Part shown: piece after piece, positions 1-64,000 of the stretch
How positions within the stretch are numbered: position 1 is the stretch's first letter
Layout: each line of letters opens with the position of its first letter
Origin: a virus
Virus record (IMG/VR): IMGVR_UViG_3300000101_000010
Reading direction: 5' to 3' (one strand)
DNA length: 64,000 nt
Position numbers and translations under genes: made by a program
Notes under the pieces: model-generated
What the model saw: the letters and a program-made list of their open reading frames with translations, nothing else
Database searches by the model: none
What the model was told of the DNA's origin: nothing

Positions 1-2
1 CA

Positions 3-1877
3 TACACAACTACATCACACACAGTTATTGCAATAGCAGACGACAGTGATGAAATTGCAATTAGTACAACAGATGGTACAAGTTGGACTTATGTTAACAC
101 AGGGTTTGGAACAGGACAAAAATTCTTAGCTTACGGTAATGGTAAGTGGATGATTGTTAAAGAAGATGGGTCTGCTATAGAAAGTATTAATGACGGACAA
201 ACTTGGCAGACAGCAAATAATGTTGCTCCAGGAACTTACAATGTTACAGGATTTGCATTTGGTAATGGAAGATTTGTAGCATCAGTACAACCAAATGGAA
301 CAGCTACATTTGTATTTGATCCATCAACTACAATGATTAATTCAGTTTCAGGTACAACTAGTGCTACGTTTGGATTAAACAGTACATTCTATATTAGCTT
401 TACAGATAAAGACACAGGGCCAACAAACTCAAGTTGGTTACTAGTATCAGACGGAAACTATATTGGTACAAGAGTATTTGGACTTGCTTATCAAGACGGA
501 TTGTTTATGGCAATTAGTGTACAAGGTGATATTTTATATGGTGACGGCGGACATGTTTGGAACAGCAAACCAGCTATACCTTTATTGAACGCACAAAACT
601 ACAGACAAAAAATTCACCCAATGACATTAACATCAAGTACTGGTACTGCTGGTCCAAGATTTATTATTACACCGTCAAGTGCAACAGCAAACTTAGCGGC
701 AATTAAATTTGGTGCTAAAGCAAAAATGAGAGCGTTCCCTGTAACAACAGGACGTATTGATGCATTTACAATGTCAGATACAGGTAGTGGTTATGACGCA
801 GGTATTCCACCACAAATACATGTACATGATACACAAAAAACAACAGAAGTAACGTACCAAGTTAGAGTTAAAAATAGAGTGTTAGGACAACCTAACTTTA
901 CTAACAGAGGTGCGGCTTATACTAAATTTAATGCTGTAACAATTACTGGTGATGGTTATGCAGACTTATTCCAAATTGGCGGCGAGATAATTGTTAGCGG
1001 TCTATCATTACTTCCAAGTCCAGGTGATAACTTTAGAGTTGACGGTATTAACGATGTAATTTATAAAGTTGGTACAGCTACAGTATTAGAAGGTGCTATA
1101 CCAAATGCTACAGCGAAACTTACAATTAGTCCTAACATGGGCGTACAAGAATCGCCAAATCATGCTGTATCAGCAAACATTAGACAGAACTACAGTCAGG
1201 TACGATTAACATTCCATGATTTCCTAGACATTGGTACAGGTAACTTTGGAGATACTGCTTATCCGTTATTATATACAGACGGCTTTGGTAACATTAATCC
1301 ACCAGAGCAATCATACGAAGCTCAAGAGTATAACGGAGGTAGAGTATTCTACGCTTCTACAGACCAAGATGGTAACTTTAGAGTAGGTGAATTATTTAAA
1401 GTTGAACAGAGTACAGGTATTGTTACTATTAATGCTTCACAGTTTGACTTAAAAGGACTTGACGAACTTAGACTTGGAGCGTTTATACTTGGTGGAACAA
1501 ACGCTGTAATTAGAGAATTCTCAAAAGAACAAACATTTGTTGCTAACAGTAACAATATTGTACCAACACAAAAAGCTATTGCGGCGTATTTACAAGGTAG
1601 AATTAGTGGTGGTGGATCAAACGTTGCGGCAAACGCAGTTACAGCAGGTACTTGTAAATTTAGTGACTTGAATCACATATCAAATACAGGTGGAATAGCT
1701 ATTAATATTCCAGTAACCATGCACATGACTAAGATACCAAGTGGTATGATGATGGCACAAGCGTTCTTTAACGGTAATATGGATACTATGATGCTTACAG
1801 AAAGTCAAGATGACTTTGAAGGAAGCGATGGATTCTATGACGGTGGCGAAAATGGCTACGGTCCGGGAGGATTATAA
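3..1877 (+). CDS. Tail fibre / baseplate-associated protein, 5'-truncated
   Basis: Frame is open from base 3 to the ORF-track Met at 150, so the gene starts upstream. Beta-propeller-like xAYGNGxW/xAFGNGRF repeats. C-terminal module (YSQVRLTFHDFLDIGTG...STDQDGNFRVG...IVPTQKAI) is paralogous to that of the next gene. Confidence 0.75.
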   Translation, partial: YTTTSHTVIAIADDSDEIAISTTDGTSWTYVNTGFGTGQKFLAYGNGKWMIVKEDGSAIESINDGQTWQTANNVAPGTYNVTGFAFGNGRFVASVQPNGTATFVFDPSTTMINSVSGTTSATFGLNSTFYISFTDKDTGPTNSSWLLVSDGNYIGTRVFGLAYQDGLFMAISVQGDILYGDGGHVWNSKPAIPLLNAQNYRQKIHPMTLTSSTGTAGPRFIITPSSATANLAAIKFGAKAKMRAFPVTTGRIDAFTMSDTGSGYDAGIPPQIHVHDTQKTTEVTYQVRVKNRVLGQPNFTNRGAAYTKFNAVTITGDGYADLFQIGGEIIVSGLSLLPSPGDNFRVDGINDVIYKVGTATVLEGAIPNATAKLTISPNMGVQESPNHAVSANIRQNYSQVRLTFHDFLDIGTGNFGDTAYPLLYTDGFGNINPPEQSYEAQEYNGGRVFYASTDQDGNFRVGELFKVEQSTGIVTINASQFDLKGLDELRLGAFILGGTNAVIREFSKEQTFVANSNNIVPTQKAIAAYLQGRISGGGSNVAANAVTAGTCKFSDLNHISNTGGIAINIPVTMHMTKIPSGMMMAQAFFNGNMDTMMLTESQDDFEGSDGFYDGGENGYGPGGL

Positions 1878-1885
1878 ACCAAATG

Positions 1886-1892
1886 ATAAATA
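1886..1892 (+). promoter_or_regulatory. T4-type late promoter box (ATAAATA)
   Basis: NTAAATA in the short intergenic gap before the 2037-aa fibre gene; the motif recurs before most structural genes. Confidence 0.65.
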
Positions 1893-1919
1893 CATATAAC
1901 ACGCATGTAGGAAGAAAAA

Positions 1920-4900
1920 ATGGCAGAATTTAAACTAGGTAGAATTAGATTTGTATGGAAAGGTGCTTGGACAACCGGTACTGTATACTATAAAGACGAT
2001 ATCGTAAGACAAGGCGGAAGAACTTACTTCTGTAATGTAGGACACACAGCGTCTGCAGATTTTGCCACTGACGAATCAGCTAAATGGCAACTATTCACAG
2101 ATGGTGTTTCTTGGAATGGCGCCTGGACATCTAACTACTATTACAAACAAAACGACCTTATTAAATATGGTGGTTATCTTTACGTTTGTAACACAGCTCA
2201 CACTTCAGAAGTTGACGGTGCTACAGCAGGAAAATTAGAAACTGATCAAGCTAAATGGGATTTATTTGCAGAAAGTTTTGATTGGAAAAGTGACTGGACT
2301 ATTACTACAGTTTACAAAGTAAATGACATTGTTAAGTACGGTGGTAATTTATATCTTTGTAACACAGCACACACAGGTTCAAGTTCACAAGGAAGTGACA
2401 TTGATGGATTAGAAGCAGATCTTTCTAAATGGGATATTTTCTCAAAAGGAATGGACTGGAAAAGTGCATGGGCAATTAGTACAAGATATAGAACCGGCGA
2501 TACTGTTAAGTATGGCGGAAGAATGTACATTTGTAATGAAGGTCATTTATCAAATGCGGCGGTTGGAGAAGGTTTAGAATCTGATCAAACTAAGTGGGAC
2601 GTTGTACACAATGGTATTGAATACAAAACAGTACATGCAATTAATACACGATACAAAATTAATGATGTTGTTAAATTTGGTGGCGGTCTTTGGATTAACA
2701 CTCATGAACATACATCAAGTGCAACAAGTTTAACTGACGATGTTACAAGTGCAGGACACATTGTAACAATTGATACAGTTAGTGCCGCTGACACAGACAG
2801 AACAGCAGGTACATACAACGACATTACAGGAACATCAGATGGTCCAGGTACTGGACACAGATTTAATGTTACAATAGATAATCTTGGTGCGGCAACTGTA
2901 TCAGTAGTTAAAGGTGGTCAGGGACATGTAATTGGTAACACAATTTCAATTAGTCCAACAGACTTTGGCGGAACAGGAACTACACTTACGTTTAATGTTC
3001 TTACTATTGAAACAAGCACACAGTGGCAACAATTTATTCCAGGTTTAGAATTTGAGGATAGTTGGTCAGGATCAACAGCATACCAAGTAGGTGACTTTGT
3101 TACTTATGGTGGTTATTCTTATATTGCTACACAAAACAATACTAACGTTGTTCCATTTGGTAATGCGGCAACATGGGATTTATTTACAACAGGATTTAGT
3201 TTAAAAGGTGACTACAATAATGCAACTGCTTATAAAGTTGGTGATGTAGTTAGAGTTGGTGGATACACATATATTAGTATCCAAGACACAACAGGAAACA
3301 GACCACCTAACGTAACTTATTGGGACAGACTTAATGAAGGTATGTCTTGGAAAGATGCGTGGGCTAACGCAACATACTATGACTTAGGTGATGTTGTTAG
3401 AGGAATTAACAATGTTAACTCTTATATTTGTGTACAAGCACACACATCAGATCAAGTAAGTAATCAAGATAGACCAGATCAAGATGTAGCAGGTGCATAT
3501 TGGAAACTTATGTCAGGCGGTGTTGAGTCAGGTAACTTAACAACTGCTGGTGACATAGTTTACTACGGTGGATCAGGACCAACAAGATTACCAATTGGTA
3601 AAGATGGTCAAGTATTAAAAGTTAATGCGGCAGGTACTGCTCCGGAATGGGCATACTTTGGACAGTTAGATCAAGTTTACTATGTTGGTAAAAGTGGTGT
3701 TGACGGATTTGCACCAGCATATGGTGTTACAATCGATAAGCCATTCTTTTCAACAAGATGGGCATGTGAGCAAATACGTAAAGGCCCACGTAACCCAGAA
3801 GCAACATTCTTAATTGAAATGAACAAACAGTTTATTCAAGAACAAACAATGGAATTTATTACACACAGTATTGCAAATAATACTGCTCCATTTACAACTT
3901 CATTTACATATAATGCAGTTAAATGTCGTAGAGACATTGGAATTATTTTAGATGCATTACTATGGGATCTAAGACACGGCGGTAATGTAAGAATGCGTGA
4001 ATGTGCATTGTCTTATATTTCACCAGCAGGTGCAAACTATGTTGCAGGACAACAAGCAGAAACTAATGCGGCAATTAATTACGCAATGAGCTTACTGCCA
4101 AACATTATTACAAACTTAGCACCAGCAGTAAACTACGCAACATTAAACAGCGTAAGTACACCAGTTGTACAACTTACTGATGCTACTAAAACTGCTGAAC
4201 CAAACATTGCAACAACAGCTAATGCGTTGACATTATTAGTTACGGGTACAATTACAGCAGGTAATACTACTAATTTACAGAAAAAAATTAAACCAAACGT
4301 AACAGTATTTGTTAAAACAGGACAGTATAACGAAATACTTCCAATTATTGTTCCAGCAGATGTAGCAGTTGTTGGTGATGAATTACGTAGTACAGAAATT
4401 AGTGCGGCAACAGCAGGACCAACTGATGTTAACGATGCTAACCTAAGTAAAACTGCTATACTAAGAATGAAAGCAATACTTAGCGATGTTGTATTAAACA
4501 ACTCTGTTACTAAAACAGCGGCAGGTGGACACTTAACAATGGATAACTTTGGTGCCGCAGATGCAAGTAGAGCAACAGGTACATATTCAAACGTAACAGG
4601 TTCAAGTTCAGCTTCAGGTACAGTAGGAACATTTGACATTGCAGTTGATGGTACTGGCGCAGTAACAAGCGTATTAGTAGTTACAGCAGGATCAGGACAT
4701 GCAGTTAACGACACAATTACTATTGCAGATAGTGCATTAGGTAGTGGCGGCGGAGCGGCATTTACAATGGATGTTGCAACAATCAGTACAGGTAACACAC
4801 GTACACAAGATGTTAGATTACCAGCAGGTAATGCAACGGCTGTTACAACAGCTGAGTTACTATTCCAAGACATTCATGATTATATTGACTATGAAGTTAA

Positions 4901-7900
4901 CGGAACAGGAACTAAACCAACAGTTACAGGACAAGTTGGTAGAAGAACTGATGCGGCTTACACAGATACAAGAGGAAGAATTTTAGCTAACTTAGAATTT
5001 ATAGTAGATGAAGCATATGAATATATTCAAGCTACAAGTACTAAAGCATTCCAAGAAGCAAGTCCAGATGCGGCTCAACAAGCATCATGTAAAAGAGATG
5101 CAAGAGAATATGTAAAAGCAGTTCTTTGGGATTTAGAAAACTTTGGTAACTACTATTCAACACTTACAGGTAGATGGTTTAGTAACGCAGTTAGTGGTTC
5201 ACTTCTAGAAGATATGTTCTACTTAGAAAATGGTACTGGTTTAAGAAACTGTACTGTTAAAGGACTAGCAGGAGCATTAGGTGCACCAAACGTATACGGA
5301 ACTAAACGTCCAACAGCAGGAGCATTTTGTTCACTTAACCCAAGTTGGGGACCAGATGATGAAGATGCGTGGATTATTACACGTTCACCATATGTACAAA
5401 ACGTAACAACATTTGGTACAAGATGTATTGGACTTAAAGTAGACGGAGATATTCATAACGGTGGTAACGATTCGATTGTTGCTAACGACTTTACACAGGT
5501 ACTTGATGAAGGTATTGGTGCATGGGTTACTAACTTAGGAAGAGCAGAACTTGTTTCCGTGTTCTCATACTACGGACACATTGGTTATCTTGCAGAAGCA
5601 GGCGGTAAAATACGTGCTACTAACGGTAACAGTTCATACGGTGACTTTGGTACTGTAGCAGAAGGTGTTGACTTAACTGAAACAGCTATTAAAGCAACAG
5701 TAGATAACAGAAGTTTTGATGCAGTTATTGGTGCAGTTGTAACTAACAACACAGGAATTATACACCACGAATATATACATGCAGGTAGAGAATATGTACC
5801 AGCTAACACAACACTTAGTTACTCAGGAGATGGATTTGGTATTACTGGATTAACTCCAACAGTTGTAACAGGTGGTGTTATGCAGATTAGATTAACAGGT
5901 ACAACAGAAACATTTGGTGGTAAAGATTATAAAACTGCAACTAATACTCCACAAACTGGTAATACTACAAGCATTACAATTTCAAACACAGATGCTTCGT
6001 TGAGTGCGGCATACTTAGGTATGGCAGTATTCCTAGTAGGTGGTAAAGGTGCAGGGCAGTATGGTTATATTGATACATACAACGCAGGTACAAAAATTGC
6101 TACAATTAAAAAATATTCAGATAACTTAGCAGGTTGGGACGTTACAGTTAGCGGACAAGCAGTTGAAGCTGAATTAGATAATACAACACAATACAGCATT
6201 GAACCAAGAGTTACTATTAGTGCTCCTGGCAATGACGGATCAACAGCAACAGCACAAGCGATTGCTAGAGCAAAAGTTGCAGATGGTAAAATTAGTGAAG
6301 TAAGAATTATTCACCCAGGTGCTTCTTATACAGCACCTCCAACAGTAACATTTACAGATCCAAACAATACAGAAGATGCTCCATTAGAAGTATTCTTAGG
6401 TGATGGTGTACTTGCACAACCAACGTTTGCTTCAAGAGGAACAGGTTGGACAACAGCTACAGCTGAAGTTGTAGATGCAGGTTATGAAAAAGACATTACA
6501 GGAGTATCATTTACTGCTAATCCTTATGCTTACACATTGCTTACAGCTAACAAAGAATTTATTAAAGACGAAGTTATTGCTTACATTGACAATCAAATTG
6601 TAAACGCTCCTGTTGGTAGCTCATTATGGGATGCCTTTACATATGATGGTGCATCATGGGAATCAGACGTTGGCGAATATGTTGATGCACTAGCACATGA
6701 TATCAAATTTGGTGGAACTAAAGAAACAATTAGAGCCGCTAGAAGTTATTGGATTGGTGTAAACTCTACGCTACCAGGAAGACAAGGTCAAAAACTTGCG
6801 GCTTATGAGTTTATGAGAACGTTGCTAACAACTAATATTTTAGCTAACTCAGCTTACACAACTTTACAAAGTCCAGTAGTAACTACACAAACTACAAATG
6901 CTAACAACGGTGAAGCAGGTGCTATTACTTTAATGGGCGGCTTAATTGACATTGTTAACGAAGGACTAATAAACGGACTTACAAGTTTACCACAGGACGG
7001 TGGAACAGGTATATTAAATATTACTGTTACATCACATGGATTAATTGACGGAGACAAAGTGTTAATTAATACAGTTGGTGGTACAACACAAATTAACGGT
7101 AATAGATATTATGTAAAACGTATTGATGCAAATACTTTACAACTTTACTTAGATTATTTGTTACTATTTCCGGCAGTACTTACAAACGGTAGCCCATACG
7201 TTGCTAACGGTACTATTTCATACGGAGCAGGTTACAGAGATGCTAAACAAGATGGCAAATACATGCAGGTTGAAGGAATGGAATCTATTCCACAAGCTGG
7301 TGCAAACGTAGAATTTGCAAGTTTGCCAAATCAATTCTTTAAACTTGTTAGTGTTACACAATTAACTGGTAGTTCACCATACTCAGCATTACTACAAATA
7401 TCACCAAACATGGAGTTAAATGATGCTCCAACACACGGCGATAATGTTGAAATGCGAATTAGATATTCGCAATGTAGACTAACAGGACACGACTATTTGG
7501 ACATTGGTACTGGTGGATTCACTACTACTAACTATCCAGGTACTCCAACTACACCAGCTGATCCTACAGATGAAGCTGTAGAGGGTGGTGGAGGAAGAGT
7601 GTTCTTCACAAGTACAGACCAAGACGGTAACTTTAGAGTTGGCGACTTGTTTAGTGTTGAACAGGCAACTGGTATTGCAACGCTAAATGCTGATGCATTT
7701 AGTATATCAGGACTACAAGAACTACAACTTGGAGCAGTAGCACTTGGCGGTGCTGGTGCAACAGTTAACGAATTTAGTACAGATGGTACGTTTACTGCGA
7801 ACAGTGATAGTATTGTTCCTACACAGAAGGCTATTAAGACATATATTACTAGCCAAATTGGTGGAGGTGCATCAGAATTGAACGTAAATAGTGTAACTGC

Positions 7901-8033
7901 TGGTGTTATCAATATTCAAGGTAATACAATAACAACTACTACCGGAGTATTAATAAATACAACAGCACAGATGCATTTCACAGGTGGCGTAAGCGGATCA
8001 CCTGTAGCGATGCAACAATTTATATTGAGCTAA
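1920..8033 (+). CDS. Giant tail fibre protein (2037 aa) with N-terminal CBM5/12-like repeats
   Basis: About 8 repeats of WxxxWxxxxxYxxxDxVxYGGxxYxCxxxH, then Thr/Gly-rich beta modules, YNxxKCxRD-type helical modules and a pectin-lyase-like middle. SD AGGA upstream. Confidence 0.8.
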   Translation: MAEFKLGRIRFVWKGAWTTGTVYYKDDIVRQGGRTYFCNVGHTASADFATDESAKWQLFTDGVSWNGAWTSNYYYKQNDLIKYGGYLYVCNTAHTSEVDGATAGKLETDQAKWDLFAESFDWKSDWTITTVYKVNDIVKYGGNLYLCNTAHTGSSSQGSDIDGLEADLSKWDIFSKGMDWKSAWAISTRYRTGDTVKYGGRMYICNEGHLSNAAVGEGLESDQTKWDVVHNGIEYKTVHAINTRYKINDVVKFGGGLWINTHEHTSSATSLTDDVTSAGHIVTIDTVSAADTDRTAGTYNDITGTSDGPGTGHRFNVTIDNLGAATVSVVKGGQGHVIGNTISISPTDFGGTGTTLTFNVLTIETSTQWQQFIPGLEFEDSWSGSTAYQVGDFVTYGGYSYIATQNNTNVVPFGNAATWDLFTTGFSLKGDYNNATAYKVGDVVRVGGYTYISIQDTTGNRPPNVTYWDRLNEGMSWKDAWANATYYDLGDVVRGINNVNSYICVQAHTSDQVSNQDRPDQDVAGAYWKLMSGGVESGNLTTAGDIVYYGGSGPTRLPIGKDGQVLKVNAAGTAPEWAYFGQLDQVYYVGKSGVDGFAPAYGVTIDKPFFSTRWACEQIRKGPRNPEATFLIEMNKQFIQEQTMEFITHSIANNTAPFTTSFTYNAVKCRRDIGIILDALLWDLRHGGNVRMRECALSYISPAGANYVAGQQAETNAAINYAMSLLPNIITNLAPAVNYATLNSVSTPVVQLTDATKTAEPNIATTANALTLLVTGTITAGNTTNLQKKIKPNVTVFVKTGQYNEILPIIVPADVAVVGDELRSTEISAATAGPTDVNDANLSKTAILRMKAILSDVVLNNSVTKTAAGGHLTMDNFGAADASRATGTYSNVTGSSSASGTVGTFDIAVDGTGAVTSVLVVTAGSGHAVNDTITIADSALGSGGGAAFTMDVATISTGNTRTQDVRLPAGNATAVTTAELLFQDIHDYIDYEVNGTGTKPTVTGQVGRRTDAAYTDTRGRILANLEFIVDEAYEYIQATSTKAFQEASPDAAQQASCKRDAREYVKAVLWDLENFGNYYSTLTGRWFSNAVSGSLLEDMFYLENGTGLRNCTVKGLAGALGAPNVYGTKRPTAGAFCSLNPSWGPDDEDAWIITRSPYVQNVTTFGTRCIGLKVDGDIHNGGNDSIVANDFTQVLDEGIGAWVTNLGRAELVSVFSYYGHIGYLAEAGGKIRATNGNSSYGDFGTVAEGVDLTETAIKATVDNRSFDAVIGAVVTNNTGIIHHEYIHAGREYVPANTTLSYSGDGFGITGLTPTVVTGGVMQIRLTGTTETFGGKDYKTATNTPQTGNTTSITISNTDASLSAAYLGMAVFLVGGKGAGQYGYIDTYNAGTKIATIKKYSDNLAGWDVTVSGQAVEAELDNTTQYSIEPRVTISAPGNDGSTATAQAIARAKVADGKISEVRIIHPGASYTAPPTVTFTDPNNTEDAPLEVFLGDGVLAQPTFASRGTGWTTATAEVVDAGYEKDITGVSFTANPYAYTLLTANKEFIKDEVIAYIDNQIVNAPVGSSLWDAFTYDGASWESDVGEYVDALAHDIKFGGTKETIRAARSYWIGVNSTLPGRQGQKLAAYEFMRTLLTTNILANSAYTTLQSPVVTTQTTNANNGEAGAITLMGGLIDIVNEGLINGLTSLPQDGGTGILNITVTSHGLIDGDKVLINTVGGTTQINGNRYYVKRIDANTLQLYLDYLLLFPAVLTNGSPYVANGTISYGAGYRDAKQDGKYMQVEGMESIPQAGANVEFASLPNQFFKLVSVTQLTGSSPYSALLQISPNMELNDAPTHGDNVEMRIRYSQCRLTGHDYLDIGTGGFTTTNYPGTPTTPADPTDEAVEGGGGRVFFTSTDQDGNFRVGDLFSVEQATGIATLNADAFSISGLQELQLGAVALGGAGATVNEFSTDGTFTANSDSIVPTQKAIKTYITSQIGGGASELNVNSVTAGVINIQGNTITTTTGVLINTTAQMHFTGGVSGSPVAMQQFILS

Positions 8034-8046
8034 AAGGAGAAATAAT

Positions 8047-8367
8047 ATGGCCACAGGAAGATTAGGACACGCAGACTTAGCCGCTGGCACTAACACTTCT
8101 CTTTACACGGTACCTGCAAACACCTTCGGGATTGTAACGCTATCGATTTGTAATAGAGGAAATAGTGCAATTTCGGTAAGGGTTGCAGTCGCATCAGCTG
8201 GAACACCACTAGCAAGTGAATACATTGAATATGATGTAGAGTTACTAGCTAAGGGTGTGTTAGAAAGATCAGGTATTGCTTTGGCGGCAGGGCAAATACT
8301 TGTTGTTTACAGTTCTGCCGTGAACGTCAGTGCAGTAGCAATGGGTATTGAGACATCTACAGCATAA
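8047..8367 (+). CDS. Small virion structural protein (tail-fibre associated)
   Basis: 106-aa beta-rich ORF with SD AAGGAG, inside the fibre cluster. Confidence 0.6.
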   Translation: MATGRLGHADLAAGTNTSLYTVPANTFGIVTLSICNRGNSAISVRVAVASAGTPLASEYIEYDVELLAKGVLERSGIALAAGQILVVYSSAVNVSAVAMGIETSTA

Positions 8368-8369
8368 TG

Positions 8370-8376
8370 ATAAATA
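8370..8376 (+). promoter_or_regulatory. Late promoter box (ATAAATA)
   Basis: Intergenic motif 24 nt upstream of ATG 8401. Confidence 0.65.
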
Positions 8377-8400
8377 TAGTAATAAAAAGGAAACACTAAA

Positions 8401-8733
8401 ATGGGAAGATATATTTCAACAACAGGGACTGCTAGTAGCGTTATTCGTAGTATTAACACTACCTATCAAGCCATTGTTAATGATAGAATTTTAGCTGATT
8501 CTTCGGGTTCTGGATTTACAGTTACTTTACCAGCAAATGCTAGTTTAGTCGTAAACGATACAATTTCAGTCATTGATGTTACAGGTAGTTTCAACACTAA
8601 CAACGTAACACTTGCTAGAAACGGTTCAAAGATCCAAAACTTATCGGAGAATTTAGTTTTAGACATTAATAACGTGGCGATTACATTGATTTATTCCGGG
8701 TCGACTTACGGCTGGATTATGTCAGGAACGTAA
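8401..8733 (+). CDS. Stand-alone tail-fibre distal domain protein
   Basis: TLPA...ND.I..ID..G.F.TNN.T..RNG..I...LVLD......LIY...YGW pattern typical of phage fibre tip/connector domains. Confidence 0.6.
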   Translation: MGRYISTTGTASSVIRSINTTYQAIVNDRILADSSGSGFTVTLPANASLVVNDTISVIDVTGSFNTNNVTLARNGSKIQNLSENLVLDINNVAITLIYSGSTYGWIMSGT

Positions 8734-8751
8734 GAAGAGAGGATACTAATT

Positions 8752-9492
8752 ATGGCAGACCTGAGAACACTATTAGGCGACACTATTGGAGGATCTTCGG
8801 TTCCTACAAAATTCTTCTACGTCTACAATAACAATAGAGGAATTAACAATGGTGGTTGCTGTTGTAACTGGACAGTACCAACTGGTATTGTTAACGTAAC
8901 GTTTGAGTTATGGGGAGCAGGCGCGGCAGGAGCAGGTGGTTGCTGTTGTCAGTTTAGTTCACAGAACGCAGGTGGCGGGTCATATGCGATTAGATCACAT
9001 TCAGTTGTAGCTGGATGTACATTTACAATTTGTGCGGCAGGTAATGGTGCATGTTGTGAACGTGATTGTTTAGGAATTGACGGATCAACTAGTTTTGTTA
9101 CTGGTTCAAGTATTGCAACAACGTGTGCAAGAGGTGGATGTACAGGAAGAACAAACTGTCATGCACACTATGCATATAACTGTTGCTTTGGTTGTTCAAC
9201 AATAGGTGGTGGAACGCAGGGCGATTTAAGATTAGGTCACAGTAGAGGACAACCACTACAAACGCATTATTGTCACAATCAAATGTGGGATTATGTCCCA
9301 AGTGCACCAAAGAGTAGCAACACAAGAAAAGGACGTGATTACTGCGGTAATCCAATGACTTGTTCAGGTTGCGGATGGGGTTGTGCTCAACCTTACCCAG
9401 GTGATGCTGGATATAATGGTACTGCATGTGGCGGACCGTGCTGTTGGGGCCATTGGGGCTCAGGCGGAATGGTTAAGGTGTCGTACAGTTAA
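8752..9492 (+). CDS. Cys/Gly-rich adhesin-like tail protein 1
   Basis: 25 Cys in 246 aa (manual count); WTVP...FELWGAGAAG glycine-rich domain motif; two CCC triplets; ends GGMVKVSYS. Confidence 0.65.
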   Translation: MADLRTLLGDTIGGSSVPTKFFYVYNNNRGINNGGCCCNWTVPTGIVNVTFELWGAGAAGAGGCCCQFSSQNAGGGSYAIRSHSVVAGCTFTICAAGNGACCERDCLGIDGSTSFVTGSSIATTCARGGCTGRTNCHAHYAYNCCFGCSTIGGGTQGDLRLGHSRGQPLQTHYCHNQMWDYVPSAPKSSNTRKGRDYCGNPMTCSGCGWGCAQPYPGDAGYNGTACGGPCCWGHWGSGGMVKVSYS

Positions 9493-9497
9493 TATGA

Positions 9498-9504
9498 CTA
9501 AATA
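9498..9504 (+). promoter_or_regulatory. Late promoter box (CTAAATA)
   Basis: Intergenic motif 17 nt upstream of ATG 9522. Confidence 0.55.
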
Positions 9505-9521
9505 CAAACGAAGGAAACAAA

Positions 9522-10214
9522 ATGGCTGAAATTACAAAAAACTTTACATATGATATCCCCAATGAATATTTGAGTCAATCAAATAGTGATGGGGACACAG
9601 CAACAGCTAGTTATACAGGACCAGAATCATTGTATATCTATGTTGATGCAACAAGCGGAAAAAATACACTATCACAAAATGCTCCAGATGAGGAGTTTAA
9701 CTACAATCCAACTACTGATACAACACCAGAAGGTGAAAGATTAGTTACTTTAGATTGTGCAGGCGAAGATACTTTAATGTGTGCTATCTTTCTTCCACAC
9801 ACAGTAACGATAACGCAAAGTGATGTTGTAACAAATTTACCAGAAGATTACGGAACATACTCCACTAAGTGGCCACCATATCCAGATCATGCTTACGAAA
9901 GAGACTTATGTACTCATGACGCTGATTCGAATAACTGGACACTAACTTGGAAGCAACCGTGGCAAACATGGGAAACATTAACACAATTAAGAAACGATAG
10001 ATTAGATTCAACAGATCATAAAGTATCAGCAGATTCACCTGATAGCGTTAAGAATCCTTGGATTGCATTTAGACAAAAACTTAGAGAATTACCAGTTACG
10101 TACAAGCGTGGCGCGGCAGATGAAATTCCAGCACATATGGTTAAGTTCCCAGAAGAACCAACTGTAGGCGGATATGCTGAAGCACCAGCTGAAGATGGCG
10201 TAGGAATAGGTTAA
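9522..10214 (+). CDS. Tail fibre assembly chaperone (Tfa-like C-terminal domain) 1
   Basis: WETLTQLRNDRLDSTD...WIAFRQKLRELP...FPEEP matches the phage tail-assembly chaperone pattern. Confidence 0.7.
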   Translation: MAEITKNFTYDIPNEYLSQSNSDGDTATASYTGPESLYIYVDATSGKNTLSQNAPDEEFNYNPTTDTTPEGERLVTLDCAGEDTLMCAIFLPHTVTITQSDVVTNLPEDYGTYSTKWPPYPDHAYERDLCTHDADSNNWTLTWKQPWQTWETLTQLRNDRLDSTDHKVSADSPDSVKNPWIAFRQKLRELPVTYKRGAADEIPAHMVKFPEEPTVGGYAEAPAEDGVGIG

Positions 10215-10226
10215 GGAGAACAATAA

Positions 10227-10997
10227 ATGTCTGCATTAAGATCACTATTACAACTTGGAACAGATTCCGGAGCAAAGCCTCTGAGAACGATTTATGTTTA
10301 CCACAGTTCATTTGATAATACTCGTAACAGTAACCCAGGTTGCTGTTGTGCATGGACACCTAGTGCAGATGTAAACTGGGCGGCTTTTGAAACATGGGGA
10401 GCAGGCGGAGACGGTGGCGGAGGCTGTTGTTGTATGTCAGGATTTCCAGGCGGAGCAGGATCGTACGGTAGAAAAATTGCTGAAATTACACCAGGCGCAA
10501 CATTTACATTATGTGCAGGAGCGGCAGGTTGCTGTAGACCAGTAATGGGCTGTACAGGATGTGGTAGTTATGCATGTTCAGGTAACGGTTGTAAATCAGG
10601 AGGCTACTTTTGCTTATGTTCATCAGGTGGTGGATATGGTTGTGCAACTTGTGGTTTTGGTACTGCATGGGGCGGACATTGTGGATGTCCAAACAGAATG
10701 TGTGGTTGTGTAAAAGGCGCAGACTTTAGTATGTGCGGTATGAATGGCGGTGGAGCAGGAACATCTATGTGTTCTAGTTCATCATGGGAAAACATGACAT
10801 CAGCACCATACGGCGGACAAAGTGCTAGAATGTCAAGAGATAATTGTTATAAAACACACGGTAGAGATGCAGATGGTCCAGCTGACTTCCCAGGAGGCGG
10901 CGGCGGAACACTACATACTCACAATGGTACTTGTTACTGCGGTGGTCCAGGAGCTGGTGGATTAGTAGTAGTTTACTATCAATCGGAAGTAGGATAA
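10227..10997 (+). CDS. Cys/Gly-rich adhesin-like tail protein 2
   Basis: 26 Cys in 256 aa; FETWGAGGDGGGGCCC; C-terminal GGPGAGGLVVVYY; paralog of 8752. Confidence 0.65.
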   Translation: MSALRSLLQLGTDSGAKPLRTIYVYHSSFDNTRNSNPGCCCAWTPSADVNWAAFETWGAGGDGGGGCCCMSGFPGGAGSYGRKIAEITPGATFTLCAGAAGCCRPVMGCTGCGSYACSGNGCKSGGYFCLCSSGGGYGCATCGFGTAWGGHCGCPNRMCGCVKGADFSMCGMNGGGAGTSMCSSSSWENMTSAPYGGQSARMSRDNCYKTHGRDADGPADFPGGGGGTLHTHNGTCYCGGPGAGGLVVVYYQSEVG

Positions 10998-11009
10998 GGA
11001 GAGTAATTT

Positions 11010-11816
11010 ATGTCAAATTTAAGAGATTATATTCCAGGATACGATGTAGGTGTTTCAAGTCCAACTGCGTTTACAGTTAGTTACGCTTGGAACTCAGATC
11101 ACAACGAAGCGTGGCCAGCACAAGCATACGGTGTACCACCAGAATCAAGATATTATTGTAACAACAACGGCGGTAAATGTTGTAACTGGACTGTTCCATC
11201 AAGTGCTACTTTTGCAGTATTTGAAATGTGGGGCGGCGGTTCATCAGCTACAGGCGGATGTTGCTGTATGCAAGGTTATCCAGCAGACTCAGGCGGATAT
11301 GCTATTAAATCTACTAACGTAACAGGCGGTGATTCATTCACAATTTGTGCAGGTAGATCAGGATGTTGTTTATATGCAGGTAATAACTATGCAGGACATA
11401 ACAGTTTTGTTATGGGAACTCCAACAGGCGGCTCATGTTTTTGTGCTGTAGCTTGTGGAGGTTACTGTAGTAACTGTACACATTGTCATGGTTTCTTTAG
11501 CTGTTACGGTTGCTGTATGAACTGTTATAACTGTCAAATTCAACCTAATAACGTTGACTTTGGTATTGCAAGTATGACAGGTTCTTCACAAAGATCACAG
11601 CATTGCGGAGATAGAGGATTAGAATTAACACCAACTGCTCCAATGGCACAGTCAGGACCTAAAATGGGACCAAACGGTTGCTGTACAAGAGGCGGCGAGT
11701 GTGGTGGATTTGGTTCATGGCCAGGTGGCGCAGGAGAATCAGGTAGAGCATATGGCGGCGGTTGCTGTTGTGGTTCACCAGGTGCTGAAGGCGCAGTATA
11801 CGTGGTGTATTATTAA
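11010..11816 (+). CDS. Cys/Gly-rich adhesin-like tail protein 3
   Basis: 27 Cys in 268 aa; NWTVP...FEMWGGGSSATGGCCC; C-terminal PGAEGAVYVVYY; paralog of 8752 and 10227. Confidence 0.65.
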   Translation: MSNLRDYIPGYDVGVSSPTAFTVSYAWNSDHNEAWPAQAYGVPPESRYYCNNNGGKCCNWTVPSSATFAVFEMWGGGSSATGGCCCMQGYPADSGGYAIKSTNVTGGDSFTICAGRSGCCLYAGNNYAGHNSFVMGTPTGGSCFCAVACGGYCSNCTHCHGFFSCYGCCMNCYNCQIQPNNVDFGIASMTGSSQRSQHCGDRGLELTPTAPMAQSGPKMGPNGCCTRGGECGGFGSWPGGAGESGRAYGGGCCCGSPGAEGAVYVVYY

Positions 11817-11838
11817 AGGTAACAAATAGGAAAATAGA

Positions 11839-13209
11839 ATGATAGATCCAAATGCAACAGATAGAGTAGTAGAAGTAAACGTAGACTTCTCGTATGATAT
11901 GCCAGATGCATATCTGTATCAAACTGCCGACTTAGGTAAAGTGGGTACTTGGACTTATGAAGGTCCTAGAGAGATGTGGGTATTTTTACGTAAAAGAGAT
12001 AACAAGCGTACAGGTGAAGTTAAATTCAGCTACCAAGTTGAAGATGATTTTGTACCTGCGGCAAGTGAATACATGGTTAAAGTTAACTGTGAAGAAAATC
12101 CTTTACTTTGCGAATTAATGGAAACTGATCAAGACACACTATTTTTAGAAGGCAGAGAACAAATAAGTACTACACTTCCAATAAATGATTGGGAAGGTAA
12201 TCCATTTGTACATATTGAGCCTAAAGTTCCGACACCAGATCACACATACGATAGAGATGAAATTGAATACAATCCAACTGCACAAGAATGGGTTACACCT
12301 TTTCCATTTATTAAGCCACACACAGATTGGGAAGCAATTAAAAAAGTACGTTGGTCTAGACTAAACGCTAGTGACGGACACGTATCAGAAGATATGCCAG
12401 CTAGTTTAATTACTGAATGGCAAGATTATAGAATAGCATTAAGAAACTTACCAGCTACATATGGTGCGGCATGGTCAGTAGCTATTGCAACAGCAGGAAC
12501 AGGATATGCAGTAGGCGACAACTTTAACGTTGACGCAAGTGTATTTGGTTTTTCAAGTGCAGATGTAGGTACATTAGACGATTTAAGTCAACCAATGGGT
12601 AAGAGACCCGGATTTGATTTTGAAGCGGCAACTAGTGGACTAGATGATACAGCTCTTGTTAACGAAAATGATTCATTAGATGTAAACATTATTGTTACAG
12701 CAGTTGATTCAGATGGTGCAATTACAGGTGTTAGAACACGTAACGCATTTAATGCAAGACATATTGCAGAAGCACGTACACTTAACGCAGTAGCAACTAC
12801 AGCAACTACAAGCGGTGGTTCAGGTGCAACATTTAATTTAAGTAAAGTAGTTAGAATTGACCCTTGGAAAGTAAGATTTCCACAGAGTCCAAACGCAAAA
12901 CGCCCAGGTGTGTATGGCGAAAGAGATCAATTTCCAGGACAGATTGGCCGTTATTTAAGCGAAGCTGATCGTAACAATCCTGCAGATGGTTGGTTAATGG
13001 AACACACATATCACCCTGCAACGGGACACTTTGTTCCACCAGAAATAGGCGGCAACTATATGGCTTATGATTTAGAAAGATTGAATCTAAGTACAGACGG
13101 TACACCGTACGATGATGGCGTAGCAGACGGGCTTCCAACACCTCCTACAGACTCAAGAGGCAATACACGTATTGCTGGGACTGTAACAGCCAGAAAACAA
13201 TCAAGCTAA
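11839..13209 (+). CDS. Tail fibre assembly chaperone 2 with inserted fibre-like domain
   Basis: N-terminus paralogous to 9522 (FSYDMPDAYL vs FTYDIPNEYL; PDHTYDRD vs PDHAYERD); WEAIKKVR...WQDYRIALRNLP chaperone motif. Confidence 0.65.
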   Translation: MIDPNATDRVVEVNVDFSYDMPDAYLYQTADLGKVGTWTYEGPREMWVFLRKRDNKRTGEVKFSYQVEDDFVPAASEYMVKVNCEENPLLCELMETDQDTLFLEGREQISTTLPINDWEGNPFVHIEPKVPTPDHTYDRDEIEYNPTAQEWVTPFPFIKPHTDWEAIKKVRWSRLNASDGHVSEDMPASLITEWQDYRIALRNLPATYGAAWSVAIATAGTGYAVGDNFNVDASVFGFSSADVGTLDDLSQPMGKRPGFDFEAATSGLDDTALVNENDSLDVNIIVTAVDSDGAITGVRTRNAFNARHIAEARTLNAVATTATTSGGSGATFNLSKVVRIDPWKVRFPQSPNAKRPGVYGERDQFPGQIGRYLSEADRNNPADGWLMEHTYHPATGHFVPPEIGGNYMAYDLERLNLSTDGTPYDDGVADGLPTPPTDSRGNTRIAGTVTARKQSS

Positions 13210-13220
13210 ACTAATCTTCA

Positions 13221-13227
13221 TTAAATA
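13221..13227 (+). promoter_or_regulatory. Late promoter box (TTAAATA) of the GT9 operon
   Basis: NTAAATA in the 58-nt gap before ATG 13268, followed by two TTGTWACAA palindromes. Confidence 0.5.
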
Positions 13228-13267
13228 TTGTTACAAGCAATTACACATATTGTAACAAGGATATAAA

Positions 13268-14263
13268 ATGACAGATAAAAGAAATACAGCTATTTTCATC
13301 AATGGTGGCGCTGGCAGAGTTCTTGCTAGTATTCCGGCACTTGAGAAGTTTGCAGAAGAAAATCCAGACGATAACTTTATCATTGTATGCGAAGGCGGTA
13401 CTGACTTTTATAAAGGTCATCCAGTACTCCATGCAAAGGCATACGATCACTGGCACAAGAATCTTTTCCAAGATAAACTTAAAGATATGAATTTGATTAC
13501 ACCTGAGCCTTACAGAGCTTGGGAATACTACAACCAACAATGTAGTATTGCAGAAGCATACGATATTCAAATTAATAATAAAGGATTACGTAAATTAAGC
13601 AAACCAATTTTAAAACTTTCTAGAGAAGAAATGTTGTTTGGTAAAAAGCTAGTAGACGAAGTTAAAGAAAAAACTAAAAAAGACAAAGTAGTTGTTTTTC
13701 AACCATTTGGTAGAGCAGTACAACATGACAATGGTGTAATTACTGACTGGAGTGGTAGAAGTTTTGAAGCTGAAAATTCAGTTAATATTGTTAAATCACT
13801 TTCTAAAAAATATGCAATGGTACACATGGCAGAGTTTGGTATTGACTTTTCAAAACACGGATGTAAAGAACCTGTAGCAAGTCCTATGGGTGCAGACCTA
13901 AGACATTGGGCAGGAATTATTGCAAATGCAGATTACTTTTTAGGCTGTGATAGTGTAGGGCAACATATTGCACATGCACTAGGTATTAAATGTACAGTAG
14001 TAATAGGATCAACTTTTCCAGTTAATGTTTCGTATCCAGAAGATAAAAACTTTGATATTTTAGACATGGGCGAAGGCGCCAGAGTATATTCACCTATTAG
14101 AGTTACAACAGATGAATATGCAGATAGAGTTAATGACGGTATCATGGCAATGAATGACAAAGTTGAAAGTGTCATTTGTGATTCAGTAACAGCAGGAATT
14201 AGAAATAAGAAAAAAGTTGGTGTAAACTACAATAGTACGACCAAAGAAGCAACTCCTGCTTAA
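13268..14263 (+). CDS. GT9-like (heptosyltransferase-like) glycosyltransferase
   Basis: N-terminal GGAGRVLASIP (cf. GT9 GxxGDxxxxxP), VVFQPFG, and C-terminal IANADYFLGCDSVGQHIAHALG, typical of GT9 GT-B enzymes. Confidence 0.7.
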   Translation: MTDKRNTAIFINGGAGRVLASIPALEKFAEENPDDNFIIVCEGGTDFYKGHPVLHAKAYDHWHKNLFQDKLKDMNLITPEPYRAWEYYNQQCSIAEAYDIQINNKGLRKLSKPILKLSREEMLFGKKLVDEVKEKTKKDKVVVFQPFGRAVQHDNGVITDWSGRSFEAENSVNIVKSLSKKYAMVHMAEFGIDFSKHGCKEPVASPMGADLRHWAGIIANADYFLGCDSVGQHIAHALGIKCTVVIGSTFPVNVSYPEDKNFDILDMGEGARVYSPIRVTTDEYADRVNDGIMAMNDKVESVICDSVTAGIRNKKKVGVNYNSTTKEATPA

Positions 14264-14265
14264 GA

Positions 14266-15102
14266 ATGAAACGCTTATTTGTATTTGGGTGTTCCTATAC
14301 ATCATGGAATTGGCCAACCTACGCAGACATTTATGCACAGCAATTTGACCACTATGAAAATTGGGGTCATGCAGGCTTAGGAAATAGAGCTATTGCTGAA
14401 CGTGTTGCAGAATGCCACGCTACAAATGAATTTGACAAAGACGATACAGTAATAGTACAATGGTCAAGTCATTTACGTTACGATTATCTTAACTTTAAAC
14501 ACACAGAACCTTGGCAAACTAAAGGTAGTATATTCAGTTATCAGAACAAAGAAGTATTTGATGACAAATGGATAGAAACTTTTTATGATGAAAAAGCATT
14601 GTTTTTACACACAATGAATAACATTATACTTACTAAGGGTTTATTAAAAGATACAAATTGTAAGTTTCATTTTACAAGTATTAGTAACTTAGAAACATTA
14701 GGAACAGATATTCCGCATCAAAAAGGACATGGTGAAAATTTAAGAAATACACCTGAACTTGCTGATGCATTTAAAGAGTTTAATCTAGAACAATATAGAT
14801 ACGTACTAGAAGGTCCTGAATGGCTAGAATCATTAGGATTACATGCTTGGAATAGACCAGACTCTAGTTGGTGGTTTGAAGGAAATGGCGAAAAATGGTT
14901 AGAGTTACACCCTAGTCCAGTACAGCATTTAAGTTTTTGCCAATCATATCTAAGCCACAACTTATCAGAACAAACACAAAAAATGATAGATACTGTTATA
15001 GATTGTAAAACTAACGACTACAAAGAAACTATTAAAAATATTACAAATTTGCAATTAGCAAATTGGGATAGAAGTTATAGAGGAATAAAAGATGCCAAGT
15101 AA
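14266..15102 (+). CDS. SGNH/GDSL-like hydrolase or acyltransferase
   Basis: Block-I-like FGCSYT, block-II-like GHAGLGN, DTVIVQWS and a C-terminal ELHPS in place of DxxH. Confidence 0.5.
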   Translation: MKRLFVFGCSYTSWNWPTYADIYAQQFDHYENWGHAGLGNRAIAERVAECHATNEFDKDDTVIVQWSSHLRYDYLNFKHTEPWQTKGSIFSYQNKEVFDDKWIETFYDEKALFLHTMNNIILTKGLLKDTNCKFHFTSISNLETLGTDIPHQKGHGENLRNTPELADAFKEFNLEQYRYVLEGPEWLESLGLHAWNRPDSSWWFEGNGEKWLELHPSPVQHLSFCQSYLSHNLSEQTQKMIDTVIDCKTNDYKETIKNITNLQLANWDRSYRGIKDAK

Positions 15103-16903
15103 AAAATCAGTATGGATCGCTGGAATTGCTAGAGGACATAACGGCGGAGTATGTTTATTAAAAGATGGTGAAATTGTTTTTTCAATTGAAGAAGAACGCC
15201 TAACAAGACAAAAATACGATGGCGGCCCATATGCAAGTATGATTAAGATACTTGAATATACAGACAAGCTAGACTTTTTAGTTGTTGCACATACACAAAA
15301 TTTAGAACAAACTGCTGGCAAAGTAGACTTTAGTGGCGATGATGTTTATACAGGACTTGCACGTAAGCTAGGACTTATTAAACGTGAAGCATACCAAGGA
15401 GGAAATCATCCTCAAGTAATTGACATGTCAAACATACACCACAAGTTACATGCCGCTTGTGCTTTTTATCGTTCAGGATTTGAAGATGCTTGTGCAGTTA
15501 TTGTTGATGGTGCTGGAACATTTATTACATTAGATATCGGCGGAGTTCCTACTACTGTTTGGGAAACAGAAAGTATTTACGATTGCAACTATCCAGATAA
15601 CTTTAAAACATTATACAAACACATTGGTGCTAATGGACCTGTTATGGGTGCATGGATGCCTGAATTTTCAAGTGAAATGTATGACGAAGATAAAGATCAA
15701 ACACACGAATTAGTTATTTCAGAAAATGCTGGCATTGTTAAAGCGTATGAAGCAGTTACAGAGTACTGTGGATTTAGTTTTATTGAAGCAGGTAAAACTA
15801 TGGGATTATTTCCATACGGTAAAGCAGACAGTCCGGCACCTAAAATATTTAGACATGATACAATGACATCACAAGCAGACAGACATGTTATTGTTCCAAC
15901 GTATCCTAATGGTGCTCATGTTAATTACAACATGCACACATACTTAACTAATCATGGCGATGAAGAAAATCAAGATGTAACATATTTAGAAAACAGACGT
16001 AACATGGCTTATCAAATACAAACAGAAAGCCAAACAGAAGTTGCAAATCTAATTCGTAAAGCAGTTGCAATGTCAGGTAAGAATAAAGTAGTTATTAGTG
16101 GCGGATACGGACTTAATTGTGTTGCTAACTATCATTACTTAGAAGAATTAAAAGACGAAGGCATTGAAATTTATGTTGAACCAGTAAGTAACGATGCAGG
16201 TACAGCAATGGGTGGTGCAATGTTAATGCATAGACGTTTAACTAAAAGTAACAAACGTCAAGAACAGCAAGAAACACTATATGAAGGACCAGCTTACAGT
16301 TATACAGATGAAGAAATTAATGCAGTTGTAGAAAAGTATAATGCAACAGTTGAAGATGCAGATAATACTAAAGCTGTAGACTTACTTGCTGATAGAAAGA
16401 TTGTTACATTATTCCAAGGACGTAGTGAAAACGGTCCACGTGCATTAGGTAATAGAACTATTATGTATGATCCAAGTGATCCTAATGGTAAAGATTATGT
16501 AAACAAAGTTAAACGTAGAGAATACTTCCGTCCGTTTGCAGGTAGTATACTAGAAGAAGATGTACATGAATGGTTTGACTTACGTGGAATGAAAAGTTCA
16601 CCAACAATGATGTATGCTGTAAACTGTCAACCTGGTATTGCTGAAAAGATTCCAAGTATTATTCACGTAGATGGCACATGTAGAATTCAAACAGTTAATA
16701 GAGATCAAAACAAACATTACTATGACATTATCAAAGCGTTCAAAGAACGTACTGGTACTAGTATAATTTTCAATACTAGTTTTAACCTAGGTGGCGAACC
16801 GTTAGTTGAAACACTAGATGATGCTGTACGTACACTACGTAATAGTGATATTGAATATCTTTATTTGCCAGAATACAATAAGCTAATTACAGTAAACAAT
16901 TAA
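15092..16903 (+). CDS. O-carbamoyltransferase, NodU/CmcH/TobZ family
   Basis: EEERLTRQK, HHKLHAACAFY, VDGAG, SGGYGLNCVAN, DAGTAMG, GPRALGNR, KRREYFRPFA, HVDGTCRIQTV, NTSFNLGGEP. Confidence 0.93.
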   Translation: MPSKKSVWIAGIARGHNGGVCLLKDGEIVFSIEEERLTRQKYDGGPYASMIKILEYTDKLDFLVVAHTQNLEQTAGKVDFSGDDVYTGLARKLGLIKREAYQGGNHPQVIDMSNIHHKLHAACAFYRSGFEDACAVIVDGAGTFITLDIGGVPTTVWETESIYDCNYPDNFKTLYKHIGANGPVMGAWMPEFSSEMYDEDKDQTHELVISENAGIVKAYEAVTEYCGFSFIEAGKTMGLFPYGKADSPAPKIFRHDTMTSQADRHVIVPTYPNGAHVNYNMHTYLTNHGDEENQDVTYLENRRNMAYQIQTESQTEVANLIRKAVAMSGKNKVVISGGYGLNCVANYHYLEELKDEGIEIYVEPVSNDAGTAMGGAMLMHRRLTKSNKRQEQQETLYEGPAYSYTDEEINAVVEKYNATVEDADNTKAVDLLADRKIVTLFQGRSENGPRALGNRTIMYDPSDPNGKDYVNKVKRREYFRPFAGSILEEDVHEWFDLRGMKSSPTMMYAVNCQPGIAEKIPSIIHVDGTCRIQTVNRDQNKHYYDIIKAFKERTGTSIIFNTSFNLGGEPLVETLDDAVRTLRNSDIEYLYLPEYNKLITVNN

Positions 16904-16907
16904 AGTC

Positions 16908-17537
16908 ATGGAAGATGACTTTATCCAATACTTTGATATAAAGATTCACTGGACCAAAGACACAGACGGCTGTGGCAACACAATGGTTGATGACTTTATT
17001 GATGCAACACAAGCAATAAGCGAAGATAAAAAATTTAACAATGTACTAGAATGGTGTAGTGGACCAGGCTTTTGGGGGTTTGGATTACTTGCAACAGGTA
17101 TAGCAAACAAAGTTACATTGGCAGACATCTATGAGCCAACTCAGCTTCCTGTATTACAAACAATAAAAGAAAATAACTTACAAGATACTGCACAATTTTT
17201 TCTAAGTGACAACTTTACAAATATTCCGCAACAAAAATTTGACCTAATTGTTGCTAATCCACCTCACTTTAACATGGATCCGTATGTAGCACACTATGAC
17301 GATCCAAGGAAATATAAAGATTTAGACTGGTCTATACATAAAAATTTCTTTAACAATGTTAACAATTACCTAACCGACGATGGAATTATTGTACTTGCTG
17401 AAAATGTATGGGGATCAAATCCTGACACATTCCAAGACATGATTACTGATAACAATTTACAAATTACACATCATTTTGTAAGCAAACAATACCCTTTAGA
17501 TATGTGGTATTTAGGTATTACACGCTTACACCACTAG
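16908..17537 (+). CDS. Class I SAM methyltransferase (HemK/PrmC-like NPPx motif)
   Basis: VLEWCSGPG motif I and DLIVANPPHF motif IV. Confidence 0.8.
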   Translation: MEDDFIQYFDIKIHWTKDTDGCGNTMVDDFIDATQAISEDKKFNNVLEWCSGPGFWGFGLLATGIANKVTLADIYEPTQLPVLQTIKENNLQDTAQFFLSDNFTNIPQQKFDLIVANPPHFNMDPYVAHYDDPRKYKDLDWSIHKNFFNNVNNYLTDDGIIVLAENVWGSNPDTFQDMITDNNLQITHHFVSKQYPLDMWYLGITRLHH

Positions 17538-17560
17538 CAATCGTAACAGTCCATAATTAG

Positions 17561-17567
17561 GTAAATA
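17561..17567 (+). promoter_or_regulatory. Late promoter box (GTAAATA)
   Basis: Intergenic, upstream of SD GAGG and ATG 17594. Confidence 0.6.
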
Positions 17568-17593
17568 TACTAAAGAGGAATGTAAAAGGTACA

Positions 17594-19294
17594 ATGAGCT
17601 TCGATATCACCAAATACTTTAGACGCGGACAAAATAGTACGATTGAGTTTCGTAATGGAACCAACTTGTCTTATGCAGGGCCAAGCTATTCGTTAGTAGA
17701 GGCAGGAACAGAATTAGACCGTTGGTACGTTGGTAGTTACTTTGGTGTAGAATACACTATTGCATGTGATGTAAATAGTGAACGCAAAGAAGTAATTAAA
17801 GCAATGGCAACAGCTAGTACTAGTAAAGCAAATATTGTTGTTTATGGACGTAGTAATTTAGGAGATGACCTATTACAATTAGAAGTTGAAGTTACAGATT
17901 CGTACTTTAAACTTATGGCATATCCAAGAGTACAAGATGACTCAACTGCTATTGCAGGAGCAAAAGTAATTTACTCAGCAAACTATTATGCAACACAGAA
18001 CGAACCTACAGCAACACTATTAGGATCAAACGTTGCGGCAAACGCACCAGTTTATACATTAAATCCAAGCACTACAAATACTGGAGAACTTGGACAAACA
18101 GTTACAGTAGAATTAGTTACATCAAATGTACTTGCGGGTACAGTTTTACCTTATACAATTTCAGGTATACAAAGTGCAGATATAGGTGGATTAAATCTTA
18201 CAGGAACATTTATTGTTGGAACAACAGATATTCTTAGTTTCCCTATTACTGTTGACTTAGCAACAGAAGGTCAAGAAGTAATGACAGTTAAACTTGATAA
18301 CAATCAAGCTACTACTAGTATTGTTATCCAAGATACAAGTACAACACCAGCTGTCAGTTACGGACTTACAACTAGTGCGGCAACAGTTGATGAAGGTGGA
18401 ACATTTACTATTACATTAACTTCTGAAAACGTTGCATCTGGCACACTAGTTGGATATACAATTACAGGAGTTGACTCAGCAGACATAGGCGGAGCAGACT
18501 TAACAGGTAACTTTGAGATTGGAACTGTAGAATCAATTGTTTATACTGCAACTGAAGATCTATTAACAGATGGTGCAGAAACATTCCAAATGTCAATTGA
18601 CGGTACAAGTACAATCGTTGAAGTTGCAATAGGCGACACAAGTTTAAGTCCAATTATTCCAAGTTATACATTAGGATCATCTACTAACACAGTTAACGAA
18701 GGCGGAGTATTTACAATTACACTTTCAACATCAAATGTTGAAAATGGTACAGTTTTACCTTATACAATTTCAGGTGTAACAGGTGCAGACATAGGTGGCG
18801 CGGCATTAACAGGAAACTTTGTTGTTGGAACAACGGATAGTATTACACTTACTGCAACAGCTGATGCAACAACAGAAGGCGATGAAGGATTTGTAATTGC
18901 ACTAGACAATGGCGAATCATCTAAGAGTATTGCTATTATTGATACAAGTACAACACCAGGAAACAGTTATACAATAGCAACTTCAAATAGCGGCTCAGCT
19001 TCATATACATTAAACGGCTCAGATAGATTAGGTACAGTAAATGGTGCTAACCAAACAGTAACAATTAATGTTAATGATACAGTTACATTTACTATGAATG
19101 CACCAGGACATCCGTTCTATATTAAAGCACAAAACTCAACAGGTACAGGTAATATTGTAACAAATCCATTAGCAACAGGACAAGGTGCATCATCTTCAGG
19201 ATCAGTAGCTTGGACACCTTCAGCAGTAGGAACTTATCATTATAACTGTCAATTCCATGGAGCAATGCATGGATTAATAGTGGTACAAAGCTAG
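17594..19294 (+). CDS. Virion protein with three Calx-beta-like repeats and a C-terminal cupredoxin-like domain
   Basis: Three ~101-aa repeats (EGG.FTITL...NV..GT..PYTI.G...ADIGG..LTG.F); C-terminus GHPF...YHYNCQFHGAMHG. Confidence 0.7.
   Translation: MSFDITKYFRRGQNSTIEFRNGTNLSYAGPSYSLVEAGTELDRWYVGSYFGVEYTIACDVNSERKEVIKAMATASTSKANIVVYGRSNLGDDLLQLEVEVTDSYFKLMAYPRVQDDSTAIAGAKVIYSANYYATQNEPTATLLGSNVAANAPVYTLNPSTTNTGELGQTVTVELVTSNVLAGTVLPYTISGIQSADIGGLNLTGTFIVGTTDILSFPITVDLATEGQEVMTVKLDNNQATTSIVIQDTSTTPAVSYGLTTSAATVDEGGTFTITLTSENVASGTLVGYTITGVDSADIGGADLTGNFEIGTVESIVYTATEDLLTDGAETFQMSIDGTSTIVEVAIGDTSLSPIIPSYTLGSSTNTVNEGGVFTITLSTSNVENGTVLPYTISGVTGADIGGAALTGNFVVGTTDSITLTATADATTEGDEGFVIALDNGESSKSIAIIDTSTTPGNSYTIATSNSGSASYTLNGSDRLGTVNGANQTVTINVNDTVTFTMNAPGHPFYIKAQNSTGTGNIVTNPLATGQGASSSGSVAWTPSAVGTYHYNCQFHGAMHGLIVVQS
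18137..18775 (+). repeat. Intragenic direct repeat, 30 nt identical (18137-18166 and 18746-18775)
   Basis: ggtacagttttaccttatacaatttcaggt occurs twice, 609 nt apart (two protein repeat units). Confidence 0.85.
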
Positions 19295-19296
19295 TG

Positions 19297-19303
19297 ATAA
19301 ATA
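19297..19303 (+). promoter_or_regulatory. Late promoter box (ATAAATA)
   Basis: Intergenic, upstream of SD GGAG and ATG 19320. Confidence 0.65.
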
Positions 19304-19319
19304 CTATTGGAGAAACTAA

Positions 19320-20348
19320 ATGGCAGTAATTAAATCACCCTTCCAAGCTCAGTATGGCTTTAAAAGCCCGGGTTTCATAGTCGATGACGTAGGTAATGTA
19401 CAACTTCGTACACTTACATATACAGTTACAGAAGATGTTGTAGATACTGCTGGTGACTTTTTATTCCGTCAAGCTGGTAATAGCTTTACTATTGATGGTA
19501 AAACAGATCCAGATGACGAACCTAACTTATTAGCAAACCCAACGTTTGAATTAACTAGGGGAAGTAGTTATGTTTTTAATTTATTTTTAAGAGAATTAAA
19601 TGAAGCCGGTGATATTACTGGTAACATGACATTGAATTTTTATAGCTTTGATGGATCAGTATACCAACCATATACTTCAGGGCTATCACACACATCTTTA
19701 GATGGTACTACAACTGTAACAGGTATTGACGCTCAAAGTAAGTTTGAAGGTAAATTAACTTTTACTGTACCTGATAACACACCAGCATCATTATGGTATG
19801 GTGATGGCGATCAAATACCATTAGTAGAAATTACAGTTATTGATCCACTAGTTAGTGGTATTGGTAACTTTAGTAGAATTACAACAACAGGCAATTTAAC
19901 AGCCCAAGGCGAAAATGCAGTTATTACACTTGCACCTAGTGGAAGTTCAGGAACAGTAGTTATTAATCCAGCAAACGGTGGAACACTTAGTAACATGGAT
20001 ATTACTGCTAATCTATTAACAGTAAATTCAACTTCAAACTTTACAGGTTTAAATGCAGATGTAAATGTAAGCCCAGCAGGCAATGGTAGATTAACTGTTG
20101 CTCCATCGGGTGGCGGTAATATAGACGGTGTAAACATTGGTTTAACTAAGGCGGCTTCGGTTACCACTAATAACTTAACAGCGACCTCAGGAACAATAAA
20201 TAACACTACAATTGGAGCAGTAACTCCGGCTAATGCAACGTTTGCTACAGCACAAGTACAAGCAAAACCAACATCGGCTACGACAGTTACTAACAAAAAA
20301 TATGTGGACAGCAGGGCATCAGCAATGGCTGTTGCTTTCGGAATGTAG
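19320..20348 (+). CDS. Virion structural protein (tail-fibre associated)
   Basis: LTRG..Y.F...LTFTVP..TP..LWY module, Thr/Asn/Gly-rich stalk and NKKYVD fibre motif near the C-terminus. Confidence 0.6.
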   Translation: MAVIKSPFQAQYGFKSPGFIVDDVGNVQLRTLTYTVTEDVVDTAGDFLFRQAGNSFTIDGKTDPDDEPNLLANPTFELTRGSSYVFNLFLRELNEAGDITGNMTLNFYSFDGSVYQPYTSGLSHTSLDGTTTVTGIDAQSKFEGKLTFTVPDNTPASLWYGDGDQIPLVEITVIDPLVSGIGNFSRITTTGNLTAQGENAVITLAPSGSSGTVVINPANGGTLSNMDITANLLTVNSTSNFTGLNADVNVSPAGNGRLTVAPSGGGNIDGVNIGLTKAASVTTNNLTATSGTINNTTIGAVTPANATFATAQVQAKPTSATTVTNKKYVDSRASAMAVAFGM

Positions 20349-20356
20349 GAAAACAA

Positions 20357-23300
20357 ATGGCAAAGAAAAAAATTGACTCGTATATATTTCAACCAGGTAT
20401 TCCTGTTAGTGAAAATAGATTTCCATATGCATACAAATTAATTAACGATAATACAGACTTTATTGTTGACGAATTATCAGCATGGCTTACTGCACAAGTT
20501 GCGGCAAACACAGGAAATCCGGGTTCAATATGGTACAACTATACATACAACGATGTGCTATGTAGACGTGATACACGATATAACTTACAAGGTACAGACG
20601 GAGTAACAGGTGTACTTTGGGACCTACGTTATGGCGGAAACTATCAAGCACGTTTCTTAGCAAGTAAGTACTGGATCAATTCAACACCACAGATTGATGG
20701 TGATAGAGCTCCTGAAATTGCGGCAAAGAACTTTGTTGTTAGTTTAATTAACAACTACATTTTACCACAGGTTGCTTACACAAGTTTACAAGCAGATCCG
20801 GCTACAACTACACAAGTTTATGATAACGGCAGTAGCTACGAAACAGGTACTGATGCAAGAATAACAGAACTAATGGGTATCATTACAACTGTTATTGCAG
20901 GCGGACTAGATGTTATTCCACCACTAGTGAGATCACAGATTTCAAGTGTTAAGATTCAGACTCGTGTTCCGGCAAATGATTTACTATTAATTACAGATTC
21001 AACAAACAATGAAATTTTATATAACTTTAGTGATCCTGATTTAGGTGCTAGTGTTGCATTCCAAACAGATGATACTTCACAGTTAACTAAAGGTGTTGAA
21101 GAAGACTTTCCAAAGTTCCTTGAAAGAACTGGTACAGTTACTACAATCTTTCTTGCTAAAGATACAGACAACAGAGTTTATTCTCCAAGAGCAGTAGCAC
21201 TATTAGAAGCAAATAAATCGTTTTTACAAAAAGAAACAGTTGCTTGGATTGCAGGCAAAGTTGCGGCAAGTACAAGACAAACTCCATCTGCGGCGGCATA
21301 CAGTCCTGCAAGTGGAAAGTTAGTTTTAACAATGGCGGCGCATGGATATTACAGAGGCGATTATATTAAAATTGCTACAGGTGGATTAACATTTACTTGT
21401 GGATATGACAACCATGCTACTGAACATGCTTATCCAAGAGCAAGTGGAGTGCCTAATGATGTAGGAACAGATCCATTTTATAATAAACCAATTTTAGTTG
21501 AAAGTTCTACTACAGACACAGTTACAGTTAATATTGGTATTTCATCTGATACTTCAGAACATACATTTGTATCAGCAACAACTAACGCAATTTCAGATGT
21601 ATGGTACAACTACACATACAATACTGCTAAGTGTGAAAGAGACATGGGTCTTAATGTTGAAGGTATTACACACGATATTAAATATTCTGGAAATACAAAA
21701 ACACACTTTAATGCTAGTAAGTATTGGGTACAGACTACGCCACAAATTGACGGCGATAGAATGCCAGAAGTTTTAGCAAAACATTTTTGTAGAGATTTAA
21801 TTAACGGTTATATTTTCTCTAACACAGTTTATACAACTGCACAACCAGTTGTAGGTAGAGTTACACAAAATACTATTTTACAAATTAGTGAATTAAATGT
21901 TAGTCAAAGAGTAACAGAATTATTTGCTGTTATTACAAATGTTATTGAACACGGTTTAAGCGTACTTCCAATTAAAGAAGAAGTTAAACAGTTTTACGAT
22001 ACAGATGATGTACAAATATTTATTGACCAGGGTGATGTTATTACTAGACCACATGACTTTGGTACAGATGCTATTGAACGTATGCGTGTTAGTAATTCAG
22101 TATCTATGCTTGATGCTGACTTTGAGTATGGGTTACAGCCTACGAAGTGGCAAGCGATTGCTATGCAAAGAGGATACCCAAGTATTTACGAAGTACCAGG
22201 TACTGATACAGTTGTATCAACAGTTGTAACAGATGCTTCAGCGGGTACAAACGGTGTTGGACAAAGTTTAATTACTGTAACTACAGTTGGTCCACATGGT
22301 ATTGTAGCAGGTACTCCAATTACAATTAAGGCACTAGAAAATAGTGTTGCTGGTGCAAGTAGAGCAGAGGGATCGTTTATTGTTTCAACTGTTCCAACTA
22401 ACAGTACATTTACATTCTTTGCTAAATCAAAAGTTGGCTCAACTAACGGTGAAGTATTATCAACATACTATACGCAGTTAAGACAAGCAGGATTTTATAC
22501 AGGCGCGGCAATTGGTCAACCACAGTTTACTATTTTATCACAGGGTGCGGCAGGTACATGGATTAACCCACTAGCGGCAGAAACAGGGTCAAGTATTGTT
22601 ACTTGGTCAGGAACTGCTCCAGAAGTTGGTGCTCCAGTTATTAATGAAGGCGGCCAAGTAGCAACAGTTGGTACATTTGGTGCCGCAGACGCAAGTAGAA
22701 CAGGCGGAACATATACAGTTTCAACAGCTTTTTCAAACAGTATTGCGGCAGATTTAATTACAGGTACGTATAGTATTGTTGTTAGCGGAACTGGTGAAGT
22801 TACAAGTATTACAATTTTAAATCCAGGTAGAAATAACGCCGCAGGCGATATTCTTACTGTTGTAGACGGTTCATTGGGTGCTGGTGGCGGTGCAGACTTT
22901 ACGTTTGTAGTTGCTAGTATTACACAAGGTGCTGGTATTGGAAGTGGTGCTCAGGTTACAAGTATAACAGGCGGAGTTATTGGTGTATCAGATAACGGTG
23001 GTATTTTAAATACACTTGACGTTAATGGAGATTATCCAATTGGTACAAACGCAATTACTCTTGTTGACGCAACAGGTATTACACAAGGTGAAGCAATTGA
23101 TAGAGGTGACGGAACAGCGATTCATGTTACTACTATTGTAGGTAACACACTTAACTTTGATGGAAATACTACAGGGGCGATTGTTGGTAACACAGTAACA
23201 TACGCAGGAATTACTGGTACTAATTATGAATCAGCAGGTTCAGGTGCAACGTTTAATATTGATAGAGGTAATCCTACTTTAGGACAATACACAGTTGCAA

Positions 23301-26300
23301 TGCAAACATCAGGTATTAACTTTGAAGCAGGTGATGTTCTAGTTGTAGACGGAAACACCTTAGGTGGTACTACAGGTACAAACGATCTTAGAATTACTGT
23401 TGACACTATTGATGTTGGCGGAGTAATTTTAACATACAGCTTTACAGGTGTAGCATTTGATGGTAACGCTGTATTAACTAACGTTACTGGTACTAACATT
23501 AACGGCCTTGGTACAGGACTAATACTTGATGTTACAAGTAGTGCCGGTACATACACAGCCGTAACTGATGATCCAACATTTACAGATTTACCTCCAGAAG
23601 CAGGATCAGGTGGAACTGGAGCAACATGGGATGTTACATTAACTAACAACATTTATAACCCAGTTACTAAAAACGCTGGATCAACAGATACAGGATATAA
23701 CGTAGGTGGAGTTATTAGAATTCCAGGTAACGTTTTTGGCGGTGCAAGTCCAACTAACGATTTAGATATTACAATCTCAGGTGTAGACGGCACAGGTGCA
23801 ATTACATCTTTTACAGAATCAGGCGCAGGTGCAGACGCAGTAGCAAACTTTGCAGGACCTTCATTTACTACAAGTTCAATAGGTACAGGAGCAGAAGTTA
23901 ACGTTGCATTTACAGGTAGCACATACACAGTTAACCCATCAGCACCAGGTTCAGGGTATGCACAAAACGAAACACTTACAATATTAGGTACTGAGTTAGG
24001 TGGAACAAGCCCAACTAACGATGCAACAGTTACTATTGATAGTGTTGGTGGTAGTGGAGAAATTACAGGATTAAGTATTACAGGTACAGCAGTTAATAGT
24101 GCCTCATTTACTAATATTACTTCAGGATATAACGTTCAAGGAACAGGTGCAACATTTAATGTTACACAAAATTCAAACGGAACATATACAGTTTCAATTG
24201 GTAGTACTATTGGACAAGACTATGCTAACAGTTCGACACTTACAATTCTTGGTAATAACGTAGGTGGTCAAAGTCCAGCAAACGATATTACAATTACTAT
24301 TACAGGTGTAGACGCCGCTGGTAGTATTACGAGTATTACAAGTGCAGGTACATCATTAGCACCAACACAAGGTTATGTAGTTGGAGATAGATTAGCTATA
24401 CAAGGAGATGTATTCCCAGGAGGAACAAGTCCACTTAATGATGCACTTATTGAAGTTACATCAGTAAGTACAGGAGTTATTACTGGCTTTACAATTACAG
24501 GTACAGGTCCAACAGCTAACGAAACTTATCCAAGTGTAGCATATACATATCCAACAGGTTCAGGTTCAACAGCAGACTTTAGTATTAGTAAAACAGGTTC
24601 AGTATACGGAGTAACAATTACAAATGCTGGTACAGGATACTTAGCTGGTGAAACATTTGTTGTAGCAGGTAACATATTAGGCGGAGCAACGCCAGCAAAT
24701 GACGCAACAATTACAGTAGCTACTATTGACGTTGGTGGAGAAATCTTAACAGCAACAATAGGTGGTTCAGGTAATGACGAAGTAGTATTCCAAGATGTTA
24801 AACAGAGTGCAAATCAAATTCAAATGCTACAAGGTAGTACTGCAACTTTTGATATTACAATTAGTAATGGAGCATATAGTGGTGTAGTTAATACTCCAGG
24901 TACAGGTTACTTTGATGATCATACAATTTTAGTTCCAGGAACACAACTAGGTGGTACTACACCAGCAAACGATTTAACAATTACTATTGATACAACAGAC
25001 GATAGTGGTACAAGAACTGATGAAGGTTCTGTTGCAACAATTAGTGTTGCAGGTACAGGTCCAAGTGGAGTTGGTGCGTATGTTGATGTTGGTGCTCAAG
25101 CATTAAGTAACACAGGTACAAGTGCATCGTTTTCTATACAAAGAACTGGTAGCAGTTATAGTAATCCAGTATTAGAAGTAGACGGCGAAAACTATCAAGT
25201 TGGTAACAAAATTAAAGTACTAGGTACTGATTTAGGTGGTGCAAGTCCAGCTAATGATGCTTCGATTGTTATATCTGAAGTATCAACAGACGGTAGTATT
25301 GTTGACACAGCTATTACAGGAACAGCAGTTCCAGGTGATGTAACAGTAACTTATGCAACTGTAACAATGTCAGAACCAATAACACAATCAATACCAAGCC
25401 CAACATTAATTGCGTTTGCGGCCTTGGCAACAACTGAAGTTTCGTTTGCATCAGCACACGGATTGATACCAGGTGATGCATTTATTGTTACACAAAACTC
25501 AGATGATGGTACTAACAATCACACATTATTAGAAGGTCCGTTCTTTGCACAACAGGTTCCAACTACAACAAGTTTAAGATACCAATGTAGAGCTCCAGGT
25601 ACTATTACACAAACTGGTGATATTAGTGCTACGCTTTATCCAAGACCAGACTCATTCTTTGTACATAGACCATATGATGGTGGAGTTATGCTTGGTACAG
25701 GTGGACCGCAACACGGTGCTCAAGCAATTAGACAAAGTAAAAAATATATTAGATACCAGTCAGGTAAAGGTATTATGTATACCACTGGTGCATTGTTTGC
25801 TCCAAGTTACGATCTATTAAATGTAACAGCAGACGACTTAGCGGCTGGTAGCTTTATATCAGTTACAACAGATGATGTTGACCACGGACTACAAGTTGGT
25901 GGAGCAATTAGATTAATTGGTATTGAAACACCAGGATATAACGGAAACTATACAGTAGCAAGTATTGTAAGTGAAAGAACATTTAAAGTTATATCACAAA
26001 TTGCTGTTGGTTCGTTAACGCCAATATTAAGTACAAGAGCACAAGTATCGTTGCTTAACTGGCACGGTGCAACTGTGCGTTCAGGTGCATTTGATGATCA
26101 AAACGGAATCTTTATGGAGTATGACGGATCAAACTTTAGTGCTGTACAAAGAACTGCTACACTACAGTTAGCAGGTACAGTTGCAATAGCAGTTGATTCA
26201 AACACTTGTACAGGTTCAGGAACAAGATTTAGAGATCAGCTTAAAGCTGGTGACAGAATTGTTGTTAAAGGAATGACACACGTTGTTTCACAGGTAACGT

Positions 26301-28072
26301 CAGATACTGCAATGACAGTAACACCTGACTTTAGAGGTAACACTAATGCTACAGGTGCTAAACTATGTTTAATTAGTGATAAGAAAACTAAACAAGATGA
26401 CTTTAACAAAGATACACTAGACGGCTTTGGTAGTAGTGGATATATCATGGACATCAGTAAGATGCAGATGATTGGTATTCAGTACAGTTGGTATGGTGCT
26501 GGTTTTATTGACTATATGCTACGTGGTGATGATGGTAACTTTATTTTCTATCACAGAATGCGTAACTCAAACATTAACACAGAAGCATTTATGCGTACTG
26601 GTAACATGCCTGTGCGTTATGAAGTTACTAACGAAGGACCTAATGACAGACTAGCGGCTGACATGGATGCAACACAAACTACAATTCCGTTAATTACAGC
26701 GGCATTCTTCCCAAGCACTGGTACAGTTATTATTGATAACGAAATGATAGCATACACAGGTGTAACAGGAGATACGTTAACTGGTTGTACTAGAAGTGCG
26801 CCACTAACAAACTTTGCGGCTGGTGCAACAAGAACTTATACAGCAGGTGGTGCAGTAACACACAGTGAACGAACTGGTGTAATTTTAATTAGTAATACAA
26901 TTACTCCAATCATATCACACTGGGGATCAGCGTTCTTAACAGACGGTGGCTTTGATGAAGATCGTGGTTATATTTTCTCATACACATCTGCAGGTAACGA
27001 AATTAGTACAACAAGAAATACTGTGTTTATGTTAAGACTAGCACCAAGTGTGTCTAACGCTATTGTTGGCGACTTAGGTGAAAGAGAACTATTAAACAGA
27101 GCCCAGTTACTACTTGAAGGTATTGAAATTACATCAGATGGATTTGATAGTTCAAATAATCCAATTGGCGGAGGTATTGTTGTTGAAGGTATTTTGAATC
27201 CACAAAACTATCCAGTTAACCCAGGAGACGTTGGTTGGTCAGCACTAACAGGTGCGGCGGCTGGTGGACAACCGAGCTTTGCTCAAGTTGCTCCAGGTGG
27301 TTCTGTTGTATGGTCAACTGGTGCAACACAGATTATTAGAAGTGCAACAGTACAAGGTGCAATGACACAAACTGCTGAATTCTTATATGGTAATAGAAAT
27401 AGTAGATACCAATACTTAACACAGTCACAATGGGAAAGTTTAAATGATGAAGTTTCAACAGGTACAACTGTTACAGCTTCAGGTTCTAACAACTACGCAA
27501 GTAATCCAAGAATTATTGACCAAGTATATATGGAGCCATGGTACAGTAGAGTACGTTTAAGATTTAATCAAAATATTCAAGTACAAAGTGCTGACCCAAC
27601 AGTAACATTTAGTATTGGTGGTGCATTAAGTAATGCCAACTACTTGTTCTTTACAAAAACAACATGGGACGCAACAAATGCTATTGCAGGTGACTTGGTT
27701 GAAGATAGTAAGTTCTCAGCGGGTACTGCGGTATCTAATGTGGAAGAATTGAGCTTTGGTACAACGGACTATTACAGAGTAACATTTACACAGAGTGCTA
27801 ACACTACTGTTAATCCAGGTGATACAGTTGGGTTCTTATTTGGACAACCACCGTATGCACAGCCAGGTGAAACAGTATTTTCATTCATTGCTACACCAGG
27901 ACAATCGAGTGCATTGAGTCTTGAAGCATTGAAAGAACTTACAAATACTACACTAGGTGGTAGAGGAACATATCCAAATGGTCCAGACGTACTAGCAATT
28001 AACGTTTATAAGACGGGTGGTACAGATACTACTGCGAACATCATTCTTAGATGGGGTGAAGCTCAGGCTTAA
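20357..28072 (+). CDS. Giant tail fibre / baseplate protein (2571 aa)
   Basis: YNxxxCxRD modules, about 9 tandem ~90-aa GY..G..I.G..LGG..P.ND.TITI repeats, Thr/Gly/Val-rich composition. Confidence 0.8.
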   Translation: MAKKKIDSYIFQPGIPVSENRFPYAYKLINDNTDFIVDELSAWLTAQVAANTGNPGSIWYNYTYNDVLCRRDTRYNLQGTDGVTGVLWDLRYGGNYQARFLASKYWINSTPQIDGDRAPEIAAKNFVVSLINNYILPQVAYTSLQADPATTTQVYDNGSSYETGTDARITELMGIITTVIAGGLDVIPPLVRSQISSVKIQTRVPANDLLLITDSTNNEILYNFSDPDLGASVAFQTDDTSQLTKGVEEDFPKFLERTGTVTTIFLAKDTDNRVYSPRAVALLEANKSFLQKETVAWIAGKVAASTRQTPSAAAYSPASGKLVLTMAAHGYYRGDYIKIATGGLTFTCGYDNHATEHAYPRASGVPNDVGTDPFYNKPILVESSTTDTVTVNIGISSDTSEHTFVSATTNAISDVWYNYTYNTAKCERDMGLNVEGITHDIKYSGNTKTHFNASKYWVQTTPQIDGDRMPEVLAKHFCRDLINGYIFSNTVYTTAQPVVGRVTQNTILQISELNVSQRVTELFAVITNVIEHGLSVLPIKEEVKQFYDTDDVQIFIDQGDVITRPHDFGTDAIERMRVSNSVSMLDADFEYGLQPTKWQAIAMQRGYPSIYEVPGTDTVVSTVVTDASAGTNGVGQSLITVTTVGPHGIVAGTPITIKALENSVAGASRAEGSFIVSTVPTNSTFTFFAKSKVGSTNGEVLSTYYTQLRQAGFYTGAAIGQPQFTILSQGAAGTWINPLAAETGSSIVTWSGTAPEVGAPVINEGGQVATVGTFGAADASRTGGTYTVSTAFSNSIAADLITGTYSIVVSGTGEVTSITILNPGRNNAAGDILTVVDGSLGAGGGADFTFVVASITQGAGIGSGAQVTSITGGVIGVSDNGGILNTLDVNGDYPIGTNAITLVDATGITQGEAIDRGDGTAIHVTTIVGNTLNFDGNTTGAIVGNTVTYAGITGTNYESAGSGATFNIDRGNPTLGQYTVAMQTSGINFEAGDVLVVDGNTLGGTTGTNDLRITVDTIDVGGVILTYSFTGVAFDGNAVLTNVTGTNINGLGTGLILDVTSSAGTYTAVTDDPTFTDLPPEAGSGGTGATWDVTLTNNIYNPVTKNAGSTDTGYNVGGVIRIPGNVFGGASPTNDLDITISGVDGTGAITSFTESGAGADAVANFAGPSFTTSSIGTGAEVNVAFTGSTYTVNPSAPGSGYAQNETLTILGTELGGTSPTNDATVTIDSVGGSGEITGLSITGTAVNSASFTNITSGYNVQGTGATFNVTQNSNGTYTVSIGSTIGQDYANSSTLTILGNNVGGQSPANDITITITGVDAAGSITSITSAGTSLAPTQGYVVGDRLAIQGDVFPGGTSPLNDALIEVTSVSTGVITGFTITGTGPTANETYPSVAYTYPTGSGSTADFSISKTGSVYGVTITNAGTGYLAGETFVVAGNILGGATPANDATITVATIDVGGEILTATIGGSGNDEVVFQDVKQSANQIQMLQGSTATFDITISNGAYSGVVNTPGTGYFDDHTILVPGTQLGGTTPANDLTITIDTTDDSGTRTDEGSVATISVAGTGPSGVGAYVDVGAQALSNTGTSASFSIQRTGSSYSNPVLEVDGENYQVGNKIKVLGTDLGGASPANDASIVISEVSTDGSIVDTAITGTAVPGDVTVTYATVTMSEPITQSIPSPTLIAFAALATTEVSFASAHGLIPGDAFIVTQNSDDGTNNHTLLEGPFFAQQVPTTTSLRYQCRAPGTITQTGDISATLYPRPDSFFVHRPYDGGVMLGTGGPQHGAQAIRQSKKYIRYQSGKGIMYTTGALFAPSYDLLNVTADDLAAGSFISVTTDDVDHGLQVGGAIRLIGIETPGYNGNYTVASIVSERTFKVISQIAVGSLTPILSTRAQVSLLNWHGATVRSGAFDDQNGIFMEYDGSNFSAVQRTATLQLAGTVAIAVDSNTCTGSGTRFRDQLKAGDRIVVKGMTHVVSQVTSDTAMTVTPDFRGNTNATGAKLCLISDKKTKQDDFNKDTLDGFGSSGYIMDISKMQMIGIQYSWYGAGFIDYMLRGDDGNFIFYHRMRNSNINTEAFMRTGNMPVRYEVTNEGPNDRLAADMDATQTTIPLITAAFFPSTGTVIIDNEMIAYTGVTGDTLTGCTRSAPLTNFAAGATRTYTAGGAVTHSERTGVILISNTITPIISHWGSAFLTDGGFDEDRGYIFSYTSAGNEISTTRNTVFMLRLAPSVSNAIVGDLGERELLNRAQLLLEGIEITSDGFDSSNNPIGGGIVVEGILNPQNYPVNPGDVGWSALTGAAAGGQPSFAQVAPGGSVVWSTGATQIIRSATVQGAMTQTAEFLYGNRNSRYQYLTQSQWESLNDEVSTGTTVTASGSNNYASNPRIIDQVYMEPWYSRVRLRFNQNIQVQSADPTVTFSIGGALSNANYLFFTKTTWDATNAIAGDLVEDSKFSAGTAVSNVEELSFGTTDYYRVTFTQSANTTVNPGDTVGFLFGQPPYAQPGETVFSFIATPGQSSALSLEALKELTNTTLGGRGTYPNGPDVLAINVYKTGGTDTTANIILRWGEAQA

Positions 28073-28644
28073 TACACTACGTTGAAAGCAATAGTAGTGC
28101 GTACAACGTTACTACTACTAGGCATTACTGCATGTTTTAAGTAAGAAGGGAACAATAATAGTTTACCCTTTATAGGTTGAAATTCGTATTCTTGACATCC
28201 ATATTTTGCATCCATCCATTGTGCATATTCGACAAACGGATTAGGATTTCTAAAACATAACCCACCAGCATTTTCATTTGCTCTTACCCAGTATACTCCA
28301 GATATTTGGTTCATACCGTGTTCGTGTTCGTTATGTATGTCTCCCTCGTGATAATCTTGTGTCCACCAATTATATTGATTAGCTTCTTTAAGTTGTTTAA
28401 TATGACATGCTTCTTGAAACTTGTTAACACAGTCTTGTATTTCGCCAAACAGTTCTGGTACATCATTCATTAAATGTACTACTTTGTTAGGTTCAAAATA
28501 ATCTGTACCATGCGGAGCATTGTTGTCGGGTCTTGGTATAAGTTTTAAACGTGGTACTACAAATTGTTCAACGTCATCTGCAATACGATCCGGAACATTA
28601 TGTTCTAGTATAGGAACAGAAAATAGCTCTTTAAAGTCCGACAT
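28069..28644 (-). CDS. 2OG-Fe(II) oxygenase-like protein (TIGR02466-type)
   Basis: W...Y..GD.H..HEH..ISGVYW...LLLFPSYLKHAV...RTTIAFN. Confidence 0.75.
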   Translation of the reverse strand: MSDFKELFSVPILEHNVPDRIADDVEQFVVPRLKLIPRPDNNAPHGTDYFEPNKVVHLMNDVPELFGEIQDCVNKFQEACHIKQLKEANQYNWWTQDYHEGDIHNEHEHGMNQISGVYWVRANENAGGLCFRNPNPFVEYAQWMDAKYGCQEYEFQPIKGKLLLFPSYLKHAVMPSSSNVVRTTIAFNVVY

Positions 28645-29227
28645 AATAATTAAGTTTATTTCCTACTTCTTGTAAAACAGTTTCTCTAGGTTGTATATTA
28701 AACGCAATAGTAATACGAGGATCATCTTGTTTCCAATCACTAGTCATATGTTCAACACCTTTGCTGTTAGTAATAACTAACTGTCCGTTTTTGTTTTCAA
28801 CAGCAATTTCTAATGCTTCTTCACCTATGTTGCGATATATAGTTTGCGATGGTTCACATTGTACACCTAAGTACCCGTGGAAACAATTATCATCATCTCC
28901 GTACTCGTGTCCGTGCCAGGTAAGTGTTGTTCCTTGTTTAGGCCAATAATTTAACCAACCAACAATCCAGTACTCTAGACTTTCATCATGCGGAATGTTG
29001 TTTTTAAATTCGTTTCTAATATCACGTTGTAGTTCAAACATACCAGGCATAATACTTGTAAACAAGTTATAGTATTGACTTACTGCCGTTGGAATTGATG
29101 TGTGTTTAGTATCAATTTCTTGATTAGGAATTGCAATCTCGTCTATAATTTGCTTATAAACAAAATTACAATTATGTTTTAATTGACTTAAATTTAGATC
29201 TAACTTACGCCTGTGTATTGGGATCAT
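28631..29227 (-). CDS. 2OG-Fe(II) oxygenase-like protein
   Basis: WLNYW...WHGH...FHGY...EHMTS...RITIAFNI. Likely start MIPIH at 29227 rather than 29293. Confidence 0.6.
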   Translation of the reverse strand: MIPIHRRKLDLNLSQLKHNCNFVYKQIIDEIAIPNQEIDTKHTSIPTAVSQYYNLFTSIMPGMFELQRDIRNEFKNNIPHDESLEYWIVGWLNYWPKQGTTLTWHGHEYGDDDNCFHGYLGVQCEPSQTIYRNIGEEALEIAVENKNGQLVITNSKGVEHMTSDWKQDDPRITIAFNIQPRETVLQEVGNKLNYYVGL

Positions 29228-29618
29228 TAACAATCTCTTGTTGTGGTGGTGGTGGTTGACTATCACCTGGAGCAATACGATAATTATCTTCAATAGAGTC
29301 AGGAGTGCTTACTTCAGTAATACTACTACCGGCTTCTAATGCTTCTAATTGATGCGGCATTAATGGAGGATTTCTCCATGTATCGCCAGAGTTTAAAACT
29401 CTTTCCATTACTAATGCAGTTGATGTATCAATATATCGTAACTTAAATGAACCTGAGTTTACAAACCATGATTCGTCTTTTTCTTTATGAAAGTGCATAC
29501 TAAACTTAGCACCAACTCTATCAAATACCATAATCTTACCACAGTATTGATCGTTAGTGGCCCAAATTAATTCATATCCCCAACCTTTGTCTACTTTACC
29601 ACTATGTCTTGCTGGCAT
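29205..29618 (-). CDS. Cupin, sugar isomerase/epimerase-like
   Basis: KGWGYELIW...FSMHFHKEKDESW...PPLMPHQLEA cupin metal motif. Confidence 0.75.
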   Translation of the reverse strand: MPARHSGKVDKGWGYELIWATNDQYCGKIMVFDRVGAKFSMHFHKEKDESWFVNSGSFKLRYIDTSTALVMERVLNSGDTWRNPPLMPHQLEALEAGSSITEVSTPDSIEDNYRIAPGDSQPPPPQQEIVNDPNTQA

Positions 29619-30420
29619 TTACATACTCCTCAATTGTTCTAAAATTATGAACACCTATACTATTAATTAACTTTTTATTGTGAGAGCAGGTGTAATACTG
29701 GTACTGCCCTTTAAGGTTTTCTGGCATAGGTATTTCTTCAATCTTAGCATTATACTTTTTAGCATACAGTTTAGCAATGTCCATAAATGAACGAGGTGTG
29801 CCTGTACCAACATTCCATATATCTGTATTATCAACATCAATAAACTTTTCAATAATTTCGCATACATCACCAACATGGATAAAATCTCTATCTATTTTAT
29901 CACTACCTTCAAACACTTTTATAACTCCCGTTTCTTTAGCTTGTTTTTCAAACTTACCAAATACACTTTGTTGGTCGCCTTTGTGTTCTTCACCTGGGCC
30001 ATATACATTAAAGAATCTAAATCCTTGTACATTAATCATAAACTCTGGAACTTGCATTACAAATCTATCAAACAAATACTTGCTCCATGCATAACCATTT
30101 TGTGGTTGTAGTTTAGCATTTTCTTCAAACTTGTCACCGTATACACTAGCACTACTAGCATACATAAATGTAGTTCCTTTTTGATCACATAGTTGCAATA
30201 GACGCATTGAAAATTCATAGTTCTGTTCCATAATTTTTTCAACGTCACGTTCAGTAGTGCTACTAATAGCACCTAAATGAATTACTCTATCATAAGGTTC
30301 AGGATCTGGTATAATGTTAGGCTTCCATTCAAAGCCCTCAACATTATGTCCTTTAGATTGTAAGTATGCTCCAAGGTTTTGACCAATAAAGCCTTCATGT
30401 CCTGTAATTAAAATATTCAT
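29602..30420 (-). CDS. hldD: ADP-L-glycero-D-manno-heptose 6-epimerase (extended SDR)
   Basis: ITGHEGFIG, YASSASVYG, YAWSK (YxxxK), RFFNVYGPGEEHKG, RDFIHV; adjacent to hldE. Confidence 0.82.
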   Translation of the reverse strand: MNILITGHEGFIGQNLGAYLQSKGHNVEGFEWKPNIIPDPEPYDRVIHLGAISSTTERDVEKIMEQNYEFSMRLLQLCDQKGTTFMYASSASVYGDKFEENAKLQPQNGYAWSKYLFDRFVMQVPEFMINVQGFRFFNVYGPGEEHKGDQQSVFGKFEKQAKETGVIKVFEGSDKIDRDFIHVGDVCEIIEKFIDVDNTDIWNVGTGTPRSFMDIAKLYAKKYNAKIEEIPMPENLKGQYQYYTCSHNKKLINSIGVHNFRTIEEYVNASKT

Positions 30421-31562
30421 TTTCTAATCTCGTCTATAATTTTAGTTGTACTTGCACCTGCAATAGTTGGAAAAATAACAACTTCTGCTAGTTCATTTCC
30501 TACTACTGTATCAACTGTATAATCTCCACCCTTAACAATTATATTGGGCATAATATTACTCAAAGTTTCTAACGGTGTATCTTCGTCAAATATGATTACC
30601 TCATCAATAAATCCTAATTCTAACAATGCGGCTTTGCGTGTTTGTTCGTCATTAATGGGTCTAGTTTCGCCTTTTAAACGCTTTACACTTGCATCGCTAT
30701 TAATGCCCACCACGAGGCGTTTTCCAAGCGTGTGTGCGTGTCTTAGTAGCTTTAAATGGCCTATATGCAGTATATCAAACACTCCATTAGTCCATACAAT
30801 AGTATCATTAATATCATCAATTGTTATGATATGTGTGCCTACATGTTTGACTGCTTCGGTAGCACCTTTGACAGCCAATTCTAAACAGCGTTTATGTGTG
30901 TAACCTTTTGTTAGTGCATATACAAACGTAGCAAGGAAACAATCTCCTGCACCTGTAACATCTGATACTTCAACTTGTTCAACAGGAATATTATATTCAA
31001 TATTATCTATTGTAGCAGATACACTACGTCCTGCATCAGTAGTAATAATATTACCTTGCCATTCGTCAAATTCAAATTTAGTAAATTCACTATTATTAGG
31101 TTTAACTAACCAAGCACCTTCGTAGTCACATGCATAACGTTTTGGATCTACAATTACTTTAGGTCCTTGACTATTAATATGTGCAATAATCTGTTTTGCG
31201 TTATCTAGTACACCTTTATTGTAATCGCTTAGGATAACATAATCGTACTTAGAAAAATCACTACTTAATACTTCATCTAAGACTGCATTTGAATTTGCAG
31301 TTTCATCTTCATCTAACCGTGTAATATAATGTCCGTCACAGATTACTCTAGTTTTAATACTTCTAGGTTGATTAGTTTCAAATAGTTCTATATCAACATC
31401 TAGGCTTTTTAAATTTTCATAAACAAGTCCTGCACCACCTAAAGATGTTGAAACACTTCCAAGATTAACTATAGGCACAGGTGCTTCAGGACTAATCCGT
31501 GTTGAAGTTCCGTATATATATTTGTCGATGATTACATCACCGATTACTAATACCTTATTCAT
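30417..31562 (-). CDS. hldE: Bifunctional heptose-7-phosphate kinase / heptose-1-phosphate adenylyltransferase
   Basis: GDVIID.Y..G...RISPEAPVP, DVTGAGD (PfkB), then NGVFDILHIGH, NSDASVKRLKG..RPI and KGGDY. Confidence 0.92.
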   Translation of the reverse strand: MNKVLVIGDVIIDKYIYGTSTRISPEAPVPIVNLGSVSTSLGGAGLVYENLKSLDVDIELFETNQPRSIKTRVICDGHYITRLDEDETANSNAVLDEVLSSDFSKYDYVILSDYNKGVLDNAKQIIAHINSQGPKVIVDPKRYACDYEGAWLVKPNNSEFTKFEFDEWQGNIITTDAGRSVSATIDNIEYNIPVEQVEVSDVTGAGDCFLATFVYALTKGYTHKRCLELAVKGATEAVKHVGTHIITIDDINDTIVWTNGVFDILHIGHLKLLRHAHTLGKRLVVGINSDASVKRLKGETRPINDEQTRKAALLELGFIDEVIIFDEDTPLETLSNIMPNIIVKGGDYTVDTVVGNELAEVVIFPTIAGASTTKIIDEIRK

Positions 31563-32008
31563 TAAATGTCCGATTCTTGTAATAACGAAACTAGTTGAAA
31601 TACTGTTTGTAGTTTGGTTAAGTTTTGTTTATTTTGTAATGTGTTGCGTAATCCCATATGCAATGGCTTTGGCCAATTTTGAAAACTAACCCAAGCATAT
31701 CCGTTATGCTCGTCATTTAGTACAGGTAGAAATTCATCTTTTACAACGCACAAATAAGTATGAAATTGAAACTTATCATCATTACTTACAAATGTTTCTA
31801 ATGGTATTGATTTAATAATTTTTGGAATACTGCCAAGCTCTTCTTCAACTTCACGTAGCAGAGCTTTGTAAGGGATTTCTTTATCTTCGTTAGTTCCACC
31901 AACAAGACCCCAAACATTGTTTTGTTTTGATTGTGTACGGTGTAAGAATAAGAAACGTTGTGTTGTCAACGAATAGAATAGAGCACCACTACAAATTATT
32001 TGTTCCAT
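31562..32008 (-). CDS. Nudix hydrolase
   Basis: Nudix box GTNEDKEIPYKALLREVEEELG (GX5EX7REUXEEXG). Confidence 0.88.
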   Translation of the reverse strand: MEQIICSGALFYSLTTQRFLFLHRTQSKQNNVWGLVGGTNEDKEIPYKALLREVEEELGSIPKIIKSIPLETFVSNDDKFQFHTYLCVVKDEFLPVLNDEHNGYAWVSFQNWPKPLHMGLRNTLQNKQNLTKLQTVFQLVSLLQESDI

Positions 32009-32017
32009 ACAAGTACT

Positions 32018-32024
32018 TATTTAG
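32018..32024 (-). promoter_or_regulatory. Late promoter box (CTAAATA on minus strand) for the Nudix-hldE-hldD operon
   Basis: tatttag on the + strand, 9 nt upstream of the Nudix ATG, overlapping the gp15 stop. Confidence 0.55.
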
Positions 32025-33439
32025 AGTACTAAGCGCCAGCTTCCTTTTCGATATTCGCCTTCAAAGGATAGTGTCCATTCTACACCGTCCCATTTATACT
32101 GTATGCCAGTGGTTAAATTGGTTGTATATGTAACATCTGTTGCTGGCTCTGTTTTAGTACTTGAGTCAAATACAATTTGCCATTGTGTTCCAGACCATTC
32201 AATAATGTCATTTTCACTAGCAATTAATGTGTCATTACCGCTAGTATCCTTCCAAGCATCAGCACCATCTGTATTTTCTGTAGCACCGATATCACCTAGT
32301 AGTAGTATTCTATTACCAGGTACTTTTAAGCTAGTTGGATTAGTTCTTGTTGGATCAATAATTGCTTCAATAGTTCCTTTTTGTGGACTATTTGGTAATC
32401 CCATTACTGTATTAGTTGGAATAGTGTCTTCATCCCAATTAACAATAAGTTGTGTTTCGTCTAAATCGTTTAGTGCAATAGTACCTACAACAGGAGCACC
32501 TAAATCAATTCTGTTTAAATAAATCTTACTTAATCCTGCTCTGTATTCACCAGGTAGTATTTCAAGTTGCTTACGCCAACTGATCTCTCCTGATATACCA
32601 TTCTTACCAAGTTGTACAATATTGTTAGTAACAATAGCATCATAGTTTAATGCTGTATTCACTTGTATATGTATTCTTTCTGAACTGTCTTTGTTTTTAG
32701 TACTGTTTGCCCAACTATCATCATATGCATTAAGCTCTGGCATTGATTGTTTTAAGTTAATAGTGCCTTTAGTTTCATCAAAGATACTCATTATAACATC
32801 TGTAATAATACCTAGCTTTTTAACTTTAGCAGGAGGACTAATATAAATTGGTGTTGAAAATCCTAGTGTTGCTACATCTATTTCAGTATCAACTCCCATA
32901 GGAATACTTCTACTACTAAAATTAATATTTTCTAAATTAACAACACTTAAACTTGTCCAGTCTACATAGTTGTCTGTAGTTTGTATTTCTAAACTAGGAT
33001 TAAAGAACATTAATAGCTGTTCCATAATTTGTAGTTTTTGTTCTGTGTTAGTAGACCAAATATCTGCATTAACATTTAGTGTATACGGTGTAGGCATCAT
33101 ACGTTCAACTGTATAATTTTTACCTTGTGTATTTAAATATTCTTTACCTTCTGCATCATATGCACGTTCTCTAAGATGTACTTTGCCTGTGTATGATGAA
33201 TCAGCAGTTCTAGTACGATCCATTTCTAATCCAGTAACATATACTCCTATGCGTGGCGCACTTGGAATTTTATTTTCGCTGTTGTCTTTTATAATAGCGC
33301 CAACTTGTCTTGTAATGTCTCCGTACATAACAGGAACTTGTACAAGATTGCCTTTGCTGTCAGCATATGAAAAATTACTCATCAGTCTAACCATTTGAGT
33401 AATGTATCTTCTTATTTGTCCATCATAAAAATGTTGCAT
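32021..33439 (-). CDS. gp15: Tail sheath stabiliser / terminator (T4 gp15-like) with C-terminal extension
   Basis: FYDGQIRRY...VPVMYGD..RQV...P.P.I...ER.MPTPY.L.....IW...EQKLQI.EQ....FNP; directly downstream of gp14. Confidence 0.8.
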   Translation of the reverse strand: MQHFYDGQIRRYITQMVRLMSNFSYADSKGNLVQVPVMYGDITRQVGAIIKDNSENKIPSAPRIGVYVTGLEMDRTRTADSSYTGKVHLRERAYDAEGKEYLNTQGKNYTVERMMPTPYTLNVNADIWSTNTEQKLQIMEQLLMFFNPSLEIQTTDNYVDWTSLSVVNLENINFSSRSIPMGVDTEIDVATLGFSTPIYISPPAKVKKLGIITDVIMSIFDETKGTINLKQSMPELNAYDDSWANSTKNKDSSERIHIQVNTALNYDAIVTNNIVQLGKNGISGEISWRKQLEILPGEYRAGLSKIYLNRIDLGAPVVGTIALNDLDETQLIVNWDEDTIPTNTVMGLPNSPQKGTIEAIIDPTRTNPTSLKVPGNRILLLGDIGATENTDGADAWKDTSGNDTLIASENDIIEWSGTQWQIVFDSSTKTEPATDVTYTTNLTTGIQYKWDGVEWTLSFEGEYRKGSWRLVL

Positions 33440-33440
33440 C

Positions 33441-34598
33441 TTAATTATCTGCCTTTGGCTTTAGTGTTTTACTTAACGGTTGTCTTTCTACAACAGTTTC
33501 TCCGCCAATAGTGTTTTGTGTTGAGTTGTTAACAAATGTACCTTTTTGTGTTGCTCTAGTATCTGTATTTGTCATTGTCATGCGTACTGCATCTTCTTGT
33601 TTGACCCAACGGCTACCGTCTTGTCTAAATAATCTATTAGGCATAAAGTCTGTCCTTAACCAATAGTCGCCTTCGGCTGAACTAGTTGGAAACCCAGGTC
33701 CATGTCCAAATGCTTCTCCATTAGGTGGTATACCATCGCCAACTAAGTAACCATTGTACTCAGAACGTGTTGGTGTTTCTGTAATTCTATCAGCTAACAG
33801 TTCTTGTGAACTTACATCAATGTCTGTTATATCTGTTGTTTTTAATGCTACGTTACCATCTTCATCTTTAGCAATAGTATATAAGTTTGTAGTATCGTAT
33901 CCTGACTTAGGTGCATCAGCTTCTGCCTGAGCAAGTACAGCATTATTAATTTGCATTTCTTGTTCGTATGTACTAAGCACATCACGTAGTGTATTTGTAC
34001 TTCCTTCTTCTGAAGGTAAATCAAGTATTTCTTTAAACTCTTGCGAGTCAACAATTTGTTTTAATTTAATTCTGTATAAATGTGGATACCAAGTTTGTGT
34101 AAAACCTTCAGCGGCTCTGTTTACATCTTCTACAACATAAAAACGTTTTAGTGCTACACTATAATCATTAAGTGCATGTTCGTCTTTTAAGTGTGGAAGT
34201 TCAATAACATCACCTGGCATAATTTTACGCCCTAGTGTTCTAACACTATAATTAATAGGAATTGTCATAAACAATGTATCGTTTTGTAAGAACAATCCGA
34301 ATTGACTCATATCAAAGTCAATGTCTTGTATATTATAAATGCCACGCATTGTATAAATGTCTGGATCATACTTACGATCTCTGTTTTCTAAGAATAACAT
34401 GTCTTGTATGTTGGTTTCTTTAACAGCATCGTAACGAGGTTGTGCCGGCGTAGCGTCTGCTTCGTCCGGATTTGCGGGGCCTAGATACTTATGTACAAAG
34501 ACATCTGTACCACCTATTGTAAACATCTCGGTGATAGTTTTGTCTAAGAAATCGTAATCGTTGCCCTTTTCGGGTTTGTATAAACTGAGTCTTGGCAT
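33441..34598 (-). CDS. gp14: Neck / head-completion protein (T4 gp14-like)
   Basis: LSQFGLF-like MSQFGLFL.NDTLFMT and PGDVIELP...FYVVEDV motifs. Start refined to MPRLSLY (34598), downstream of a late box. Confidence 0.75.
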   Translation of the reverse strand: MPRLSLYKPEKGNDYDFLDKTITEMFTIGGTDVFVHKYLGPANPDEADATPAQPRYDAVKETNIQDMLFLENRDRKYDPDIYTMRGIYNIQDIDFDMSQFGLFLQNDTLFMTIPINYSVRTLGRKIMPGDVIELPHLKDEHALNDYSVALKRFYVVEDVNRAAEGFTQTWYPHLYRIKLKQIVDSQEFKEILDLPSEEGSTNTLRDVLSTYEQEMQINNAVLAQAEADAPKSGYDTTNLYTIAKDEDGNVALKTTDITDIDVSSQELLADRITETPTRSEYNGYLVGDGIPPNGEAFGHGPGFPTSSAEGDYWLRTDFMPNRLFRQDGSRWVKQEDAVRMTMTNTDTRATQKGTFVNNSTQNTIGGETVVERQPLSKTLKPKADN

Positions 34599-34604
34599 AG
34601 TATA

Positions 34605-34629
34605 AGTATTTATCGTTAGCATAAATACT
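34605..34629. promoter_or_regulatory. Back-to-back late promoters forming a 9-bp inverted repeat
   Basis: agtatttat-cgttagc-ataaatact: ATAAATA on both strands between divergent gp14 and gp13. Confidence 0.75.
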
Positions 34630-34644
34630 AGTGGAGAACAAGAA

Positions 34645-35400
34645 ATGGCATTAAGCACACAAAAACAAGATGTATTCGATTATGTAAACGCTATGTTAGG
34701 CGGAGGCATGGTCGATGTTGAACTTGACCCTATTCATTATGAAACTGCACTAGAAAAAGCTCTTGGCAAATTTAGACAGCGTTCAGATAACTCAGTTGAA
34801 GAGTCATATCTTTTTATGCCTACAATAATTGATCAAAATGAATATACGTTACCAGAAGAAGTAACCGAAGTTAGAAAATTATTTAGACGTTCAATTGGTT
34901 CACGTTCAGGTGGCGGCGATGGTGGTACACAGTTTGAACCATTCAACATGGCATACACTAACACTTACTTGTTATCAAGTTCTAACATGGGCGGACTAGC
35001 AACATATGATATGTTTAGTCAGTACCAAGAACTTGTAGGACGTATGTTTGGTTCTTTTATCGAATTTAATTGGAATACTACAACTAAAAAATTAACAGTT
35101 TTACAAAGACCTAGAGCAGAAGAAACATTACTGCTATATGTTTACAATCACAGACCAGATAGTGAATTACTTAAAGACTATCTTGGTAAGCAATGGATTA
35201 AAGATTATACCCTTGCTAGTTGTAAGTATATGCTAGGCGAAGCACGTAGTAAGTTCGCAACCATTGCAGGACCACAAGGTGGTTCAACGCTTAACGGTGA
35301 TGCACTCAAAGCAGAAGCACAAGCTGAAATGGAAAAGTTAGAAGAAGAACTAAAACTAAATGTTGCTGGCGGCGTAGGCTACGGATTCACAATCGGTTAA
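34645..35400 (+). CDS. gp13: Neck protein (T4 gp13-like)
   Basis: LGGGMVDVELD..HYE.A...AL..FRQ...WIKDYTLA.CK.MLGEAR.KF..I.GPQG...LNG. Confidence 0.85.
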   Translation: MALSTQKQDVFDYVNAMLGGGMVDVELDPIHYETALEKALGKFRQRSDNSVEESYLFMPTIIDQNEYTLPEEVTEVRKLFRRSIGSRSGGGDGGTQFEPFNMAYTNTYLLSSSNMGGLATYDMFSQYQELVGRMFGSFIEFNWNTTTKKLTVLQRPRAEETLLLYVYNHRPDSELLKDYLGKQWIKDYTLASCKYMLGEARSKFATIAGPQGGSTLNGDALKAEAQAEMEKLEEELKLNVAGGVGYGFTIG

Positions 35401-35407
35401 TAAACAC

Positions 35408-35436
35408 TTGACTTCCTGATAAATCTATTGTATAAT
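35408..35436 (+). promoter_or_regulatory. Sigma70-type promoter (TTGACT-17-TATAAT)
   Basis: Near-consensus boxes with 17-nt spacer in the gap before dNMP kinase. Confidence 0.8.
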
Positions 35437-35462
35437 AGTTTTATTTTATGAGGAGTCAGACT

Positions 35463-36056
35463 TTGATTATTGGTGTATGTGGGTTAATTGGTAGCGGTAA
35501 AGATACTATTGCTGATTATTTGATTAGTGAACATAATTTCCAAAAGATATCATTTGCAGATAAACTTAAAGATAGCGTAGGCGTTATGTTTGGGTGGAGC
35601 AGAGATATGCTTGATGGCAAAACAACAGAATCTAGAGAATGGCGTGAGAAAGTAGACGAGTTTTGGACAAAAGAAACTGGACGTACAATTACACCTAGAT
35701 TAGTATTACAAGAATTTGGTACAGAATGTATGCGTAACGGATTCTATGATGGTATTTGGGTATCCCTAGTAAAGCAGAAAATTATTGACAATCCAAACAT
35801 TAATTGGGTATTACCTGATACACGTTTTCCTAATGAAGCAAAAATGCTACATGAAGTAGGCGGACATGTATGGCGTGTAAAACGTGGACAAGATCCTAAG
35901 TGGTTTACAGAGTATGTTGAGTTTGATACAGAGCCTAGTGACATACACCCTAGCGAATGGGCTTGGGCTCATACTAAATTTTCACAAACATTAGAAAACA
36001 ATGGTACTATTGACGAACTTAGAAGTCAGGTAGCAAATCACCTTGCTTCCATTTAA
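35463..36056 (+). CDS. Deoxynucleoside monophosphate kinase (T4 gp1-like)
   Basis: IIGVCGLIGSGKDT P-loop, SFADKLKD, PRLVLQEFGTE, DTRFPNE. Probable TTG start at 35463 after AGGAG. Confidence 0.88.
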   Translation: MIIGVCGLIGSGKDTIADYLISEHNFQKISFADKLKDSVGVMFGWSRDMLDGKTTESREWREKVDEFWTKETGRTITPRLVLQEFGTECMRNGFYDGIWVSLVKQKIIDNPNINWVLPDTRFPNEAKMLHEVGGHVWRVKRGQDPKWFTEYVEFDTEPSDIHPSEWAWAHTKFSQTLENNGTIDELRSQVANHLASI

Positions 36057-36357
36057 ATCCTTCTTTGTACATAATTTTACTACAATTAGCACATATTGTT
36101 TTTAAGTTACTAAATCTTACATTATTAAGATCACCGTCAATATAGTATACTGAAAACTGTTCTTTGTGTTTACTTTTAAATCCGCACTTGTCACAAACCT
36201 GTTTCTTTTCATAACCAGACTGTTTCCACTTAGGAGCACCATGTACAGGCTTGCCATGTCTAAGACATGACTCACACTTACTCCTATAAAACGGTTTTCC
36301 TTTTTTATAATAGTTAATTGCTACAGGTTTAACGCCACATTTACATAAAGGTCTCAT
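36019..36357 (-). CDS. Zn-finger HNH-like protein with degenerate active site
   Basis: CKC...CESC...CDKC...VYYIDGDLNN...NLKTICANC. Start refined to MRPLC (36357), 5 nt after a minus-strand GTAAATA (36363-36369). Confidence 0.65.
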   Translation of the reverse strand: MRPLCKCGVKPVAINYYKKGKPFYRSKCESCLRHGKPVHGAPKWKQSGYEKKQVCDKCGFKSKHKEQFSVYYIDGDLNNVRFSNLKTICANCSKIMYKEGFKWKQGDLLPDF

Positions 36358-36425
36358 ATATGTATTTACCTGCCCTTTTCGATCCCTTTTTAGGGGTAGA
36401 TAAAGAGGCCTTTTATGCAAAATGG

Positions 36426-36433
36426 TATAAATA
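36426..36433 (+). promoter_or_regulatory. Canonical T4 late promoter TATAAATA
   Basis: Exact T4 late consensus upstream of the sheath SD AGGAG and ATG 36468. Confidence 0.8.
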
Positions 36434-36467
36434 ATAGTAACATGCTATATCAACAGGAGAAAATAAA

Positions 36468-39400
36468 ATGGCTTTAGTATCACCAGGAGTACAGGTCAGC
36501 GTTATAGACGAAAGTTTCTATACACCAGCTGAGCCAGGTACAGTACCAATGATTTTTGTTGTTTCCGCACAAGACAAGAGAAACGGTGCTGGAACAGGGA
36601 CTGCGTCGGCAACGATTGCGGCAAATGCAGGTAAACCTTATTTGGTTACCTCACAAAGAGAATTAACAGACTTGTTTGGAGATCCGACTTTCTATACGGA
36701 CACAAACAACAACGCACTACATGGTAGTGAATTAAACGAATACGGGTTACAAGCGGCCTACTCATATTTAGGAGTAGCTAACAGAGCTTACGTAACTAGA
36801 GCAACACTAAACACATCAGAGCTAATGGCTTCTGCTAGTGCGCCAGCGGCAAATCCAGCAGATGGCACATATTGGTTTGATACAGCAAATAGTGTGTTTG
36901 GTATTTTTGAATGGAACGGCGCGGCGGGTACTGTTACTGGTGGACAGAGCTTTACGAATAAAGTTCCTACAGTAATTACAGATACTACTAAAGTAACAGG
37001 CGGCACACCAAAAACTTCTGTTGGTGCAATTGGTGACTACGCTATTGTTGCTACTACTACACTTAACAAATTGTTCTATAAAAAGAGCGATGGTAGTTGG
37101 GTACAAGTAGGATCAACAGCATGGATTAGTTCATGGGCAACTGTAACAGGAACAATTTCAAATCCAACTATTACTGGCGGTGCTTCAATGAGCATTAACG
37201 GTACTGTTGTAACAAGTGGCGGAACAGCATTAAGTGATGTTCAAACAGCTATTGGTTCAGCAGGTATTGCTGGAATTAGTTCAGCAGTAGTTAACAACAA
37301 ATTAGAGATTTACTCAACAGGCGCAGACGTTGTATTAGCAACTAACGCTTCAACACTATTAGCAGAGATTGGTTTAACGGCGGCTACTTATAAAGCACCT
37401 AAAAATACTATTGCTCCGCATACTAGTGTACCTGAGTACAAGTCAACAGATACTGCTCCAAGACCAACTGGAAGTATTTGGGTTAAAACTACACAACCTA
37501 ACTTAGGTGCTAACTGGAAAGTTAAAGTTTGGAACGCAACAACTAACTTGTGGGAAACTAAAATGGCACCAATGTATGCAACACCTGAGGCGGCATTATA
37601 CGGCTTAGATAAAGCAGGCGGTGGTAAGAACTTAGCAGTTGGAACTGTTTACATCAAAACTAACAATGATGAATCAGCTAATCCAATTGGTGACTTTAAA
37701 ATACACAGAAGACAGTCAACAGGTAATACTAAAATTACTTCAGACATTATTACAACACAAGTAACTACTGGCACTTATGCATTTGATATTGCAGAAACTG
37801 CTCCAGCAAGTGCTACGTTAAGTGCGGCAGTAACAATTAGTGTAACAACTAACGGTGCGGCTGACGATGCAGACGATATTGCAGGTGCAATTAACTCCGC
37901 AGGATTAACTAACGTTGTAGCAAGTGTTGACGCTTCAAACAGAGTAGTTATTGAACACAATGACGGTGGTGACATCCACATTACAGATACTAACAGCGGA
38001 TTAGCTTTAGCAGGATTTGTAGCTTACAATGGCTCAAATGCGGCAACAGCAACTCCAAACTTATATACAGATGCTACAGGTAATGCATTTGATATGGTTG
38101 CTAGTAACTGGAAATACTTAACATACACACCAAGTACAACTGCTCCAACAGCATTAACAGCTGACGGTGCATTATGGTACAACAGTATTGTAGACGAAGT
38201 AGACATGATGATCCACAATGGTACTACTTGGGTAGGTTACCAAGACTCAACAGCACCGTTCTACGATGCTAATAGTGCAGACAAAACTGATCCAGCAGGA
38301 CCAATTGTTAGTGCTACTGAGCCTACTAAACAGTCAGATGCAACTGATCTTAAAAATGGTGACATTTGGATTAGTACAGCAGACTTAGAAAACTATCCAA
38401 AAATTTACAAATACAACGCTACTTCATTAAAGTGGATTGCAGTTGATACAGGTGACCAAACTACTGAAGATGGTATATTATTTGCAGATGCACGTTATGG
38501 TACAAGTGGTGTTAACGGTGATACAGCGGCAACGATCCCTGCATTACTAGTAAGCAACTTCTTAGACTTTGACGCTCCGGATCCAGCACTATATCCAAAA
38601 GGTATGTTGCTATGGAACATGAGACGTTCAGGATTTAACGTTAAGAAATATGTACGTAACTATATTGATACTTCAGGACTTAACATTAGATTTAACAATG
38701 ATGAGTCAATGGCGGCATACGCAACTAATAGATGGGTAACTGAATCAGCTAACCAAGAAAATGGTGCAGGCTCGTTTGGTAGAAAAGCTCAACGTAAAGT
38801 TGTAGTACAAGCATTACAAGCAATGGTTAACAGCAACGCTGATATTAGAGATGATAATTCAAGAATCTTTAACTTGATGGCTTGCCCAGGTTACTCAGAG
38901 TTAATTGGTGAAATGAAAACACTTAACTATGATAGAGGCATTAGTGCGTTTGTTGTAGGTGACTTACCGTTTAGATTAACACCAGATGCAACTTCATTAA
39001 ACGAATATGCAACTAACGTAAATCTTGCAGTAGAAGATAATGACGATGGATTAGTTACATTTGATGAATACTTAGGTGTGTTTTATCCAAGTTTATTCTC
39101 AAGTGATAACGCAGGTAACAACGTAGTTGTTCCAGCAAGTCATGGTATACTACGCACAATGGCATTAAGCGATCAAGTATCGTTTCCATGGTTTGCTCCA
39201 GCAGGAACAAGACGTGGTGGAATTACAAATGCTTCAAGTGCAGGATACATTACAAGCGAAGGTGAATTCCAAAGCGTAGCACTTAACGAAGGACAGCGTG
39301 ATACATTATACGGTAATGCTATTAACCCTGTAACGTTCTTAAGTGGTGCAGGACTTGTTAACTTTGGTCAAAAGACAAGAGCTAAAAATGCTAGTGCTTT

Positions 39401-39719
39401 AGACAGAATCAACGTTGCAAGACTAGTAATTTACTTACGTTCGCAGTTTAACAAACTTGCTAAACCTTATATCTTTGAGCCAAATGACAAAATCACACGT
39501 GATGAGATTAAAGCACAGGCAGATAGTTTACTATTAGAGCTAGTAGGACAAAGAGCATTATATGACTTCTTAGTAGTATGTGACGAAAGTAACAATACTC
39601 CAAGTAGAATTGATAGAAATGAACTTTACTTAGACGTAGCAATTGAACCAGTGAAAGCAGTGGAGTTTATTTACATTCCATTAAGGCTTAAAAACACTGG
39701 TGAGATAGCAGGGCTTTAA
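36468..39719 (+). CDS. gp18: Contractile tail sheath protein (gp18-like), enlarged to 1083 aa
   Basis: N-terminal LVSPGVQVSVIDES; C-terminal PWFAPAG.RRG, INPV, GQKT...SALDRINV.RL, FEPND..TR, PVKAVEFIYI. Confidence 0.93.
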   Translation: MALVSPGVQVSVIDESFYTPAEPGTVPMIFVVSAQDKRNGAGTGTASATIAANAGKPYLVTSQRELTDLFGDPTFYTDTNNNALHGSELNEYGLQAAYSYLGVANRAYVTRATLNTSELMASASAPAANPADGTYWFDTANSVFGIFEWNGAAGTVTGGQSFTNKVPTVITDTTKVTGGTPKTSVGAIGDYAIVATTTLNKLFYKKSDGSWVQVGSTAWISSWATVTGTISNPTITGGASMSINGTVVTSGGTALSDVQTAIGSAGIAGISSAVVNNKLEIYSTGADVVLATNASTLLAEIGLTAATYKAPKNTIAPHTSVPEYKSTDTAPRPTGSIWVKTTQPNLGANWKVKVWNATTNLWETKMAPMYATPEAALYGLDKAGGGKNLAVGTVYIKTNNDESANPIGDFKIHRRQSTGNTKITSDIITTQVTTGTYAFDIAETAPASATLSAAVTISVTTNGAADDADDIAGAINSAGLTNVVASVDASNRVVIEHNDGGDIHITDTNSGLALAGFVAYNGSNAATATPNLYTDATGNAFDMVASNWKYLTYTPSTTAPTALTADGALWYNSIVDEVDMMIHNGTTWVGYQDSTAPFYDANSADKTDPAGPIVSATEPTKQSDATDLKNGDIWISTADLENYPKIYKYNATSLKWIAVDTGDQTTEDGILFADARYGTSGVNGDTAATIPALLVSNFLDFDAPDPALYPKGMLLWNMRRSGFNVKKYVRNYIDTSGLNIRFNNDESMAAYATNRWVTESANQENGAGSFGRKAQRKVVVQALQAMVNSNADIRDDNSRIFNLMACPGYSELIGEMKTLNYDRGISAFVVGDLPFRLTPDATSLNEYATNVNLAVEDNDDGLVTFDEYLGVFYPSLFSSDNAGNNVVVPASHGILRTMALSDQVSFPWFAPAGTRRGGITNASSAGYITSEGEFQSVALNEGQRDTLYGNAINPVTFLSGAGLVNFGQKTRAKNASALDRINVARLVIYLRSQFNKLAKPYIFEPNDKITRDEIKAQADSLLLELVGQRALYDFLVVCDESNNTPSRIDRNELYLDVAIEPVKAVEFIYIPLRLKNTGEIAGL

Positions 39720-39723
39720 TATG

Positions 39724-39730
39724 ATAAATA
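39724..39730 (+). promoter_or_regulatory. Late promoter box (ATAAATA)
   Basis: Between sheath stop and tube SD. Confidence 0.65.
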
Positions 39731-39752
39731 CTTACAAGCAGGAGATATTATA

Positions 39753-40382
39753 ATGGCAATTTCAACACTAAGCAAAATTACAGTACCTTTGGATTCTAGC
39801 TCTTCAGCTAGTAACCAAGGTTTGTTGATGCCGAAACTACAATACCGCTTTAGAGTGAGTCTTGAAAATTTTGGAGTATCAACACCAACAACAGAACTAA
39901 CCAAACAGGTTGTAGACGTAACAAGACCAAACGTTAGTTTCGAACAGATCACAGTAGACGTGTATAACTCACGTGTATACCTAGCAGGTAAACACACTTG
40001 GGAACCAATTACACTTAACTTACGTGAAGATGTTAGTAACAACGTACAAAAACTTGTTGGCGAGCAACTACAGAAACAATTTGACTTCTTCGAACAAAGT
40101 TCGGCGGCGTCAGGTAGCGATTACAAATTCGTTACAAGAATTGAAATATTAGACGGTGGTAACGGTGCTAATACAGCAAGTGTACTAGAGACATTTGAAT
40201 TGTATGGTTGTTACTTAGAGTCAGCAAACTATAACAGCTTGTCTTACTCTACTAACGATCCAGTAACTGTTGCACTAGCAATACGCTACGATAACGCTAT
40301 TCAAAGCCCACAAGGTACAGGCGTAGGAACAGCAATCGGACGTACAGTTAACACAGCTATTACAGGCGGCGGCGCAAGTTAA
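39753..40382 (+). CDS. gp19: Tail tube protein (gp19-like)
   Basis: Follows the sheath; PKLQYRFRV...RP.VSF...YLAGK.TWEPIT...ELYGCY....Y..L.Y....V.....IRYD. Confidence 0.85.
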   Translation: MAISTLSKITVPLDSSSSASNQGLLMPKLQYRFRVSLENFGVSTPTTELTKQVVDVTRPNVSFEQITVDVYNSRVYLAGKHTWEPITLNLREDVSNNVQKLVGEQLQKQFDFFEQSSAASGSDYKFVTRIEILDGGNGANTASVLETFELYGCYLESANYNSLSYSTNDPVTVALAIRYDNAIQSPQGTGVGTAIGRTVNTAITGGGAS

Positions 40383-40407
40383 TAGTTAACAATATTTCCT
40401 GAAACTT

Positions 40408-40442
40408 AAAAAGGGTGTCAATTAATTTTGACATCCTTTTTT
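40408..40442 (+). terminator. Rho-independent terminator, probably bidirectional
   Basis: aaaaagggtgtcaa-ttaatt-ttgacatcctttttt: stem with one G-U pair, flanked by A and T tracts, after the tube gene. Confidence 0.8.
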
Positions 40443-40468
40443 ATTCTGTACGCACTTATCTTATTAGG

Positions 40469-40475
40469 ATAAATA
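40469..40475 (+). promoter_or_regulatory. Late promoter box (ATAAATA)
   Basis: Downstream of the terminator, upstream of SD AGGAG and ATG 40495. Confidence 0.65.
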
Positions 40476-40494
40476 TTAATACAGGAGAGTAACA

Positions 40495-41850
40495 ATGGCA
40501 AATAAACTCAACGGGTTTTTAGATAATTTAGTAAGTGGTGCATTAAGCCCTAAAGGTAACTTAGGCGACCAAGCACACGCGGCTCGACTTTTTGTTGATG
40601 ACGCACATAGACTAAGTCCTAAAAGTAAATTTCTTTATCACGTAAGTTTTAATTTAAATCCTGAAGCAGTACAATTAATTCCTCAATTAAAAACACAAGA
40701 AATTAATATGCTTGTTAAAAGTGTTGACTTGCCTAAGTATCAAATTGCAACAACACTAAAGCATCAATACAATAAGAAAAGAAATTTACAAACAAGATTA
40801 GATTACGATCCTATTAACGTTGTATTCCACGATGACAACTTTGGTCAAACAACTGCTATGTGGGAAGCATACTATAGATATTATTTTAAAGATGGTAACT
40901 ATGCAAGTATAGACGGAAGTACAAATCCTAATACTTCTAATGCGGCGTACAATAGAGGATCAAGTTATCAAGGTGAAGCGGCAAACAGTTTTAGATACGG
41001 TATGGATAACGATTCTCTTAAACCGTTTTTTGAAAGTATTCAAATTTATCAAATGTCGAGAAAACGTTACACAGCGTTTACATTAGTTAACCCTATCATT
41101 AGTGAATGGGGACACGACACTATGGACAACAGTTCAAGTGACTCAGTTGCAAACAACATGACAATACAATACGAAACTGTATGGTATGCAAGAGGACCAG
41201 TTAAAGATGGTTCAGCACCTAAGAGCTTTGGTAGTGCAAGTGGCCATTACGATCAAGTACCAAGTCCTAATTCATTAGGAGGAGGCGGAACTAGTAGTGT
41301 GTTTGGTGTTGGCGGTATTGCAGGCGGCATTGGTGAAGTGTTTGGAGATATTAGTAGTGGTGCGGCATTTAGCAGTCCAACAAACTTTTTAGGTACAGTA
41401 TTAAAAGCAACTAGCATAACACAAAATGCTAAGAGCTTAGGTAAAGAAGGACTACGTGAAGAAGGATTTGGAATACTAAAAGACCAAATTGGTAAAGCAA
41501 CTGGCATCGATGTTAGTGGCGTAGCAAATCTTGCATTTCCTAAGTCAGGCGGTTCAGGTGGTAGCTTTAGCACTATTGCTACAGTTGCAGGCTTAACAAC
41601 ACTAGCCGGAGTTGCTAGTGGTAAAATTGGTAACCCACTAAGTAGTGTTACTAACTTCTTAAAAGGAAATCCAGGTGCGGCTGACTCAGTAGCTAAAAGT
41701 ACTTTCTTTAAGAAGGATCATATTAACAACGGCGGATCACCGTTACCGGAAATTATTAGTGCGGCATACAATGCACAAACGGCGGCAGATAAAGCATCAG
41801 CAAGAGAAAAAGCTATTTCAAATGCTAATGGTAATACTCTATTTACATAG
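40495..41850 (+). CDS. Baseplate / tail-tube initiator-like protein (gp48/gp54-like)
   Basis: Tube-fold-like N-terminus (LVKSVDLPKY...YDPI.V.FHDD...LVNP.I..W.HD...MTI.YE) with a Gly/Ser-rich tail. Confidence 0.6.
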   Translation: MANKLNGFLDNLVSGALSPKGNLGDQAHAARLFVDDAHRLSPKSKFLYHVSFNLNPEAVQLIPQLKTQEINMLVKSVDLPKYQIATTLKHQYNKKRNLQTRLDYDPINVVFHDDNFGQTTAMWEAYYRYYFKDGNYASIDGSTNPNTSNAAYNRGSSYQGEAANSFRYGMDNDSLKPFFESIQIYQMSRKRYTAFTLVNPIISEWGHDTMDNSSSDSVANNMTIQYETVWYARGPVKDGSAPKSFGSASGHYDQVPSPNSLGGGGTSSVFGVGGIAGGIGEVFGDISSGAAFSSPTNFLGTVLKATSITQNAKSLGKEGLREEGFGILKDQIGKATGIDVSGVANLAFPKSGGSGGSFSTIATVAGLTTLAGVASGKIGNPLSSVTNFLKGNPGAADSVAKSTFFKKDHINNGGSPLPEIISAAYNAQTAADKASAREKAISNANGNTLFT

Positions 41851-41859
41851 GATTAATTT

Positions 41860-42270
41860 ATGGGCGACAATATATCAACTAACAAAAATAGTACACCAAC
41901 TAATTTATATGGTAACCTTCCAGCTAAGGCAGGCGATAGTGCGACTAAAGTAAAACAATTCTTTAATCAATATTATTCAGAACCATTTGAATTTTCAAGT
42001 AACGAAGTTGATGCAACTGTAGCTTTCTTTTCTAAAAGAGGCTTTGATGAAGTTAGTGCTAATAGTGTTGCAACTATTGTTATGCAACAAGCAAAAATTG
42101 ATAACGTAAAAATCTTTGAGTTAATAGATACACTTGCCGGATTTGACCAAGTACAATTAAGTTCAGTAATTACAGAAATTTTAAATTACAATAGATCAAA
42201 AATCAGTACACTAGGTTACAAAGTAGACCAAGCAACTAATAAATTAGAAACTAGAAACATAGTGGTATAA
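41860..42270 (+). CDS. Hypothetical protein, likely virion assembly
   Basis: 136-aa ORF with SD AGGA in the structural operon. Confidence 0.55.
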   Translation: MGDNISTNKNSTPTNLYGNLPAKAGDSATKVKQFFNQYYSEPFEFSSNEVDATVAFFSKRGFDEVSANSVATIVMQQAKIDNVKIFELIDTLAGFDQVQLSSVITEILNYNRSKISTLGYKVDQATNKLETRNIVV

Positions 42271-42274
42271 TGCT

Positions 42275-42712
42275 ATGGGTAAGTTTGCTCAGGGTCGGTA
42301 TACATTAAAGTACCCCGAAAAATACTTAGGTACAAAGACACCTATATACAGAAGTAGTTGGGAATTTGCATTTATGAAATTCTGCGATGAAAGTCCTAGT
42401 GTTAGTAAATGGGCAAGTGAAAGTGTTAAGATACCATATAGAAATCCATTAACAGGTAAGCATACAGTTTATGTACCAGATTTCTTAATACAATACAGCG
42501 ATAAAAATGGTAGACCACATGTTGAACTAATTGAAGTTAAGCCTGATAATCAAACTATGAAAGAGAATGTTGGACGTGATAAATGGCGTCAAGCACAGTA
42601 TATCCAAAATGTTGCTAAGTGGGAAGCCGCTAGAGCGTGGTGTAAACAGAAGAAAATCTTCTTTAGAGTTATAACCGAAAAAGACATTTTTCACTCAGGC
42701 AAACGAAAATAG
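42275..42712 (+). CDS. gp4: Head completion nuclease (T4 gp4 / TnsA-N-like)
   Basis: YRSSWE..FM.FCD..P.V.KWASE...IPY.NP......YVPDF...IEVKP. Confidence 0.85.
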   Translation: MGKFAQGRYTLKYPEKYLGTKTPIYRSSWEFAFMKFCDESPSVSKWASESVKIPYRNPLTGKHTVYVPDFLIQYSDKNGRPHVELIEVKPDNQTMKENVGRDKWRQAQYIQNVAKWEAARAWCKQKKIFFRVITEKDIFHSGKRK

Positions 42713-42713
42713 G

Positions 42714-42720
42714 ATAAATA
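42714..42720 (+). promoter_or_regulatory. Late promoter box (ATAAATA)
   Basis: Intergenic, upstream of ATG 42747. Confidence 0.6.
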
Positions 42721-42746
42721 ATAGTAGCATATAATGGAAAACCAAA

Positions 42747-43235
42747 ATGACTAAGAAACTAGAAGAATTACTCAATTTGCCTGAAAGTCAGGAAATTATT
42801 AAACAAGAGCAATCAAACTCTAATGATGTTGTTAAAGCAGACCAACAAGAAGACTTTAGAGATATTGCAGAACTTGATAAAATTACTGCGGCATTACCAG
42901 CTGTAAAAGGACTAGGTGAATTAGCAGATAAAGAACTCAACGAAATTGCACTAAAGGCTACTACAGCCTATGATGATCTAATGGATTTGGGTATGAATGT
43001 GGAGAGTAGATATAGTGGCAGAGTATTTGAAGTGGCTGGAGGAATGCTTAAAACGGCTCTTGACGCCAAGGTTGCAAAACTAGATAAGAAATTAAAAATG
43101 ATTGACTTGCAACTTAAGAAAGAAAAGCAAGATAAAGACAGCGGATATGAAGATTCTGGGCTTGTAAATGGTGAAGGATACGTAGTTACTGACCGTAACA
43201 GTTTGCTTGAGAAATTGAAAAACATGGATAAATAA
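42747..43235 (+). CDS. Helical protein, possible small terminase subunit
   Basis: Coiled-coil composition, GRVFEVAG.ML..A..AK and DRNSLL tail reminiscent of gp16; near terL. Assignment is tentative. Confidence 0.4.
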   Translation: MTKKLEELLNLPESQEIIKQEQSNSNDVVKADQQEDFRDIAELDKITAALPAVKGLGELADKELNEIALKATTAYDDLMDLGMNVESRYSGRVFEVAGGMLKTALDAKVAKLDKKLKMIDLQLKKEKQDKDSGYEDSGLVNGEGYVVTDRNSLLEKLKNMDK

Positions 43236-43252
43236 ACATATAAGGAACTGAT

Positions 43253-43819
43253 ATGAAGACATTTGCAGATTATTTAACAGAGTCGAAAAAGACTTATAAA
43301 TTTAAAATTGGTATTGCAGGCGAACTACCTGAAGGTTGCATGGACACTATGGAACAATCACTTCAGAAGTTTGGTGTAATGAATATGACGGATTGTAAAC
43401 GAACACCGATTACAGAACGCCCATTAGATTTTCCACAGTTACAAAACTGCGAAGTTAATTACTGCGAAGCGGAATTAGCATATCCTACTATTGCACCTGT
43501 GTTAGCAGAATACTTAACACAGACATGCGGGTTACCACAGTCACACTTAATTGTAAGAAACTTAGATGCTCCACAAGAGCAATATCAAGATACAGAATAC
43601 ACTAAAGTTTATGAGCCAGCATTAGGTAGCGACTTACCAGAATCAGATCCAGCAGTTCATAAGCAAGTGACAGGTGAAAGAGTTATGGGCTTACTAGCAG
43701 AGCTAGAACAAGCACGTAAAGAAAGAGAGAATGATCCAATAGGAAGCATTCAACCAAACAAAGAACAAATTCAAGATATGGGCGAACCACAAAGCAAAAG
43801 CCCAATGGGGAGCAAATAA
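43253..43819 (+). CDS. Putative prohead core / internal head protein
   Basis: N-terminus MKTFADYLTES resembles the T4 capsid-targeting sequence MKTYQEFIAE; late box at 43228-43234. Confidence 0.5.
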   Translation: MKTFADYLTESKKTYKFKIGIAGELPEGCMDTMEQSLQKFGVMNMTDCKRTPITERPLDFPQLQNCEVNYCEAELAYPTIAPVLAEYLTQTCGLPQSHLIVRNLDAPQEQYQDTEYTKVYEPALGSDLPESDPAVHKQVTGERVMGLLAELEQARKERENDPIGSIQPNKEQIQDMGEPQSKSPMGSK

Positions 43820-43820
43820 T

Positions 43821-44459
43821 ATGAAACTAGAAGACATTTATAAAAAAATTGATGACCTTAACGAAGCGGCATCAATGAACATTTCATTAACAGGTGATAG
43901 TCCACAAGAAGTAGGCGAATTATTTAAAGTGTTAGGAGATAAAGATCTTAACCCAGAGCCAATGCCAAGTTTAGGTATGCGTGGCGACATTGAGAAATCA
44001 ATGGACATTATGAAAAAGATGGATGGTCCAAAAGATGGTCCAATGCCAATGAAGATGCCAAGTGACATGCCAACAAAACTTACAATGCAAGATGAGCCTA
44101 GCGATAACGAAGATTATGCTAACAGTCCAGATGAACAACATCAAGACACAAAGTATATGACTAAAGACTTATCCGGCGGACTTAATAAAGAAAAGAAAAC
44201 ATATCCAAAAGTAGCAGGCGGTGATAATCCAATGGCACTTGAAAATAAGATCAAAGAAGAATTAAAAGCTAAGTTTGCTGAAAAGTTTGGCGAAGCAAAA
44301 GAAGATAGTTTCGACGAAGCAGGCTGTAAAGCAGAAATGAAAAGACTTGACGCAAGTGGATGTTCAAAAAATGAAATGCTTAAAAAAGTAGATTCTAAAT
44401 TTGGTTGCGGCAAAGAAAAATTCGAAAAACTATACGCAAGTAGTTGCGGTAGTCACTAA
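43821..44459 (+). CDS. Putative prohead core protein, acidic and low-complexity
   Basis: MKLEDIYKKIDDLNEA; D/E/K/M/P-rich; co-transcribed with 43253. Confidence 0.45.
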   Translation: MKLEDIYKKIDDLNEAASMNISLTGDSPQEVGELFKVLGDKDLNPEPMPSLGMRGDIEKSMDIMKKMDGPKDGPMPMKMPSDMPTKLTMQDEPSDNEDYANSPDEQHQDTKYMTKDLSGGLNKEKKTYPKVAGGDNPMALENKIKEELKAKFAEKFGEAKEDSFDEAGCKAEMKRLDASGCSKNEMLKKVDSKFGCGKEKFEKLYASSCGSH

Positions 44460-44469
44460 GGAGATATAA

Positions 44470-44826
44470 ATGGCTGGATTTGCAAGAACTAATGGATTAA
44501 GTGTTACAGCAGGTAATGTATATTCCCATGGTGCTAAAGGGTTTTTAATCACAGTACAAGTTGCTGGTAATACAGATGTTGATTTGAGAGCTGAAGATGA
44601 TGCTGTTGATGAAGCAGTAGAAATGATTATTAAAGAAGTTAATCCTTTGATGTATGCTGTAAAAAACGATGCATCAGGTGAGATTAGCGTTATTACAGAC
44701 AGAAATACAAGCCCAGCGGACTTACAAGCACGTATTAGAGCATTAGGTACAGCAGTAGGACCAAACAACGTTGATGTAACAGGCACCGATGTTGTAGAAG
44801 CAACTTTCTTAACCGTAACTGGTTAA
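44470..44826 (+). CDS. Small virion protein, possible capsid decoration
   Basis: 118 aa, strong SD TAAGGAG, followed by a perfect terminator. Confidence 0.5.
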   Translation: MAGFARTNGLSVTAGNVYSHGAKGFLITVQVAGNTDVDLRAEDDAVDEAVEMIIKEVNPLMYAVKNDASGEISVITDRNTSPADLQARIRALGTAVGPNNVDVTGTDVVEATFLTVTG

Positions 44827-44865
44827 TCAAGAATAATAATAATAACAAACGTCACAACAACATTC

Positions 44866-44892
44866 AATACCCGCTCCGGCGGGTATTTTTTT
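44866..44892 (+). terminator. Rho-independent terminator
   Basis: aatacccgc-tccg-gcgggtatt followed by a T tract. Confidence 0.9.
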
Positions 44893-44894
44893 GA

Positions 44895-44901
44895 GTAAAT
44901 A
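44895..44901 (+). promoter_or_regulatory. Late promoter box (GTAAATA), 5 nt before the terL ATG
   Basis: Immediately after the terminator; no SD before ATG 44907. Confidence 0.65.
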
Positions 44902-44906
44902 ATAGT

Positions 44907-46496
44907 ATGGCAACAAAGAGTTTAGATGGTGTCTTAACAAAGAAGGCACACACAAGAGATACATATACCGAGGCGCAGATTGACGACCTTAAGCAATGCA
45001 TGGATCCAAAAGATGGATACTTGTACTTTGCTAAGAAGTTTGCATTTATTCAGCACCCTGTAAAAGGTAAATTATTATTTGATCCATATGGATATCAAGT
45101 ACGTTTACTACAGAGTTATCACGACTTCCGTTTTAACATTAATATGTTGCCAAGACAAACTGGTAAGACAACTACTGCCGCAATTTACTTGTGTTGGTAT
45201 GCAATGTTTCATCCAGATCAAACAATACTAATTGCCGCACACAAATATACAGGTGCCCAAGAAATTATGCAACGTATTAGATACGTGTATGAAATGTGTT
45301 CTGATCATATTAGAGCAGGTGTTACTAACTACAACAAGGGTAGCATGGAATTTGAAAACGGATCACGTATTGTTAGTGCTACTACAACAGGAAACACAGG
45401 ACGTGGTATGTCCATATCATTACTATACTGTGATGAGTTTGCATTTGTTAATCCTAACATTGCAGAAGAATTTTGGACATCAATATCTCCTACACTAGCA
45501 ACAGGTGGTCGTGCTATTATTACAAGTACACCTAATAGTGATGAAGATACATTTGCTGTTATTTGGAAAGAGTCAGAAGATAAATTTGACGAACACGGTA
45601 ACGAAGCATCTATTGGTAAGAATGGCTTTCATGGTTTTACATGTAGTTGGGACGAACATCCTGACAGAGATGAAGAATGGAGGAAGAATGAAATTGGGCG
45701 TATTGGTGAAGAAAAGTTTAGACGTGAGTATGGTTGTGAATTCTTAATCTATGATGAAACACTTATTAATAGTATTAAGTTAGCATCAATGGAAGGTACA
45801 GATCCAATACTTAATATGGGTCAAACACGTTGGTACGGCAAACCAACAGGTGATAACAACTATGTTGTTGCCCTTGATCCTAGTATGGGTACTGGAGGCG
45901 ACTTTGCCGCAATACAAGTATTTGAAGTACCAAGCTATAAGCAAATAGCAGAATGGAGACATAACGAAACTGCTATACCAGGACAGATTAGAGTTTTAAA
46001 AGATATATGTGATTATATTAAAGAGCAATGTAATAACAACGGATCAAACATATATTGGAGTGTAGAGAACAACAGTATTGGAGAAGGTGCATTAATTGTT
46101 ATTAGAGACCTTGGAGAAGAGAATATACCAGGGCTACTTACAAGTGAACCTATGCGTAAAGGACATGTGCGTAAGTTCCGTAAAGGATTTAACACAACAC
46201 ACAGTACTAAAATTAGTGCTTGTAGTCGATTAAAAACTATGATCGAAAACGATAAACTACAAGTAAACAGCAAAGTATTACTATCAGAGCTTAAAGGATT
46301 TGTAGCAAGTGGTAGTAGTTATAAAGCAAAACCCGGAGAAACAGACGATTTAGTTAGTGCAACATTGCTAAGTATGCGTATAATCGCAGTATTAAAAGAC
46401 TGGGATCCAAGAGTATACGAATCGTTCAATCAGGCAGAATCAAGCGAAGATTACGAACCGCCCATGCCTATATTCGTTTCGACTAATATGAGATAA
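44907..46496 (+). CDS. terL: Terminase large subunit (gp17-like)
   Basis: Walker A PRQTGKTT, Walker B LLYCDEFAF, TSTPN, nuclease VALDPSMG.GGD and DDLV. Confidence 0.95.
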   Translation: MATKSLDGVLTKKAHTRDTYTEAQIDDLKQCMDPKDGYLYFAKKFAFIQHPVKGKLLFDPYGYQVRLLQSYHDFRFNINMLPRQTGKTTTAAIYLCWYAMFHPDQTILIAAHKYTGAQEIMQRIRYVYEMCSDHIRAGVTNYNKGSMEFENGSRIVSATTTGNTGRGMSISLLYCDEFAFVNPNIAEEFWTSISPTLATGGRAIITSTPNSDEDTFAVIWKESEDKFDEHGNEASIGKNGFHGFTCSWDEHPDRDEEWRKNEIGRIGEEKFRREYGCEFLIYDETLINSIKLASMEGTDPILNMGQTRWYGKPTGDNNYVVALDPSMGTGGDFAAIQVFEVPSYKQIAEWRHNETAIPGQIRVLKDICDYIKEQCNNNGSNIYWSVENNSIGEGALIVIRDLGEENIPGLLTSEPMRKGHVRKFRKGFNTTHSTKISACSRLKTMIENDKLQVNSKVLLSELKGFVASGSSYKAKPGETDDLVSATLLSMRIIAVLKDWDPRVYESFNQAESSEDYEPPMPIFVSTNMR

Positions 46497-46504
46497 ATAT
46501 TAAC

Positions 46505-48343
46505 ATGAGCAACATGGAACCTATATCAGAAAAATTATTTGCCAAAATTAGAGGCAGATTCGAATCAGTAACAATCGGAGACGAGCAAGGTGCTGTAACA
46601 GATGAGCCAAGACTAGCAAAGTACTTTGATTTTGATTACAAAGAAGGTGCAAACGTACTAGGAAAAGTTAGTATCACACTAGATGAAAAGTCAGGTGTTA
46701 CTGTATTGTTTAATCAGGACTTTATGGCAGAAGCCGGAGAAGCTGAAAAGAACAATTGGTATAACTTTCTAAAAGAAATACGTATTTTTTCTAAGAAGCA
46801 TATGTTGAACTTTGATACAAGAGATATTACAAAAAGTAATCTAGACAAAAGAGATTACGCACACTTAACAAAAACTGCCGGAGAAACACAAATGAGTGAG
46901 TCAAAAATGTACGGTACTAGTAGAACAAGTTTCGAAGATATCGATACTGCTCGTTTAGTACTCAAGCACACGAAACCAGTGAACCAAGAAGTTCCTGGAT
47001 CAAGAACACAAAACGTACACAGTATGTATATTGAAAGTGAAGCTGGAGAAAGATTTAAATATCCATTCAGACACTTAAATGGTGCTAGAGCAATGGCACG
47101 CCACGTAGCAGAAGGCGGCAACCAGTACGATGACTTTGGTAAACACATTGTTGAGATGTCAACAGAATTAAACAAACTACGTAAGTTCAAAACTTACATG
47201 AACCGTTCAAGCGTAATGGCAGAAGGCTTAAAAGGTTACATGGAAGCAGTAGATGTAAGATTAGAAAACATCAAAACAGAAGTAATGAAACTACAACGTA
47301 GTAACTATTACAAAGAAACATTTGCAAATTTTGCTCCTGTAGTAAATGAAAATGTTCCAGAAGATGTTGCAGAAAATTGGATTGACCAATTAACTATCAG
47401 AACATTTAACGAAGAATTAAAAGATGTATTTCCTTACGTATATAGACTAGTAAGTGAAGTAACAACTGCAACTGAAACAACTCCAGAAGACTTTGTTACA
47501 GAAACTGAAGTAGAGGCAGAAGTAGAAGAAGCAGAAGTACAAACTCCAGAAATGGAATTTGAGAGGGCGTTAGACTCAATCGTAGGAGAGGAAGACAATG
47601 CATTAATTGACGGTGACGAAGAAGCACAAGCGGCCGCGGTTAAACAAATTAATGGCTTAATGGCTCAACATTTTCCTGCCGGGATAAACGGCACGAATGC
47701 AATCGAAAGCATGAAGGGCGTTATAGACGATCCAATGCTTTTAGACATGTTCAAGAAAGTTGGACAAAAAGATGCAGATACATGTGTCCGTCCATTAGTA
47801 ATGAAATACTTAAAAGGAAAGAATTCCAATATTATGAATCAAATTGATACGGGTGATTTAGCATCTGAATCAGATGACGACAATGTGCCATCAAAAAAAG
47901 CAGGCGATCCAACAACAGATTTTACAAAATGGTTAAAGAAAAACCATAATAAAGGTCCAAGAGATTTATCAGGCGATGAGTATACTAAGCATAGTAAGTC
48001 TTTTCAAGCACAAAAGAAAGCAAAAGAAGCTGACGACACAGGCACTATGGATGTCAAAATTAATCCTCAAGGACAAATGATGCACCCTGATACTCCAGAC
48101 GCAATGGACGGCGATCAAGGTGATGATAGAACACCAGGACAGAAGTTAGAAGAGCTAGTTAAGAGTTATTATGACTACACAACTAACAACTTTCCAAAAG
48201 GCGAACAAGCAGTAGTAACTGCATGTGAAAAAGAATTTGGTGAGAACAGCGTACCAGTAGCTGAGAAAATGATTGCAAGATTAATGCAAGGTAAAGATAG
48301 TGAGATGGAAAGAATCAAATCACTAGCAGGCATTAATAACTAA
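46505..48343 (+). CDS. Large hypothetical late protein (612 aa), possibly head core/scaffold
   Basis: Late box at 46493-46499; acidic, coiled-coil segments; no family recognised. Confidence 0.6.
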   Translation: MSNMEPISEKLFAKIRGRFESVTIGDEQGAVTDEPRLAKYFDFDYKEGANVLGKVSITLDEKSGVTVLFNQDFMAEAGEAEKNNWYNFLKEIRIFSKKHMLNFDTRDITKSNLDKRDYAHLTKTAGETQMSESKMYGTSRTSFEDIDTARLVLKHTKPVNQEVPGSRTQNVHSMYIESEAGERFKYPFRHLNGARAMARHVAEGGNQYDDFGKHIVEMSTELNKLRKFKTYMNRSSVMAEGLKGYMEAVDVRLENIKTEVMKLQRSNYYKETFANFAPVVNENVPEDVAENWIDQLTIRTFNEELKDVFPYVYRLVSEVTTATETTPEDFVTETEVEAEVEEAEVQTPEMEFERALDSIVGEEDNALIDGDEEAQAAAVKQINGLMAQHFPAGINGTNAIESMKGVIDDPMLLDMFKKVGQKDADTCVRPLVMKYLKGKNSNIMNQIDTGDLASESDDDNVPSKKAGDPTTDFTKWLKKNHNKGPRDLSGDEYTKHSKSFQAQKKAKEADDTGTMDVKINPQGQMMHPDTPDAMDGDQGDDRTPGQKLEELVKSYYDYTTNNFPKGEQAVVTACEKEFGENSVPVAEKMIARLMQGKDSEMERIKSLAGINN

Positions 48344-48369
48344 GAATCACTTTTTTGGCAACCTAGTGG

Positions 48370-48398
48370 TTGACATTACTAAGTAACTGTAGTAGTAT
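48370..48398 (+). promoter_or_regulatory. Sigma70-type promoter (TTGACA-17-TAGTAT)
   Basis: Consensus -35 and 17-nt spacer upstream of ssb. Confidence 0.75.
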
Positions 48399-48483
48399 AT
48401 AACATGTGCTACTACTTTAAAAGGCACAGCGGAATATTCCGCACTAAAGCACATAGGCTTAAAACTTATAGGAGGCAATAACT

Positions 48484-49452
48484 ATGGCAACATTAGCAGA
48501 GATCAGAGCTAAACTTAAAGAGCAAGAATCACGCACAGGTGGTTCAGACAACAGAAGCGGCGGCGACAACGCAATTTACCCATTTTGGAATTTGAAGGAA
48601 GGTCAGACTAGCACAGTCAGATTCTTACCTGATGGTGACGAAAACAATACATTTTTCTGGCAGGAACGTTTAATGATTAAACTTCCATTCGCTGGAATTA
48701 AAGGCGAGACAGACTCTCGTCCAGTACAGGTACAAGTACCATGTATGGAAATGTATGGGGAAACTTGTCCAGTACTTTCAGAAGTACGTGGATGGTTTAA
48801 AGATCCAAAGTTAGAGGATATGGGTCGTAAGTATTGGAAAAAGCGTTCATACGTATTCCAAGGCTTTGTGACTGATAACCAAATTTCAGAGGATCAAACT
48901 CCGGAAAACCCAATCAGACGTTTTATAATTGGACCACAAATCTTCCAAATCATTAAGGGAGCATTAATGGATCCAGATATGAACGAACTACCTACAGACT
49001 ACACAGCAGGTGTAGACTTTAGAATCGCTAAGACATCCAAAGGCGGATATGCTGATTACTCAACATCAAACTGGGCTCGTAGAGAGCGTCCGTTAGATGA
49101 AGCTGAGTATAAAGCAATTGAAGACAATGGCTTGTTTAACATGAGCGACTACTTGCCTAAGAAACCTGAAGCAGTAGCAGTTGAAGTTATCAAGAAAATG
49201 TTTGAAGCATCAGTAGATGGTGAAGCATACGACATGGAAGCATTTGGTCAATACTTTAGACCAGCAGGCGTAAGAGCGGCAACTGGTGATCCAGTTAAAG
49301 CAAGTACACCAGCACCGGCTCCAGCGGCACCAGCAGTAGCACAAGCAACGGCTCCAGTAGCTGATGCAGTAGCACCTACGGCAACTGAAGCGGCAGGCGA
49401 TGGCAACAAAGCAGAAGACATCCTAGCGATGATCAGAAGCCGCCAGAGCTAG
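48484..49452 (+). CDS. gp32: Single-stranded DNA-binding protein (gp32-like)
   Basis: VRFLPD, CPV...YWKKRSY.FQG.V, G.DF.I.K..KGGYADY..S.W; SD GGAGG. Confidence 0.88.
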   Translation: MATLAEIRAKLKEQESRTGGSDNRSGGDNAIYPFWNLKEGQTSTVRFLPDGDENNTFFWQERLMIKLPFAGIKGETDSRPVQVQVPCMEMYGETCPVLSEVRGWFKDPKLEDMGRKYWKKRSYVFQGFVTDNQISEDQTPENPIRRFIIGPQIFQIIKGALMDPDMNELPTDYTAGVDFRIAKTSKGGYADYSTSNWARRERPLDEAEYKAIEDNGLFNMSDYLPKKPEAVAVEVIKKMFEASVDGEAYDMEAFGQYFRPAGVRAATGDPVKASTPAPAPAAPAVAQATAPVADAVAPTATEAAGDGNKAEDILAMIRSRQS

Positions 49453-49458
49453 TTTAAA

Positions 49459-49493
49459 CTGAGTGGGTGTAGTTAACGCTACACCCTATTCAG
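49459..49493 (+). other. Intergenic RNA hairpin between ssb and uvsX
   Basis: gggtgtag-ttaacg-ctacaccc core, extendable to ctgagt/attcag; no U tract, so a processing or stability element is as likely as a terminator. Confidence 0.6.
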
Positions 49494-49514
49494 ACAATCT
49501 GATAAGGAGATACA

Positions 49515-50600
49515 ATGGCTAATAAAGCATTTGACGTTTCTAAGTTTCGTAAAAACTTAACTAAATCAATCACAGGCATGAGTAGTGGATTTAACGATCC
49601 AACTGATTGGATTAGTACAGGTAACTATGCCTTAAACTATCTTATTAGTGGCGACTTTCACAAAGGTGTTCCGCTAGGTAAGGTAACTGTTTTTGCAGGA
49701 GAATCTGGTGCAGGTAAGAGTTATATCTGTGCAGGTAACATTGTAAAAGCGGCACAAGAACAAGGTATCTTTGTAGTCTTAATTGACTCAGAGAACGCAC
49801 TTGATGAGAGTTGGCTTAAAGCTCTCGATGTTGATACATCAGAAGATAAACTTCTTAAACTAAACATGTCAATGATTGATGACGTTGCTAAAACTATTAG
49901 TACGTTTATGATTGACTATAAAACAATGCCAGACGAAGAACGTCCTAAGATTTTGTTTGTAGTTGACAGTTTAGGTATGTTACTTACACCTACAGATGTT
50001 GACCAGTTTAACAAGGGTGATATGAAAGGTGATATGGGTCGTAAGCCTAAAGCACTAACTTCATTAGTCCGTAATACTGTTAACATGATTGGTAGTTGTA
50101 ATGTAGGATTAGTTTGTACTAATCACACATACGCTTCACAAGATATGTTTGATCCAGATGATAAGATATCAGGTGGACAAGGCTTTATCTATGCATCAAG
50201 TATTGTTGTTGCAATGAAAAAGTTGAAGCTAAAAGAAGACGAAGATGGTAACAAGATCAGTCAAGTTATGGGTATCCGTGCAGGCTGTAAGGTTATGAAA
50301 ACTCGTTATGCAAAACCTTTTGAAGGAGTACAAGTTAAGATTCCTTATGAAACAGGTATGAATCCATACAGTGGATTGGTTGACTTGTTTGAGAAAAAAG
50401 GTTTACTTGTCAAAGACGGTAACAGACTAAGGTATACTGATTCTAAAGGTAATGAAGTAAAAGAATATCGTAAAGTGTGGGAAGCAGGCGGTGACGCTCT
50501 TGACACAATTATGATGGACTGGACCAACATTGCTGAAGCAGTTGAAACAGTTGAAGAAGCCGTAGTCGAAACCGATGAGGCAGAGGTAGCTAATAGCTAA
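49515..50600 (+). CDS. uvsX: RecA-like recombinase
   Basis: FAGESGAGKS P-loop, LIDSENALD, VVDSLG, GGQGFIYASS. Confidence 0.93.
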   Translation: MANKAFDVSKFRKNLTKSITGMSSGFNDPTDWISTGNYALNYLISGDFHKGVPLGKVTVFAGESGAGKSYICAGNIVKAAQEQGIFVVLIDSENALDESWLKALDVDTSEDKLLKLNMSMIDDVAKTISTFMIDYKTMPDEERPKILFVVDSLGMLLTPTDVDQFNKGDMKGDMGRKPKALTSLVRNTVNMIGSCNVGLVCTNHTYASQDMFDPDDKISGGQGFIYASSIVVAMKKLKLKEDEDGNKISQVMGIRAGCKVMKTRYAKPFEGVQVKIPYETGMNPYSGLVDLFEKKGLLVKDGNRLRYTDSKGNEVKEYRKVWEAGGDALDTIMMDWTNIAEAVETVEEAVVETDEAEVANS

Positions 50601-50644
50601 CTACTTTTTGTATAAGTAGCAGTATTAAAACTAAGGAGAATAAA

Positions 50645-50878
50645 TTGGAATCAGGTTCAACAGTTATAGAAGTTTGGCAAGTGTTCAAAGAGTATCTTGA
50701 TAAGAAACATATAGAAACTATTGCTGAAAAGTATGTTGATCTATGTGCTGACTTGGGTACAAGTGATGAAGCATTTAGAGATGCGTTAGGTTCTGACAAT
50801 AACTTAGATAAAGCTATTGGGTATTTTCTAGAAGAAGAAACTGACGAAGATTCGTTTGATAACGAGGACGATTACTAA
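50645..50878 (+). CDS. Small acidic hypothetical protein
   Basis: TTG start after AGGAG; acidic C-terminus; sits between uvsX and uvsY. Confidence 0.6.
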   Translation: MESGSTVIEVWQVFKEYLDKKHIETIAEKYVDLCADLGTSDEAFRDALGSDNNLDKAIGYFLEEETDEDSFDNEDDY

Positions 50879-51333
50879 TGGGATGGTATTCTGATATTGC
50901 TAGAGACATTAGCAACATTCCAAAAGCTATTGCATTTTACGAAAGTGAGTTGCAAGAAGCAAGGTTGGAGTGCAAAATAAAAGGTAATGTTGAAAGAGCT
51001 TCGGCATCAATGCCGGGTATAGTTGAACAACGTTTCAACCAATTACAAGAGCTAGAAGCAATATTAGAATACCTAAACATTGAGTTACGTAGGTTACGTA
51101 GTAGCTTTTTTAGGAAATATTTAGAAAGCTATGCTCGTGCATTGTCGAGTAGAGATGTAGAAAAATATGTAGACGGTGAAGCTGACGTTGTTGATTATGA
51201 AAAAATCATTAACGAGTTTGCATTGATGCGTAATAAATGGTTAGGCGTTTGTAAGGGCCTAGATCAAAAACAATGGCAACTTACAAACATAGTTAAATTA
51301 AGAGTAGCTGGCATGGAAGATGCTAGTATATAA
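50878..51333 (+). CDS. uvsY: Recombination mediator
   Basis: F..YLE.Y.RALSSRD.EKYVDGE..V....LMRNKWLG..KGLD.K.WQL.NI..LR.AG. Confidence 0.82.
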   Translation: MGWYSDIARDISNIPKAIAFYESELQEARLECKIKGNVERASASMPGIVEQRFNQLQELEAILEYLNIELRRLRSSFFRKYLESYARALSSRDVEKYVDGEADVVDYEKIINEFALMRNKWLGVCKGLDQKQWQLTNIVKLRVAGMEDASI

Positions 51334-51352
51334 CATAGGAATAAATTAAGAT

Positions 51353-51937
51353 ATGAGTTACCAATTACCAGGTGAAAAGAAAATAATTGAAAAATGGGAT
51401 AAGATTCCAGGAGATGTCACTTTCGTTTTACGTGAAGGAGATGAAGTTGGTGATGATGGCGGATGTGCCATTGGTGGCTGTTGGGTAAAGAAAACTAGTG
51501 CAGAACTTTTTGCAAATAAAAAAGTTGTCATCTTTGGTTTGCCCGGAGCATTTACACCAACGTGTAGTTCAGAACAACTACCAACATTTGAAAAAATGTA
51601 TGAACAGTTTAAAGCACAAGGCGTAGATGAAGTATATTGTGTAAGTGTTAACGATGCATTTGTAATGAATGCATGGGCTAAAGAACTAGGATGTACTAAC
51701 GTTAAATTACTAGCAGATGGTAATGCAGACTTTACATATGCTATTGGTATGCTTTGTAATAAACAACATTTAGGCTTTGCAAACAGATCATGGAGATATG
51801 CAATGTATGTTGACAACATGACTGTTAATGAAAGTTTCATTGAAGAAGGTTACAACAACTGCGGAGACGATCAAGATCCGTATGTTGAATCAACACCTGA
51901 AAATGTAATCCAGTATATCGAAACACTAAACCGTTAA
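51353..51937 (+). CDS. Peroxiredoxin (Prx5 / redoxin type)
   Basis: LPGAFTPTCS (PxxxTxxC), SVNDAFVMNAW, RSWRYAM. Confidence 0.92.
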   Translation: MSYQLPGEKKIIEKWDKIPGDVTFVLREGDEVGDDGGCAIGGCWVKKTSAELFANKKVVIFGLPGAFTPTCSSEQLPTFEKMYEQFKAQGVDEVYCVSVNDAFVMNAWAKELGCTNVKLLADGNADFTYAIGMLCNKQHLGFANRSWRYAMYVDNMTVNESFIEEGYNNCGDDQDPYVESTPENVIQYIETLNR

Positions 51938-51940
51938 AGT

Positions 51941-51947
51941 TTAAATA
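51941..51947 (+). promoter_or_regulatory. Late promoter box (TTAAATA) for the second sugar cluster
   Basis: 5 nt before ATG 51953; no SD. Confidence 0.6.
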
Positions 51948-51952
51948 CTAGT

Positions 51953-52765
51953 ATGATAAACGTACTAGTGACAGGTGGGTTCGATCCCTTACATTCCGGC
52001 CATATTGAATACTTCAAGGCCGCAAAACAATTAGGTGATAAACTAATTGTTGCAGTAAACTCAGATGAATGGCTGACTCGAAAAAAGGGTCGGCCTTTCA
52101 TGTCCTTTAAAGAAAGACTTGCAATCATAAAAGAACTTGCTATCGTAGACAAAGTTATAGGCTTTGACGATGAAGACGATTCAGCATGTCATGCAATATT
52201 CCATACCATGTCAACCGAAGTAGGAAAAGTTATTTTTGCTAATGGCGGTGACAGAACTAATACAACAACTCCAGAGTACAAAATATACGGCGACCATCCT
52301 CAAGTCCATTTTGAATTTGGGGTAGGTGGAGAAAACAAAATGAATAGTAGCAGTTGGATACTAGACGAGTGGAAGACACAAAAGACAGAACGTGATTGGG
52401 GTTATTGGCGTGTACTAGATGACAAACCCAAACAAGGTTACAAAGTAAAAGAGCTTGTAATATATCCAGGCAAACGTCTAAGCGATCAAAAACATTTTAA
52501 ACGTAGTGAACAATGGAACATACTTGAAGGCGAAGTTAAAATGGTAACCGAATGGGAAGGCAGACAAGAGATTGTTTACTTAAAGCCTCAAGGTATGCCA
52601 TATGAAATTAATAAAGAAGTTTGGCACTTACCAAGTAACCCTGGTAAAGTAAATGCACATATACTAGAAATACAACGTGGCGAACAATGTATAGAAGAAG
52701 ATATTGAAAGACGTGGCGTTCCAGATTACGAGTATGATCAGTGGCATGAAGGATCGCCAGTATAG
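51953..52765 (+). CDS. HIGH-family nucleotidyltransferase (TagD/RfaE-like) fused to a PMI-type-II cupin
   Basis: GGFDPLHSGH, VNSDEWL..KKG, NGGDR; C-terminal RDWGYWRVLD...KVKEL...PG..LS.QKH..RSEQW. Confidence 0.85.
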   Translation: MINVLVTGGFDPLHSGHIEYFKAAKQLGDKLIVAVNSDEWLTRKKGRPFMSFKERLAIIKELAIVDKVIGFDDEDDSACHAIFHTMSTEVGKVIFANGGDRTNTTTPEYKIYGDHPQVHFEFGVGGENKMNSSSWILDEWKTQKTERDWGYWRVLDDKPKQGYKVKELVIYPGKRLSDQKHFKRSEQWNILEGEVKMVTEWEGRQEIVYLKPQGMPYEINKEVWHLPSNPGKVNAHILEIQRGEQCIEEDIERRGVPDYEYDQWHEGSPV

Positions 52766-52766
52766 C

Positions 52767-53447
52767 ATGACAGCAACTTTCATGCCAACTAAAAAAGAGC
52801 TTCGTATAGTAGAAGAAGTTGCTCCGTATACAATGACAAGCGGACAACGTATAACACAGACTATACGGGCTGTAAGAGACCTTGACGCTAATAATATTAC
52901 AGGCGATATAGTTGAGTGTGGAGTATGGAAGGGCGGACAAATTATTAGTGCTTGGTTAGCTAATAATAAAACAAATAGAAACTTTTGGTTATACGATACA
53001 TTTGAAGGCATGACACAACCAACTGTACATGATCATAAAATAAATGAACTAGGTGCAGTAACACATGCAAGGTTTAGTCGCAAAGCAAAGCACGGTTTCG
53101 ATCAGTGGTGCAGAGCAGAAATTGGAGAAGTTAGTACTAATGTATTCAAATATATTCCTCCACATCAGTGCAATTTTATTAAAGGTCCTGTTGAACAAAC
53201 ACTATTAGATAAGAATAATTTACCAAAAAATATTGCATTATTACGCTTAGATACCGACTGGTATGAAAGTACATTACAAGAATTATTAACACTATGGCCG
53301 TTATTAAACGTAGGTGGTTACATGGTTTTAGACGACTATAACAGTTGGCGTGGAAGTCAAAAAGCCTTTCATGAGGTGTTTGGCACCTCTCTTGAGATAC
53401 ATACTATTGATAGAACCGCAGTATATGTTAGGAAGGTCAAAGCATGA
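52767..53447 (+). CDS. TylF/MycF/NovP-family sugar O-methyltransferase
   Basis: GDIVECGVWKGG, LYDTFEGM, LRLDTDWYEST, LDDY..W.G. Start refined to MTATF (52767). Confidence 0.88.
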   Translation: MTATFMPTKKELRIVEEVAPYTMTSGQRITQTIRAVRDLDANNITGDIVECGVWKGGQIISAWLANNKTNRNFWLYDTFEGMTQPTVHDHKINELGAVTHARFSRKAKHGFDQWCRAEIGEVSTNVFKYIPPHQCNFIKGPVEQTLLDKNNLPKNIALLRLDTDWYESTLQELLTLWPLLNVGGYMVLDDYNSWRGSQKAFHEVFGTSLEIHTIDRTAVYVRKVKA

Positions 53448-54124
53448 ATAAAGTATTTGTAGGATACGATCCAAGAGAAGATATTGCATACCAAGTATGT
53501 AAACACAGTATCCAAACTCAAAGTAAAAACGTAAGTGTACATTCATTAAAACAACAAGAGTTAAGAGACTCTGGTTGGTATAAAAGACCAATTGACAAAC
53601 TAGCAAGTACTGAATTTACATTCACAAGATTCCTAGTTCCAGAGCTTACAAACTTTAAAGGTTGGGCATTGTTTATAGACTGTGATATGATTTTACAAAC
53701 AGACATACAAAAATTATTTGATCAAGCAGACGACAAATATGCTGTTATGTGTGTTAAACATGATTACGAAGTACAAGAAGGTACTAAGATGGACGGACAA
53801 AAACAAACAGTTTATCCACGTAAGAATTGGTCAAGCGTAATGCTGTTCAACTGCGAACATCCACAAAATGCTAGACTTACACAAGACATGGTAAACAGTA
53901 ACGAATTAAACGGAGCATACTTCCACAGATTTAGTTGGCTTGAAGATGATGCGTATCTAGGAGAATTAGATCACACATGGAACTATCTAGTAGGTGTGTA
54001 TGATGATATTGAAAAGCCTAACCTTATCCATTATACAGAAGGTGGACCTTGGTTTGAGAACTATCGAAATTGTGAATTTGCTCAAGAATGGAAAGACAAT
54101 TTATATCAAATGATGGATAGATAA
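53444..54124 (+). CDS. GT-A glycosyltransferase (GT8-like)
   Basis: VGYDPRE, STEFTFTRFLVP, FIDCDM (DxD), YPRKNWSS, HYTEGGPW. Confidence 0.75.
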   Translation: MNKVFVGYDPREDIAYQVCKHSIQTQSKNVSVHSLKQQELRDSGWYKRPIDKLASTEFTFTRFLVPELTNFKGWALFIDCDMILQTDIQKLFDQADDKYAVMCVKHDYEVQEGTKMDGQKQTVYPRKNWSSVMLFNCEHPQNARLTQDMVNSNELNGAYFHRFSWLEDDAYLGELDHTWNYLVGVYDDIEKPNLIHYTEGGPWFENYRNCEFAQEWKDNLYQMMDR

Positions 54125-54125
54125 T

Positions 54126-55124
54126 ATGAGTGAAAACAATACAGGCGAATGGGATACCAGAGTGATTAGACCACATTTAAAAGAAATGATAGATAAGATT
54201 TTGCACAGCGTTGCAACTGGAGAACAAAGGCATGCTGTAGAAGCAGTTTCAGAAGTTTTCCAAGAAGTAAAAAACCCTCCAGTAATATGTGTAGACAGCG
54301 GAATTAAAAAAGTAGAAAAGAAAGTTAAAGGTTCTTTTGGACTTATTGATTCTTTTGTAATGGGCATGGCACTAGGTAGTGGCGGTAAGTATATTCGTGC
54401 TGACGATGTTGATTGGGAAGATGATACTCCATTACTAGTTAGAGGACTAGGCAAACAAAAATTAATTAAGATGTGTATTGAACGTGGTAGAGATTTCTAC
54501 TTTATGGACACAGGTTATGTAGGTAACAATCCAAGTACACGTAATCCAAATGGTAAAAAAACTTATCATAGAATTGTAAAAAATGCATTACAAAACTTAC
54601 ACATGCCTGACAGAGAGCAACCAGGATCAGATAAATGGTATGGTGGCGGACGTTGGAATTCATTAGCTATTCCATTTAAAGACGCAACACCAGGACGTAA
54701 AATATTAGTAGTACCACCAAGCGAAAAGGTAATGAAATACTTTGATCAAGACTTGGACACATGGATCGATCAAACTATTGCTACTATTAGAAAGAACACA
54801 TCAAGACCTGTACAGCTACGTAAGAAGCCAAGTAGAGAAGATCGTGTTAGTGTTAACACAATGGAGCAGGCACTTGCAGATGATGTACATTGCCTAGTAA
54901 CATACAACAGTATTGCCGCACTTGAAGCAATGATATATGGTAAACCTGCCGTAGTGCTAGGACCAAATTGTGCTCAAGATATTTGCGAAACTAGTTTAAA
55001 GAGAATTGAATTTGCTGAGCATCCAGGGAGGAAACAGTTAACTTATTTGTGTAGATACCTATCTAATAACCAATTTACATATGATGAAATGTTAAGTGGT
55101 TACGCCTGGAGCATAGTAAAATGA
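54126..55124 (+). CDS. KpsS/KpsC-like (capsule-synthesis, GT-B) protein 1
   Basis: FMDTGY, ILVVP, QLRKKP, VTYNSIAALEAMIYGKP. Confidence 0.6.
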   Translation: MSENNTGEWDTRVIRPHLKEMIDKILHSVATGEQRHAVEAVSEVFQEVKNPPVICVDSGIKKVEKKVKGSFGLIDSFVMGMALGSGGKYIRADDVDWEDDTPLLVRGLGKQKLIKMCIERGRDFYFMDTGYVGNNPSTRNPNGKKTYHRIVKNALQNLHMPDREQPGSDKWYGGGRWNSLAIPFKDATPGRKILVVPPSEKVMKYFDQDLDTWIDQTIATIRKNTSRPVQLRKKPSREDRVSVNTMEQALADDVHCLVTYNSIAALEAMIYGKPAVVLGPNCAQDICETSLKRIEFAEHPGRKQLTYLCRYLSNNQFTYDEMLSGYAWSIVK

Positions 55125-56068
55125 GAGTTATAGGTTACACTAAAGTTATACCACCTGGGAACAAAGGCAAGTTGCCTAAGCCGGGTAGACCAATTAAACC
55201 AAATCATAAATTAGATATTATCAAAAATTTTATATCAGGAGTCAGGGTGTCGGGGGACAACGGGTTGGTATATGATGGATTTGATACAATGGCATGTGAC
55301 GTAGCTGTTATGCAAGGCTTTATGCACGAAGACAGTCAAGCAGTACCACACATTAACTTACGCAGAAGTATTGCAAGTAACACAGCTAACAAACGTTTTA
55401 TTACAGCAGATAGTAACTTATTTTTATACAAAGCAAAACAAAATGAACCACATCATTACTTACGTTATAGTTATGATGGAGTGTTTGCTAACACCGCAGA
55501 GTATTGCAATGAAGAGCCAGGTGATGCACAATGGGAAAAGATACAACGTGACTTAGGTGTTAAACTAAAGCCATGGGACTATAATAACAGAGATAATATT
55601 TTATTATGTTTACAACGTAATGGTGGTTGGAGCATGAAAGGTAAAGATGTTGTTACTTGGGCTAATACTAAAATTGCAGAGATTAGACAGTACACAACTA
55701 GACCTATTATTATTAGACCACACCCAGGAGATAAAAAAGCACCTGAGTATGTAAAAAGAATCACAGGCGACAACATTAGAATTAGTTTTCAACCAGACAT
55801 TGCACAAGACCTAGCAACTGCACATTGTTCTATTGTGTACAACAGTAGCCCAGGTGTAGCTAGTATTATAGAAGGTGTTCCTGTTATATGCGAAGACTGG
55901 CAAGCAAGTCAAGTACAAGAAGTATGCTTTCAAAGAATAGATGCATTGTCAAAATTAAGACCGTTTGATAGAGAAAAATGGATTAGAAAAATATCACAAT
56001 GCCATTGGAGTTTTGCAGACTTAAAAAGTGGCGAAGCATGGGAATGGATGAGGAGATACGTAAAATGA
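55121..56068 (+). CDS. KpsS/KpsC-like protein 2
   Basis: ILLCLQR, IIIRPHPGD, VYNSSPGVASIIEGVP. Confidence 0.6.
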   Translation: MRVIGYTKVIPPGNKGKLPKPGRPIKPNHKLDIIKNFISGVRVSGDNGLVYDGFDTMACDVAVMQGFMHEDSQAVPHINLRRSIASNTANKRFITADSNLFLYKAKQNEPHHYLRYSYDGVFANTAEYCNEEPGDAQWEKIQRDLGVKLKPWDYNNRDNILLCLQRNGGWSMKGKDVVTWANTKIAEIRQYTTRPIIIRPHPGDKKAPEYVKRITGDNIRISFQPDIAQDLATAHCSIVYNSSPGVASIIEGVPVICEDWQASQVQEVCFQRIDALSKLRPFDREKWIRKISQCHWSFADLKSGEAWEWMRRYVK

Positions 56069-56880
56069 GAATAAAATGTATAACAACATTTCATCAACCA
56101 GGATTAGAAGAATACGGACAACGTCTTATTGATAGTTGGGCTAAGAACGTACACCCGGCAGTTGAGCTAGTAGTATATGCAGAAGATTGTATTCCTGTTG
56201 TACCACCAGGTGCAAATATCAAAGTTGTAAATGCTAAAGAAGTATTACCAAAACTTAATGCATTTAAAGAAAGACACAAAGACGATCCTAAAGCAAATGG
56301 TATATGTCCTTGGCCTGCTAGACGCCCAAGAGATCATCATAAGAAGTTTAAGTGGGACGCAGTACGTTTTGCAAACAAAACATATGCAGTATTTGAAGCC
56401 GCACAAGATCCTAACACAGATATTCTAGTTTGGATTGACGGTGATACATATGTACACAGTCCTATTACTTACGGACAATTTAGAAATTTAATACCTGCAT
56501 CACAATGGTTACACTACTTAGGTAGAAATAAAAAATGGCCTGAGTGCGGGTGGTACGGACTTACACTTAGAACTCCAGGGTGCGATGCATTCCTAAAAGA
56601 GTTTGAAAGAGTTTACGAAGAAGCTGATGACGGAATCTTTAAGATGGAAGAATGGCATGACAGTTATGTGTTTGATCAAGTCCTAAAGAAAATTAGAATA
56701 GAACATAAAAACATTAAAGACTTCAGCGGACATCTTGTAAACGGAGAAGGTCATCCGTTAATTAATTGTGAACTTGGCGCATTCTTTGATCATCTTAAAG
56801 GTGTAAGAAAGCAAGAAGGTAGGAGTCGAAAGAAAGACTTACTACAGCCAAGGAGCGAGTCATATTGGAATGAAGTTTAG
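56065..56880 (+). CDS. GT-A-fold glycosyltransferase-like protein
   Basis: WDAVRFANK, LVWIDGDT (DxD), EWHDSYVFD, DHLKG. Start refined to 56065 (ATGA overlap, AGGAG). Confidence 0.6.
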   Translation: MRIKCITTFHQPGLEEYGQRLIDSWAKNVHPAVELVVYAEDCIPVVPPGANIKVVNAKEVLPKLNAFKERHKDDPKANGICPWPARRPRDHHKKFKWDAVRFANKTYAVFEAAQDPNTDILVWIDGDTYVHSPITYGQFRNLIPASQWLHYLGRNKKWPECGWYGLTLRTPGCDAFLKEFERVYEEADDGIFKMEEWHDSYVFDQVLKKIRIEHKNIKDFSGHLVNGEGHPLINCELGAFFDHLKGVRKQEGRSRKKDLLQPRSESYWNEV

Positions 56881-57721
56881 TTTATTTACAGAGAATGGTG
56901 CACAGAATAGTAAACCAGTGTTTGACGCTTTTGCAACTAGTTTGCATAGTGCTGGCCATACCGTTACTGTTAATGACTGGGATTGCGATGTTGCTGTTAT
57001 TTGGAGTGTGCTTTGGTTTGGCAGAATGGCTGGAAACCAAAAAGTCTGGGAACACTTCCGAGCAATAAACAAACCTGTAATAGTATTAGAAGTAGGCGGA
57101 ATTCAAAGAGGCACTACATGGAAAGTAGGCATCAATGGTATTAACAGCGATGCTAACTTTGGTGCTAAAGGCAACGACAGTACTAGAGCAGACTTACTAG
57201 GACTTGAAGCAAAACGTTGGACTAACGATGGCCAACATATTCTTGTATGTGGACAACATGATAAAAGTTTACAATGGCAAGGCATGCCACGTATGAGTAA
57301 TTGGTTTCTAAACACTTACGATGAAATACGCAAACACACAGACCGTCCTATAGTATTTAGACCACACCCACGTTGTAGACTAGACCACATTGAACGTGGA
57401 CTTAGACATGTGTATAGACAAGAGCCTAACCATATTAACGATACATACGATGACTTTGATTTAGATTTTAACAACGTATGGGCTACTGTAAGCTACAGTA
57501 GTAATCCTGGTATACACAGTATACTAAACGGCGTTCCAGCGTTTGTAGGTACCAGCTCGTTAGCGTATGACGTCGGTAATGACATAGACTTCTTCCACGA
57601 TATAGAAGCACCCTTACAACCAGACAGGCGACTATGGTTGAATGACTACGCATACACAGAATGGACTTTGGATGAAATAGCCCAAGGTTTACCATTAAAA
57701 CGCTTGACTTCTGAACTATAA
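56870..57721 (+). CDS. KpsS/KpsC-like protein 3
   Basis: VLEVG, ILVCGQHDKS, IVFRPHP, VSYSSNPGIHSILNGVP. Confidence 0.6.
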   Translation: MKFSLFTENGAQNSKPVFDAFATSLHSAGHTVTVNDWDCDVAVIWSVLWFGRMAGNQKVWEHFRAINKPVIVLEVGGIQRGTTWKVGINGINSDANFGAKGNDSTRADLLGLEAKRWTNDGQHILVCGQHDKSLQWQGMPRMSNWFLNTYDEIRKHTDRPIVFRPHPRCRLDHIERGLRHVYRQEPNHINDTYDDFDLDFNNVWATVSYSSNPGIHSILNGVPAFVGTSSLAYDVGNDIDFFHDIEAPLQPDRRLWLNDYAYTEWTLDEIAQGLPLKRLTSEL

Positions 57722-57732
57722 TCTAGTATAAT
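57704..57732 (+). promoter_or_regulatory. Sigma70-type promoter (TTGACT-17-TATAAT)
   Basis: Near-consensus; ATG 57739 lies 6 nt after the -10 box. Confidence 0.78.
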
Positions 57733-57738
57733 ACATAC

Positions 57739-59046
57739 ATGCTTAGAAAAGAACCAATCGACATTAATGACCTTACCGTTGAAGACTGCCTAGAACTAGT
57801 TGCTGGTATCAGTAACTTTAAGTTCAGCGTTAATAAAAAGTTAGCAGACTTACATTCGTTTACGTTACATGAAGACAACCATAAGATTATGTTTAGTATT
57901 GCTAAACAATGTTTTAGAGGTACTGCACTCACGCCTAAGCAACACGAGCTTGTTAAAAGACTATTAGTAGAGTACTACACACCACAGTTCACAAAGCATA
58001 ACATTGAACTTAAGAACCATTTAGATAACTTAAGAAGTCCGCTACGTGACTTAGATAGTTCACATTGGGTTAAGATACAACAGATTGGTTACAAGGGTGT
58101 AGAAGAAAATATGCTTGTTATCAGATTCCCATTTAACAAAAAAGTTATTACTAGATTAGAAGAATTAAAGAACGGCAACAACAAAGATTACTTCTACGAA
58201 AAGCACAAGCATTACTTTCCGTTAACTGAAAGATACATTTGGAAAGTAGTAAATATTGCAAGAAAGTTTCAAAGTAAGTTTGACATTGATGCTAGTGTAC
58301 AAGAAGTATACGACCAACTAGCACACATGAATTCTCATAGCTATGAGTACTTGCCAGGAGTTAAAGATTATAAATTTATTAACTATGTTGACCACGGCAT
58401 TAAAGAATGTGTAAAAGATTTAGGAGAACCAAATGATAGCAACCTCTACAAATATTATGATAGAAAAGGTATGTATGGTCTTGAGTATTTTAATGACATA
58501 CATGTAACAAAAAGTTTTAGACATAACAACTGTAGCACACTAACATTTAAGATTGCTAACAGAAGTAACACACAACTAAACATTAGAGACTCAGATTGGA
58601 CTGTTGATAACTTAGCAACAGCATTAATTGAGTTAGATAGATTTCCATTATTAATTGTACTTGATACACATACATGTATGGACAGGCTAATAGAATACCA
58701 TAATAAGTTTGTAAACTTTATTCCAAAAGAACAAATGAGTGTTATGTTTAGATTGGACAACAAAGACCTGGATCATGCTAAGGAATTTAACCAATTCGTC
58801 CATGATAAGGGATTAAATAATTATGTTGACAAAAACACTAAAGTAGTGTATATTAGTAATAATAAAGTTCCTAAGCCATTGTTTAAAAGTGATTGGATGC
58901 CAATAGCATCGTTGTGTTTAACAAGGCAACCAATGAACTATATTAATGAGTACATAAACGGAATTGATTTAATAATGTCTTATGATGTAGGATCGATAGT
59001 ATCGAGTCCACACAGCAGATGGCAAGTTAAAGTAGAGAATATATGA
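57739..59046 (+). CDS. Hypothetical protein upstream of uvsW
   Basis: 435-aa ORF with its own sigma70 promoter; ATGA-coupled to uvsW. Confidence 0.65.
   Translation: MLRKEPIDINDLTVEDCLELVAGISNFKFSVNKKLADLHSFTLHEDNHKIMFSIAKQCFRGTALTPKQHELVKRLLVEYYTPQFTKHNIELKNHLDNLRSPLRDLDSSHWVKIQQIGYKGVEENMLVIRFPFNKKVITRLEELKNGNNKDYFYEKHKHYFPLTERYIWKVVNIARKFQSKFDIDASVQEVYDQLAHMNSHSYEYLPGVKDYKFINYVDHGIKECVKDLGEPNDSNLYKYYDRKGMYGLEYFNDIHVTKSFRHNNCSTLTFKIANRSNTQLNIRDSDWTVDNLATALIELDRFPLLIVLDTHTCMDRLIEYHNKFVNFIPKEQMSVMFRLDNKDLDHAKEFNQFVHDKGLNNYVDKNTKVVYISNNKVPKPLFKSDWMPIASLCLTRQPMNYINEYINGIDLIMSYDVGSIVSSPHSRWQVKVENI
58826..58854 (+). promoter_or_regulatory. Internal sigma70-type promoter (TTGACA-17-TATATT) upstream of uvsW
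   Basis: Consensus -35 and 17-nt spacer containing the acacta/tagtgt inverted repeat; lies within the upstream CDS. Confidence 0.55.
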
Positions 59047-60506
59047 CAAGTTGTAAAATAGTAATTCAAGATGAAGTAAATGTAAAAGTTGAAAACTTGC
59101 CTGTTGAGAATCGTAGAAAGATTGCTAACAAGTTAAAGTTTCAAGTTCCTTATGCACGTTACTTGCCACAATACAAACTAGGACGTTGGGACGGAAACGT
59201 TGCGTTCTTTGGTATTGGTGGTACAGGATATGTTAATCATTTAGATACTATTGTTAATAGTATCGTTGAGCAAGGTATTGAAATATCTGAGATAGTAGAT
59301 CACAGAGAGAAGCATGACTTGTCCTTTAATGCAATTACAGAAGACTATTGGAAGGACCAAGGCACAGTATGGCCAGAAGGACATATGATGGCTGGCGAAC
59401 CTATTGTACTACGTGACTATCAAGTTGAAACAGTTAATAACTTTTTAAATAATCCACAAGCATTACAAGAAGTTGCAACTGGTGCAGGTAAAACTATTAT
59501 TACTGCAACGCTATCACACTTAATGGAAAAGATTGGTCGGACGTTAGTTATTGTTCCTAACAAATCACTTGTTACACAAACAGAGGAAGACTATGTTAAC
59601 TGCGGATTAGATGTAGGTGTTTACTTCGGTGATAGAAAAGAATTAGGCAAGACACATACAATTTGTACTTGGCAAAGTTTAAATATACTAGATAAGAAAA
59701 GTAAAAACTATGATGACGTACTAACACTTGCAGAGTTTTTAGAAGGCGTACAAACAATTATTATTGACGAAGTACACCAAGCAAAAGCAGAAGTGCTTAA
59801 AAAATTACTTACACAAAATTTAAAACATGCACCTATACGTTGGGGCTTAACAGGTACAGTACCTAAAGAACAGTTTGAGTTTCAAAGTATCTTAGCAAGT
59901 ATAGGTCCAGTCATTGGCAACATTAGTGCAAAAGAATTACAAGACAAAGGCGTACTAGCTAACTGTCATGTTAACATTGTACAAATGATTGACATTAAAA
60001 GTTTTGCAGGTTATCCAGAAGAGTTAAAGTTTCTAGTAACAGATGCAGAAAGAATAAAATATATAGGCAAACTATTAAACAACATAAAAAACTCAGGCAA
60101 TACATTAATACTAGTTGATAGAATTAGTGCAGGCGAGCTACTACTAGAAGCAATACCAGATAGTGTTTTTATTAAAGGCGATGTCAAATTAAAAGATCGC
60201 AAGGAACAGTATGACGAAGTTAAAGAAGCAACTAATAAAGTTATTATCGCAACATACGGAGTTGCGGCAGTGGGCATTAATATACCTAGGATTTTTAATC
60301 TTGTACTTATTGAACCTGGAAAATCTTTTGTTCGAGTAATTCAAAGTATAGGCAGAGGCGTAAGAAAAGCAGAAGACAAAGACTTTGTGCAAATTTGGGA
60401 TATAACTAGCACATGTAAGTATGCGAAAAGGCACTTAACATCAAGAAAGAAGTTTTACAAAGAAGCACAGTATCCATTTACGATTGAGAAAGTGGATTGG
60501 AATTAA
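59043..60506 (+). CDS. uvsW: SF2 DNA helicase
   Basis: LRDYQ, ATGAGKT, IIIDEVHQA, GLTGT, QSIGRGVR. Confidence 0.9.
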   Translation: MTSCKIVIQDEVNVKVENLPVENRRKIANKLKFQVPYARYLPQYKLGRWDGNVAFFGIGGTGYVNHLDTIVNSIVEQGIEISEIVDHREKHDLSFNAITEDYWKDQGTVWPEGHMMAGEPIVLRDYQVETVNNFLNNPQALQEVATGAGKTIITATLSHLMEKIGRTLVIVPNKSLVTQTEEDYVNCGLDVGVYFGDRKELGKTHTICTWQSLNILDKKSKNYDDVLTLAEFLEGVQTIIIDEVHQAKAEVLKKLLTQNLKHAPIRWGLTGTVPKEQFEFQSILASIGPVIGNISAKELQDKGVLANCHVNIVQMIDIKSFAGYPEELKFLVTDAERIKYIGKLLNNIKNSGNTLILVDRISAGELLLEAIPDSVFIKGDVKLKDRKEQYDEVKEATNKVIIATYGVAAVGINIPRIFNLVLIEPGKSFVRVIQSIGRGVRKAEDKDFVQIWDITSTCKYAKRHLTSRKKFYKEAQYPFTIEKVDWN

Positions 60507-60527
60507 TATGAAAACAGAGGATTATAA

Positions 60528-61034
60528 ATGAGAATATTAACATTAGAAAACAAATGTTACAAACTCGAACACCTTCCGGACGAATTAACAGATGACATTA
60601 GATTTTCAGTATTGGATAATAGTAATCCAAAAGAGCCTGACTTCTTTTATATTCCTTTGATTTTTTTAGAATCATTTAACTCACCAGCAATGGTAATGGA
60701 AATTGGAGGGCATGAAATAACTATGCCTATCGATTGGCATTTAGCAGTAGGTGACAGCGGCGGTGCTGGAGACATTGAAGTACTACCATTAACAAGTTTA
60801 AACGATAGAGGCTTTGAAGCGTTCTTGTTTAATCCGTTAACTAGTAGTATGATGAATTGGGGAGAAGTAAAGATTACTAATTTTTACAATGATGTAAAAT
60901 GGTATTTCCCTAAAATGAAAAACGGACAACTATTAGGTGTACCTTTAACTGATGGTGACAACCCGCAATGTGCGTGGTTTGTAAAAGACATTAGTAGACA
61001 AAGTGAAGTTATTGATTATGGGATTCTTATCTAA
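60528..61034 (+). CDS. Hypothetical all-beta protein, possibly a degenerate Hint-like fold
   Basis: 168 aa, SD GAGGA; see findings. Confidence 0.55.
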   Translation: MRILTLENKCYKLEHLPDELTDDIRFSVLDNSNPKEPDFFYIPLIFLESFNSPAMVMEIGGHEITMPIDWHLAVGDSGGAGDIEVLPLTSLNDRGFEAFLFNPLTSSMMNWGEVKITNFYNDVKWYFPKMKNGQLLGVPLTDGDNPQCAWFVKDISRQSEVIDYGILI

Positions 61035-61737
61035 CAGTATAACAGTAGACGTATATACAAACCAACAATACGCTTACGATCAATGTAAGCCGCAGTTGGC
61101 AAAGAAGTATATACCCGAATGGTGGAAAAGTTTACCAGCAAGTAGACCTACGCACCAAGAGTTCTATGACGACTTGCCGATAAGTTCAATGAAACAATGT
61201 CCTGCTATTAATGATATATTAAAGGCAGGAATTATTTTCCCTAGTTGGTGTGAACTACATATGCGTGTAGGTATTGGAGGAGAGAAAGAAGTAAGAGTCT
61301 TTCCTGACTTTATTCCTGCATTGCCACACGACGAACGTGACTTTGATTTTCACAAGCCTGGACTTGCACATGTTAAGTTAGGCTCACCGTGGTTTATGAA
61401 AGAAACTACAGGTGTAAAATGGGTATGGATCAAACCTGATTGGCACACAAAGAATCCATTAGCATACTGGGGCGTACCTGGTATCACAGAGTATAAACAT
61501 CAACATAGTATCTTAAATAACATTATGGTTCCATACGGTAGTGAAGTTAAAATTGAAGTTGGCGAACCTTGGTTACAACTAGTACCAATGAGTGACAAAC
61601 CAATAAAACTTAACGTCCACTTAACAGACAACCAAACTATGCAGAATTTAAATACAGTTAATATATCCTCCGTAGGAAGTTATATGAAATCGATACGTAA
61701 TGTTGGGAAGCAAAGGAAATTAGATGAAAACAATTAG
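61018..61737 (+). CDS. Hypothetical protein (PEWWK...KQCP...P.W type)
   Basis: Beta-rich ORF resembling those in large aquatic phage accessory regions; start at 61018 or 61003. Confidence 0.55.
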   Translation: MGFLSNSITVDVYTNQQYAYDQCKPQLAKKYIPEWWKSLPASRPTHQEFYDDLPISSMKQCPAINDILKAGIIFPSWCELHMRVGIGGEKEVRVFPDFIPALPHDERDFDFHKPGLAHVKLGSPWFMKETTGVKWVWIKPDWHTKNPLAYWGVPGITEYKHQHSILNNIMVPYGSEVKIEVGEPWLQLVPMSDKPIKLNVHLTDNQTMQNLNTVNISSVGSYMKSIRNVGKQRKLDENN

Positions 61738-62290
61738 TGAAGAATACGCTCGCCAGTTAGCACAACTACACAGCGAGAAAGCATCTTTCGGTGACGCTAA
61801 AGGATTAAAGGCTATCGAAAAATGGATTAAAGAATTTAAACCTCAGTCTATTTTAGACTATGGTTGCGGCAAAGGTGGAGTTGTATTAGCACTCAAAGAA
61901 TCGTATCCAGAGATTAGTGCAATTGGTTGGGATCCAGGGATGCCAGACTTTAATATTCCCGATAACAAGAAGCCTGCTGATATGCTTATTAGTACAGACG
62001 TACTAGAACATATTGAGCCTTTCTTTTTAGATGATGTACTAAAAGATATTCACGAACTGTTTAACAAAAATGCATTTCTTATTATTGCTACTAGCCCAGC
62101 TAAAAAGTTTTTACCAGACGGACGTAATGCACATTTAATTGTAGAGAATCCGGGTTGGTGGAAAGAAAGAATTGAAAAATGTATGCCAGGTGTAAAAATT
62201 GTACATCACGAGTTCTTTGAAAAGACAAGAACAGATAAGCGTGGCGGCGTACATGAGAACAACAAATATATTGTAGTGTTGGAGAAATAG
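61724..62290 (+). CDS. Class I SAM methyltransferase
   Basis: ILDYGCGKG, GWDPG, DMLISTDVLEHIEP. Confidence 0.85.
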   Translation: MKTISEEYARQLAQLHSEKASFGDAKGLKAIEKWIKEFKPQSILDYGCGKGGVVLALKESYPEISAIGWDPGMPDFNIPDNKKPADMLISTDVLEHIEPFFLDDVLKDIHELFNKNAFLIIATSPAKKFLPDGRNAHLIVENPGWWKERIEKCMPGVKIVHHEFFEKTRTDKRGGVHENNKYIVVLEK

Positions 62291-62291
62291 T

Positions 62292-63011
62292 ATGAGCTTT
62301 ACTAATTTAATTACAGAAGCTATTGATTCAGTATACGATGATATCAAAGCAAACAAGACTCCTACTGTATGTGAGATGGGCAACCAGCGTTTAAAAAATA
62401 ATAAGTCACGTGCTAAAATTTTTAATGCACGTGGTATTCATACACATGCTAACACTACTAAAGAATACTTTCAAGCCTTAGGCTTTGGAAGATATCTTGC
62501 TATCGATGTTAATACAGAGAAAGATGCTGTTGCAATGGATCTTAATTTAGATTGCAAACAAGCATATAACTTTACAGAACAGTTTGACCTAGTAACTAAT
62601 AACGGCACAGGCGAACACGTATTCAATCAGTACACAGTATTTAAAAACATACACGACATGACTAAGGTTGGTGGATACATGATCCATGTACTTCCTTTTT
62701 ATCGTTGGGTTGATCACGGCTTTTATAGCTTTCATCCTAATTTGTTTTTCTGCCTAGCACACCAAAATGATTATGAGATGCATGGCGTATGGATTGGTAC
62801 TAGTGACGGACATCACATTGAGAAGCTAGGACAAAAGTTATCACGTGACAAAGGTTACAGAGGTAAGTTTAAATTAGATACATGGGAAAGAGATCCTATG
62901 GTTGTTGCTATTATGAAACGTAAGACTGATGCAGAATTTGAGATGCCACAGCAACATTTATATGCAGGTGATAATATATCTAGCGATGAGATTGCGAACC
63001 GTTATAAATGA
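62292..63011 (+). CDS. SAM-methyltransferase-like protein
   Basis: CEMGNQ, IDVN...DLN, FDLVTNNGTGEHVFN, GGYMIHVLP...DHGFY. Confidence 0.6.
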   Translation: MSFTNLITEAIDSVYDDIKANKTPTVCEMGNQRLKNNKSRAKIFNARGIHTHANTTKEYFQALGFGRYLAIDVNTEKDAVAMDLNLDCKQAYNFTEQFDLVTNNGTGEHVFNQYTVFKNIHDMTKVGGYMIHVLPFYRWVDHGFYSFHPNLFFCLAHQNDYEMHGVWIGTSDGHHIEKLGQKLSRDKGYRGKFKLDTWERDPMVVAIMKRKTDAEFEMPQQHLYAGDNISSDEIANRYK

Positions 63012-63778
63012 ACCAGTATAGTGTCCTCCAAAACTTTAAGCCAAGTGACTTAAGGTTGAGCCCGTTTCCATATATCGTTATTGATGAAGTCCTACCATGG
63101 GACTTGTACAATAAGCTAGAAGCAGAATACCCAGAACAGTACATGACCAAAGGCGAAACACATGGCTTTGGTACTGCACGTTACGTTGATCATGACTTCG
63201 ATACTTACGCAACAGTAAGTCAAGCATGGCAAGAATTTGCCGCATATTCAACTAGCAGAGAATTTAAAAACGAAGTAATAAGAGCATTTCGCACAGGACT
63301 TGAAGCACACTATCCACCAGGATCGTTTTGTCCAGAAGGATTATATACCAAGTATATGCGTAGTGATGTTGCTCCACGTAGAGCTCCTAAGAGCGGATCA
63401 ATTAGAATGGAAATGCAGTTTGTATTAAATGCAATAGACAATATACAAATTAGAACTCCGCATGTTGATCAATCAAAAGAATTGTTTGCAGGTTTGTTTT
63501 ACATGAAGAAGGCAGATGACACAGGCACAGATGGTGGTCTAAATGTTTATAGAAACACAGCAGGTAAGCAATGGCGCAGAGTAACAGGTCGTGAAGCAGT
63601 TGCAGAAGATATTGAAGTTGTAGAACGTGTTCCATATAAAGCAAACACTATGGTTATGTTTTTAAACACAGTAGATAGTTTACACGGAGTTGAACCTCGT
63701 GACAATCCAAATACTATTAGACGTTATGTTAATATAGACGGACACGTACAAGAGAAATTATTTAAGTTCGTTGATTAG
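63008..63778 (+). CDS. 2OG-Fe(II) oxygenase
   Basis: PHVD (HxD), GLFYM...GG.L, SLHGV...RRYVN. Confidence 0.8.
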   Translation: MNQYSVLQNFKPSDLRLSPFPYIVIDEVLPWDLYNKLEAEYPEQYMTKGETHGFGTARYVDHDFDTYATVSQAWQEFAAYSTSREFKNEVIRAFRTGLEAHYPPGSFCPEGLYTKYMRSDVAPRRAPKSGSIRMEMQFVLNAIDNIQIRTPHVDQSKELFAGLFYMKKADDTGTDGGLNVYRNTAGKQWRRVTGREAVAEDIEVVERVPYKANTMVMFLNTVDSLHGVEPRDNPNTIRRYVNIDGHVQEKLFKFVD

Positions 63779-63787
63779 GAGATGAAT

Positions 63788-64000
63788 ATGAAAGCAGGAA
63801 AAGTTTGGGGACAAACTGAATTAATACATGCAAACGGTGTACTAGAGTTTCATCGCATTGAATATAAAGCAGGATTCAAATGTAGTGAACATGCACACGA
63901 ATATAAATGGAACGGATTCTTTGTTGAATCGGGCAAGATGATTGTTCGAGTTTGGCAAGATGATCAAGGACTAGTTGATGAAACTATTCTTGAAGCAGGA
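63788..64000 (+). CDS. Cupin, 3'-truncated (not in the ORF track)
   Basis: SD AGGAG, then MKAGKVWGQTELIHANGVLEFHRIEYKAGFKCSEHAHEYKWNGFFVESG..., open to the window end; KxWG and HxH cupin motifs. Confidence 0.75.
   Translation, partial: MKAGKVWGQTELIHANGVLEFHRIEYKAGFKCSEHAHEYKWNGFFVESGKMIVRVWQDDQGLVDETILEAG

Follow-up and report, generated by a model that had tools for sequence, protein, structure and literature searches.

GCWGC comprises GCAGC and its reverse complement GCTGC, and the type IIS enzyme BbvI recognizes the first of these (GCAGC 8/12). The same word is the recognition sequence of TseI (G^CWGC, PMC3643589) and of the ApeKI system (M.ApeKI, PMC8557920), as the first-pass annotation of this DNA had stated. 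Non-temperate dsDNA phages are documented to rid their genomes entirely of orthodox type II sites (survey by Rusinov et al., 2018, PMC6286503). Context-dependent phage DNA modifications are known as well, namely 7-deazaguanine introduced by DpdA, Mom, and the short-motif methylases of chloroviruses, and these would protect according to neighbouring bases, much like the GG/CC flank rule described below. The window analysed here, a single viral stretch of 64,000 nucleotides, resembles the phages of the 2018 study in that site removal is complete, silent and lineage-specific and takes several palindromes together; unlike them, it belongs to an uncultured jumbo phage of ~335 kb, and its other purged words are spared beside GG/CC. 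The erased word is exactly the recognition sequence of the TseI/ApeKI and BbvI restriction-modification (R-M) systems, and the presence of such a system in the host of this phage is putative. In our best reading, which we consider likely, the sites were lost through classical restriction-site avoidance driven by a host enzyme of the TseI/ApeKI type or the BbvI type.

The absence itself had been noticed by eye, with the claim that tens of sites would be expected. Exact counts returned GCAGC = 0 and GCTGC = 0 across all 64,000 bases, which makes the accompanying caution about isolated sites overlooked in reading needless. Under a maximum-order Markov null GCWGC is the most depleted 5-mer of the window (z=-8.8), so the count is nowhere near the Markov expectation. 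The codon-preserving comparison that had been suggested as a check, here 300 shuffles in which synonymous codons were exchanged within each gene, gave an expectation ranging from 75 to 99 (z=-20). GCWGC thus lies far below both composition- and codon-preserving nulls. At the same time 102 copies of GCGGC and 19 of GCCGC are present, so that GCSGC stands at 121 versus 30.6 expected in the synonymous shuffle (z=+20.6), a four-fold over-use that compensates for the missing GCWGC.

Positions 1..64000, both strands: stretch without GCAGC and GCTGC; 0 sites, Markov expectation 78.2, synonymous shuffle 86.8±4.4.
Positions 696..700, plus strand: compensating word GCGGC, an example with Ala-Ala written as GCG-GCN; further GCGGC at 912, 979, 1581 and on.

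The recoding by which the sites disappear is visible codon by codon. Ahead of a codon starting with GC, alanine is written GCG 73 times, GCC 18 times and GCA or GCT never, as against 93% GCA or GCT among Ala codons in other contexts of the window, so the earlier remarks on Ala-Ala spelling and on the general preference for GCA/GCT were both accurate. The Cys-Cys pairs are TGC-TGT (9), TGT-TGT (9) and TGT-TGC (2), with TGC-TGC absent as had been claimed. Before AGC or TGC the preceding codon is NGT in 33 of 33 cases and never NGC, and glutamine codons lying between G and C (G|CAR|C) are spelled CAA all 19 times. The Ala-Ala dipeptide is mildly low (91 vs 112 expected). At 15 orthologous positions encoding the same amino acids, GCWGC in the non-avoiding relative G005 is matched in the window by GCGGC (7), GCCGC (7) or GTAGT (1). 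The sites have been removed through synonymous recoding, which mostly puts G or C in place of the central W.

The window is a piece of an uncultured, abundant, T4-like marine jumbo phage (a myovirus) with a genome of ~335 kb. It covers about one fifth of that genome. The large terminase gene served as the marker for gathering and placing relatives, yielding 80 loci and a tree. A cyanophage identity, suggested by the first Pfam matches, was dropped because the terminase is closest to those of PA5oct-like jumbo phages, and the 'moraphages' of PMC12619734 are another lineage.

Positions 44907..46496, plus strand: large terminase gene (TerL; Terminase_6N/6C), 53% identity to Pseudomonas phage PA5oct.
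Positions 8752..13209, plus strand: Cys-rich fibre-tip and chaperone cassette, present in the GCWGC avoiders G002, G006 and G004:C57, with no match in the non-avoider G005 (tblastn, four genomes).

Among the window and its 80 TerL relatives the trait is bimodal, with GCWGC at zero in 42, low in 7, intermediate in 3 and normal in 29. On the TerL tree it is grouped by clade, having changed at least 5 times, and none of 500 label shuffles was equally clustered. The trait, clade-structured and accompanied by distinct co-purged words, differs from one related phage to another in the way expected of host R-M repertoires; sister lineages free of the GCWGC pressure retain normal counts. The presence of the fibre-tip cassette only in avoiders, seen in four genomes, might hint at a differing host range.

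Selection against GCWGC continues, and sites that arise are still removed. G002, a 186-kb IMG/VR contig of ~86% nucleotide identity to the window (~12% diverged in aligned stretches), has 0 GCWGC versus 204 expected; with the zero of G006 given below, this makes the purge genome-wide and no matter of one assembly. Between the two, 22 substitutions fall at positions one step from GCWGC; from the overall substitution spectrum of the pair ~9.7 site creations would be expected, and G002 has none (P ~4e-8). One apparent creation in the alignment is a gap effect, since G002 is without any GCWGC. The synonymous replacements, the lack of creations and the 0/204 in a diverged relative together mark removal by selection and not by drift or mutation bias.

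One may ask whether the pattern arises at a level other than DNA, as a codon-pair or mRNA-structure constraint, a bias in mutation, or an error of sequencing or assembly. For GCAGC and GCTGC, absence from one strand is indistinguishable from absence from the other, so that a sense-strand (mRNA) constraint survives the symmetry argument. However, relatives whose proteins are the same employ GCA-GCN without restraint (G005, with GCWGC at 242 vs 250 expected), zero GCWGC recurs across contigs of many separate metagenomes, the words purged alongside it are classical restriction palindromes, and mutational bias cannot keep a count at 0 where 204 are expected. We regard causes of this kind as extremely unlikely.

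GCWGC is not purged alone. The window is also purged of GCGC, CGCG, GTGCAC, GCATGC, AAGCTT, GCTAGC and CASTG, at least eight type II words are heavily purged in each genome of the group, and the further words differ by lineage (AAGCTT, GCTAGC, GTGCAC, AGCT, GCGC, CGCG). G006, where GCWGC is 0 vs 130 expected, is also free of AGCT (0/269), and in G004:C57 GTGCAC stands at 2/63 with AAGCTT normal. In our best reading, the several purged words mirror a host population with diverse R-M systems.

A phage safe from its own weapon would show a similar absence: if the phage encoded a GCWGC-cutting nuclease, for example one that destroys host DNA, it would have to be without the sites itself. The AGCT-free genome of G006 would suit such self-avoidance, as would the few uncharacterised ORFs (288, 195, 171, 697 and 135 aa) that are common to avoiders and absent from G005 in the comparison, which covered about half of each genome. 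In that same comparison, however, no avoider-specific ORF has a nuclease domain, and at least eight purged words per genome, rising to about 30 in KVP40, would demand equally many phage nucleases. Moreover, phages that are unrelated but were raised on one and the same lab host share their purged words (GATC, GANTC and TCGA in both HTVC008M and HTVC011P; GATC and GANTC in HTVC019P), which points to the host. We find self-avoidance improbable.

Alternatively, a host GCWGC methylase might mark the phage DNA, which would then be attacked by a modification-dependent enzyme of the BisI kind (G5mCNGC), leading the phage to discard the word open to methylation. Enzymes of the BisI family that require methylated GCNGC exist (PMC4926085, PMC11347163), and orphan GCWGC methylases are found in aquatic bacteria (M.AbaBS3I, PMC6329791). 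GCSGC, however, is also a BisI substrate context and is the word over-used here, and this scheme requires two host activities that nothing in the data calls for; we judge it very unlikely.

Under restriction-site avoidance, the reading we prefer, a virulent T4-like marine jumbo myovirus would expose its DNA at GCWGC to a host restriction endonuclease, either palindromic and of TseI/ApeKI type (G^CWGC) or type IIS and of BbvI type (GCAGC). The phage would carry no methylase for GCWGC, so that having zero sites would be its only protection. Copies of the other purged words would escape where the site edge forms part of a GG/CC step, a context that would not stop the GCWGC enzyme in this lineage. 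The suggestion of long-term selection by a host GCWGC system is upheld by the silent recoding, the zero in the 186-kb relative, the clade pattern and the lineage-specific purging of other words; as to the enzyme type, the two halves of GCWGC being reverse complements, counts cannot separate a TseI-type from a BbvI-type enzyme.

The further hope that the avoided word would fingerprint the host was disappointed. Nine marine phages in culture, each of known host, were examined (HTVC008M, three Pelagibacter podoviruses and five cyanomyoviruses), and none of them has a full GCWGC purge; HTVC019P is partly depleted (13/54), and HTVC008M and the five cyanomyoviruses do not avoid the word, nor do KVP40, PA5oct and T4. 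The TerL scan of GTDB genomes for a host returned only phage contigs binned in unrelated MAGs, assigned to Polynucleobacter (twice), Crocinitomicaceae, Neomarinimicrobiota, an archaeon and a spirochaete. When two of the Cys-rich fibre-tip proteins were compared with cultured phages, one gave no tblastn match and the other a weak match to P-SSM2 only. SMRT sequencing detects m5C poorly. The one marine SMRT methylome survey with this motif recorded GCWGC methylation (m4C) only in a Chloroflexi genome (PMC8919816), which, like the lack of a full purge in the cultured phages, counts against our best reading.

The purged words are not all purged in the same manner. In the window GCGC, CGCG, GTGCAC and GCATGC survive only where the G or C at the edge of the site is repeated immediately beyond it. 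GCGC is the clearest case: unflanked copies number 0 vs 24 expected from the shuffle and flanked copies 25 vs 32 expected, all 25 having G directly before or C directly after. Unflanked GTGCAC is zero in five of five genomes of the group.

Positions 2119..2122, unstranded: surviving GCGC, an example in the flanked context gGCGCc; shuffle expectations cover both flank classes.
Positions 5281..5286, unstranded: surviving GTGCAC, one of three (5281, 9302, 56898), all three flanked by G- or -C.

With a flank on one side, 4-bp sites are spared fully and 6-bp sites partly, and with flanks on both sides 6-bp sites are spared fully, as hemi- and full modification may be expected to behave. G before and C after rescue equally, regardless of which strand is coding, and no other flank letter has this effect; a codon-level cause of the rule was rejected on these grounds. 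The Pelagibacter podoviruses that share a lab host with the T4-like HTVC008M purge flanked and unflanked copies alike, and from this we infer that the flank rule is a property of the T4-like phage's DNA, not of the host enzymes. The rule also holds in the cultured phages KVP40, whose remaining 18 GTCGAC, 9 GCGCGC and 7 GCATGC are all flanked, and HTVC008M, where the same is true of 83 GATC and 43 GANTC; T4 has a GATC deficit alone and no flank rule. The GCWGC purge in the window's lineage is unconditional and ignores flank context. In the sister lineage G004:C57, which like the relative L031 avoids the word conditionally on its flanks, all 35 surviving GCWGC copies are GGCWGC or GCWGCC. We know of no published description of purged words spared where they abut GG/CC, and our literature search found none.

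The flank rule and the same-host control make some local DNA-level protection probable in this phage. Its bearing on the first-pass argument is twofold. The statement that the DNA is not globally shielded by hypermodification was right, given the heavy site avoidance and phage contigs that carry neither a ThyA-family nor a TGT gene. The step taken from it, that proteins are consequently the favoured targets of the sugar enzymes, is weakened: a global shield is indeed lacking, but the flank rule points to probable local protection of the DNA.

What might confer such protection was sought among modifier families by profile search, C5 and N4/N6 methylases being covered in this lineage, HTVC008M and KVP40, and TGT/DpdA and ThyA-family genes in this lineage only. 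With relatives standing in for the window's full genome, the group's phage contigs, the 335-kb G004:C57 among them, yielded no cytosine methylase of the C5 or N4 families (PF00145, PF01555), and neither a C5 (PF00145) nor an N4/N6 (PF01555) methylase was found in HTVC008M, KVP40 or PA5oct. ThyA-family PF00303 and TGT/DpdA PF01702 had no match on G002, G003, G005, G006 or G004:C57; their only matches are on other contigs of MAG G004, and the C5 methylases of that MAG sit on contigs without the phage's word signature. A methylase shield of short specificity was rejected for want of a PF00145 or PF01555 match on the phage contigs. Likewise, global hypermodification, whether by T4-type hmC or 5hoC sugars or by 7-deazaguanine, was rejected on the missing ThyA-family and TGT genes together with the heavy purging of at least eight type II words. 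Unlike the DpdA, Mom and chlorovirus systems, the searched phage contigs are thus without a TGT/DpdA, C5- or N4/N6-methylase or ThyA-type hydroxylase gene. The window does encode one methyltransferase:

Positions 16908..17537, plus strand: MTS-family (NPPx) methyltransferase, 209 aa (PF05175 2.7e-8; weak Eco57I methylase match).

In the otherwise syntenic G002 this gene is replaced by 47 bp (alignment break 16903-17540), and G002 has the same purges without it, so it was dismissed as the cause of the pattern. A search for genes common to G004:C57, KVP40 and HTVC008M and absent from T4 gave clamp loader and PhoH only. As a tentative proposal, in which we place somewhat less than even confidence, T4-like marine phages (this jumbo lineage, HTVC008M and KVP40) may carry a putative context-dependent protection of G:C pairs in GG/CC steps, whose enzyme would lie outside the modifier families searched and which a host GCWGC enzyme would have broken through in the window's lineage.

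Taken alone, purging GCWGC is a textbook way to evade restriction and an already known kind of phage defence. It shows that the phage DNA is accessible to type II enzymes, and it singles out those clades of a very abundant uncultured marine jumbo phage that face a host able to cut GCWGC. We consider the more valuable result to be the coexistence, within one genome, of an unconditional GCWGC purge with GCGC, CGCG and GTGCAC purges from which GG/CC-flanked copies are exempt. The flank rule bears on the targets of these phages' many sugar, carbamoyl and 2OG-oxygenase genes, and if it reflects a real chemical mark, it would represent an undescribed kind of phage DNA protection, present in the cultured phages KVP40 and HTVC008M.

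The window contains neither GCAGC nor GCTGC (exact count over 64,000 nt). Because their constituent 4-mers are frequent (GCAG 330, CAGC 210, GCTG 148 and CTGC 106), a maximum-order Markov model expects 78.2 copies of GCWGC (z=-8.8), and the pair is the strongest 5-mer depletion in the window by this measure. The codon-preserving shuffle suggested in the first-pass annotation, performed gene by gene on synonymous codons of the 53 called ORFs (95% coding; 300 shuffles), gives 86.8±4.4 expected copies with a range of 75-99 (z=-20), bearing out the total avoidance claimed there from reading by eye. GCSGC (GCGGC plus GCCGC) is the compensating spelling, present 121 times against 30.6 expected from the shuffles (z=+20.6). 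The codon choices described earlier proved exact: ahead of a codon starting with GC, Ala is written GCG 73 times, GCC 18 times and GCA or GCT never, while GCA and GCT make up 93% of Ala codons elsewhere, and there are no TGC-TGC pairs. Likewise, no AGC or TGC codon follows NGC, CAG and CTG codons are absent between a codon ending in G and one starting with C, and the Ala-Ala dipeptide is slightly scarce (91 versus 112 expected).

The purge extends beyond the window. A syntenic relative, G002 (IMGVR_UViG_3300020173_000943; 186,342 bases, syntenic over 110,790-173,756 at ~84-92% nucleotide identity), has no GCWGC against 204 expected, and a second avoider, G006 (IMGVR_UViG_3300022934_000005; 113 kb, TerL 85%), has 0/130 (observed/expected, here and below). 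Between the window and G002, 7,649 substitutions are found across 61,538 aligned positions, 22 of them at positions one step short of GCWGC. The overall substitution spectrum predicts 9.7 creations of the word and none occurred (P ~4e-8), one apparent creation being an alignment-gap effect, as the zero count in G002 confirms; selection against GCWGC is therefore ongoing rather than historical. At 15 orthologous positions where the non-avoiding relative G005 has GCWGC and the amino acids are unchanged, the window has GCGGC seven times, GCCGC seven times and GTAGT once.

Judging from its Pfam matches, the window belongs to a T4-like myovirus: they include a T4-type large terminase, tail sheath, gp15-like sheath stabiliser, gp32-like protein, UvsX/RecA, a helicase, dNMP kinase, several sugar-nucleotide and glycosyl enzymes, a carbamoyltransferase and 2OG-Fe(II) oxygenases. 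Its TerL is nearest to that of Pseudomonas phage PA5oct (53%) and other jumbo phages. The full genome is ~335-350 kb, since a related contig, G004:C57, which was binned with a MAG from the Red Sea, has 335,231 bp and the 186-kb G002 is 53% complete by CheckV. That contig (PBPT01000016, 335 kb), which lacks a terminal repeat, and G004:C77 (PBPT01000082, 153 kb) are strain variants of one jumbo phage of this group; the MAG holding both is a GTDB species representative labelled 'Candidatus Neomarinimicrobiota'.

Among the window and the best 80 of its >600 IMG/VR relatives (TerL identity 76-100%), observed/expected GCWGC is bimodal: 42 are at zero, 7 are low, 29 are normal and 3 lie in between. 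The agreement of numerous independent metagenomes, together with the presence of relatives that have normal counts, rules out an artefact. The TerL tree has three groups, the first (29 rows, including the window) zero throughout, the second (16 rows) zero or low, and the third (36 rows) normal but for three isolated zero rows and a single low one; the trait needs at least five changes on this tree, and its clustering far exceeds that of label shuffles. Freshwater relatives are normal. The sets of purged words, compared over whole contigs, also differ by lineage.

Words purged or retained by lineage (observed/expected)
Window and G002: GCWGC, AAGCTT (0/12, 3/29), GCTAGC, GTGCAC, CASTG
G006: additionally AGCT 0/269
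G004:C57: GCWGC 35/405; GTGCAC 2/63; AAGCTT normal, 151/154
G005: GCWGC normal, 242/250; GTGCAC 2/17

Such a per-lineage mosaic of classical type II palindromes would be the expected product of varied host restriction-modification repertoires, and it agrees with the site elimination known in non-temperate dsDNA phages (PMC6286503). The AGCT erasure in G006 takes CAGCTG and AAGCTT along. In the window, AATT is strongly below synonymous shuffles (535 versus 691, z=-10), TTAA above them (632 versus 561, z=+6), and CAATTG scarce chiefly when unflanked in the sense defined below (9/35). For a phage-encoded GCWGC nuclease, with the purge as self-avoidance, gene content was compared over about half of each genome: there are ORFs common to the avoiders and missing from G005, but none of these carries a nuclease domain, and the many different purged words speak against it. 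A Cys-rich fibre-tip cassette shared with the avoiders G002, G006 and G004:C57 and not found in G005 fits a host difference between them, across four genomes only. One of its proteins has a 46%-identical stretch in Prochlorococcus phage P-SSM2 (232536-232910) and no match in S-PM2, Syn9, P-HM1 or S-SM2. On the group's phage contigs we found no C5 or N4/N6 methylase, ThyA-family enzyme or TGT/DpdA; the matches in the MAG G004 lie on other contigs, without the phage word signature. An MTS-type methyltransferase of the window was rejected as the cause of the purges, which are identical in G002, where the gene is missing.

Features of the window
8752-13209: Cys-rich fibre-tip cassette
16908-17537: MTS-family (NPPx) methyltransferase gene, 209 aa, in an insertion relative to G002 (window 16903-17540; 47 bp in G002)

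Several purges depend on the neighbouring base. With expectations from synonymous-shuffle nulls, all 35 GCWGC sites surviving in G004:C57 are flanked, having G directly before or C directly after (flanked 35/101, unflanked 0/321), against a flanked share of 26% in normal relatives. Flanked GCWGC is purged as well in the window (0/15), G002 (0/42) and G006 (0/25). For other words the window follows the flank rule: GCGC is 0/24 unflanked and 25/32 flanked, CGCG 0/17 and 8/9, and the three surviving GTGCAC sites and two GCATGC sites are each flanked. In four relatives unflanked GCGC is 0/73, 0/45, 0/135 and 0/42, with flanked sites close to expectation, and across five genomes every one of the 22 GTGCAC survivors is flanked. 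G before and C after rescue equally, and no other flanking letter does. The 6-bp GTGCAC is rescued fully by a double flank and partially by a single one, as would be expected from full and hemi-protection.

Example survivors in the window
2119, 4657, 8921: GCGC
8922, 17624, 47635: CGCG

The same rule is found in cultured phages. HTVC008M has GATC at 83/123 flanked and 0/196 unflanked, and GANTC at 43/62 and 0/198; in KVP40, eight G-start hexamers total 48/105 flanked and 0/~202 unflanked. The GATC deficit of T4 does not follow it, and a BLAST search turned up no suggestive candidate among the genes that G004:C57, HTVC008M and KVP40 share and T4 lacks. HTVC011P and HTVC019P, Pelagibacter podoviruses isolated on the host strain of HTVC008M, provide a same-host control: GATC is 0/36 and 0/32 flanked, 0/41 and 0/52 unflanked, and GANTC is likewise purged in both classes. 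The flank rule therefore resides in the T4-like phage DNA and not in flank preferences of the host enzymes, although natural host ranges may differ. GATC and GANTC are erased in three of four SAR11 phages tested (in HTVC008M, the unflanked class), and TCGA in HTVC008M and HTVC011P; HTVC010P retains GATC and GANTC and instead lacks CTNAG, ACSGT and GTSAC. CcrM of alphaproteobacteria recognises GANTC; SAR11 populations therefore seem to subject GATC, GANTC and TCGA to restriction or to methylation-dependent attack.

As for the enzyme behind the GCWGC purge, BbvI, of type IIS, recognises GCAGC. Because GCAGC and GCTGC are mutual reverse complements, BbvI-kind enzymes would leave the same footprint as the TseI/ApeKI kind, and counts do not separate them. 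PMC3643589 and PMC8557920 give GCWGC as the TseI/ApeKI word. GCWGC avoidance was not found in cultured HTVC008M (SAR11), KVP40 (Vibrio), PA5oct (Pseudomonas) or T4, nor in the Synechococcus/Prochlorococcus phages S-PM2, Syn9, P-SSM2, P-HM1 and S-SM2; among the cultured phages tested, only HTVC019P shows partial depletion (13/54). Hosts suggested by GTDB matches were rejected, the matches being phage contigs mis-binned into MAGs. SMRT sequencing detects m5C poorly. A survey of marine samples by SMRT found GCWGC methylation (m4C) in a single Chloroflexi genome only (PMC8919816), and lake Chloroflexi have it with the methylase M.AbaBS3I (PMC6329791).

The first-pass annotation had argued that this DNA is not globally shielded, which stands, and that the sugar enzymes consequently act on protein targets, which does not follow given the flank rule (GCGC 0/24 unflanked, 25/32 flanked) and the same-host control. 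The GCWGC purge is real and strong, and the phenomenon at the core of its explanation is already known. What the window adds is an unconditional GCWGC purge beside flank-conditional purges on one molecule, together with the clade structure of the trait across an abundant jumbo-phage group and a same-host control that assigns the flank rule to the phage.

Follow-up and report, generated by a model that had tools for sequence, protein, structure and literature searches.

Why should a phage carry, among its fibre and neck genes, enzymes that would supply, transfer and tailor ADP-heptose? In the 64,000-nt stretch analysed here (the window), a sequence-only reading had placed three sugar-enzyme clusters behind TAAATA boxes and joined them into what might be a single ADP-heptose-based system glycosylating the virion. 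ORFs, enzyme families and boxes were all found where that reading had put them, and profile and structure searches confirmed the predicted families, recovering a GT9 fold and a KpsC/WbbB fold. The single system, in that form, was not supported. The carrier is an uncultured marine giant phage with its own predicted ADP-heptose supply, transfer and tailoring enzymes. That clusters 1 and 2 form one phage-borne heptose decoration module is the best explanation we can offer, and we offer it tentatively.

Heptose supply, transfer and tailoring

The heptose-supply operon (cluster 2, minus strand) opens with a NUDIX hydrolase gene (31562..32008), recognised by profile search. It is followed by genes for a 381-aa HldE-like protein, a fused heptose-7-P kinase and heptose-1-P adenylyltransferase (30417..31562); an HldD-like ADP-heptose 6-epimerase of the SDR family (29602..30420); a small metal cupin (29205..29618) matching cyanophage family T4-GC 307, annotated 'cysteine dioxygenase'; a phrog_2696 protein, weakly 2OG-oxygenase-like (28631..29293); and a 2OG-Fe(II) oxygenase (28069..28644; PF13759, TIGR02466). 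The donor pathway proposed earlier holds, in that HldE and HldD are the best family matches: NF008454 matches both domains of the HldE-like protein at 279 bits, under its curated cut-off of 521, and TIGR02197 matches the HldD-like protein at 238.8 bits, under its cut-off of 274.6. The genes abut or overlap, the run starts 12 nt downstream of gp15, and gp14-gp15 are coupled to it by overlaps or gaps of at most 12 nt. We suggest that the HldE-like enzyme would phosphorylate and adenylylate a heptose phosphate and that the HldD-like enzyme would then epimerise the product, with the host, or else the module's cupin, probably providing the isomerase and phosphatase steps. GmhA was not found in the window or in any phage contig searched; a GmhB-like phosphatase was not found in the window and, among relatives, was seen only in C57, whose heptose operon includes a phosphatase of the HAD superfamily, to which GmhB belongs.

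Cluster 1 (plus strand) encodes a GT9-fold, heptosyltransferase-like protein (13268..14263; phrog_8954; cyanophage T4-GC 302), a DUF6071/GDSL protein (14266..15102), an O-carbamoyltransferase of the NodU/TobZ/NovN type (15092..16903; 46-64% identical to cyanophage T4-GC 303) and a HemK/MTS-type (amino-group) methyltransferase (16908..17537), homologous to a PF05175 protein of S-SSM7. The second of these is conserved in relatives and has no Pfam match; that it is an SGNH esterase or acyltransferase is no more than a lead. The GT9-like enzyme had been correctly anticipated: its AlphaFold2 model (pLDDT 94.5) has exclusively GT9 proteins as its best 30 Foldseek PDB matches, and VIA gives it Z values of 18.6-25 against GT9 chains and at most 12.4 against other GT-B chains. 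PF01075 is matched by 31 of 71 diverse relatives; the window protein itself falls below every Pfam threshold. The family alignment shows no variation in the GT9 donor motif, D-S/T-G-x-x-H, with D228-S229...H233 aligning with D261-T262...H266 of WaaC. The position of the catalytic Asp13 of WaaC is occupied by R17, and this Arg is near-invariant, which sets the enzyme apart, in chemistry or in acceptor, from either of the known GT9 types. In the proposed pathway this enzyme would transfer the heptose, the carbamoyltransferase would O-carbamoylate the sugar, and the esterase-like protein, methyltransferase and oxygenases would tailor it further.

Whether such a sugar need be attached to anything in virion or envelope is a question raised by the carbamoyltransferase, whose nearest solved homologs (NovN, GdmN and TobZ) are all natural-product O-carbamoyltransferases. 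ADP-heptose supplies some antibiotic pathways, and typical tailoring enzymes are at hand (cupins, 2OG oxygenases and the TylF-type methyltransferase of cluster 3; in S-SSM7, a tryptophan halogenase within the sugar cluster). Yet we consider it improbable that the product is a tailored heptose small molecule or free oligosaccharide, such as a glycoside for signalling, for protection or with antibiotic-like action: no PKS, NRPS or cyclase that could form a scaffold was seen, and the consistent position inside the cassette of fibre genes in both phage lineages would go unexplained.

Gene order, late-type boxes and the acceptor

Upstream of cluster 1 lies a cassette (1920..13209, plus strand) that encodes a long fibre, a pair of small fibre proteins, three proteins with about 10% Cys and two chaperone-like proteins, collinear with S-CAM1, S-SSM7 and P-SSM2; between clusters 1 and 2 (17594..28072, plus strand) are virion proteins of 566, 342 and 2571 aa, with 21-25% Ser+Thr, and a protein from this region is 45% identical over 1137 aa to a virion structural protein of S-CAM1. 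Since homologs of clusters 1 and 2 stand side by side in the same three cyanophages, we treat the two as one unit. The order common to Kyanoviridae runs from the fibre through a 106-aa protein, a 110-aa protein, three Cys-rich proteins and a chaperone to the GT9-like protein and the carbamoyltransferase; heptose-supply genes (nucleotidyltransferase, kinase, cupin, epimerase) and a large virion protein follow in lineage-specific order, and then gp13. Across this shared order protein identities to Kyanoviridae are 27-63%, and the order is kept in five jumbo-lineage relatives and one 330-kb contig. Close relatives of the GT9-like protein were found solely in phage-like contigs, some of them mis-binned into MAGs, and every record in which a homolog of the Cys-rich protein was found (E<=1e-5) is a phage record with the GT9-like gene as well. 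In one relative the GT9-like protein is 94% identical and HldE only 56%, which indicates that the two halves of the module exchange independently.

The boxes reported before all three clusters are present: at 13221..13227 (plus strand; TAAATA at 13222), 41 nt before cluster 1; at 32018..32024 (minus strand; TAAATA at 32023), 10 nt before the NUDIX gene and inside the last codons of gp15; and at 51941..51947 (plus strand; TAAATA at 51942), 5 nt ahead of the cluster 3 ATG. Of the 33 plus-strand TAAATA copies, 17 have a gene start within the next 60 nt, although such positions account for about 5% of the window. The genes that follow a box are those for fibre, neck, sheath, tube and terminase proteins and those of the sugar clusters; the SSB, UvsX, UvsY, helicase and dNMP kinase genes of the window have no box in front. 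Four relatives (L091, L093, L094 and L101) retain the box before 13268, and 13 diverged relatives retain TAAATA-N5-ATG before 51953, whereas the box before the NUDIX gene is kept in the closest relative only. The module would accordingly share its late-type boxes, and presumably its transcription, with the fibre and neck genes.

Because the linkage is shared across two phage lineages and late-type promoter boxes precede the genes, a virion fibre protein is our best guess for the acceptor of the cluster 1 and 2 sugar, held with less than even confidence. The virion acceptor proposed earlier is thus reasonable, the same module adjoining the same fibre, Cys-rich and chaperone cassette in Kyanoviridae, and it stays a candidate. 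The likeliest acceptor would be a co-produced host-recognition protein, either a Cys-rich protein of the fibre tip or a Ser/Thr-rich fibre, by analogy with TibC and Aah, which heptosylate adjacently encoded adhesins.

The same linkage would also be seen if the genes modified the host receptor, as receptor-modifying genes would co-vary with fibre genes. Carbamoyl-heptose, with Kdo-type residues from cluster 3, would then be added to a lipid-linked host glycan at the cytoplasmic membrane face and carried outward by host exporters, masking the fibre receptor and so blocking superinfection or keeping progeny off debris. Indeed, 7-O-carbamoyl-heptose is known from the Pseudomonas LPS core. Membrane helices were predicted in none of the sugar enzymes, in keeping with the reported absence of a flippase, polymerase or GT-C; since bacterial GT9 and KpsC enzymes are soluble or peripheral and depend on host exporters, LPS-core and capsule-linker transferases being normally soluble too, this absence is weak evidence. 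Bacterial GT9 and KpsC/WbbB homologs act, according to PDB entry titles, on lipid A-core, lyso-PG and O-antigen ends, and the cyanophage homologs are annotated as LPS or cell-wall genes (PMC3037559, PMC7378029, PMC12801897). Nevertheless, we judge envelope remodelling unlikely, if still to be reckoned with: genes that stand behind late-type boxes and are coupled in an operon to neck genes would be poorly timed for replacing an existing outer-membrane glycan, Arg sits at the catalytic Asp position of WaaC, and close GT9-like homologs were not found in genuine cellular contexts. Moreover, PMC4515613 reports cyanobacterial LPS without heptose and Kdo, so that the classical GT9 acceptor would be missing in hosts of the cyanophage homologs.

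A third cluster with other neighbours

Cluster 3 (plus strand) starts with a HIGH-type nucleotidyltransferase (HldE domain II/TagD-like) fused to a PMI-type cupin (51953..52765) and continues with a TylF-type sugar O-methyltransferase (52704..53447), a GT8 (GT-A, retaining) glycosyltransferase (53444..54124), three paralogs of a KpsC/WbbB-fold family (54126..55124, 55121..56068 and 56870..57721) and, before the last of these, a nucleotide-diphospho-sugar transferase (GT-A; 55999..56880) that is a lead only. With these, the expected set is recovered: five GT-like proteins in addition to the GT9-like one, where at least five had been reported, and the many tailoring enzymes. Behind them lies a conserved protein (57739..59046), kept behind the transferases in relative C57. 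The stretch 61724..64000 adds two methyltransferases of class I, a 2OG oxygenase and the first part of another cupin of the T4-GC 307 type (63863-64000, partial). The second paralog was modelled with pLDDT 92 and has a predicted retaining beta-Kdo transferase fold: its best 24 PDB matches are the beta-Kdo transferases KpsC, WbbB and KrkA, with TM-scores of only about 0.4-0.56 and 11-14% identity. Paralogs 1 and 3 are assigned by paralogy; none of the three has a Pfam match, and an H-P pair is near-invariant in the family.

Interleaving with fibre and neck genes, as described earlier, is borne out for clusters 1 and 2; cluster 3 is flanked by SSB, UvsX, UvsY, peroxiredoxin and helicase genes, with no structural genes, and is absent from the cyanophages carrying clusters 1 and 2. 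Its sole tie to heptose is the HldE-domain-II-like nucleotidyltransferase, whose specificity is uncertain. Cluster 3 is best read as another module for building a glycan, inherited separately and not visibly heptose-based, and its donors are probably a CMP-activated ulosonic acid and hexoses. KdsA-like and KdsB-like genes lie 2-3 kb downstream of the cluster 3 transferases in C57; KdsA and KdsB were not found in the window or its closest relatives.

These neighbours, together with a dNMP kinase (35448-36056), could also suggest that the sugar, later carbamoylated and methylated, is placed on a modified base of the phage DNA, and phage DNA bases can bear glycosyl and carbamoyl groups. Of the alternatives this is the least likely. 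GCWGC is wholly avoided (0 sites against about 78 expected), a sign that a restriction enzyme can still attack this DNA. Neither a TET/JBP-type family nor a DNA methyltransferase family was seen in the window, and we know of no DNA role for GT9, HldE or KpsC-type enzymes. Five related records of at most 186 kb held no thymidylate-synthase-type hydroxymethylase, weak evidence given that they are fragments. Heptose decoration of a virion fibre protein stays the tentative reading of clusters 1 and 2.

Comparison with known systems

Among bacterial enzymes, the inner-core LPS heptosyltransferases WaaC and WaaF (CAZy GT9) share the fold (Z 19.4-22.1) and the donor motif, and the pairing of heptose with carbamoyl is a known chemical combination in the Pseudomonas core; they differ by the Arg at the Asp13 position and in that the window genes are phage-borne, behind late-type boxes and among virion genes. 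The protein heptosyltransferase TibC is as near in fold as WaaC (VIA Z 20.2 over 272 aligned residues). Like TibC and Aah, which serve the adhesins TibA and AIDA-I, the window enzyme is of GT9-type fold, predicted to be cytoplasmic and soluble, and encoded next to adhesion-protein genes, whereas sequence identity is about 12% and the Cys-rich neighbours are not beta-helix autotransporters. KpsC, KpsS, WbbB and KrkA (GT99/GT107, retaining beta-Kdo transferases) resemble cluster 3 through the best matches of the modelled paralog, but the window has three paralogs in a row, with neither Pfam matches nor export genes alongside.

Chloroviruses and mimiviruses also encode the glycosylation of their virions, and giant viruses add nucleotide-sugar synthesis and methyltransferases. 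In concept, virus-encoded glycosyltransferases decorating their own particle in the cytoplasm, these systems and that of mycobacteriophages are like the one proposed here; they involve other enzyme families, sugars and hosts, and they are chemically proven, whereas the window module is a prediction from genes. For mycobacteriophages, virus-encoded virion glycosylation is credited to Freeman et al. 2023, cited in PMC12801897.

Finally, the cyanomyovirus 'LPS gene' set T4-GC 302-308 of P-SSM2, S-SSM7, S-CAM1 and S-CAM3 (Sullivan et al. 2010, PMC3037559), with the published function 'unknown, possibly stuffer DNA', has a GT9-like protein 45-63% identical to that of the window, a carbamoyltransferase 46-64% identical, and homologs of the kinase, nucleotidyltransferase, cupin, epimerase, 2OG oxygenase and PF05175 methyltransferase, likewise located after the fibre/Cys-rich cassette and before gp13. 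In contrast to this set, the window genes form two operons with 10 kb of virion genes between them, kinase and nucleotidyltransferase make up one fusion in HldE order rather than two genes, a NUDIX gene is added, and the short 'phosphoheptose isomerase' gene of the cyanophages is missing; the window phage, at about 335-355 kb, has a terminase most like those of PA5oct-/Rak2-type jumbo phages.

Gene clusters and phage lineage

The window, with a GC content of ~37%, covers the part of an uncultured marine myovirus genome that encodes the virion. Fibres are encoded at 1920-8033, and three proteins of ~10% cysteine together with two chaperone-like proteins at 8752-13209; further virion genes specify a 2571-aa virion protein, gp15-, gp14- and gp13-like neck proteins, sheath, tube and the large terminase. 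A T4 gp1-like dNMP kinase (35448-36056) is placed between the gp13 and sheath genes. One metatranscriptome contig lacks 1237 nt inside the gene of the 2571-aa protein (24037-25275), a skip that probably reflects variation in repeat number among strains. More than 600 relatives of the terminase occur in IMG/VR, the related contigs are up to 330-355 kb long and a 186-kb relative is only 53% complete (CheckV); therefore, we take the lineage to be an abundant jumbo phage. The fibre-to-neck region (1920-35400) is collinear with that of Kyanoviridae (T4-like cyanophages), the proteins sharing 27-63% identity, whereas the terminase resembles, at the DNA level, its counterparts in PA5oct- and Rak2-type phages. 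The explanation is either an exchange of the fibre module or, possibly, a marine picocyanobacterial host. Matches to the psbA, thymidylate-synthase-like and SIS_2 families are missing from the related fragments, an absence that is little proof in records only 11-53% complete. Contigs of the lineage, one of 335 kb, were also found binned in MAGs labelled Neomarinimicrobiota, Methanobacteriota, Chitinophagales, Actinomycetota and others, which looks like viral contamination.

All of the open reading frames and enzyme families listed by the sequence-only reading are present in the window. Cluster 1 (13268-17537, plus strand) comprises the GT9-like gene (13268-14263), a gene for which DUF6071/GDSL is the sole lead (14266-15102), and genes for an O-carbamoyltransferase of NodU/TobZ type and a methyltransferase of HemK/MTS type. 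Cluster 2 (28069-32008, minus strand) encodes a NUDIX protein, an HldE-like fusion (30417..31562), an HldD-like epimerase (29602..30420), a cupin and two 2OG-type oxygenases; its genes overlap or abut, the first starting 12 nt after gp15. Cluster 3 (51953-57721, plus strand) lies directly behind a peroxiredoxin-like gene (51353-51937). Its products are a nucleotidyltransferase fused to a cupin, an O-methyltransferase of TylF type, a GT8, three proteins paralogous to one another, one protein with a GT-A lead and a conserved protein of no recognised family; beyond the helicase, at 61724-64000, follow two additional methyltransferases, one oxygenase and an incomplete cupin.

Fibre neighbourhood and late-type boxes

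The sequence-only reading had proposed synteny across related genomes as a check, and the homologs of clusters 1 and 2 do lie side by side in cyanomyoviruses. In S-CAM1, S-CAM3, S-SSM7 and P-SSM2 the GT9-like, carbamoyltransferase, nucleotidyltransferase, kinase, cupin and epimerase homologs adjoin each other, and the cyanophage gene set T4-GC 302-308 consists of homologous genes in the same neighbourhood. Collinearity with the window extends over ~33 kb; the genes in common encode the fibre, proteins of 106 and 110 aa, the Cys-rich trio, a chaperone-like protein, the sugar enzymes, a further fibre protein, gp13 and the very large virion protein, which is 45% identical over 1137 residues. Five jumbo-lineage relatives and a 335-kb contig of that lineage preserve this arrangement, and homologs of the Cys-rich protein were found exclusively in phage records that also carry the GT9-like gene. 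Such linkage bears on two readings of the acceptor. We favour decoration of the virion, given that two phage lineages conserve the association with the fibre-tip cassette and given the late-type boxes described below; yet genes that modify the host receptor would co-vary with fibre genes too, as expected if the module remodels the host envelope. The cyanophage genes were earlier listed as "LPS genes" of unknown function, for which "stuffer DNA" was considered and which help genome expansion in P-SSM2 and S-SSM7 (Sullivan et al. 2010, PMC3037559). Our search of the literature turned up no experiments on heptosylation by phages or on the heptose genes of cyanophages.

By its likeness to the T4 late promoter (TATAAATA), the TAAATA box is a putative late promoter. 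On the plus strand, 17 of the 33 copies fall in the 60 nt preceding a gene start, whereas all such stretches together account for ~5% of the sequence. The genes downstream are structural, packaging or sugar genes; in the window, none of the SSB, UvsX, UvsY, helicase and dNMP kinase genes has a box before it. The box ahead of 13268 is retained in four relatives with differing flanks and that ahead of the NUDIX gene in the closest relative only, while the TAAATA-N5-ATG arrangement ahead of 51953 is retained in thirteen relatives whose proteins are 70-98% identical. At three places (51942-51955, 44896-44909 and 46494-46507) TAAATA stands exactly 5 nt ahead of the ATG. As this leaves no space for a ribosome-binding site, and as the spacing before cluster 3 is conserved in the thirteen diverged relatives, the sequence suggests that leaderless late messages may be made. 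Metatranscriptome contigs from four studies cover the fibre genes and clusters 1 and 2 in part; because these are assembled, may include DNA and carry no starts, strand or timing, they were kept out of the evidence for late expression.

Predicted heptose transfer and donor supply

Structure searches, also proposed in the sequence-only reading, placed the product of 13268-14263 firmly among GT9 folds. Its AlphaFold2 model (pLDDT 94.5) retrieved GT9 structures throughout the best 30 Foldseek matches in the PDB, the closest being a Veillonella GT9, WaaF, WaaC and the protein heptosyltransferase TibC. VIA Z scores were 25.0 (3tov), 22.1 (WaaF), 20.2 (TibC) and ~20 (WaaC), with 18.6 for the lowest GT9 versus at most 12.4 for other GT-B folds. 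Single-sequence and profile searches of the PDB with the protein gave weak GT9 matches only; it has no Pfam match itself and reaches only 16.9 bits against TIGR02201. An exhaustive profile-free search yielded 429 representatives, of which 71 full-length sequences were used; PF01075 is matched by 31 of these diverse relatives (best E 1.2e-8). Across the 71 sequences the ADP-heptose-binding motif D-(S/T)-G-x-x-H has invariant D228, S229 and H233, which align with D261-T262...H266 of WaaC and with DSGLMH of WaaF. The N-terminal catalytic Asp (WaaC Asp13, G-D-x-x) appears to be missing: the family shows G-A-G-R-V opposite S-M-G-D-V of WaaC, with a nearly invariant Arg17 at the Asp13 position in a profile alignment whose segment here is low-scoring. 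From the GT9-only fold matches, the donor motif and this Arg, the modelled protein is best described as a divergent GT9 branch, and fold and motif predict an ADP-heptose transferase. Its close relatives, in a search with a narrower alignment, come from phage-like contigs only, including ones binned in MAGs of unrelated taxa, and the same search gave no cellular context; the family has more than 3,000 homolog clusters in marine metagenomes.

The HldE-like protein shows the kinase-nucleotidyltransferase order, with PfkB at residues 49-244 and a cytidylyltransferase-like domain at 257-370, its best domain models being TIGR02198 and TIGR02199. At 381 aa (the NF008454 model has 475 positions) it falls below the curated equivalog cut-offs: 279 bits versus 521 for NF008454, 180 versus 345 for domain I and 155 versus 181.5 for domain II. 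Similarly, the HldD-like protein scores 238.8 bits against TIGR02197, below the cut-off of 274.6; the next SDR family, GalE, follows at 56.6 bits. The route to ADP-L-glycero-beta-D-manno-heptose is incomplete in the window, where GmhA and GmhB were not found. SIS_2 matched no phage contig searched, and the window has no homolog of the cyanophage "phosphoheptose isomerase". A phosphatase of the HAD superfamily to which GmhB belongs (PNK3P/HAD matches) closes the heptose operon in the 335-kb contig only, and the conserved cupin of the module, or the PMI-type cupin of 51953, might stand in for GmhA as sedoheptulose-7-P isomerase. In that contig (L130 13965-14573, minus strand) and in S-SSM7 (17364-17918), a denV-like (endonuclease V) gene also lies within the heptose operon. 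In one related record (G002) the terminase and the GT9-like protein are 96% and 94% identical to those of the window but the HldE-like protein merely 56%, and in another (G004) the relation is reversed (72% and 50%); thus, the halves of the heptose module are exchanged independently of each other.

A probable second glycan module and the candidate acceptor

The proposal of a single system built on ADP-heptose was not borne out in that form, since cluster 3 is most readily interpreted as another glycan module, outside the heptose system. The modelled paralog (55121-56068; pLDDT 92.1) retrieved the retaining beta-Kdo transferases KpsC, KrkA or WbbB throughout its best 24 Foldseek matches (E 8.6e-8 to 1.9e-5, TM 0.36-0.56); single-sequence and profile searches of the PDB found nothing for this family or for the protein at 57739. 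H201-P202 and several Asp are invariant or near-invariant in the family and are candidate counterparts of the HP motif and of the catalytic Asp nucleophile (KpsC D160, WbbB D232). Recombination genes flank the cluster on one side and the helicase on the other, and the paralog family was not found in cultured cyanophages. The donor is probably a CMP-ulosonic acid. The 335-kb contig carries KdsA-like (PF00793) and KdsB-like (PF02348) genes 2-3 kb downstream of cluster 3. Neither is found in the window, nor PF00793 in its closest relatives (G002-G005), and the nucleotidyltransferase of cluster 3 is of the generic HIGH family (HldE domain II, TagD, ECT). In the 335-kb relative (L127 3741-4700), cluster 3 additionally encodes an SGNH-related protein of the GSCFA family, a methyltransferase of FkbM type and more transferase paralogs; its content therefore varies among relatives.

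The absence of membrane enzymes noted in the sequence-only reading stands, with 0 predicted membrane helices across the sugar-cluster proteins. In bacteria, too, GT9 and KpsC enzymes are soluble and need exporters of the host, which leaves remodelling of the host envelope a serious rival, if itself unlikely. A soluble glycoside as the product seems to us quite improbable. Modification of DNA is very unlikely: no base-hydroxymethylase or DNA-modifying family was seen in the window or the fragmentary related records searched, and GCWGC is wholly avoided, GCAGC and GCTGC, among the most under-represented words, totalling 0 sites versus ~78 expected (maximal-order Markov, 1-64000), which suggests evasion of a GCWGC-specific restriction enzyme. 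Decoration of a virion host-recognition protein is favoured further by the operon coupling to neck genes, by the phage-specific GT9 branch and by the report that cyanobacterial LPS is without heptose and Kdo (PMC4515613); we consider it a tentative reading, somewhat short of an even chance. A fuller and more doubtful proposal is that the "LPS genes" of marine cyanomyoviruses and of this jumbo lineage have no role in LPS and instead form a system for post-translational modification of the virion, in which the Arg-bearing, phage-specific GT9 branch would place carbamoyl-heptose on cysteine-rich receptor-binding fibre tips and, in the jumbo phages, the second module would add a beta-Kdo-type oligosaccharide. 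If true, it would be the first case of a phage encoding the heptosylation of its own particle, and this modification would help to determine host recognition in the ocean; decorated fibre tips would add a chemical layer to the host recognition, stability or camouflage of abundant marine viruses.

The autotransporter heptosyltransferases TibC and Aah are encoded adjacent to adhesin genes, and the enzyme of the window likewise lies beside fibre or adhesin-type genes. Overall, the gene set adds one more member to a module that has long been recognised in the genomes of cyanophages. The virion-heptosylation reading, the Arg at the catalytic position of the GT9-like enzyme and the additional module resembling beta-Kdo transferases together would constitute a novel variant of virus-encoded particle glycosylation and, if true, extend phage virion glycosylation past the mycobacteriophages.

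Follow-up and report, generated by a model that had tools for sequence, protein, structure and literature searches.

A putative late operon for carbamoylated heptose among the fibre genes of an uncultured marine T4-like cyanophage

Several cyanomyoviruses carry a cassette of 'LPS genes', T4-GC302-308, which is found as PSSM2_307-313 in P-SSM2 and SSSM7_120-133 in S-SSM7, and also in S-CAM1, S-CAM3 and P-SSM5 (Sullivan et al. 2005/2010, PMC3037559). The functions of these genes are only predicted, and since 2005 the core genes have been listed in published cyanophage genomes only as unexplained 'LPS genes'. A precedent for carbamoyl-heptose is provided by WapO of Pseudomonas (PMC8005017). We analyzed a 64,000-nt stretch of viral DNA (the window), which we assign to an uncultured marine T4-like cyanophage (cyanomyovirus) and in which we read a related operon as late-expressed glycan tailoring. 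As in the T4-GC302-308 cassette, orthologous GT9-like (45-63% identity) and carbamoyltransferase (46-63%) genes are preceded by a fibre gene, small connector genes and the genes for Cys-rich proteins and a chaperone, and are followed by additional fibre genes; the heptose pathway genes are also shared. Unlike the cassette, the window has an SGNH-fold gene between the GT9-like and carbamoyltransferase genes, a methyltransferase after the carbamoyltransferase, and heptose genes 12 kb off on the other strand; its GT9-like protein also lacks the low-complexity C-terminal tail of the cultured GC302 proteins.

The operon comprises four plus-strand ORFs (13268-17537), flanked by a tail-fibre chaperone gene on one side and by fibre genes on the other: gene 1, GT9-like (13268-14263; 331 aa), gene 2, SGNH-like (14266-15102; 278 aa), gene 3, a carbamoyltransferase (15092-16903; 603 aa) and gene 4, a methyltransferase (16908-17537; 209 aa). 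Genes 1 and 2 are separated by 2 nt, genes 2 and 3 overlap by 11 nt, and 4 nt separate genes 3 and 4. Directly 5' lies a plus-strand tail-fibre assembly chaperone-like gene (11839-13209) that matches PF16778 (Phage_tail_APC) and phrog_9740, an adjacency also present in the relative L088. On the 3' side, the plus strand encodes fibre-like proteins of 566 aa (17594-19294; matches to tail-fibre PHROGs, and a GGTAAATA box of its own) and 342 aa (19320-20348). An earlier note on this DNA had described four tightly coupled enzyme genes within a structural cluster, with which the ORF map and the flanking chaperone and fibre matches agree; its four enzyme assignments are likewise borne out by Pfam scores, AlphaFold models and structural matches. 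A late-promoter-like box, ATTAAATA, was read from the plus-strand sequence at 13220..13227, 46 nt 5' of gene 1; no such box was found upstream of genes 2, 3 or 4 on this strand. Plus-strand TAAATA sites lie at most 70 nt 5' of gene starts in 16 of 33 cases, mostly at structural genes. The ATTAAATA box probably acts as a late promoter for the operon, which appears to be late and co-transcribed with the fibres. The window also holds a second glycan cluster, comprising a GT8, a TylF O-methyltransferase and a cytidylyltransferase-cupin.

The AlphaFold model of the gene 1 product (pLDDT 94.8) predicts a GT9 heptosyltransferase fold; its best structural matches are all GT9 (Z scores of 24.1 for 3TOV, 21.3 for WaaF, 19.8 for TibC and 19.5 for WaaC), and other GT-B families reach at most 12.1. 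Its Pfam GT9 score is 12.6 bits, under the cut-off of 22 bits. The gene is an orthologue of cyanophage T4-GC302 (phrog_8954), and its product carries the motifs GGxGR, PEPY, QPxG, RS and CDSxGxH. Across the family, D228, S229 and H233 of the nucleotide-sugar binding motif, R164/S165 and PEPY are invariant or nearly so, and the D-S-x-G-x-H donor-site motif is invariant, including in Vibrio and Aeromonas phage homologues. The position of the catalytic Asp13 of WaaC is occupied by an invariant Arg in the mostly viral clade of this protein, and the catalytic mechanism, even the activity, is therefore only putative. Loss of the canonical Asp would fit a protein that retained the GT9 fold without catalytic activity, as did the plant NDH subunit, and that serves as an assembly or structural factor for the fibre; the substrate of the other three enzymes would then be some unrelated small molecule or a nucleotide sugar. 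Close structural matches include GT9-fold subunits of the NDH complex of chloroplasts (7WFF, 9GRX; Z ~19), which we take to be non-enzymatic, and in every case the GT9-like gene comes after a fibre gene or a fibre chaperone gene. Such a role is nonetheless highly improbable, given the family-wide retention of the nucleotide-sugar motif, R164/S165 and PEPY, the dedicated ADP-heptose pathway beside the gene in phages of heptose-free hosts, and the coupling to a carbamoyltransferase described below.

The gene 2 product is predicted to adopt an SGNH/GDSL fold (pLDDT 92.5; top structural matches all GDSL/SGNH hydrolases, Z 11-12) and is a candidate sugar O-acyl esterase or transferase. In 50 homologues G8-C9-S10 and H215 never vary and N40 hardly does, with GCS instead of GDS; among 50,697 deposited phage genomes the gene has no homologue. 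Gene 3, an orthologue of T4-GC303 (phrog_1601), scores above the cut-offs for both PF02543 and PF16861, and is thus a full NodU/TobZ-type O-carbamoyltransferase. Gene 4, an orthologue of T4-GC183, scores above the PF05175 cut-off and encodes a small SAM methyltransferase of the HemK-like type, whose residues 117-120 read NPPH. Its P-SSM2 orthologue sits in the DNA-replication island, between gp41 and MazG and near DNA polymerase and a second carbamoyltransferase, so the substrate of the methyltransferase is ambiguous.

Conservation was counted over 63 related viral loci, each extending 6 kb or more downstream. A carbamoyltransferase adjoins the GT9-like gene in 62 of the 63; in the same gene order the SGNH gene is present in 52 and the methyltransferase in 10, and because of this same-order co-occurrence the arrangement is not due to chance. 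Two fibre-like genes come after the operon in 50 of these loci. The GT9-like family is almost exclusively viral, with 3 matches in 185,579 prokaryote genomes, all on short MAG contigs; on the two of these contigs that were inspected, phage genes for fibres, a chaperone or a carbamoyltransferase are present. Divergent relatives also occur in non-fibre contexts: one, without a carbamoyltransferase, is found in a glycan cluster with a sulfotransferase, an FkbM methyltransferase, a GT2 and HldE, and another, also without it, in an nrdA / 2OG-oxygenase / nrdB / ThyX island.

On the minus strand, 12 kb from the operon, the window encodes HldE (30417-31562; heptose-7-P kinase / heptose-1-P adenylyltransferase) and HldD (29602-30420; ADP-glyceromanno-heptose 6-epimerase). 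These heptose genes are flanked by 2OG oxygenases. Close relatives have HldE ~16 kb from the GT9-like gene, and in P-SSM2, S-SSM7 and S-CAM1 the heptose kinase/adenylyltransferase, isomerase and epimerase genes come directly after the T4-GC302/303 orthologue pair. A 33%-identical lineage shows the gene order fibre chaperone, GT9-like, carbamoyltransferase, HAD phosphatase, epimerase. Neither GmhA nor GmhB was found in the window or its close relatives. We infer that heptose is the donor sugar; the chemistry itself, carbamoylation of a heptose plus further tailoring, is well supported.

The context of the P-SSM2 methyltransferase orthologue, whose replication module also holds a 2OG oxygenase, raises the possibility that phage DNA is the target: a hydroxylated or hydroxymethylated base would receive heptose from the GT9-like enzyme, and the carbamoyltransferase and NPPH methyltransferase would modify this sugar on the DNA, or bases, so that the genome is shielded against nucleases of the host. 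Some phage carbamoyltransferases are known to produce 5-carbamoyloxymethylcytosine (PMC8670742), and a metagenomic phage cluster has been reconstituted to put heptose on 5hmC (bioRxiv 2023.12.21.572611). The 2OG oxygenases beside the window's heptose genes, and the divergent GT9-like relative placed between a 2OG-Fe(II) oxygenase and nrdB, beside nrdA and ThyX, point the same way. However, DNA carbamoyltransferases accompany thymidylate-synthase homologues, dCMP deaminase and MazG-like genes (PMC8670742), none of which adjoins the operon. Three related contigs (117-268 kb, only 32-75% complete) gave no match to PF00303 or Tet_JBP, the Tet_JBP control being uninformative. To our knowledge, DNA glycosyltransferases in general belong to the T4 beta-GT-like GT-B or to the GT-A enzymes and not to GT9. 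This is true of those in bioRxiv 2023.12.21.572611, and beta-GT is absent among the 50 best structural matches of the GT9-like model. The gene 3 product shares 46% identity with the P-SSM2 paralogue linked to fibres but 35% with the one in the replication island, and the operon is apparently late and lies within fibre genes. These data make a DNA target improbable.

Upstream of the operon, a plus-strand block (8752..11816) encodes three fibre-tip proteins that are high in glycine and contain 10% cysteine (8752-9492, 10227-10997 and 11010-11816), interleaved with a chaperone gene (9522-10214); the three are candidate acceptors. In cultured cyanophages this adhesin chaperone family occurs only where the GT9-like gene is present (15/15 records). 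Across 17 divergent, phylogenetically non-independent clusters, a Cys-dense protein is encoded no more than 5 genes away in 7/8 clusters with both the GT9-like and carbamoyltransferase genes versus 1/9 without the carbamoyltransferase (Fisher p = 0.003). In the complete genomes of Vibrio phage SBP1 (podovirus) and Aeromonas phage HJ05 (myovirus), the most Cys-dense annotated protein is the product of the fibre gene touching the GT9-like gene. The earlier note had called the upstream adhesins Cys-rich, as their composition confirms, and had proposed that they or the fibres are heptosylated, acylated, carbamoylated and methylated. Heptosylation itself now stands on firmer ground than it knew, through the phage's own HldE and HldD and the heptose genes that abut the GT9-like/carbamoyltransferase pair in relatives; action on the adhesins gains the comparative link to Cys-rich proteins, which stay candidate acceptors. 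That Cys thiols would be the attachment site is wholly conjectural.

From the observed folds and families, operon structure, conservation, and linkage to heptose genes and Cys-dense fibre proteins, we tentatively favour a reading in which this late glycan-tailoring operon puts carbamoylated heptose on the phage's own fibre-tip or fibre proteins. HldE and HldD would produce ADP-heptose, starting from sedoheptulose-7-phosphate-derived precursors, and the GT9-fold enzyme would move the heptose onto its acceptor. The NodU/TobZ-type enzyme would then O-carbamoylate the sugar from carbamoyl phosphate and ATP, a chemistry similar to the 7-O-carbamoyl heptose of the Pseudomonas LPS core, and the SGNH-fold enzyme would add or remove an O-acyl group. 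In this sub-lineage the NPPH methyltransferase would supply a methyl group; candidate sites are the carbamoyl nitrogen and an amide or amine in a protein or nucleic acid. What we infer is the donor, the sequence of steps, every substrate and, above all, the acceptor, which would most likely be at least one of the Cys-dense fibre-tip proteins whose genes lie immediately upstream, or else the fibres next to the operon. The placement of all four genes inside the fibre block, served by one late-type box, argues for a virion target; against it, the linkage may mean shared ancestry of a mobile host-range cassette, not an enzyme-substrate relation. If the reading is true, decorated heptose would be displayed on the host-recognition surface of the virion. 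The literature searched, which only speculates on host-surface or DNA roles, yielded no report of glycosylated cyanophage virion proteins.

For a host-surface role, the same enzymes would build carbamoylated heptose on a lipid-linked glycan of the host, either the LPS core or some other glycolipid, at the cytoplasmic membrane face, masking the phage's receptor to block superinfection or to keep progeny from sticking to debris. A model for genes riding beside receptor-binding genes is T5, where llp reportedly adjoins pb5, and cyanophage latent periods are long enough for a surface change. Characterised non-BAHT GT9 enzymes all act on LPS cores, with WaaF and WaaC among the top structural matches here; the LPS core is the sole known source of carbamoyl-heptose; and the literature treats the cassette as cell-surface-modifying 'LPS genes' (PMC3037559; PMC12801897). 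The second glycan cluster of the window and the divergent GT9-like relative within a multi-enzyme glycan cluster are also consistent with this role. However, marine Synechococcus LPS contains neither heptose nor Kdo (PMC4515613), and canonical GT9 acceptors are therefore absent in the host. The apparently late co-transcription with the fibres, the lack of a flippase, exporter or membrane-anchoring gene nearby, and the Arg in place of the Asp that deprotonates the sugar acceptor in WaaC all weigh against host-glycan modification, which also leaves the specific co-occurrence with Cys-dense fibre proteins unexplained; we consider it rather unlikely.

Decoration of the virion, the reading we prefer, can be set against four described systems. 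Like the 5hmC carbamoyltransferase identified by MetaGPA (PMC8670742), the gene 3 product is a phage-encoded NodU/TobZ family member, but their linked genes differ: thymidylate-synthase-like, dCMP deaminase and MazG-like genes for the former, GT9-like and heptose genes for the latter. As in mycobacteriophages, whose virion proteins are decorated, phage-encoded glycosyltransferase genes lie beside structural genes, whereas the enzyme families, sugars and hosts all differ. We know of no carbamoylation in mycobacteriophage virion glycosylation. Its targets are said to be capsid and tail-tube proteins, as reportedly described by Freeman et al. in 2023 (cited in PMC12801897). The BAHT systems TibC/AAH with TibA/AIDA-I share the placement of a GT9-related enzyme gene beside a putative heptosylated adhesin (TibC Z 19.8). 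Unlike TibC, which uses an Asp base, the protein here lacks an N-terminal extension; its model aligns only to TibC residues 90-391, so the iron-finger/dodecamer part is absent, and its putative substrates would be fibre tips of a phage rather than autotransporters. WaaC and WaaF (CAZy GT9) share the GT-B fold (Z 19-21) and a donor-site D-(S/T)-G-x-x-H motif with the GT9-like protein, which differs in the Arg at the Asp13 equivalent, the sub-cut-off Pfam score (12.6 vs 22 bits), an almost exclusively viral family and a host LPS without a Kdo/heptose acceptor. As with WaaC/WaaF and Pseudomonas WapO (PA5005), a heptosyltransferase-like enzyme is paired with a NodU-type carbamoyltransferase, and the Pseudomonas pair yields O-carbamoyl heptose.

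The window carries homologues of gp13, gp14 and gp15 together with large fibre genes, and its best protein matches are to Synechococcus and Prochlorococcus phages. It comes from a large cyanomyovirus of the T4-like kind, which its relatives place in the Kyanoviridae. The nearest record found is an IMG/VR fragment whose carbamoyltransferase is identical to the gene 3 product, and a search of deposited phages for DNA near-identical to the window returned no match. A relative of gene 1 with 95% identity lies on L010, an IMG/VR contig of 267,783 bp. Given that this 268-kb contig is only 75% complete by CheckV, the phage is probably very large, and the lineage shared by the window and L010 may comprise jumbo-sized T4-like cyanophages.

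An earlier note had proposed four tightly coupled ORFs encoding GT9-like, SGNH-like, NodU-type carbamoyltransferase and NPPx methyltransferase proteins. The ORFs are real and tightly coupled (genes 1 to 4: 13268-14263, 14266-15102, 15092-16903 and 16908-17537, plus strand), and all four family assignments stand: by fold for gene 1, by model fold and conserved Ser, Asn and His for gene 2, by domains and motifs for gene 3, and by a Pfam match above cut-off for gene 4 (PF05175, 34.1 bits against 23). The plus-strand sequence reads a late-type box, ATTAAATA, 46 nt 5' of gene 1; no such box precedes genes 2, 3 or 4 in the window, and the next fibre gene 3' of the operon has its own. Half of the TAAATA sites on the plus strand of the window lie just 5' of genes, mainly structural ones. 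Together, these features lead us to infer that genes 1 to 4 form one late operon. A perfect 9-bp inverted repeat, TTGTTACAA ... TTGTAACAA (13228-13258), separates the late box from the gene 1 ribosome-binding site, and its predicted hairpin is marginal (-7.3 kcal/mol, z = -1.9).

Gene 3 encodes a complete NodU/TobZ-type enzyme. Both domains of the NodU/CmcH/TobZ family are present, a Kae1-like N-terminal and a YrdC-like C-terminal domain, with PF02543 (81 bits) and PF16861 (195 bits) each above cut-off, and the protein carries the motifs HHKLH (116), DGAG (139), NDAG (367) and FRPFA (479). Its relatives in the PDB include 7XB6, NovN, GdmN and TobZ. No publications were found for 7XB6, 8HIU or 9L4Q, so no functional information comes from these entries, which are the closest solved structures to the carbamoyltransferase and methyltransferase. 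The latter, gene 4, is a small HemK-like protein with an MTS fold, a SAM motif (GPG, residue 52) and an NPPH motif (residue 117); because it misses every NCBIfam equivalog cut-off, those for PrmB and PrmC included, it is orthologous to neither enzyme. Its sole clear solved relative is 9L4Q, an undescribed entry. Only eight deposited phage records have homologues of gene 4, and every one of them also carries the GT9-like, carbamoyltransferase and heptose genes; in S-SSM7 the orthologue sits within the heptose cluster. The methyltransferase adjoining the HTVC008M carbamoyltransferase was considered as a further relative and ruled out as unrelated. NPPx enzymes, such as the HemK and N6-adenine methyltransferase families, methylate planar amide and amine nitrogens, which makes N-methylation of the carbamate by gene 4 an attractive guess.

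That these enzymes instead hypermodify DNA is a real possibility in principle, as phage carbamoyltransferases acting on 5hmC exist (PMC8670742) and reconstitution of heptosylated 5hmC has been described (bioRxiv 2023.12.21.572611). P-SSM2 lends this reading some weight: its second carbamoyltransferase (T4-GC173, L092:7765-9480) and its gene 4 orthologue (T4-GC183, L091:6971-7615, between gp41 and MazG) lie near one another inside the DNA-replication module, with gp43, gp41, a 2OG oxygenase and MazG as neighbours. These two genes look like a separate carbamoyl/methyl system, possibly directed at nucleic acid. The gene 3 product, however, is closer to the fibre-linked P-SSM2 paralogue (46% identity) than to that of the replication island (35%). 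Its neighbourhood holds GT9-like, SGNH, methyltransferase and fibre genes, and no thymidylate-synthase-like hydroxymethylase, dCMP deaminase or MazG; nor was any thymidylate-synthase-type gene (PF00303) found in three related, incomplete contigs. The GT9-like transferase is moreover not of the beta-GT type. Two further loci touch on DNA modification. A dNMP kinase homologue (PF21448, T4 gp1-like) is encoded beside the neck genes at 35448-36056 of the window; T4 gp1 serves the hydroxymethyl-dCMP pathway. In a divergent lineage (L110:5780-12323), a GT9-like gene with the GGxGR signature has a 2OG-Fe(II) oxygenase gene on one side and nrdB on the other, nrdA and ThyX lying upstream, a context that would suit base hydroxylation followed by DNA glycosylation.

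The GT9 assignment of gene 1, like the SGNH assignment of gene 2, depended on profiles and folds. Single-sequence searches with gene 1 gave nothing significant in Pfam, NCBIfam or the PDB beyond a faint GT9 signal at residues 210-253, and PF01075 scored 12.6 bits (E = 0.086), under its 22-bit gathering cut-off. With an E-value threshold of 0.01, Glyco_transf_9 (PF01075) is matched by 25 of 65 diverse family members (lowest E-value 2.4e-8), so Pfam-level support for gene 1 is only transitive, through its family. Searched against the PDB, the family profile matches WaaF and WaaC alone. The AlphaFold model (pLDDT 94.8) is a GT-B fold nearest to solved GT9 structures (Z 24.1 to 3TOV, 21.3 to WaaF, 19.8 to TibC and 19.5 to WaaC), with other GT-B families at Z 12.1 or less and GT9 proteins filling the Foldseek top 10. 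The C-terminal donor-binding motif D-(S/T)-G-x-x-H is represented by D228-S229-V-G-Q-H233, which aligns with D261...H266 of WaaC and with WaaF; the family form reads D-S-x-G-x-H, in which D228 and H233 are invariant and S229 nearly so. Asp13 of WaaC reportedly acts as its N-terminal catalytic residue. The equivalent position in gene 1 is Arg17, within the family signature GGxGR, the register being anchored by the P-A-L motif as well as by the structural offset, which sets model residue 5 against WaaC residue 1. Arg occupies this position in 62 of 65 relatives, and is kept in the Vibrio and Aeromonas phage homologues. Gene 1 thus has a GT9-like structure and donor motif, yet with Arg in place of the catalytic Asp it is not a canonical GT9 enzyme. 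The loss might be taken to mean a non-catalytic protein, which is unlikely in view of the conserved donor site and the dedicated heptose pathway.

Metagenomic members of the gene 1 family fall into 3024 clusters when grouped at 90% identity, or 429 when grouped at 50%. A scan of 185,579 prokaryote genomes gave three matches, all on short MAG contigs, a count that does not equate to absence, as the scan used one peptide pattern from a narrower alignment; the two contigs that were inspected encode phage fibre proteins, chaperones or carbamoyltransferases. On this sequence evidence, the family appears essentially viral.

The gene 2 model (pLDDT 92.5) has the flavodoxin-like fold of SGNH proteins, with SGNH/GDSL matches at Z 11-12 (TesA at Z 11.9 across 162 residues); the best 50 structural rows are GDSL/SGNH-family proteins except for two designed scaffolds. 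No variation is seen in G8-C9-S10 (GCS rather than GDS) or H215 across 50 homologues, and N40 is kept in at least 90% of them; S10, N40 and H215 would correspond to the Ser of block I, Asn of block III and His of block V. The consensus W-x-E-x-H-P-S places a Glu two residues before the His, whereas the D-x-x-H of SGNH enzymes has an Asp three before. Gene 2 matched nothing in Pfam, NCBIfam or PDB-sequence searches, its family profile gave only chance matches among PDB sequences (e.g. GajA and Arc), and no homologue was found among 50,697 deposited phage genomes; metagenomes yielded 233 relatives. Both the Arg-for-Asp GT9 clade and this orphan SGNH family are enzymologically new.

In P-SSM2, S-SSM7 and S-CAM1, the orthologues of genes 1 and 3 (T4-GC302/T4-GC303) form a pair at the same place, preceded by a fibre gene, then two small genes, Cys-rich proteins and a chaperone; directly 3' are genes for a heptose kinase/adenylyltransferase, a phosphoheptose isomerase and an epimerase, then fibres. 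Close relatives of the window keep HldE about 16 kb from the GT9-like gene, and a lineage whose GT9-like protein is only 33% identical encodes, in order, a fibre chaperone, the GT9-like protein, a carbamoyltransferase, a HAD phosphatase and an epimerase. Where related viral loci have enough flank (n = 63), a carbamoyltransferase is found in 62, the SGNH gene in 52 (duplicated in 10), the methyltransferase in 10, and the same fibre gene after the operon in 50. The heptose-gene linkage and the near-constant pairing with a carbamoyltransferase make heptose-plus-carbamoyl chemistry well supported, and HldE/HldD in the window, with the adjoining heptose genes of relatives, suggest ADP-heptose as the putative donor for gene 1. 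Neither GmhA nor GmhB was found in the window or three related contigs. Genes for a 2OG-Fe(II) oxygenase (PF13759) and a small cupin, together with a 220-aa ORF matching no family, immediately follow hldD and hldE in the same direction (28069-29618, minus strand) and may replace the absent steps or tailor the heptose. The products of a second glycan cluster, adjoining packaging and structural genes at 51953-57721, include a fusion of a cytidylyltransferase with a mannose-6-P-isomerase-type cupin, an O-methyltransferase of the TylF type and a GT8 glycosyltransferase; four more ORFs there lack a Pfam match. The phage may therefore build a glycan larger than one heptose.

With respect to the acceptor, the literature's default for these genes is a role in remodelling the host envelope (PMC3037559; PMC12801897), which fits the LPS-type relatives. 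Marine Synechococcus LPS, however, lacks both heptose and Kdo (PMC4515613), so the phage brings its own donor pathway and the canonical GT9 acceptor is missing. Envelope remodelling also sits poorly with a late fibre operon and with a link to Cys-dense proteins. Several comparative results point to fibre tips as the candidate acceptor. With 14-18 Cys per 100 residues, where the median is 2, the three adhesins encoded upstream (8752-11816, plus strand) surpass every other protein of the window in Cys density. A tblastn search with a Cys/Gly-rich adhesin gave no match, probably through low-complexity masking, and the chaperone served as query instead: among cultured cyanophages its family occurs only in carriers of the GT9-like gene (15/15 records). 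The complete genomes of Vibrio phage SBP1 (an N4-like podovirus) and Aeromonas phage HJ05 (a myovirus) each hold a lone GT9-like homologue amid fibre genes, and the gene touching it encodes the most Cys-dense annotated protein of the genome, a tail-tip/fibre protein with stretches of 11-13 Cys per 100 residues (L087:8724-11501 and L086:6309-7988, respectively). The notion that Cys-rich neighbours are missing near these homologues was thus rejected, the opposite being observed. When 17 divergent GT9-like clusters were compared, 7 of the 8 with a carbamoyltransferase had a Cys-dense protein close by, versus 1 of the 9 without (p = 0.003, which overstates independence, as the clusters are related to one another). 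Against this, one relative without a carbamoyltransferase is surrounded by glycan genes (sulfotransferase, FkbM methyltransferase, GT2 and HldE) and another lies in an nrdA / 2OG-oxygenase / nrdB / ThyX island. These relatives led us to reject universal fibre linkage; the GT9-like family as a whole is not tied to fibres.

We tentatively propose, as a reading that is possible though short of probable, that the operon belongs to a widespread marine-phage system in which the Arg-bearing GT9 clade would heptosylate Cys-dense receptor-binding proteins at the phage's own fibre tips and the NodU-type enzyme would then carbamoylate the sugar, tuning host recognition or shielding the tips. The heptose might be joined through sulfur, which would be consistent with the general-base Asp having been lost. 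If true, the system would be without precedent as virion glycosylation in phages of Gram-negative-type hosts, and carbamoyl-heptose would be seen on a protein for the first time. Were fibre tips decorated, host range and adsorption would hinge on a post-translational sugar code, one that is invisible to sequence-based host prediction and concerns the main viruses of marine picocyanobacteria. As cultured carriers exist (S-CAM1, S-SSM7 and P-SSM2), the question is directly testable.

The core pair and heptose genes are already present, unexplained, in published genomes as 'LPS genes' (PMC3037559), a label kept for twenty years though the host LPS has no heptose. The window adds a form of the cassette with SGNH and methyltransferase genes, the replacement of Asp by Arg in the GT9-like clade, the finding on Cys density from whole genomes of unrelated phages, a statistical association of the carbamoyltransferase with Cys-dense proteins, and counter-examples that limit the claim of fibre linkage. 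For heptose combined with carbamoyl, the 7-O-carbamoyl heptose of the Pseudomonas core, credited to WapO, is a precedent (PMC8005017). The BAHT enzymes TibC and AAH possess an N-terminal extension with an iron-finger and form a dodecamer, whereas residues 1-315 of the gene 1 model align to TibC 90-391, leaving TibC 1-89 without counterpart. The T4-GC302-308 cassette of cultured cyanophages has its heptose genes directly after the pair, whereas HldE/HldD of the window lie 12 kb downstream on the minus strand; the two arrangements share orthologous GC302 and GC303 genes and their position in the fibre block.
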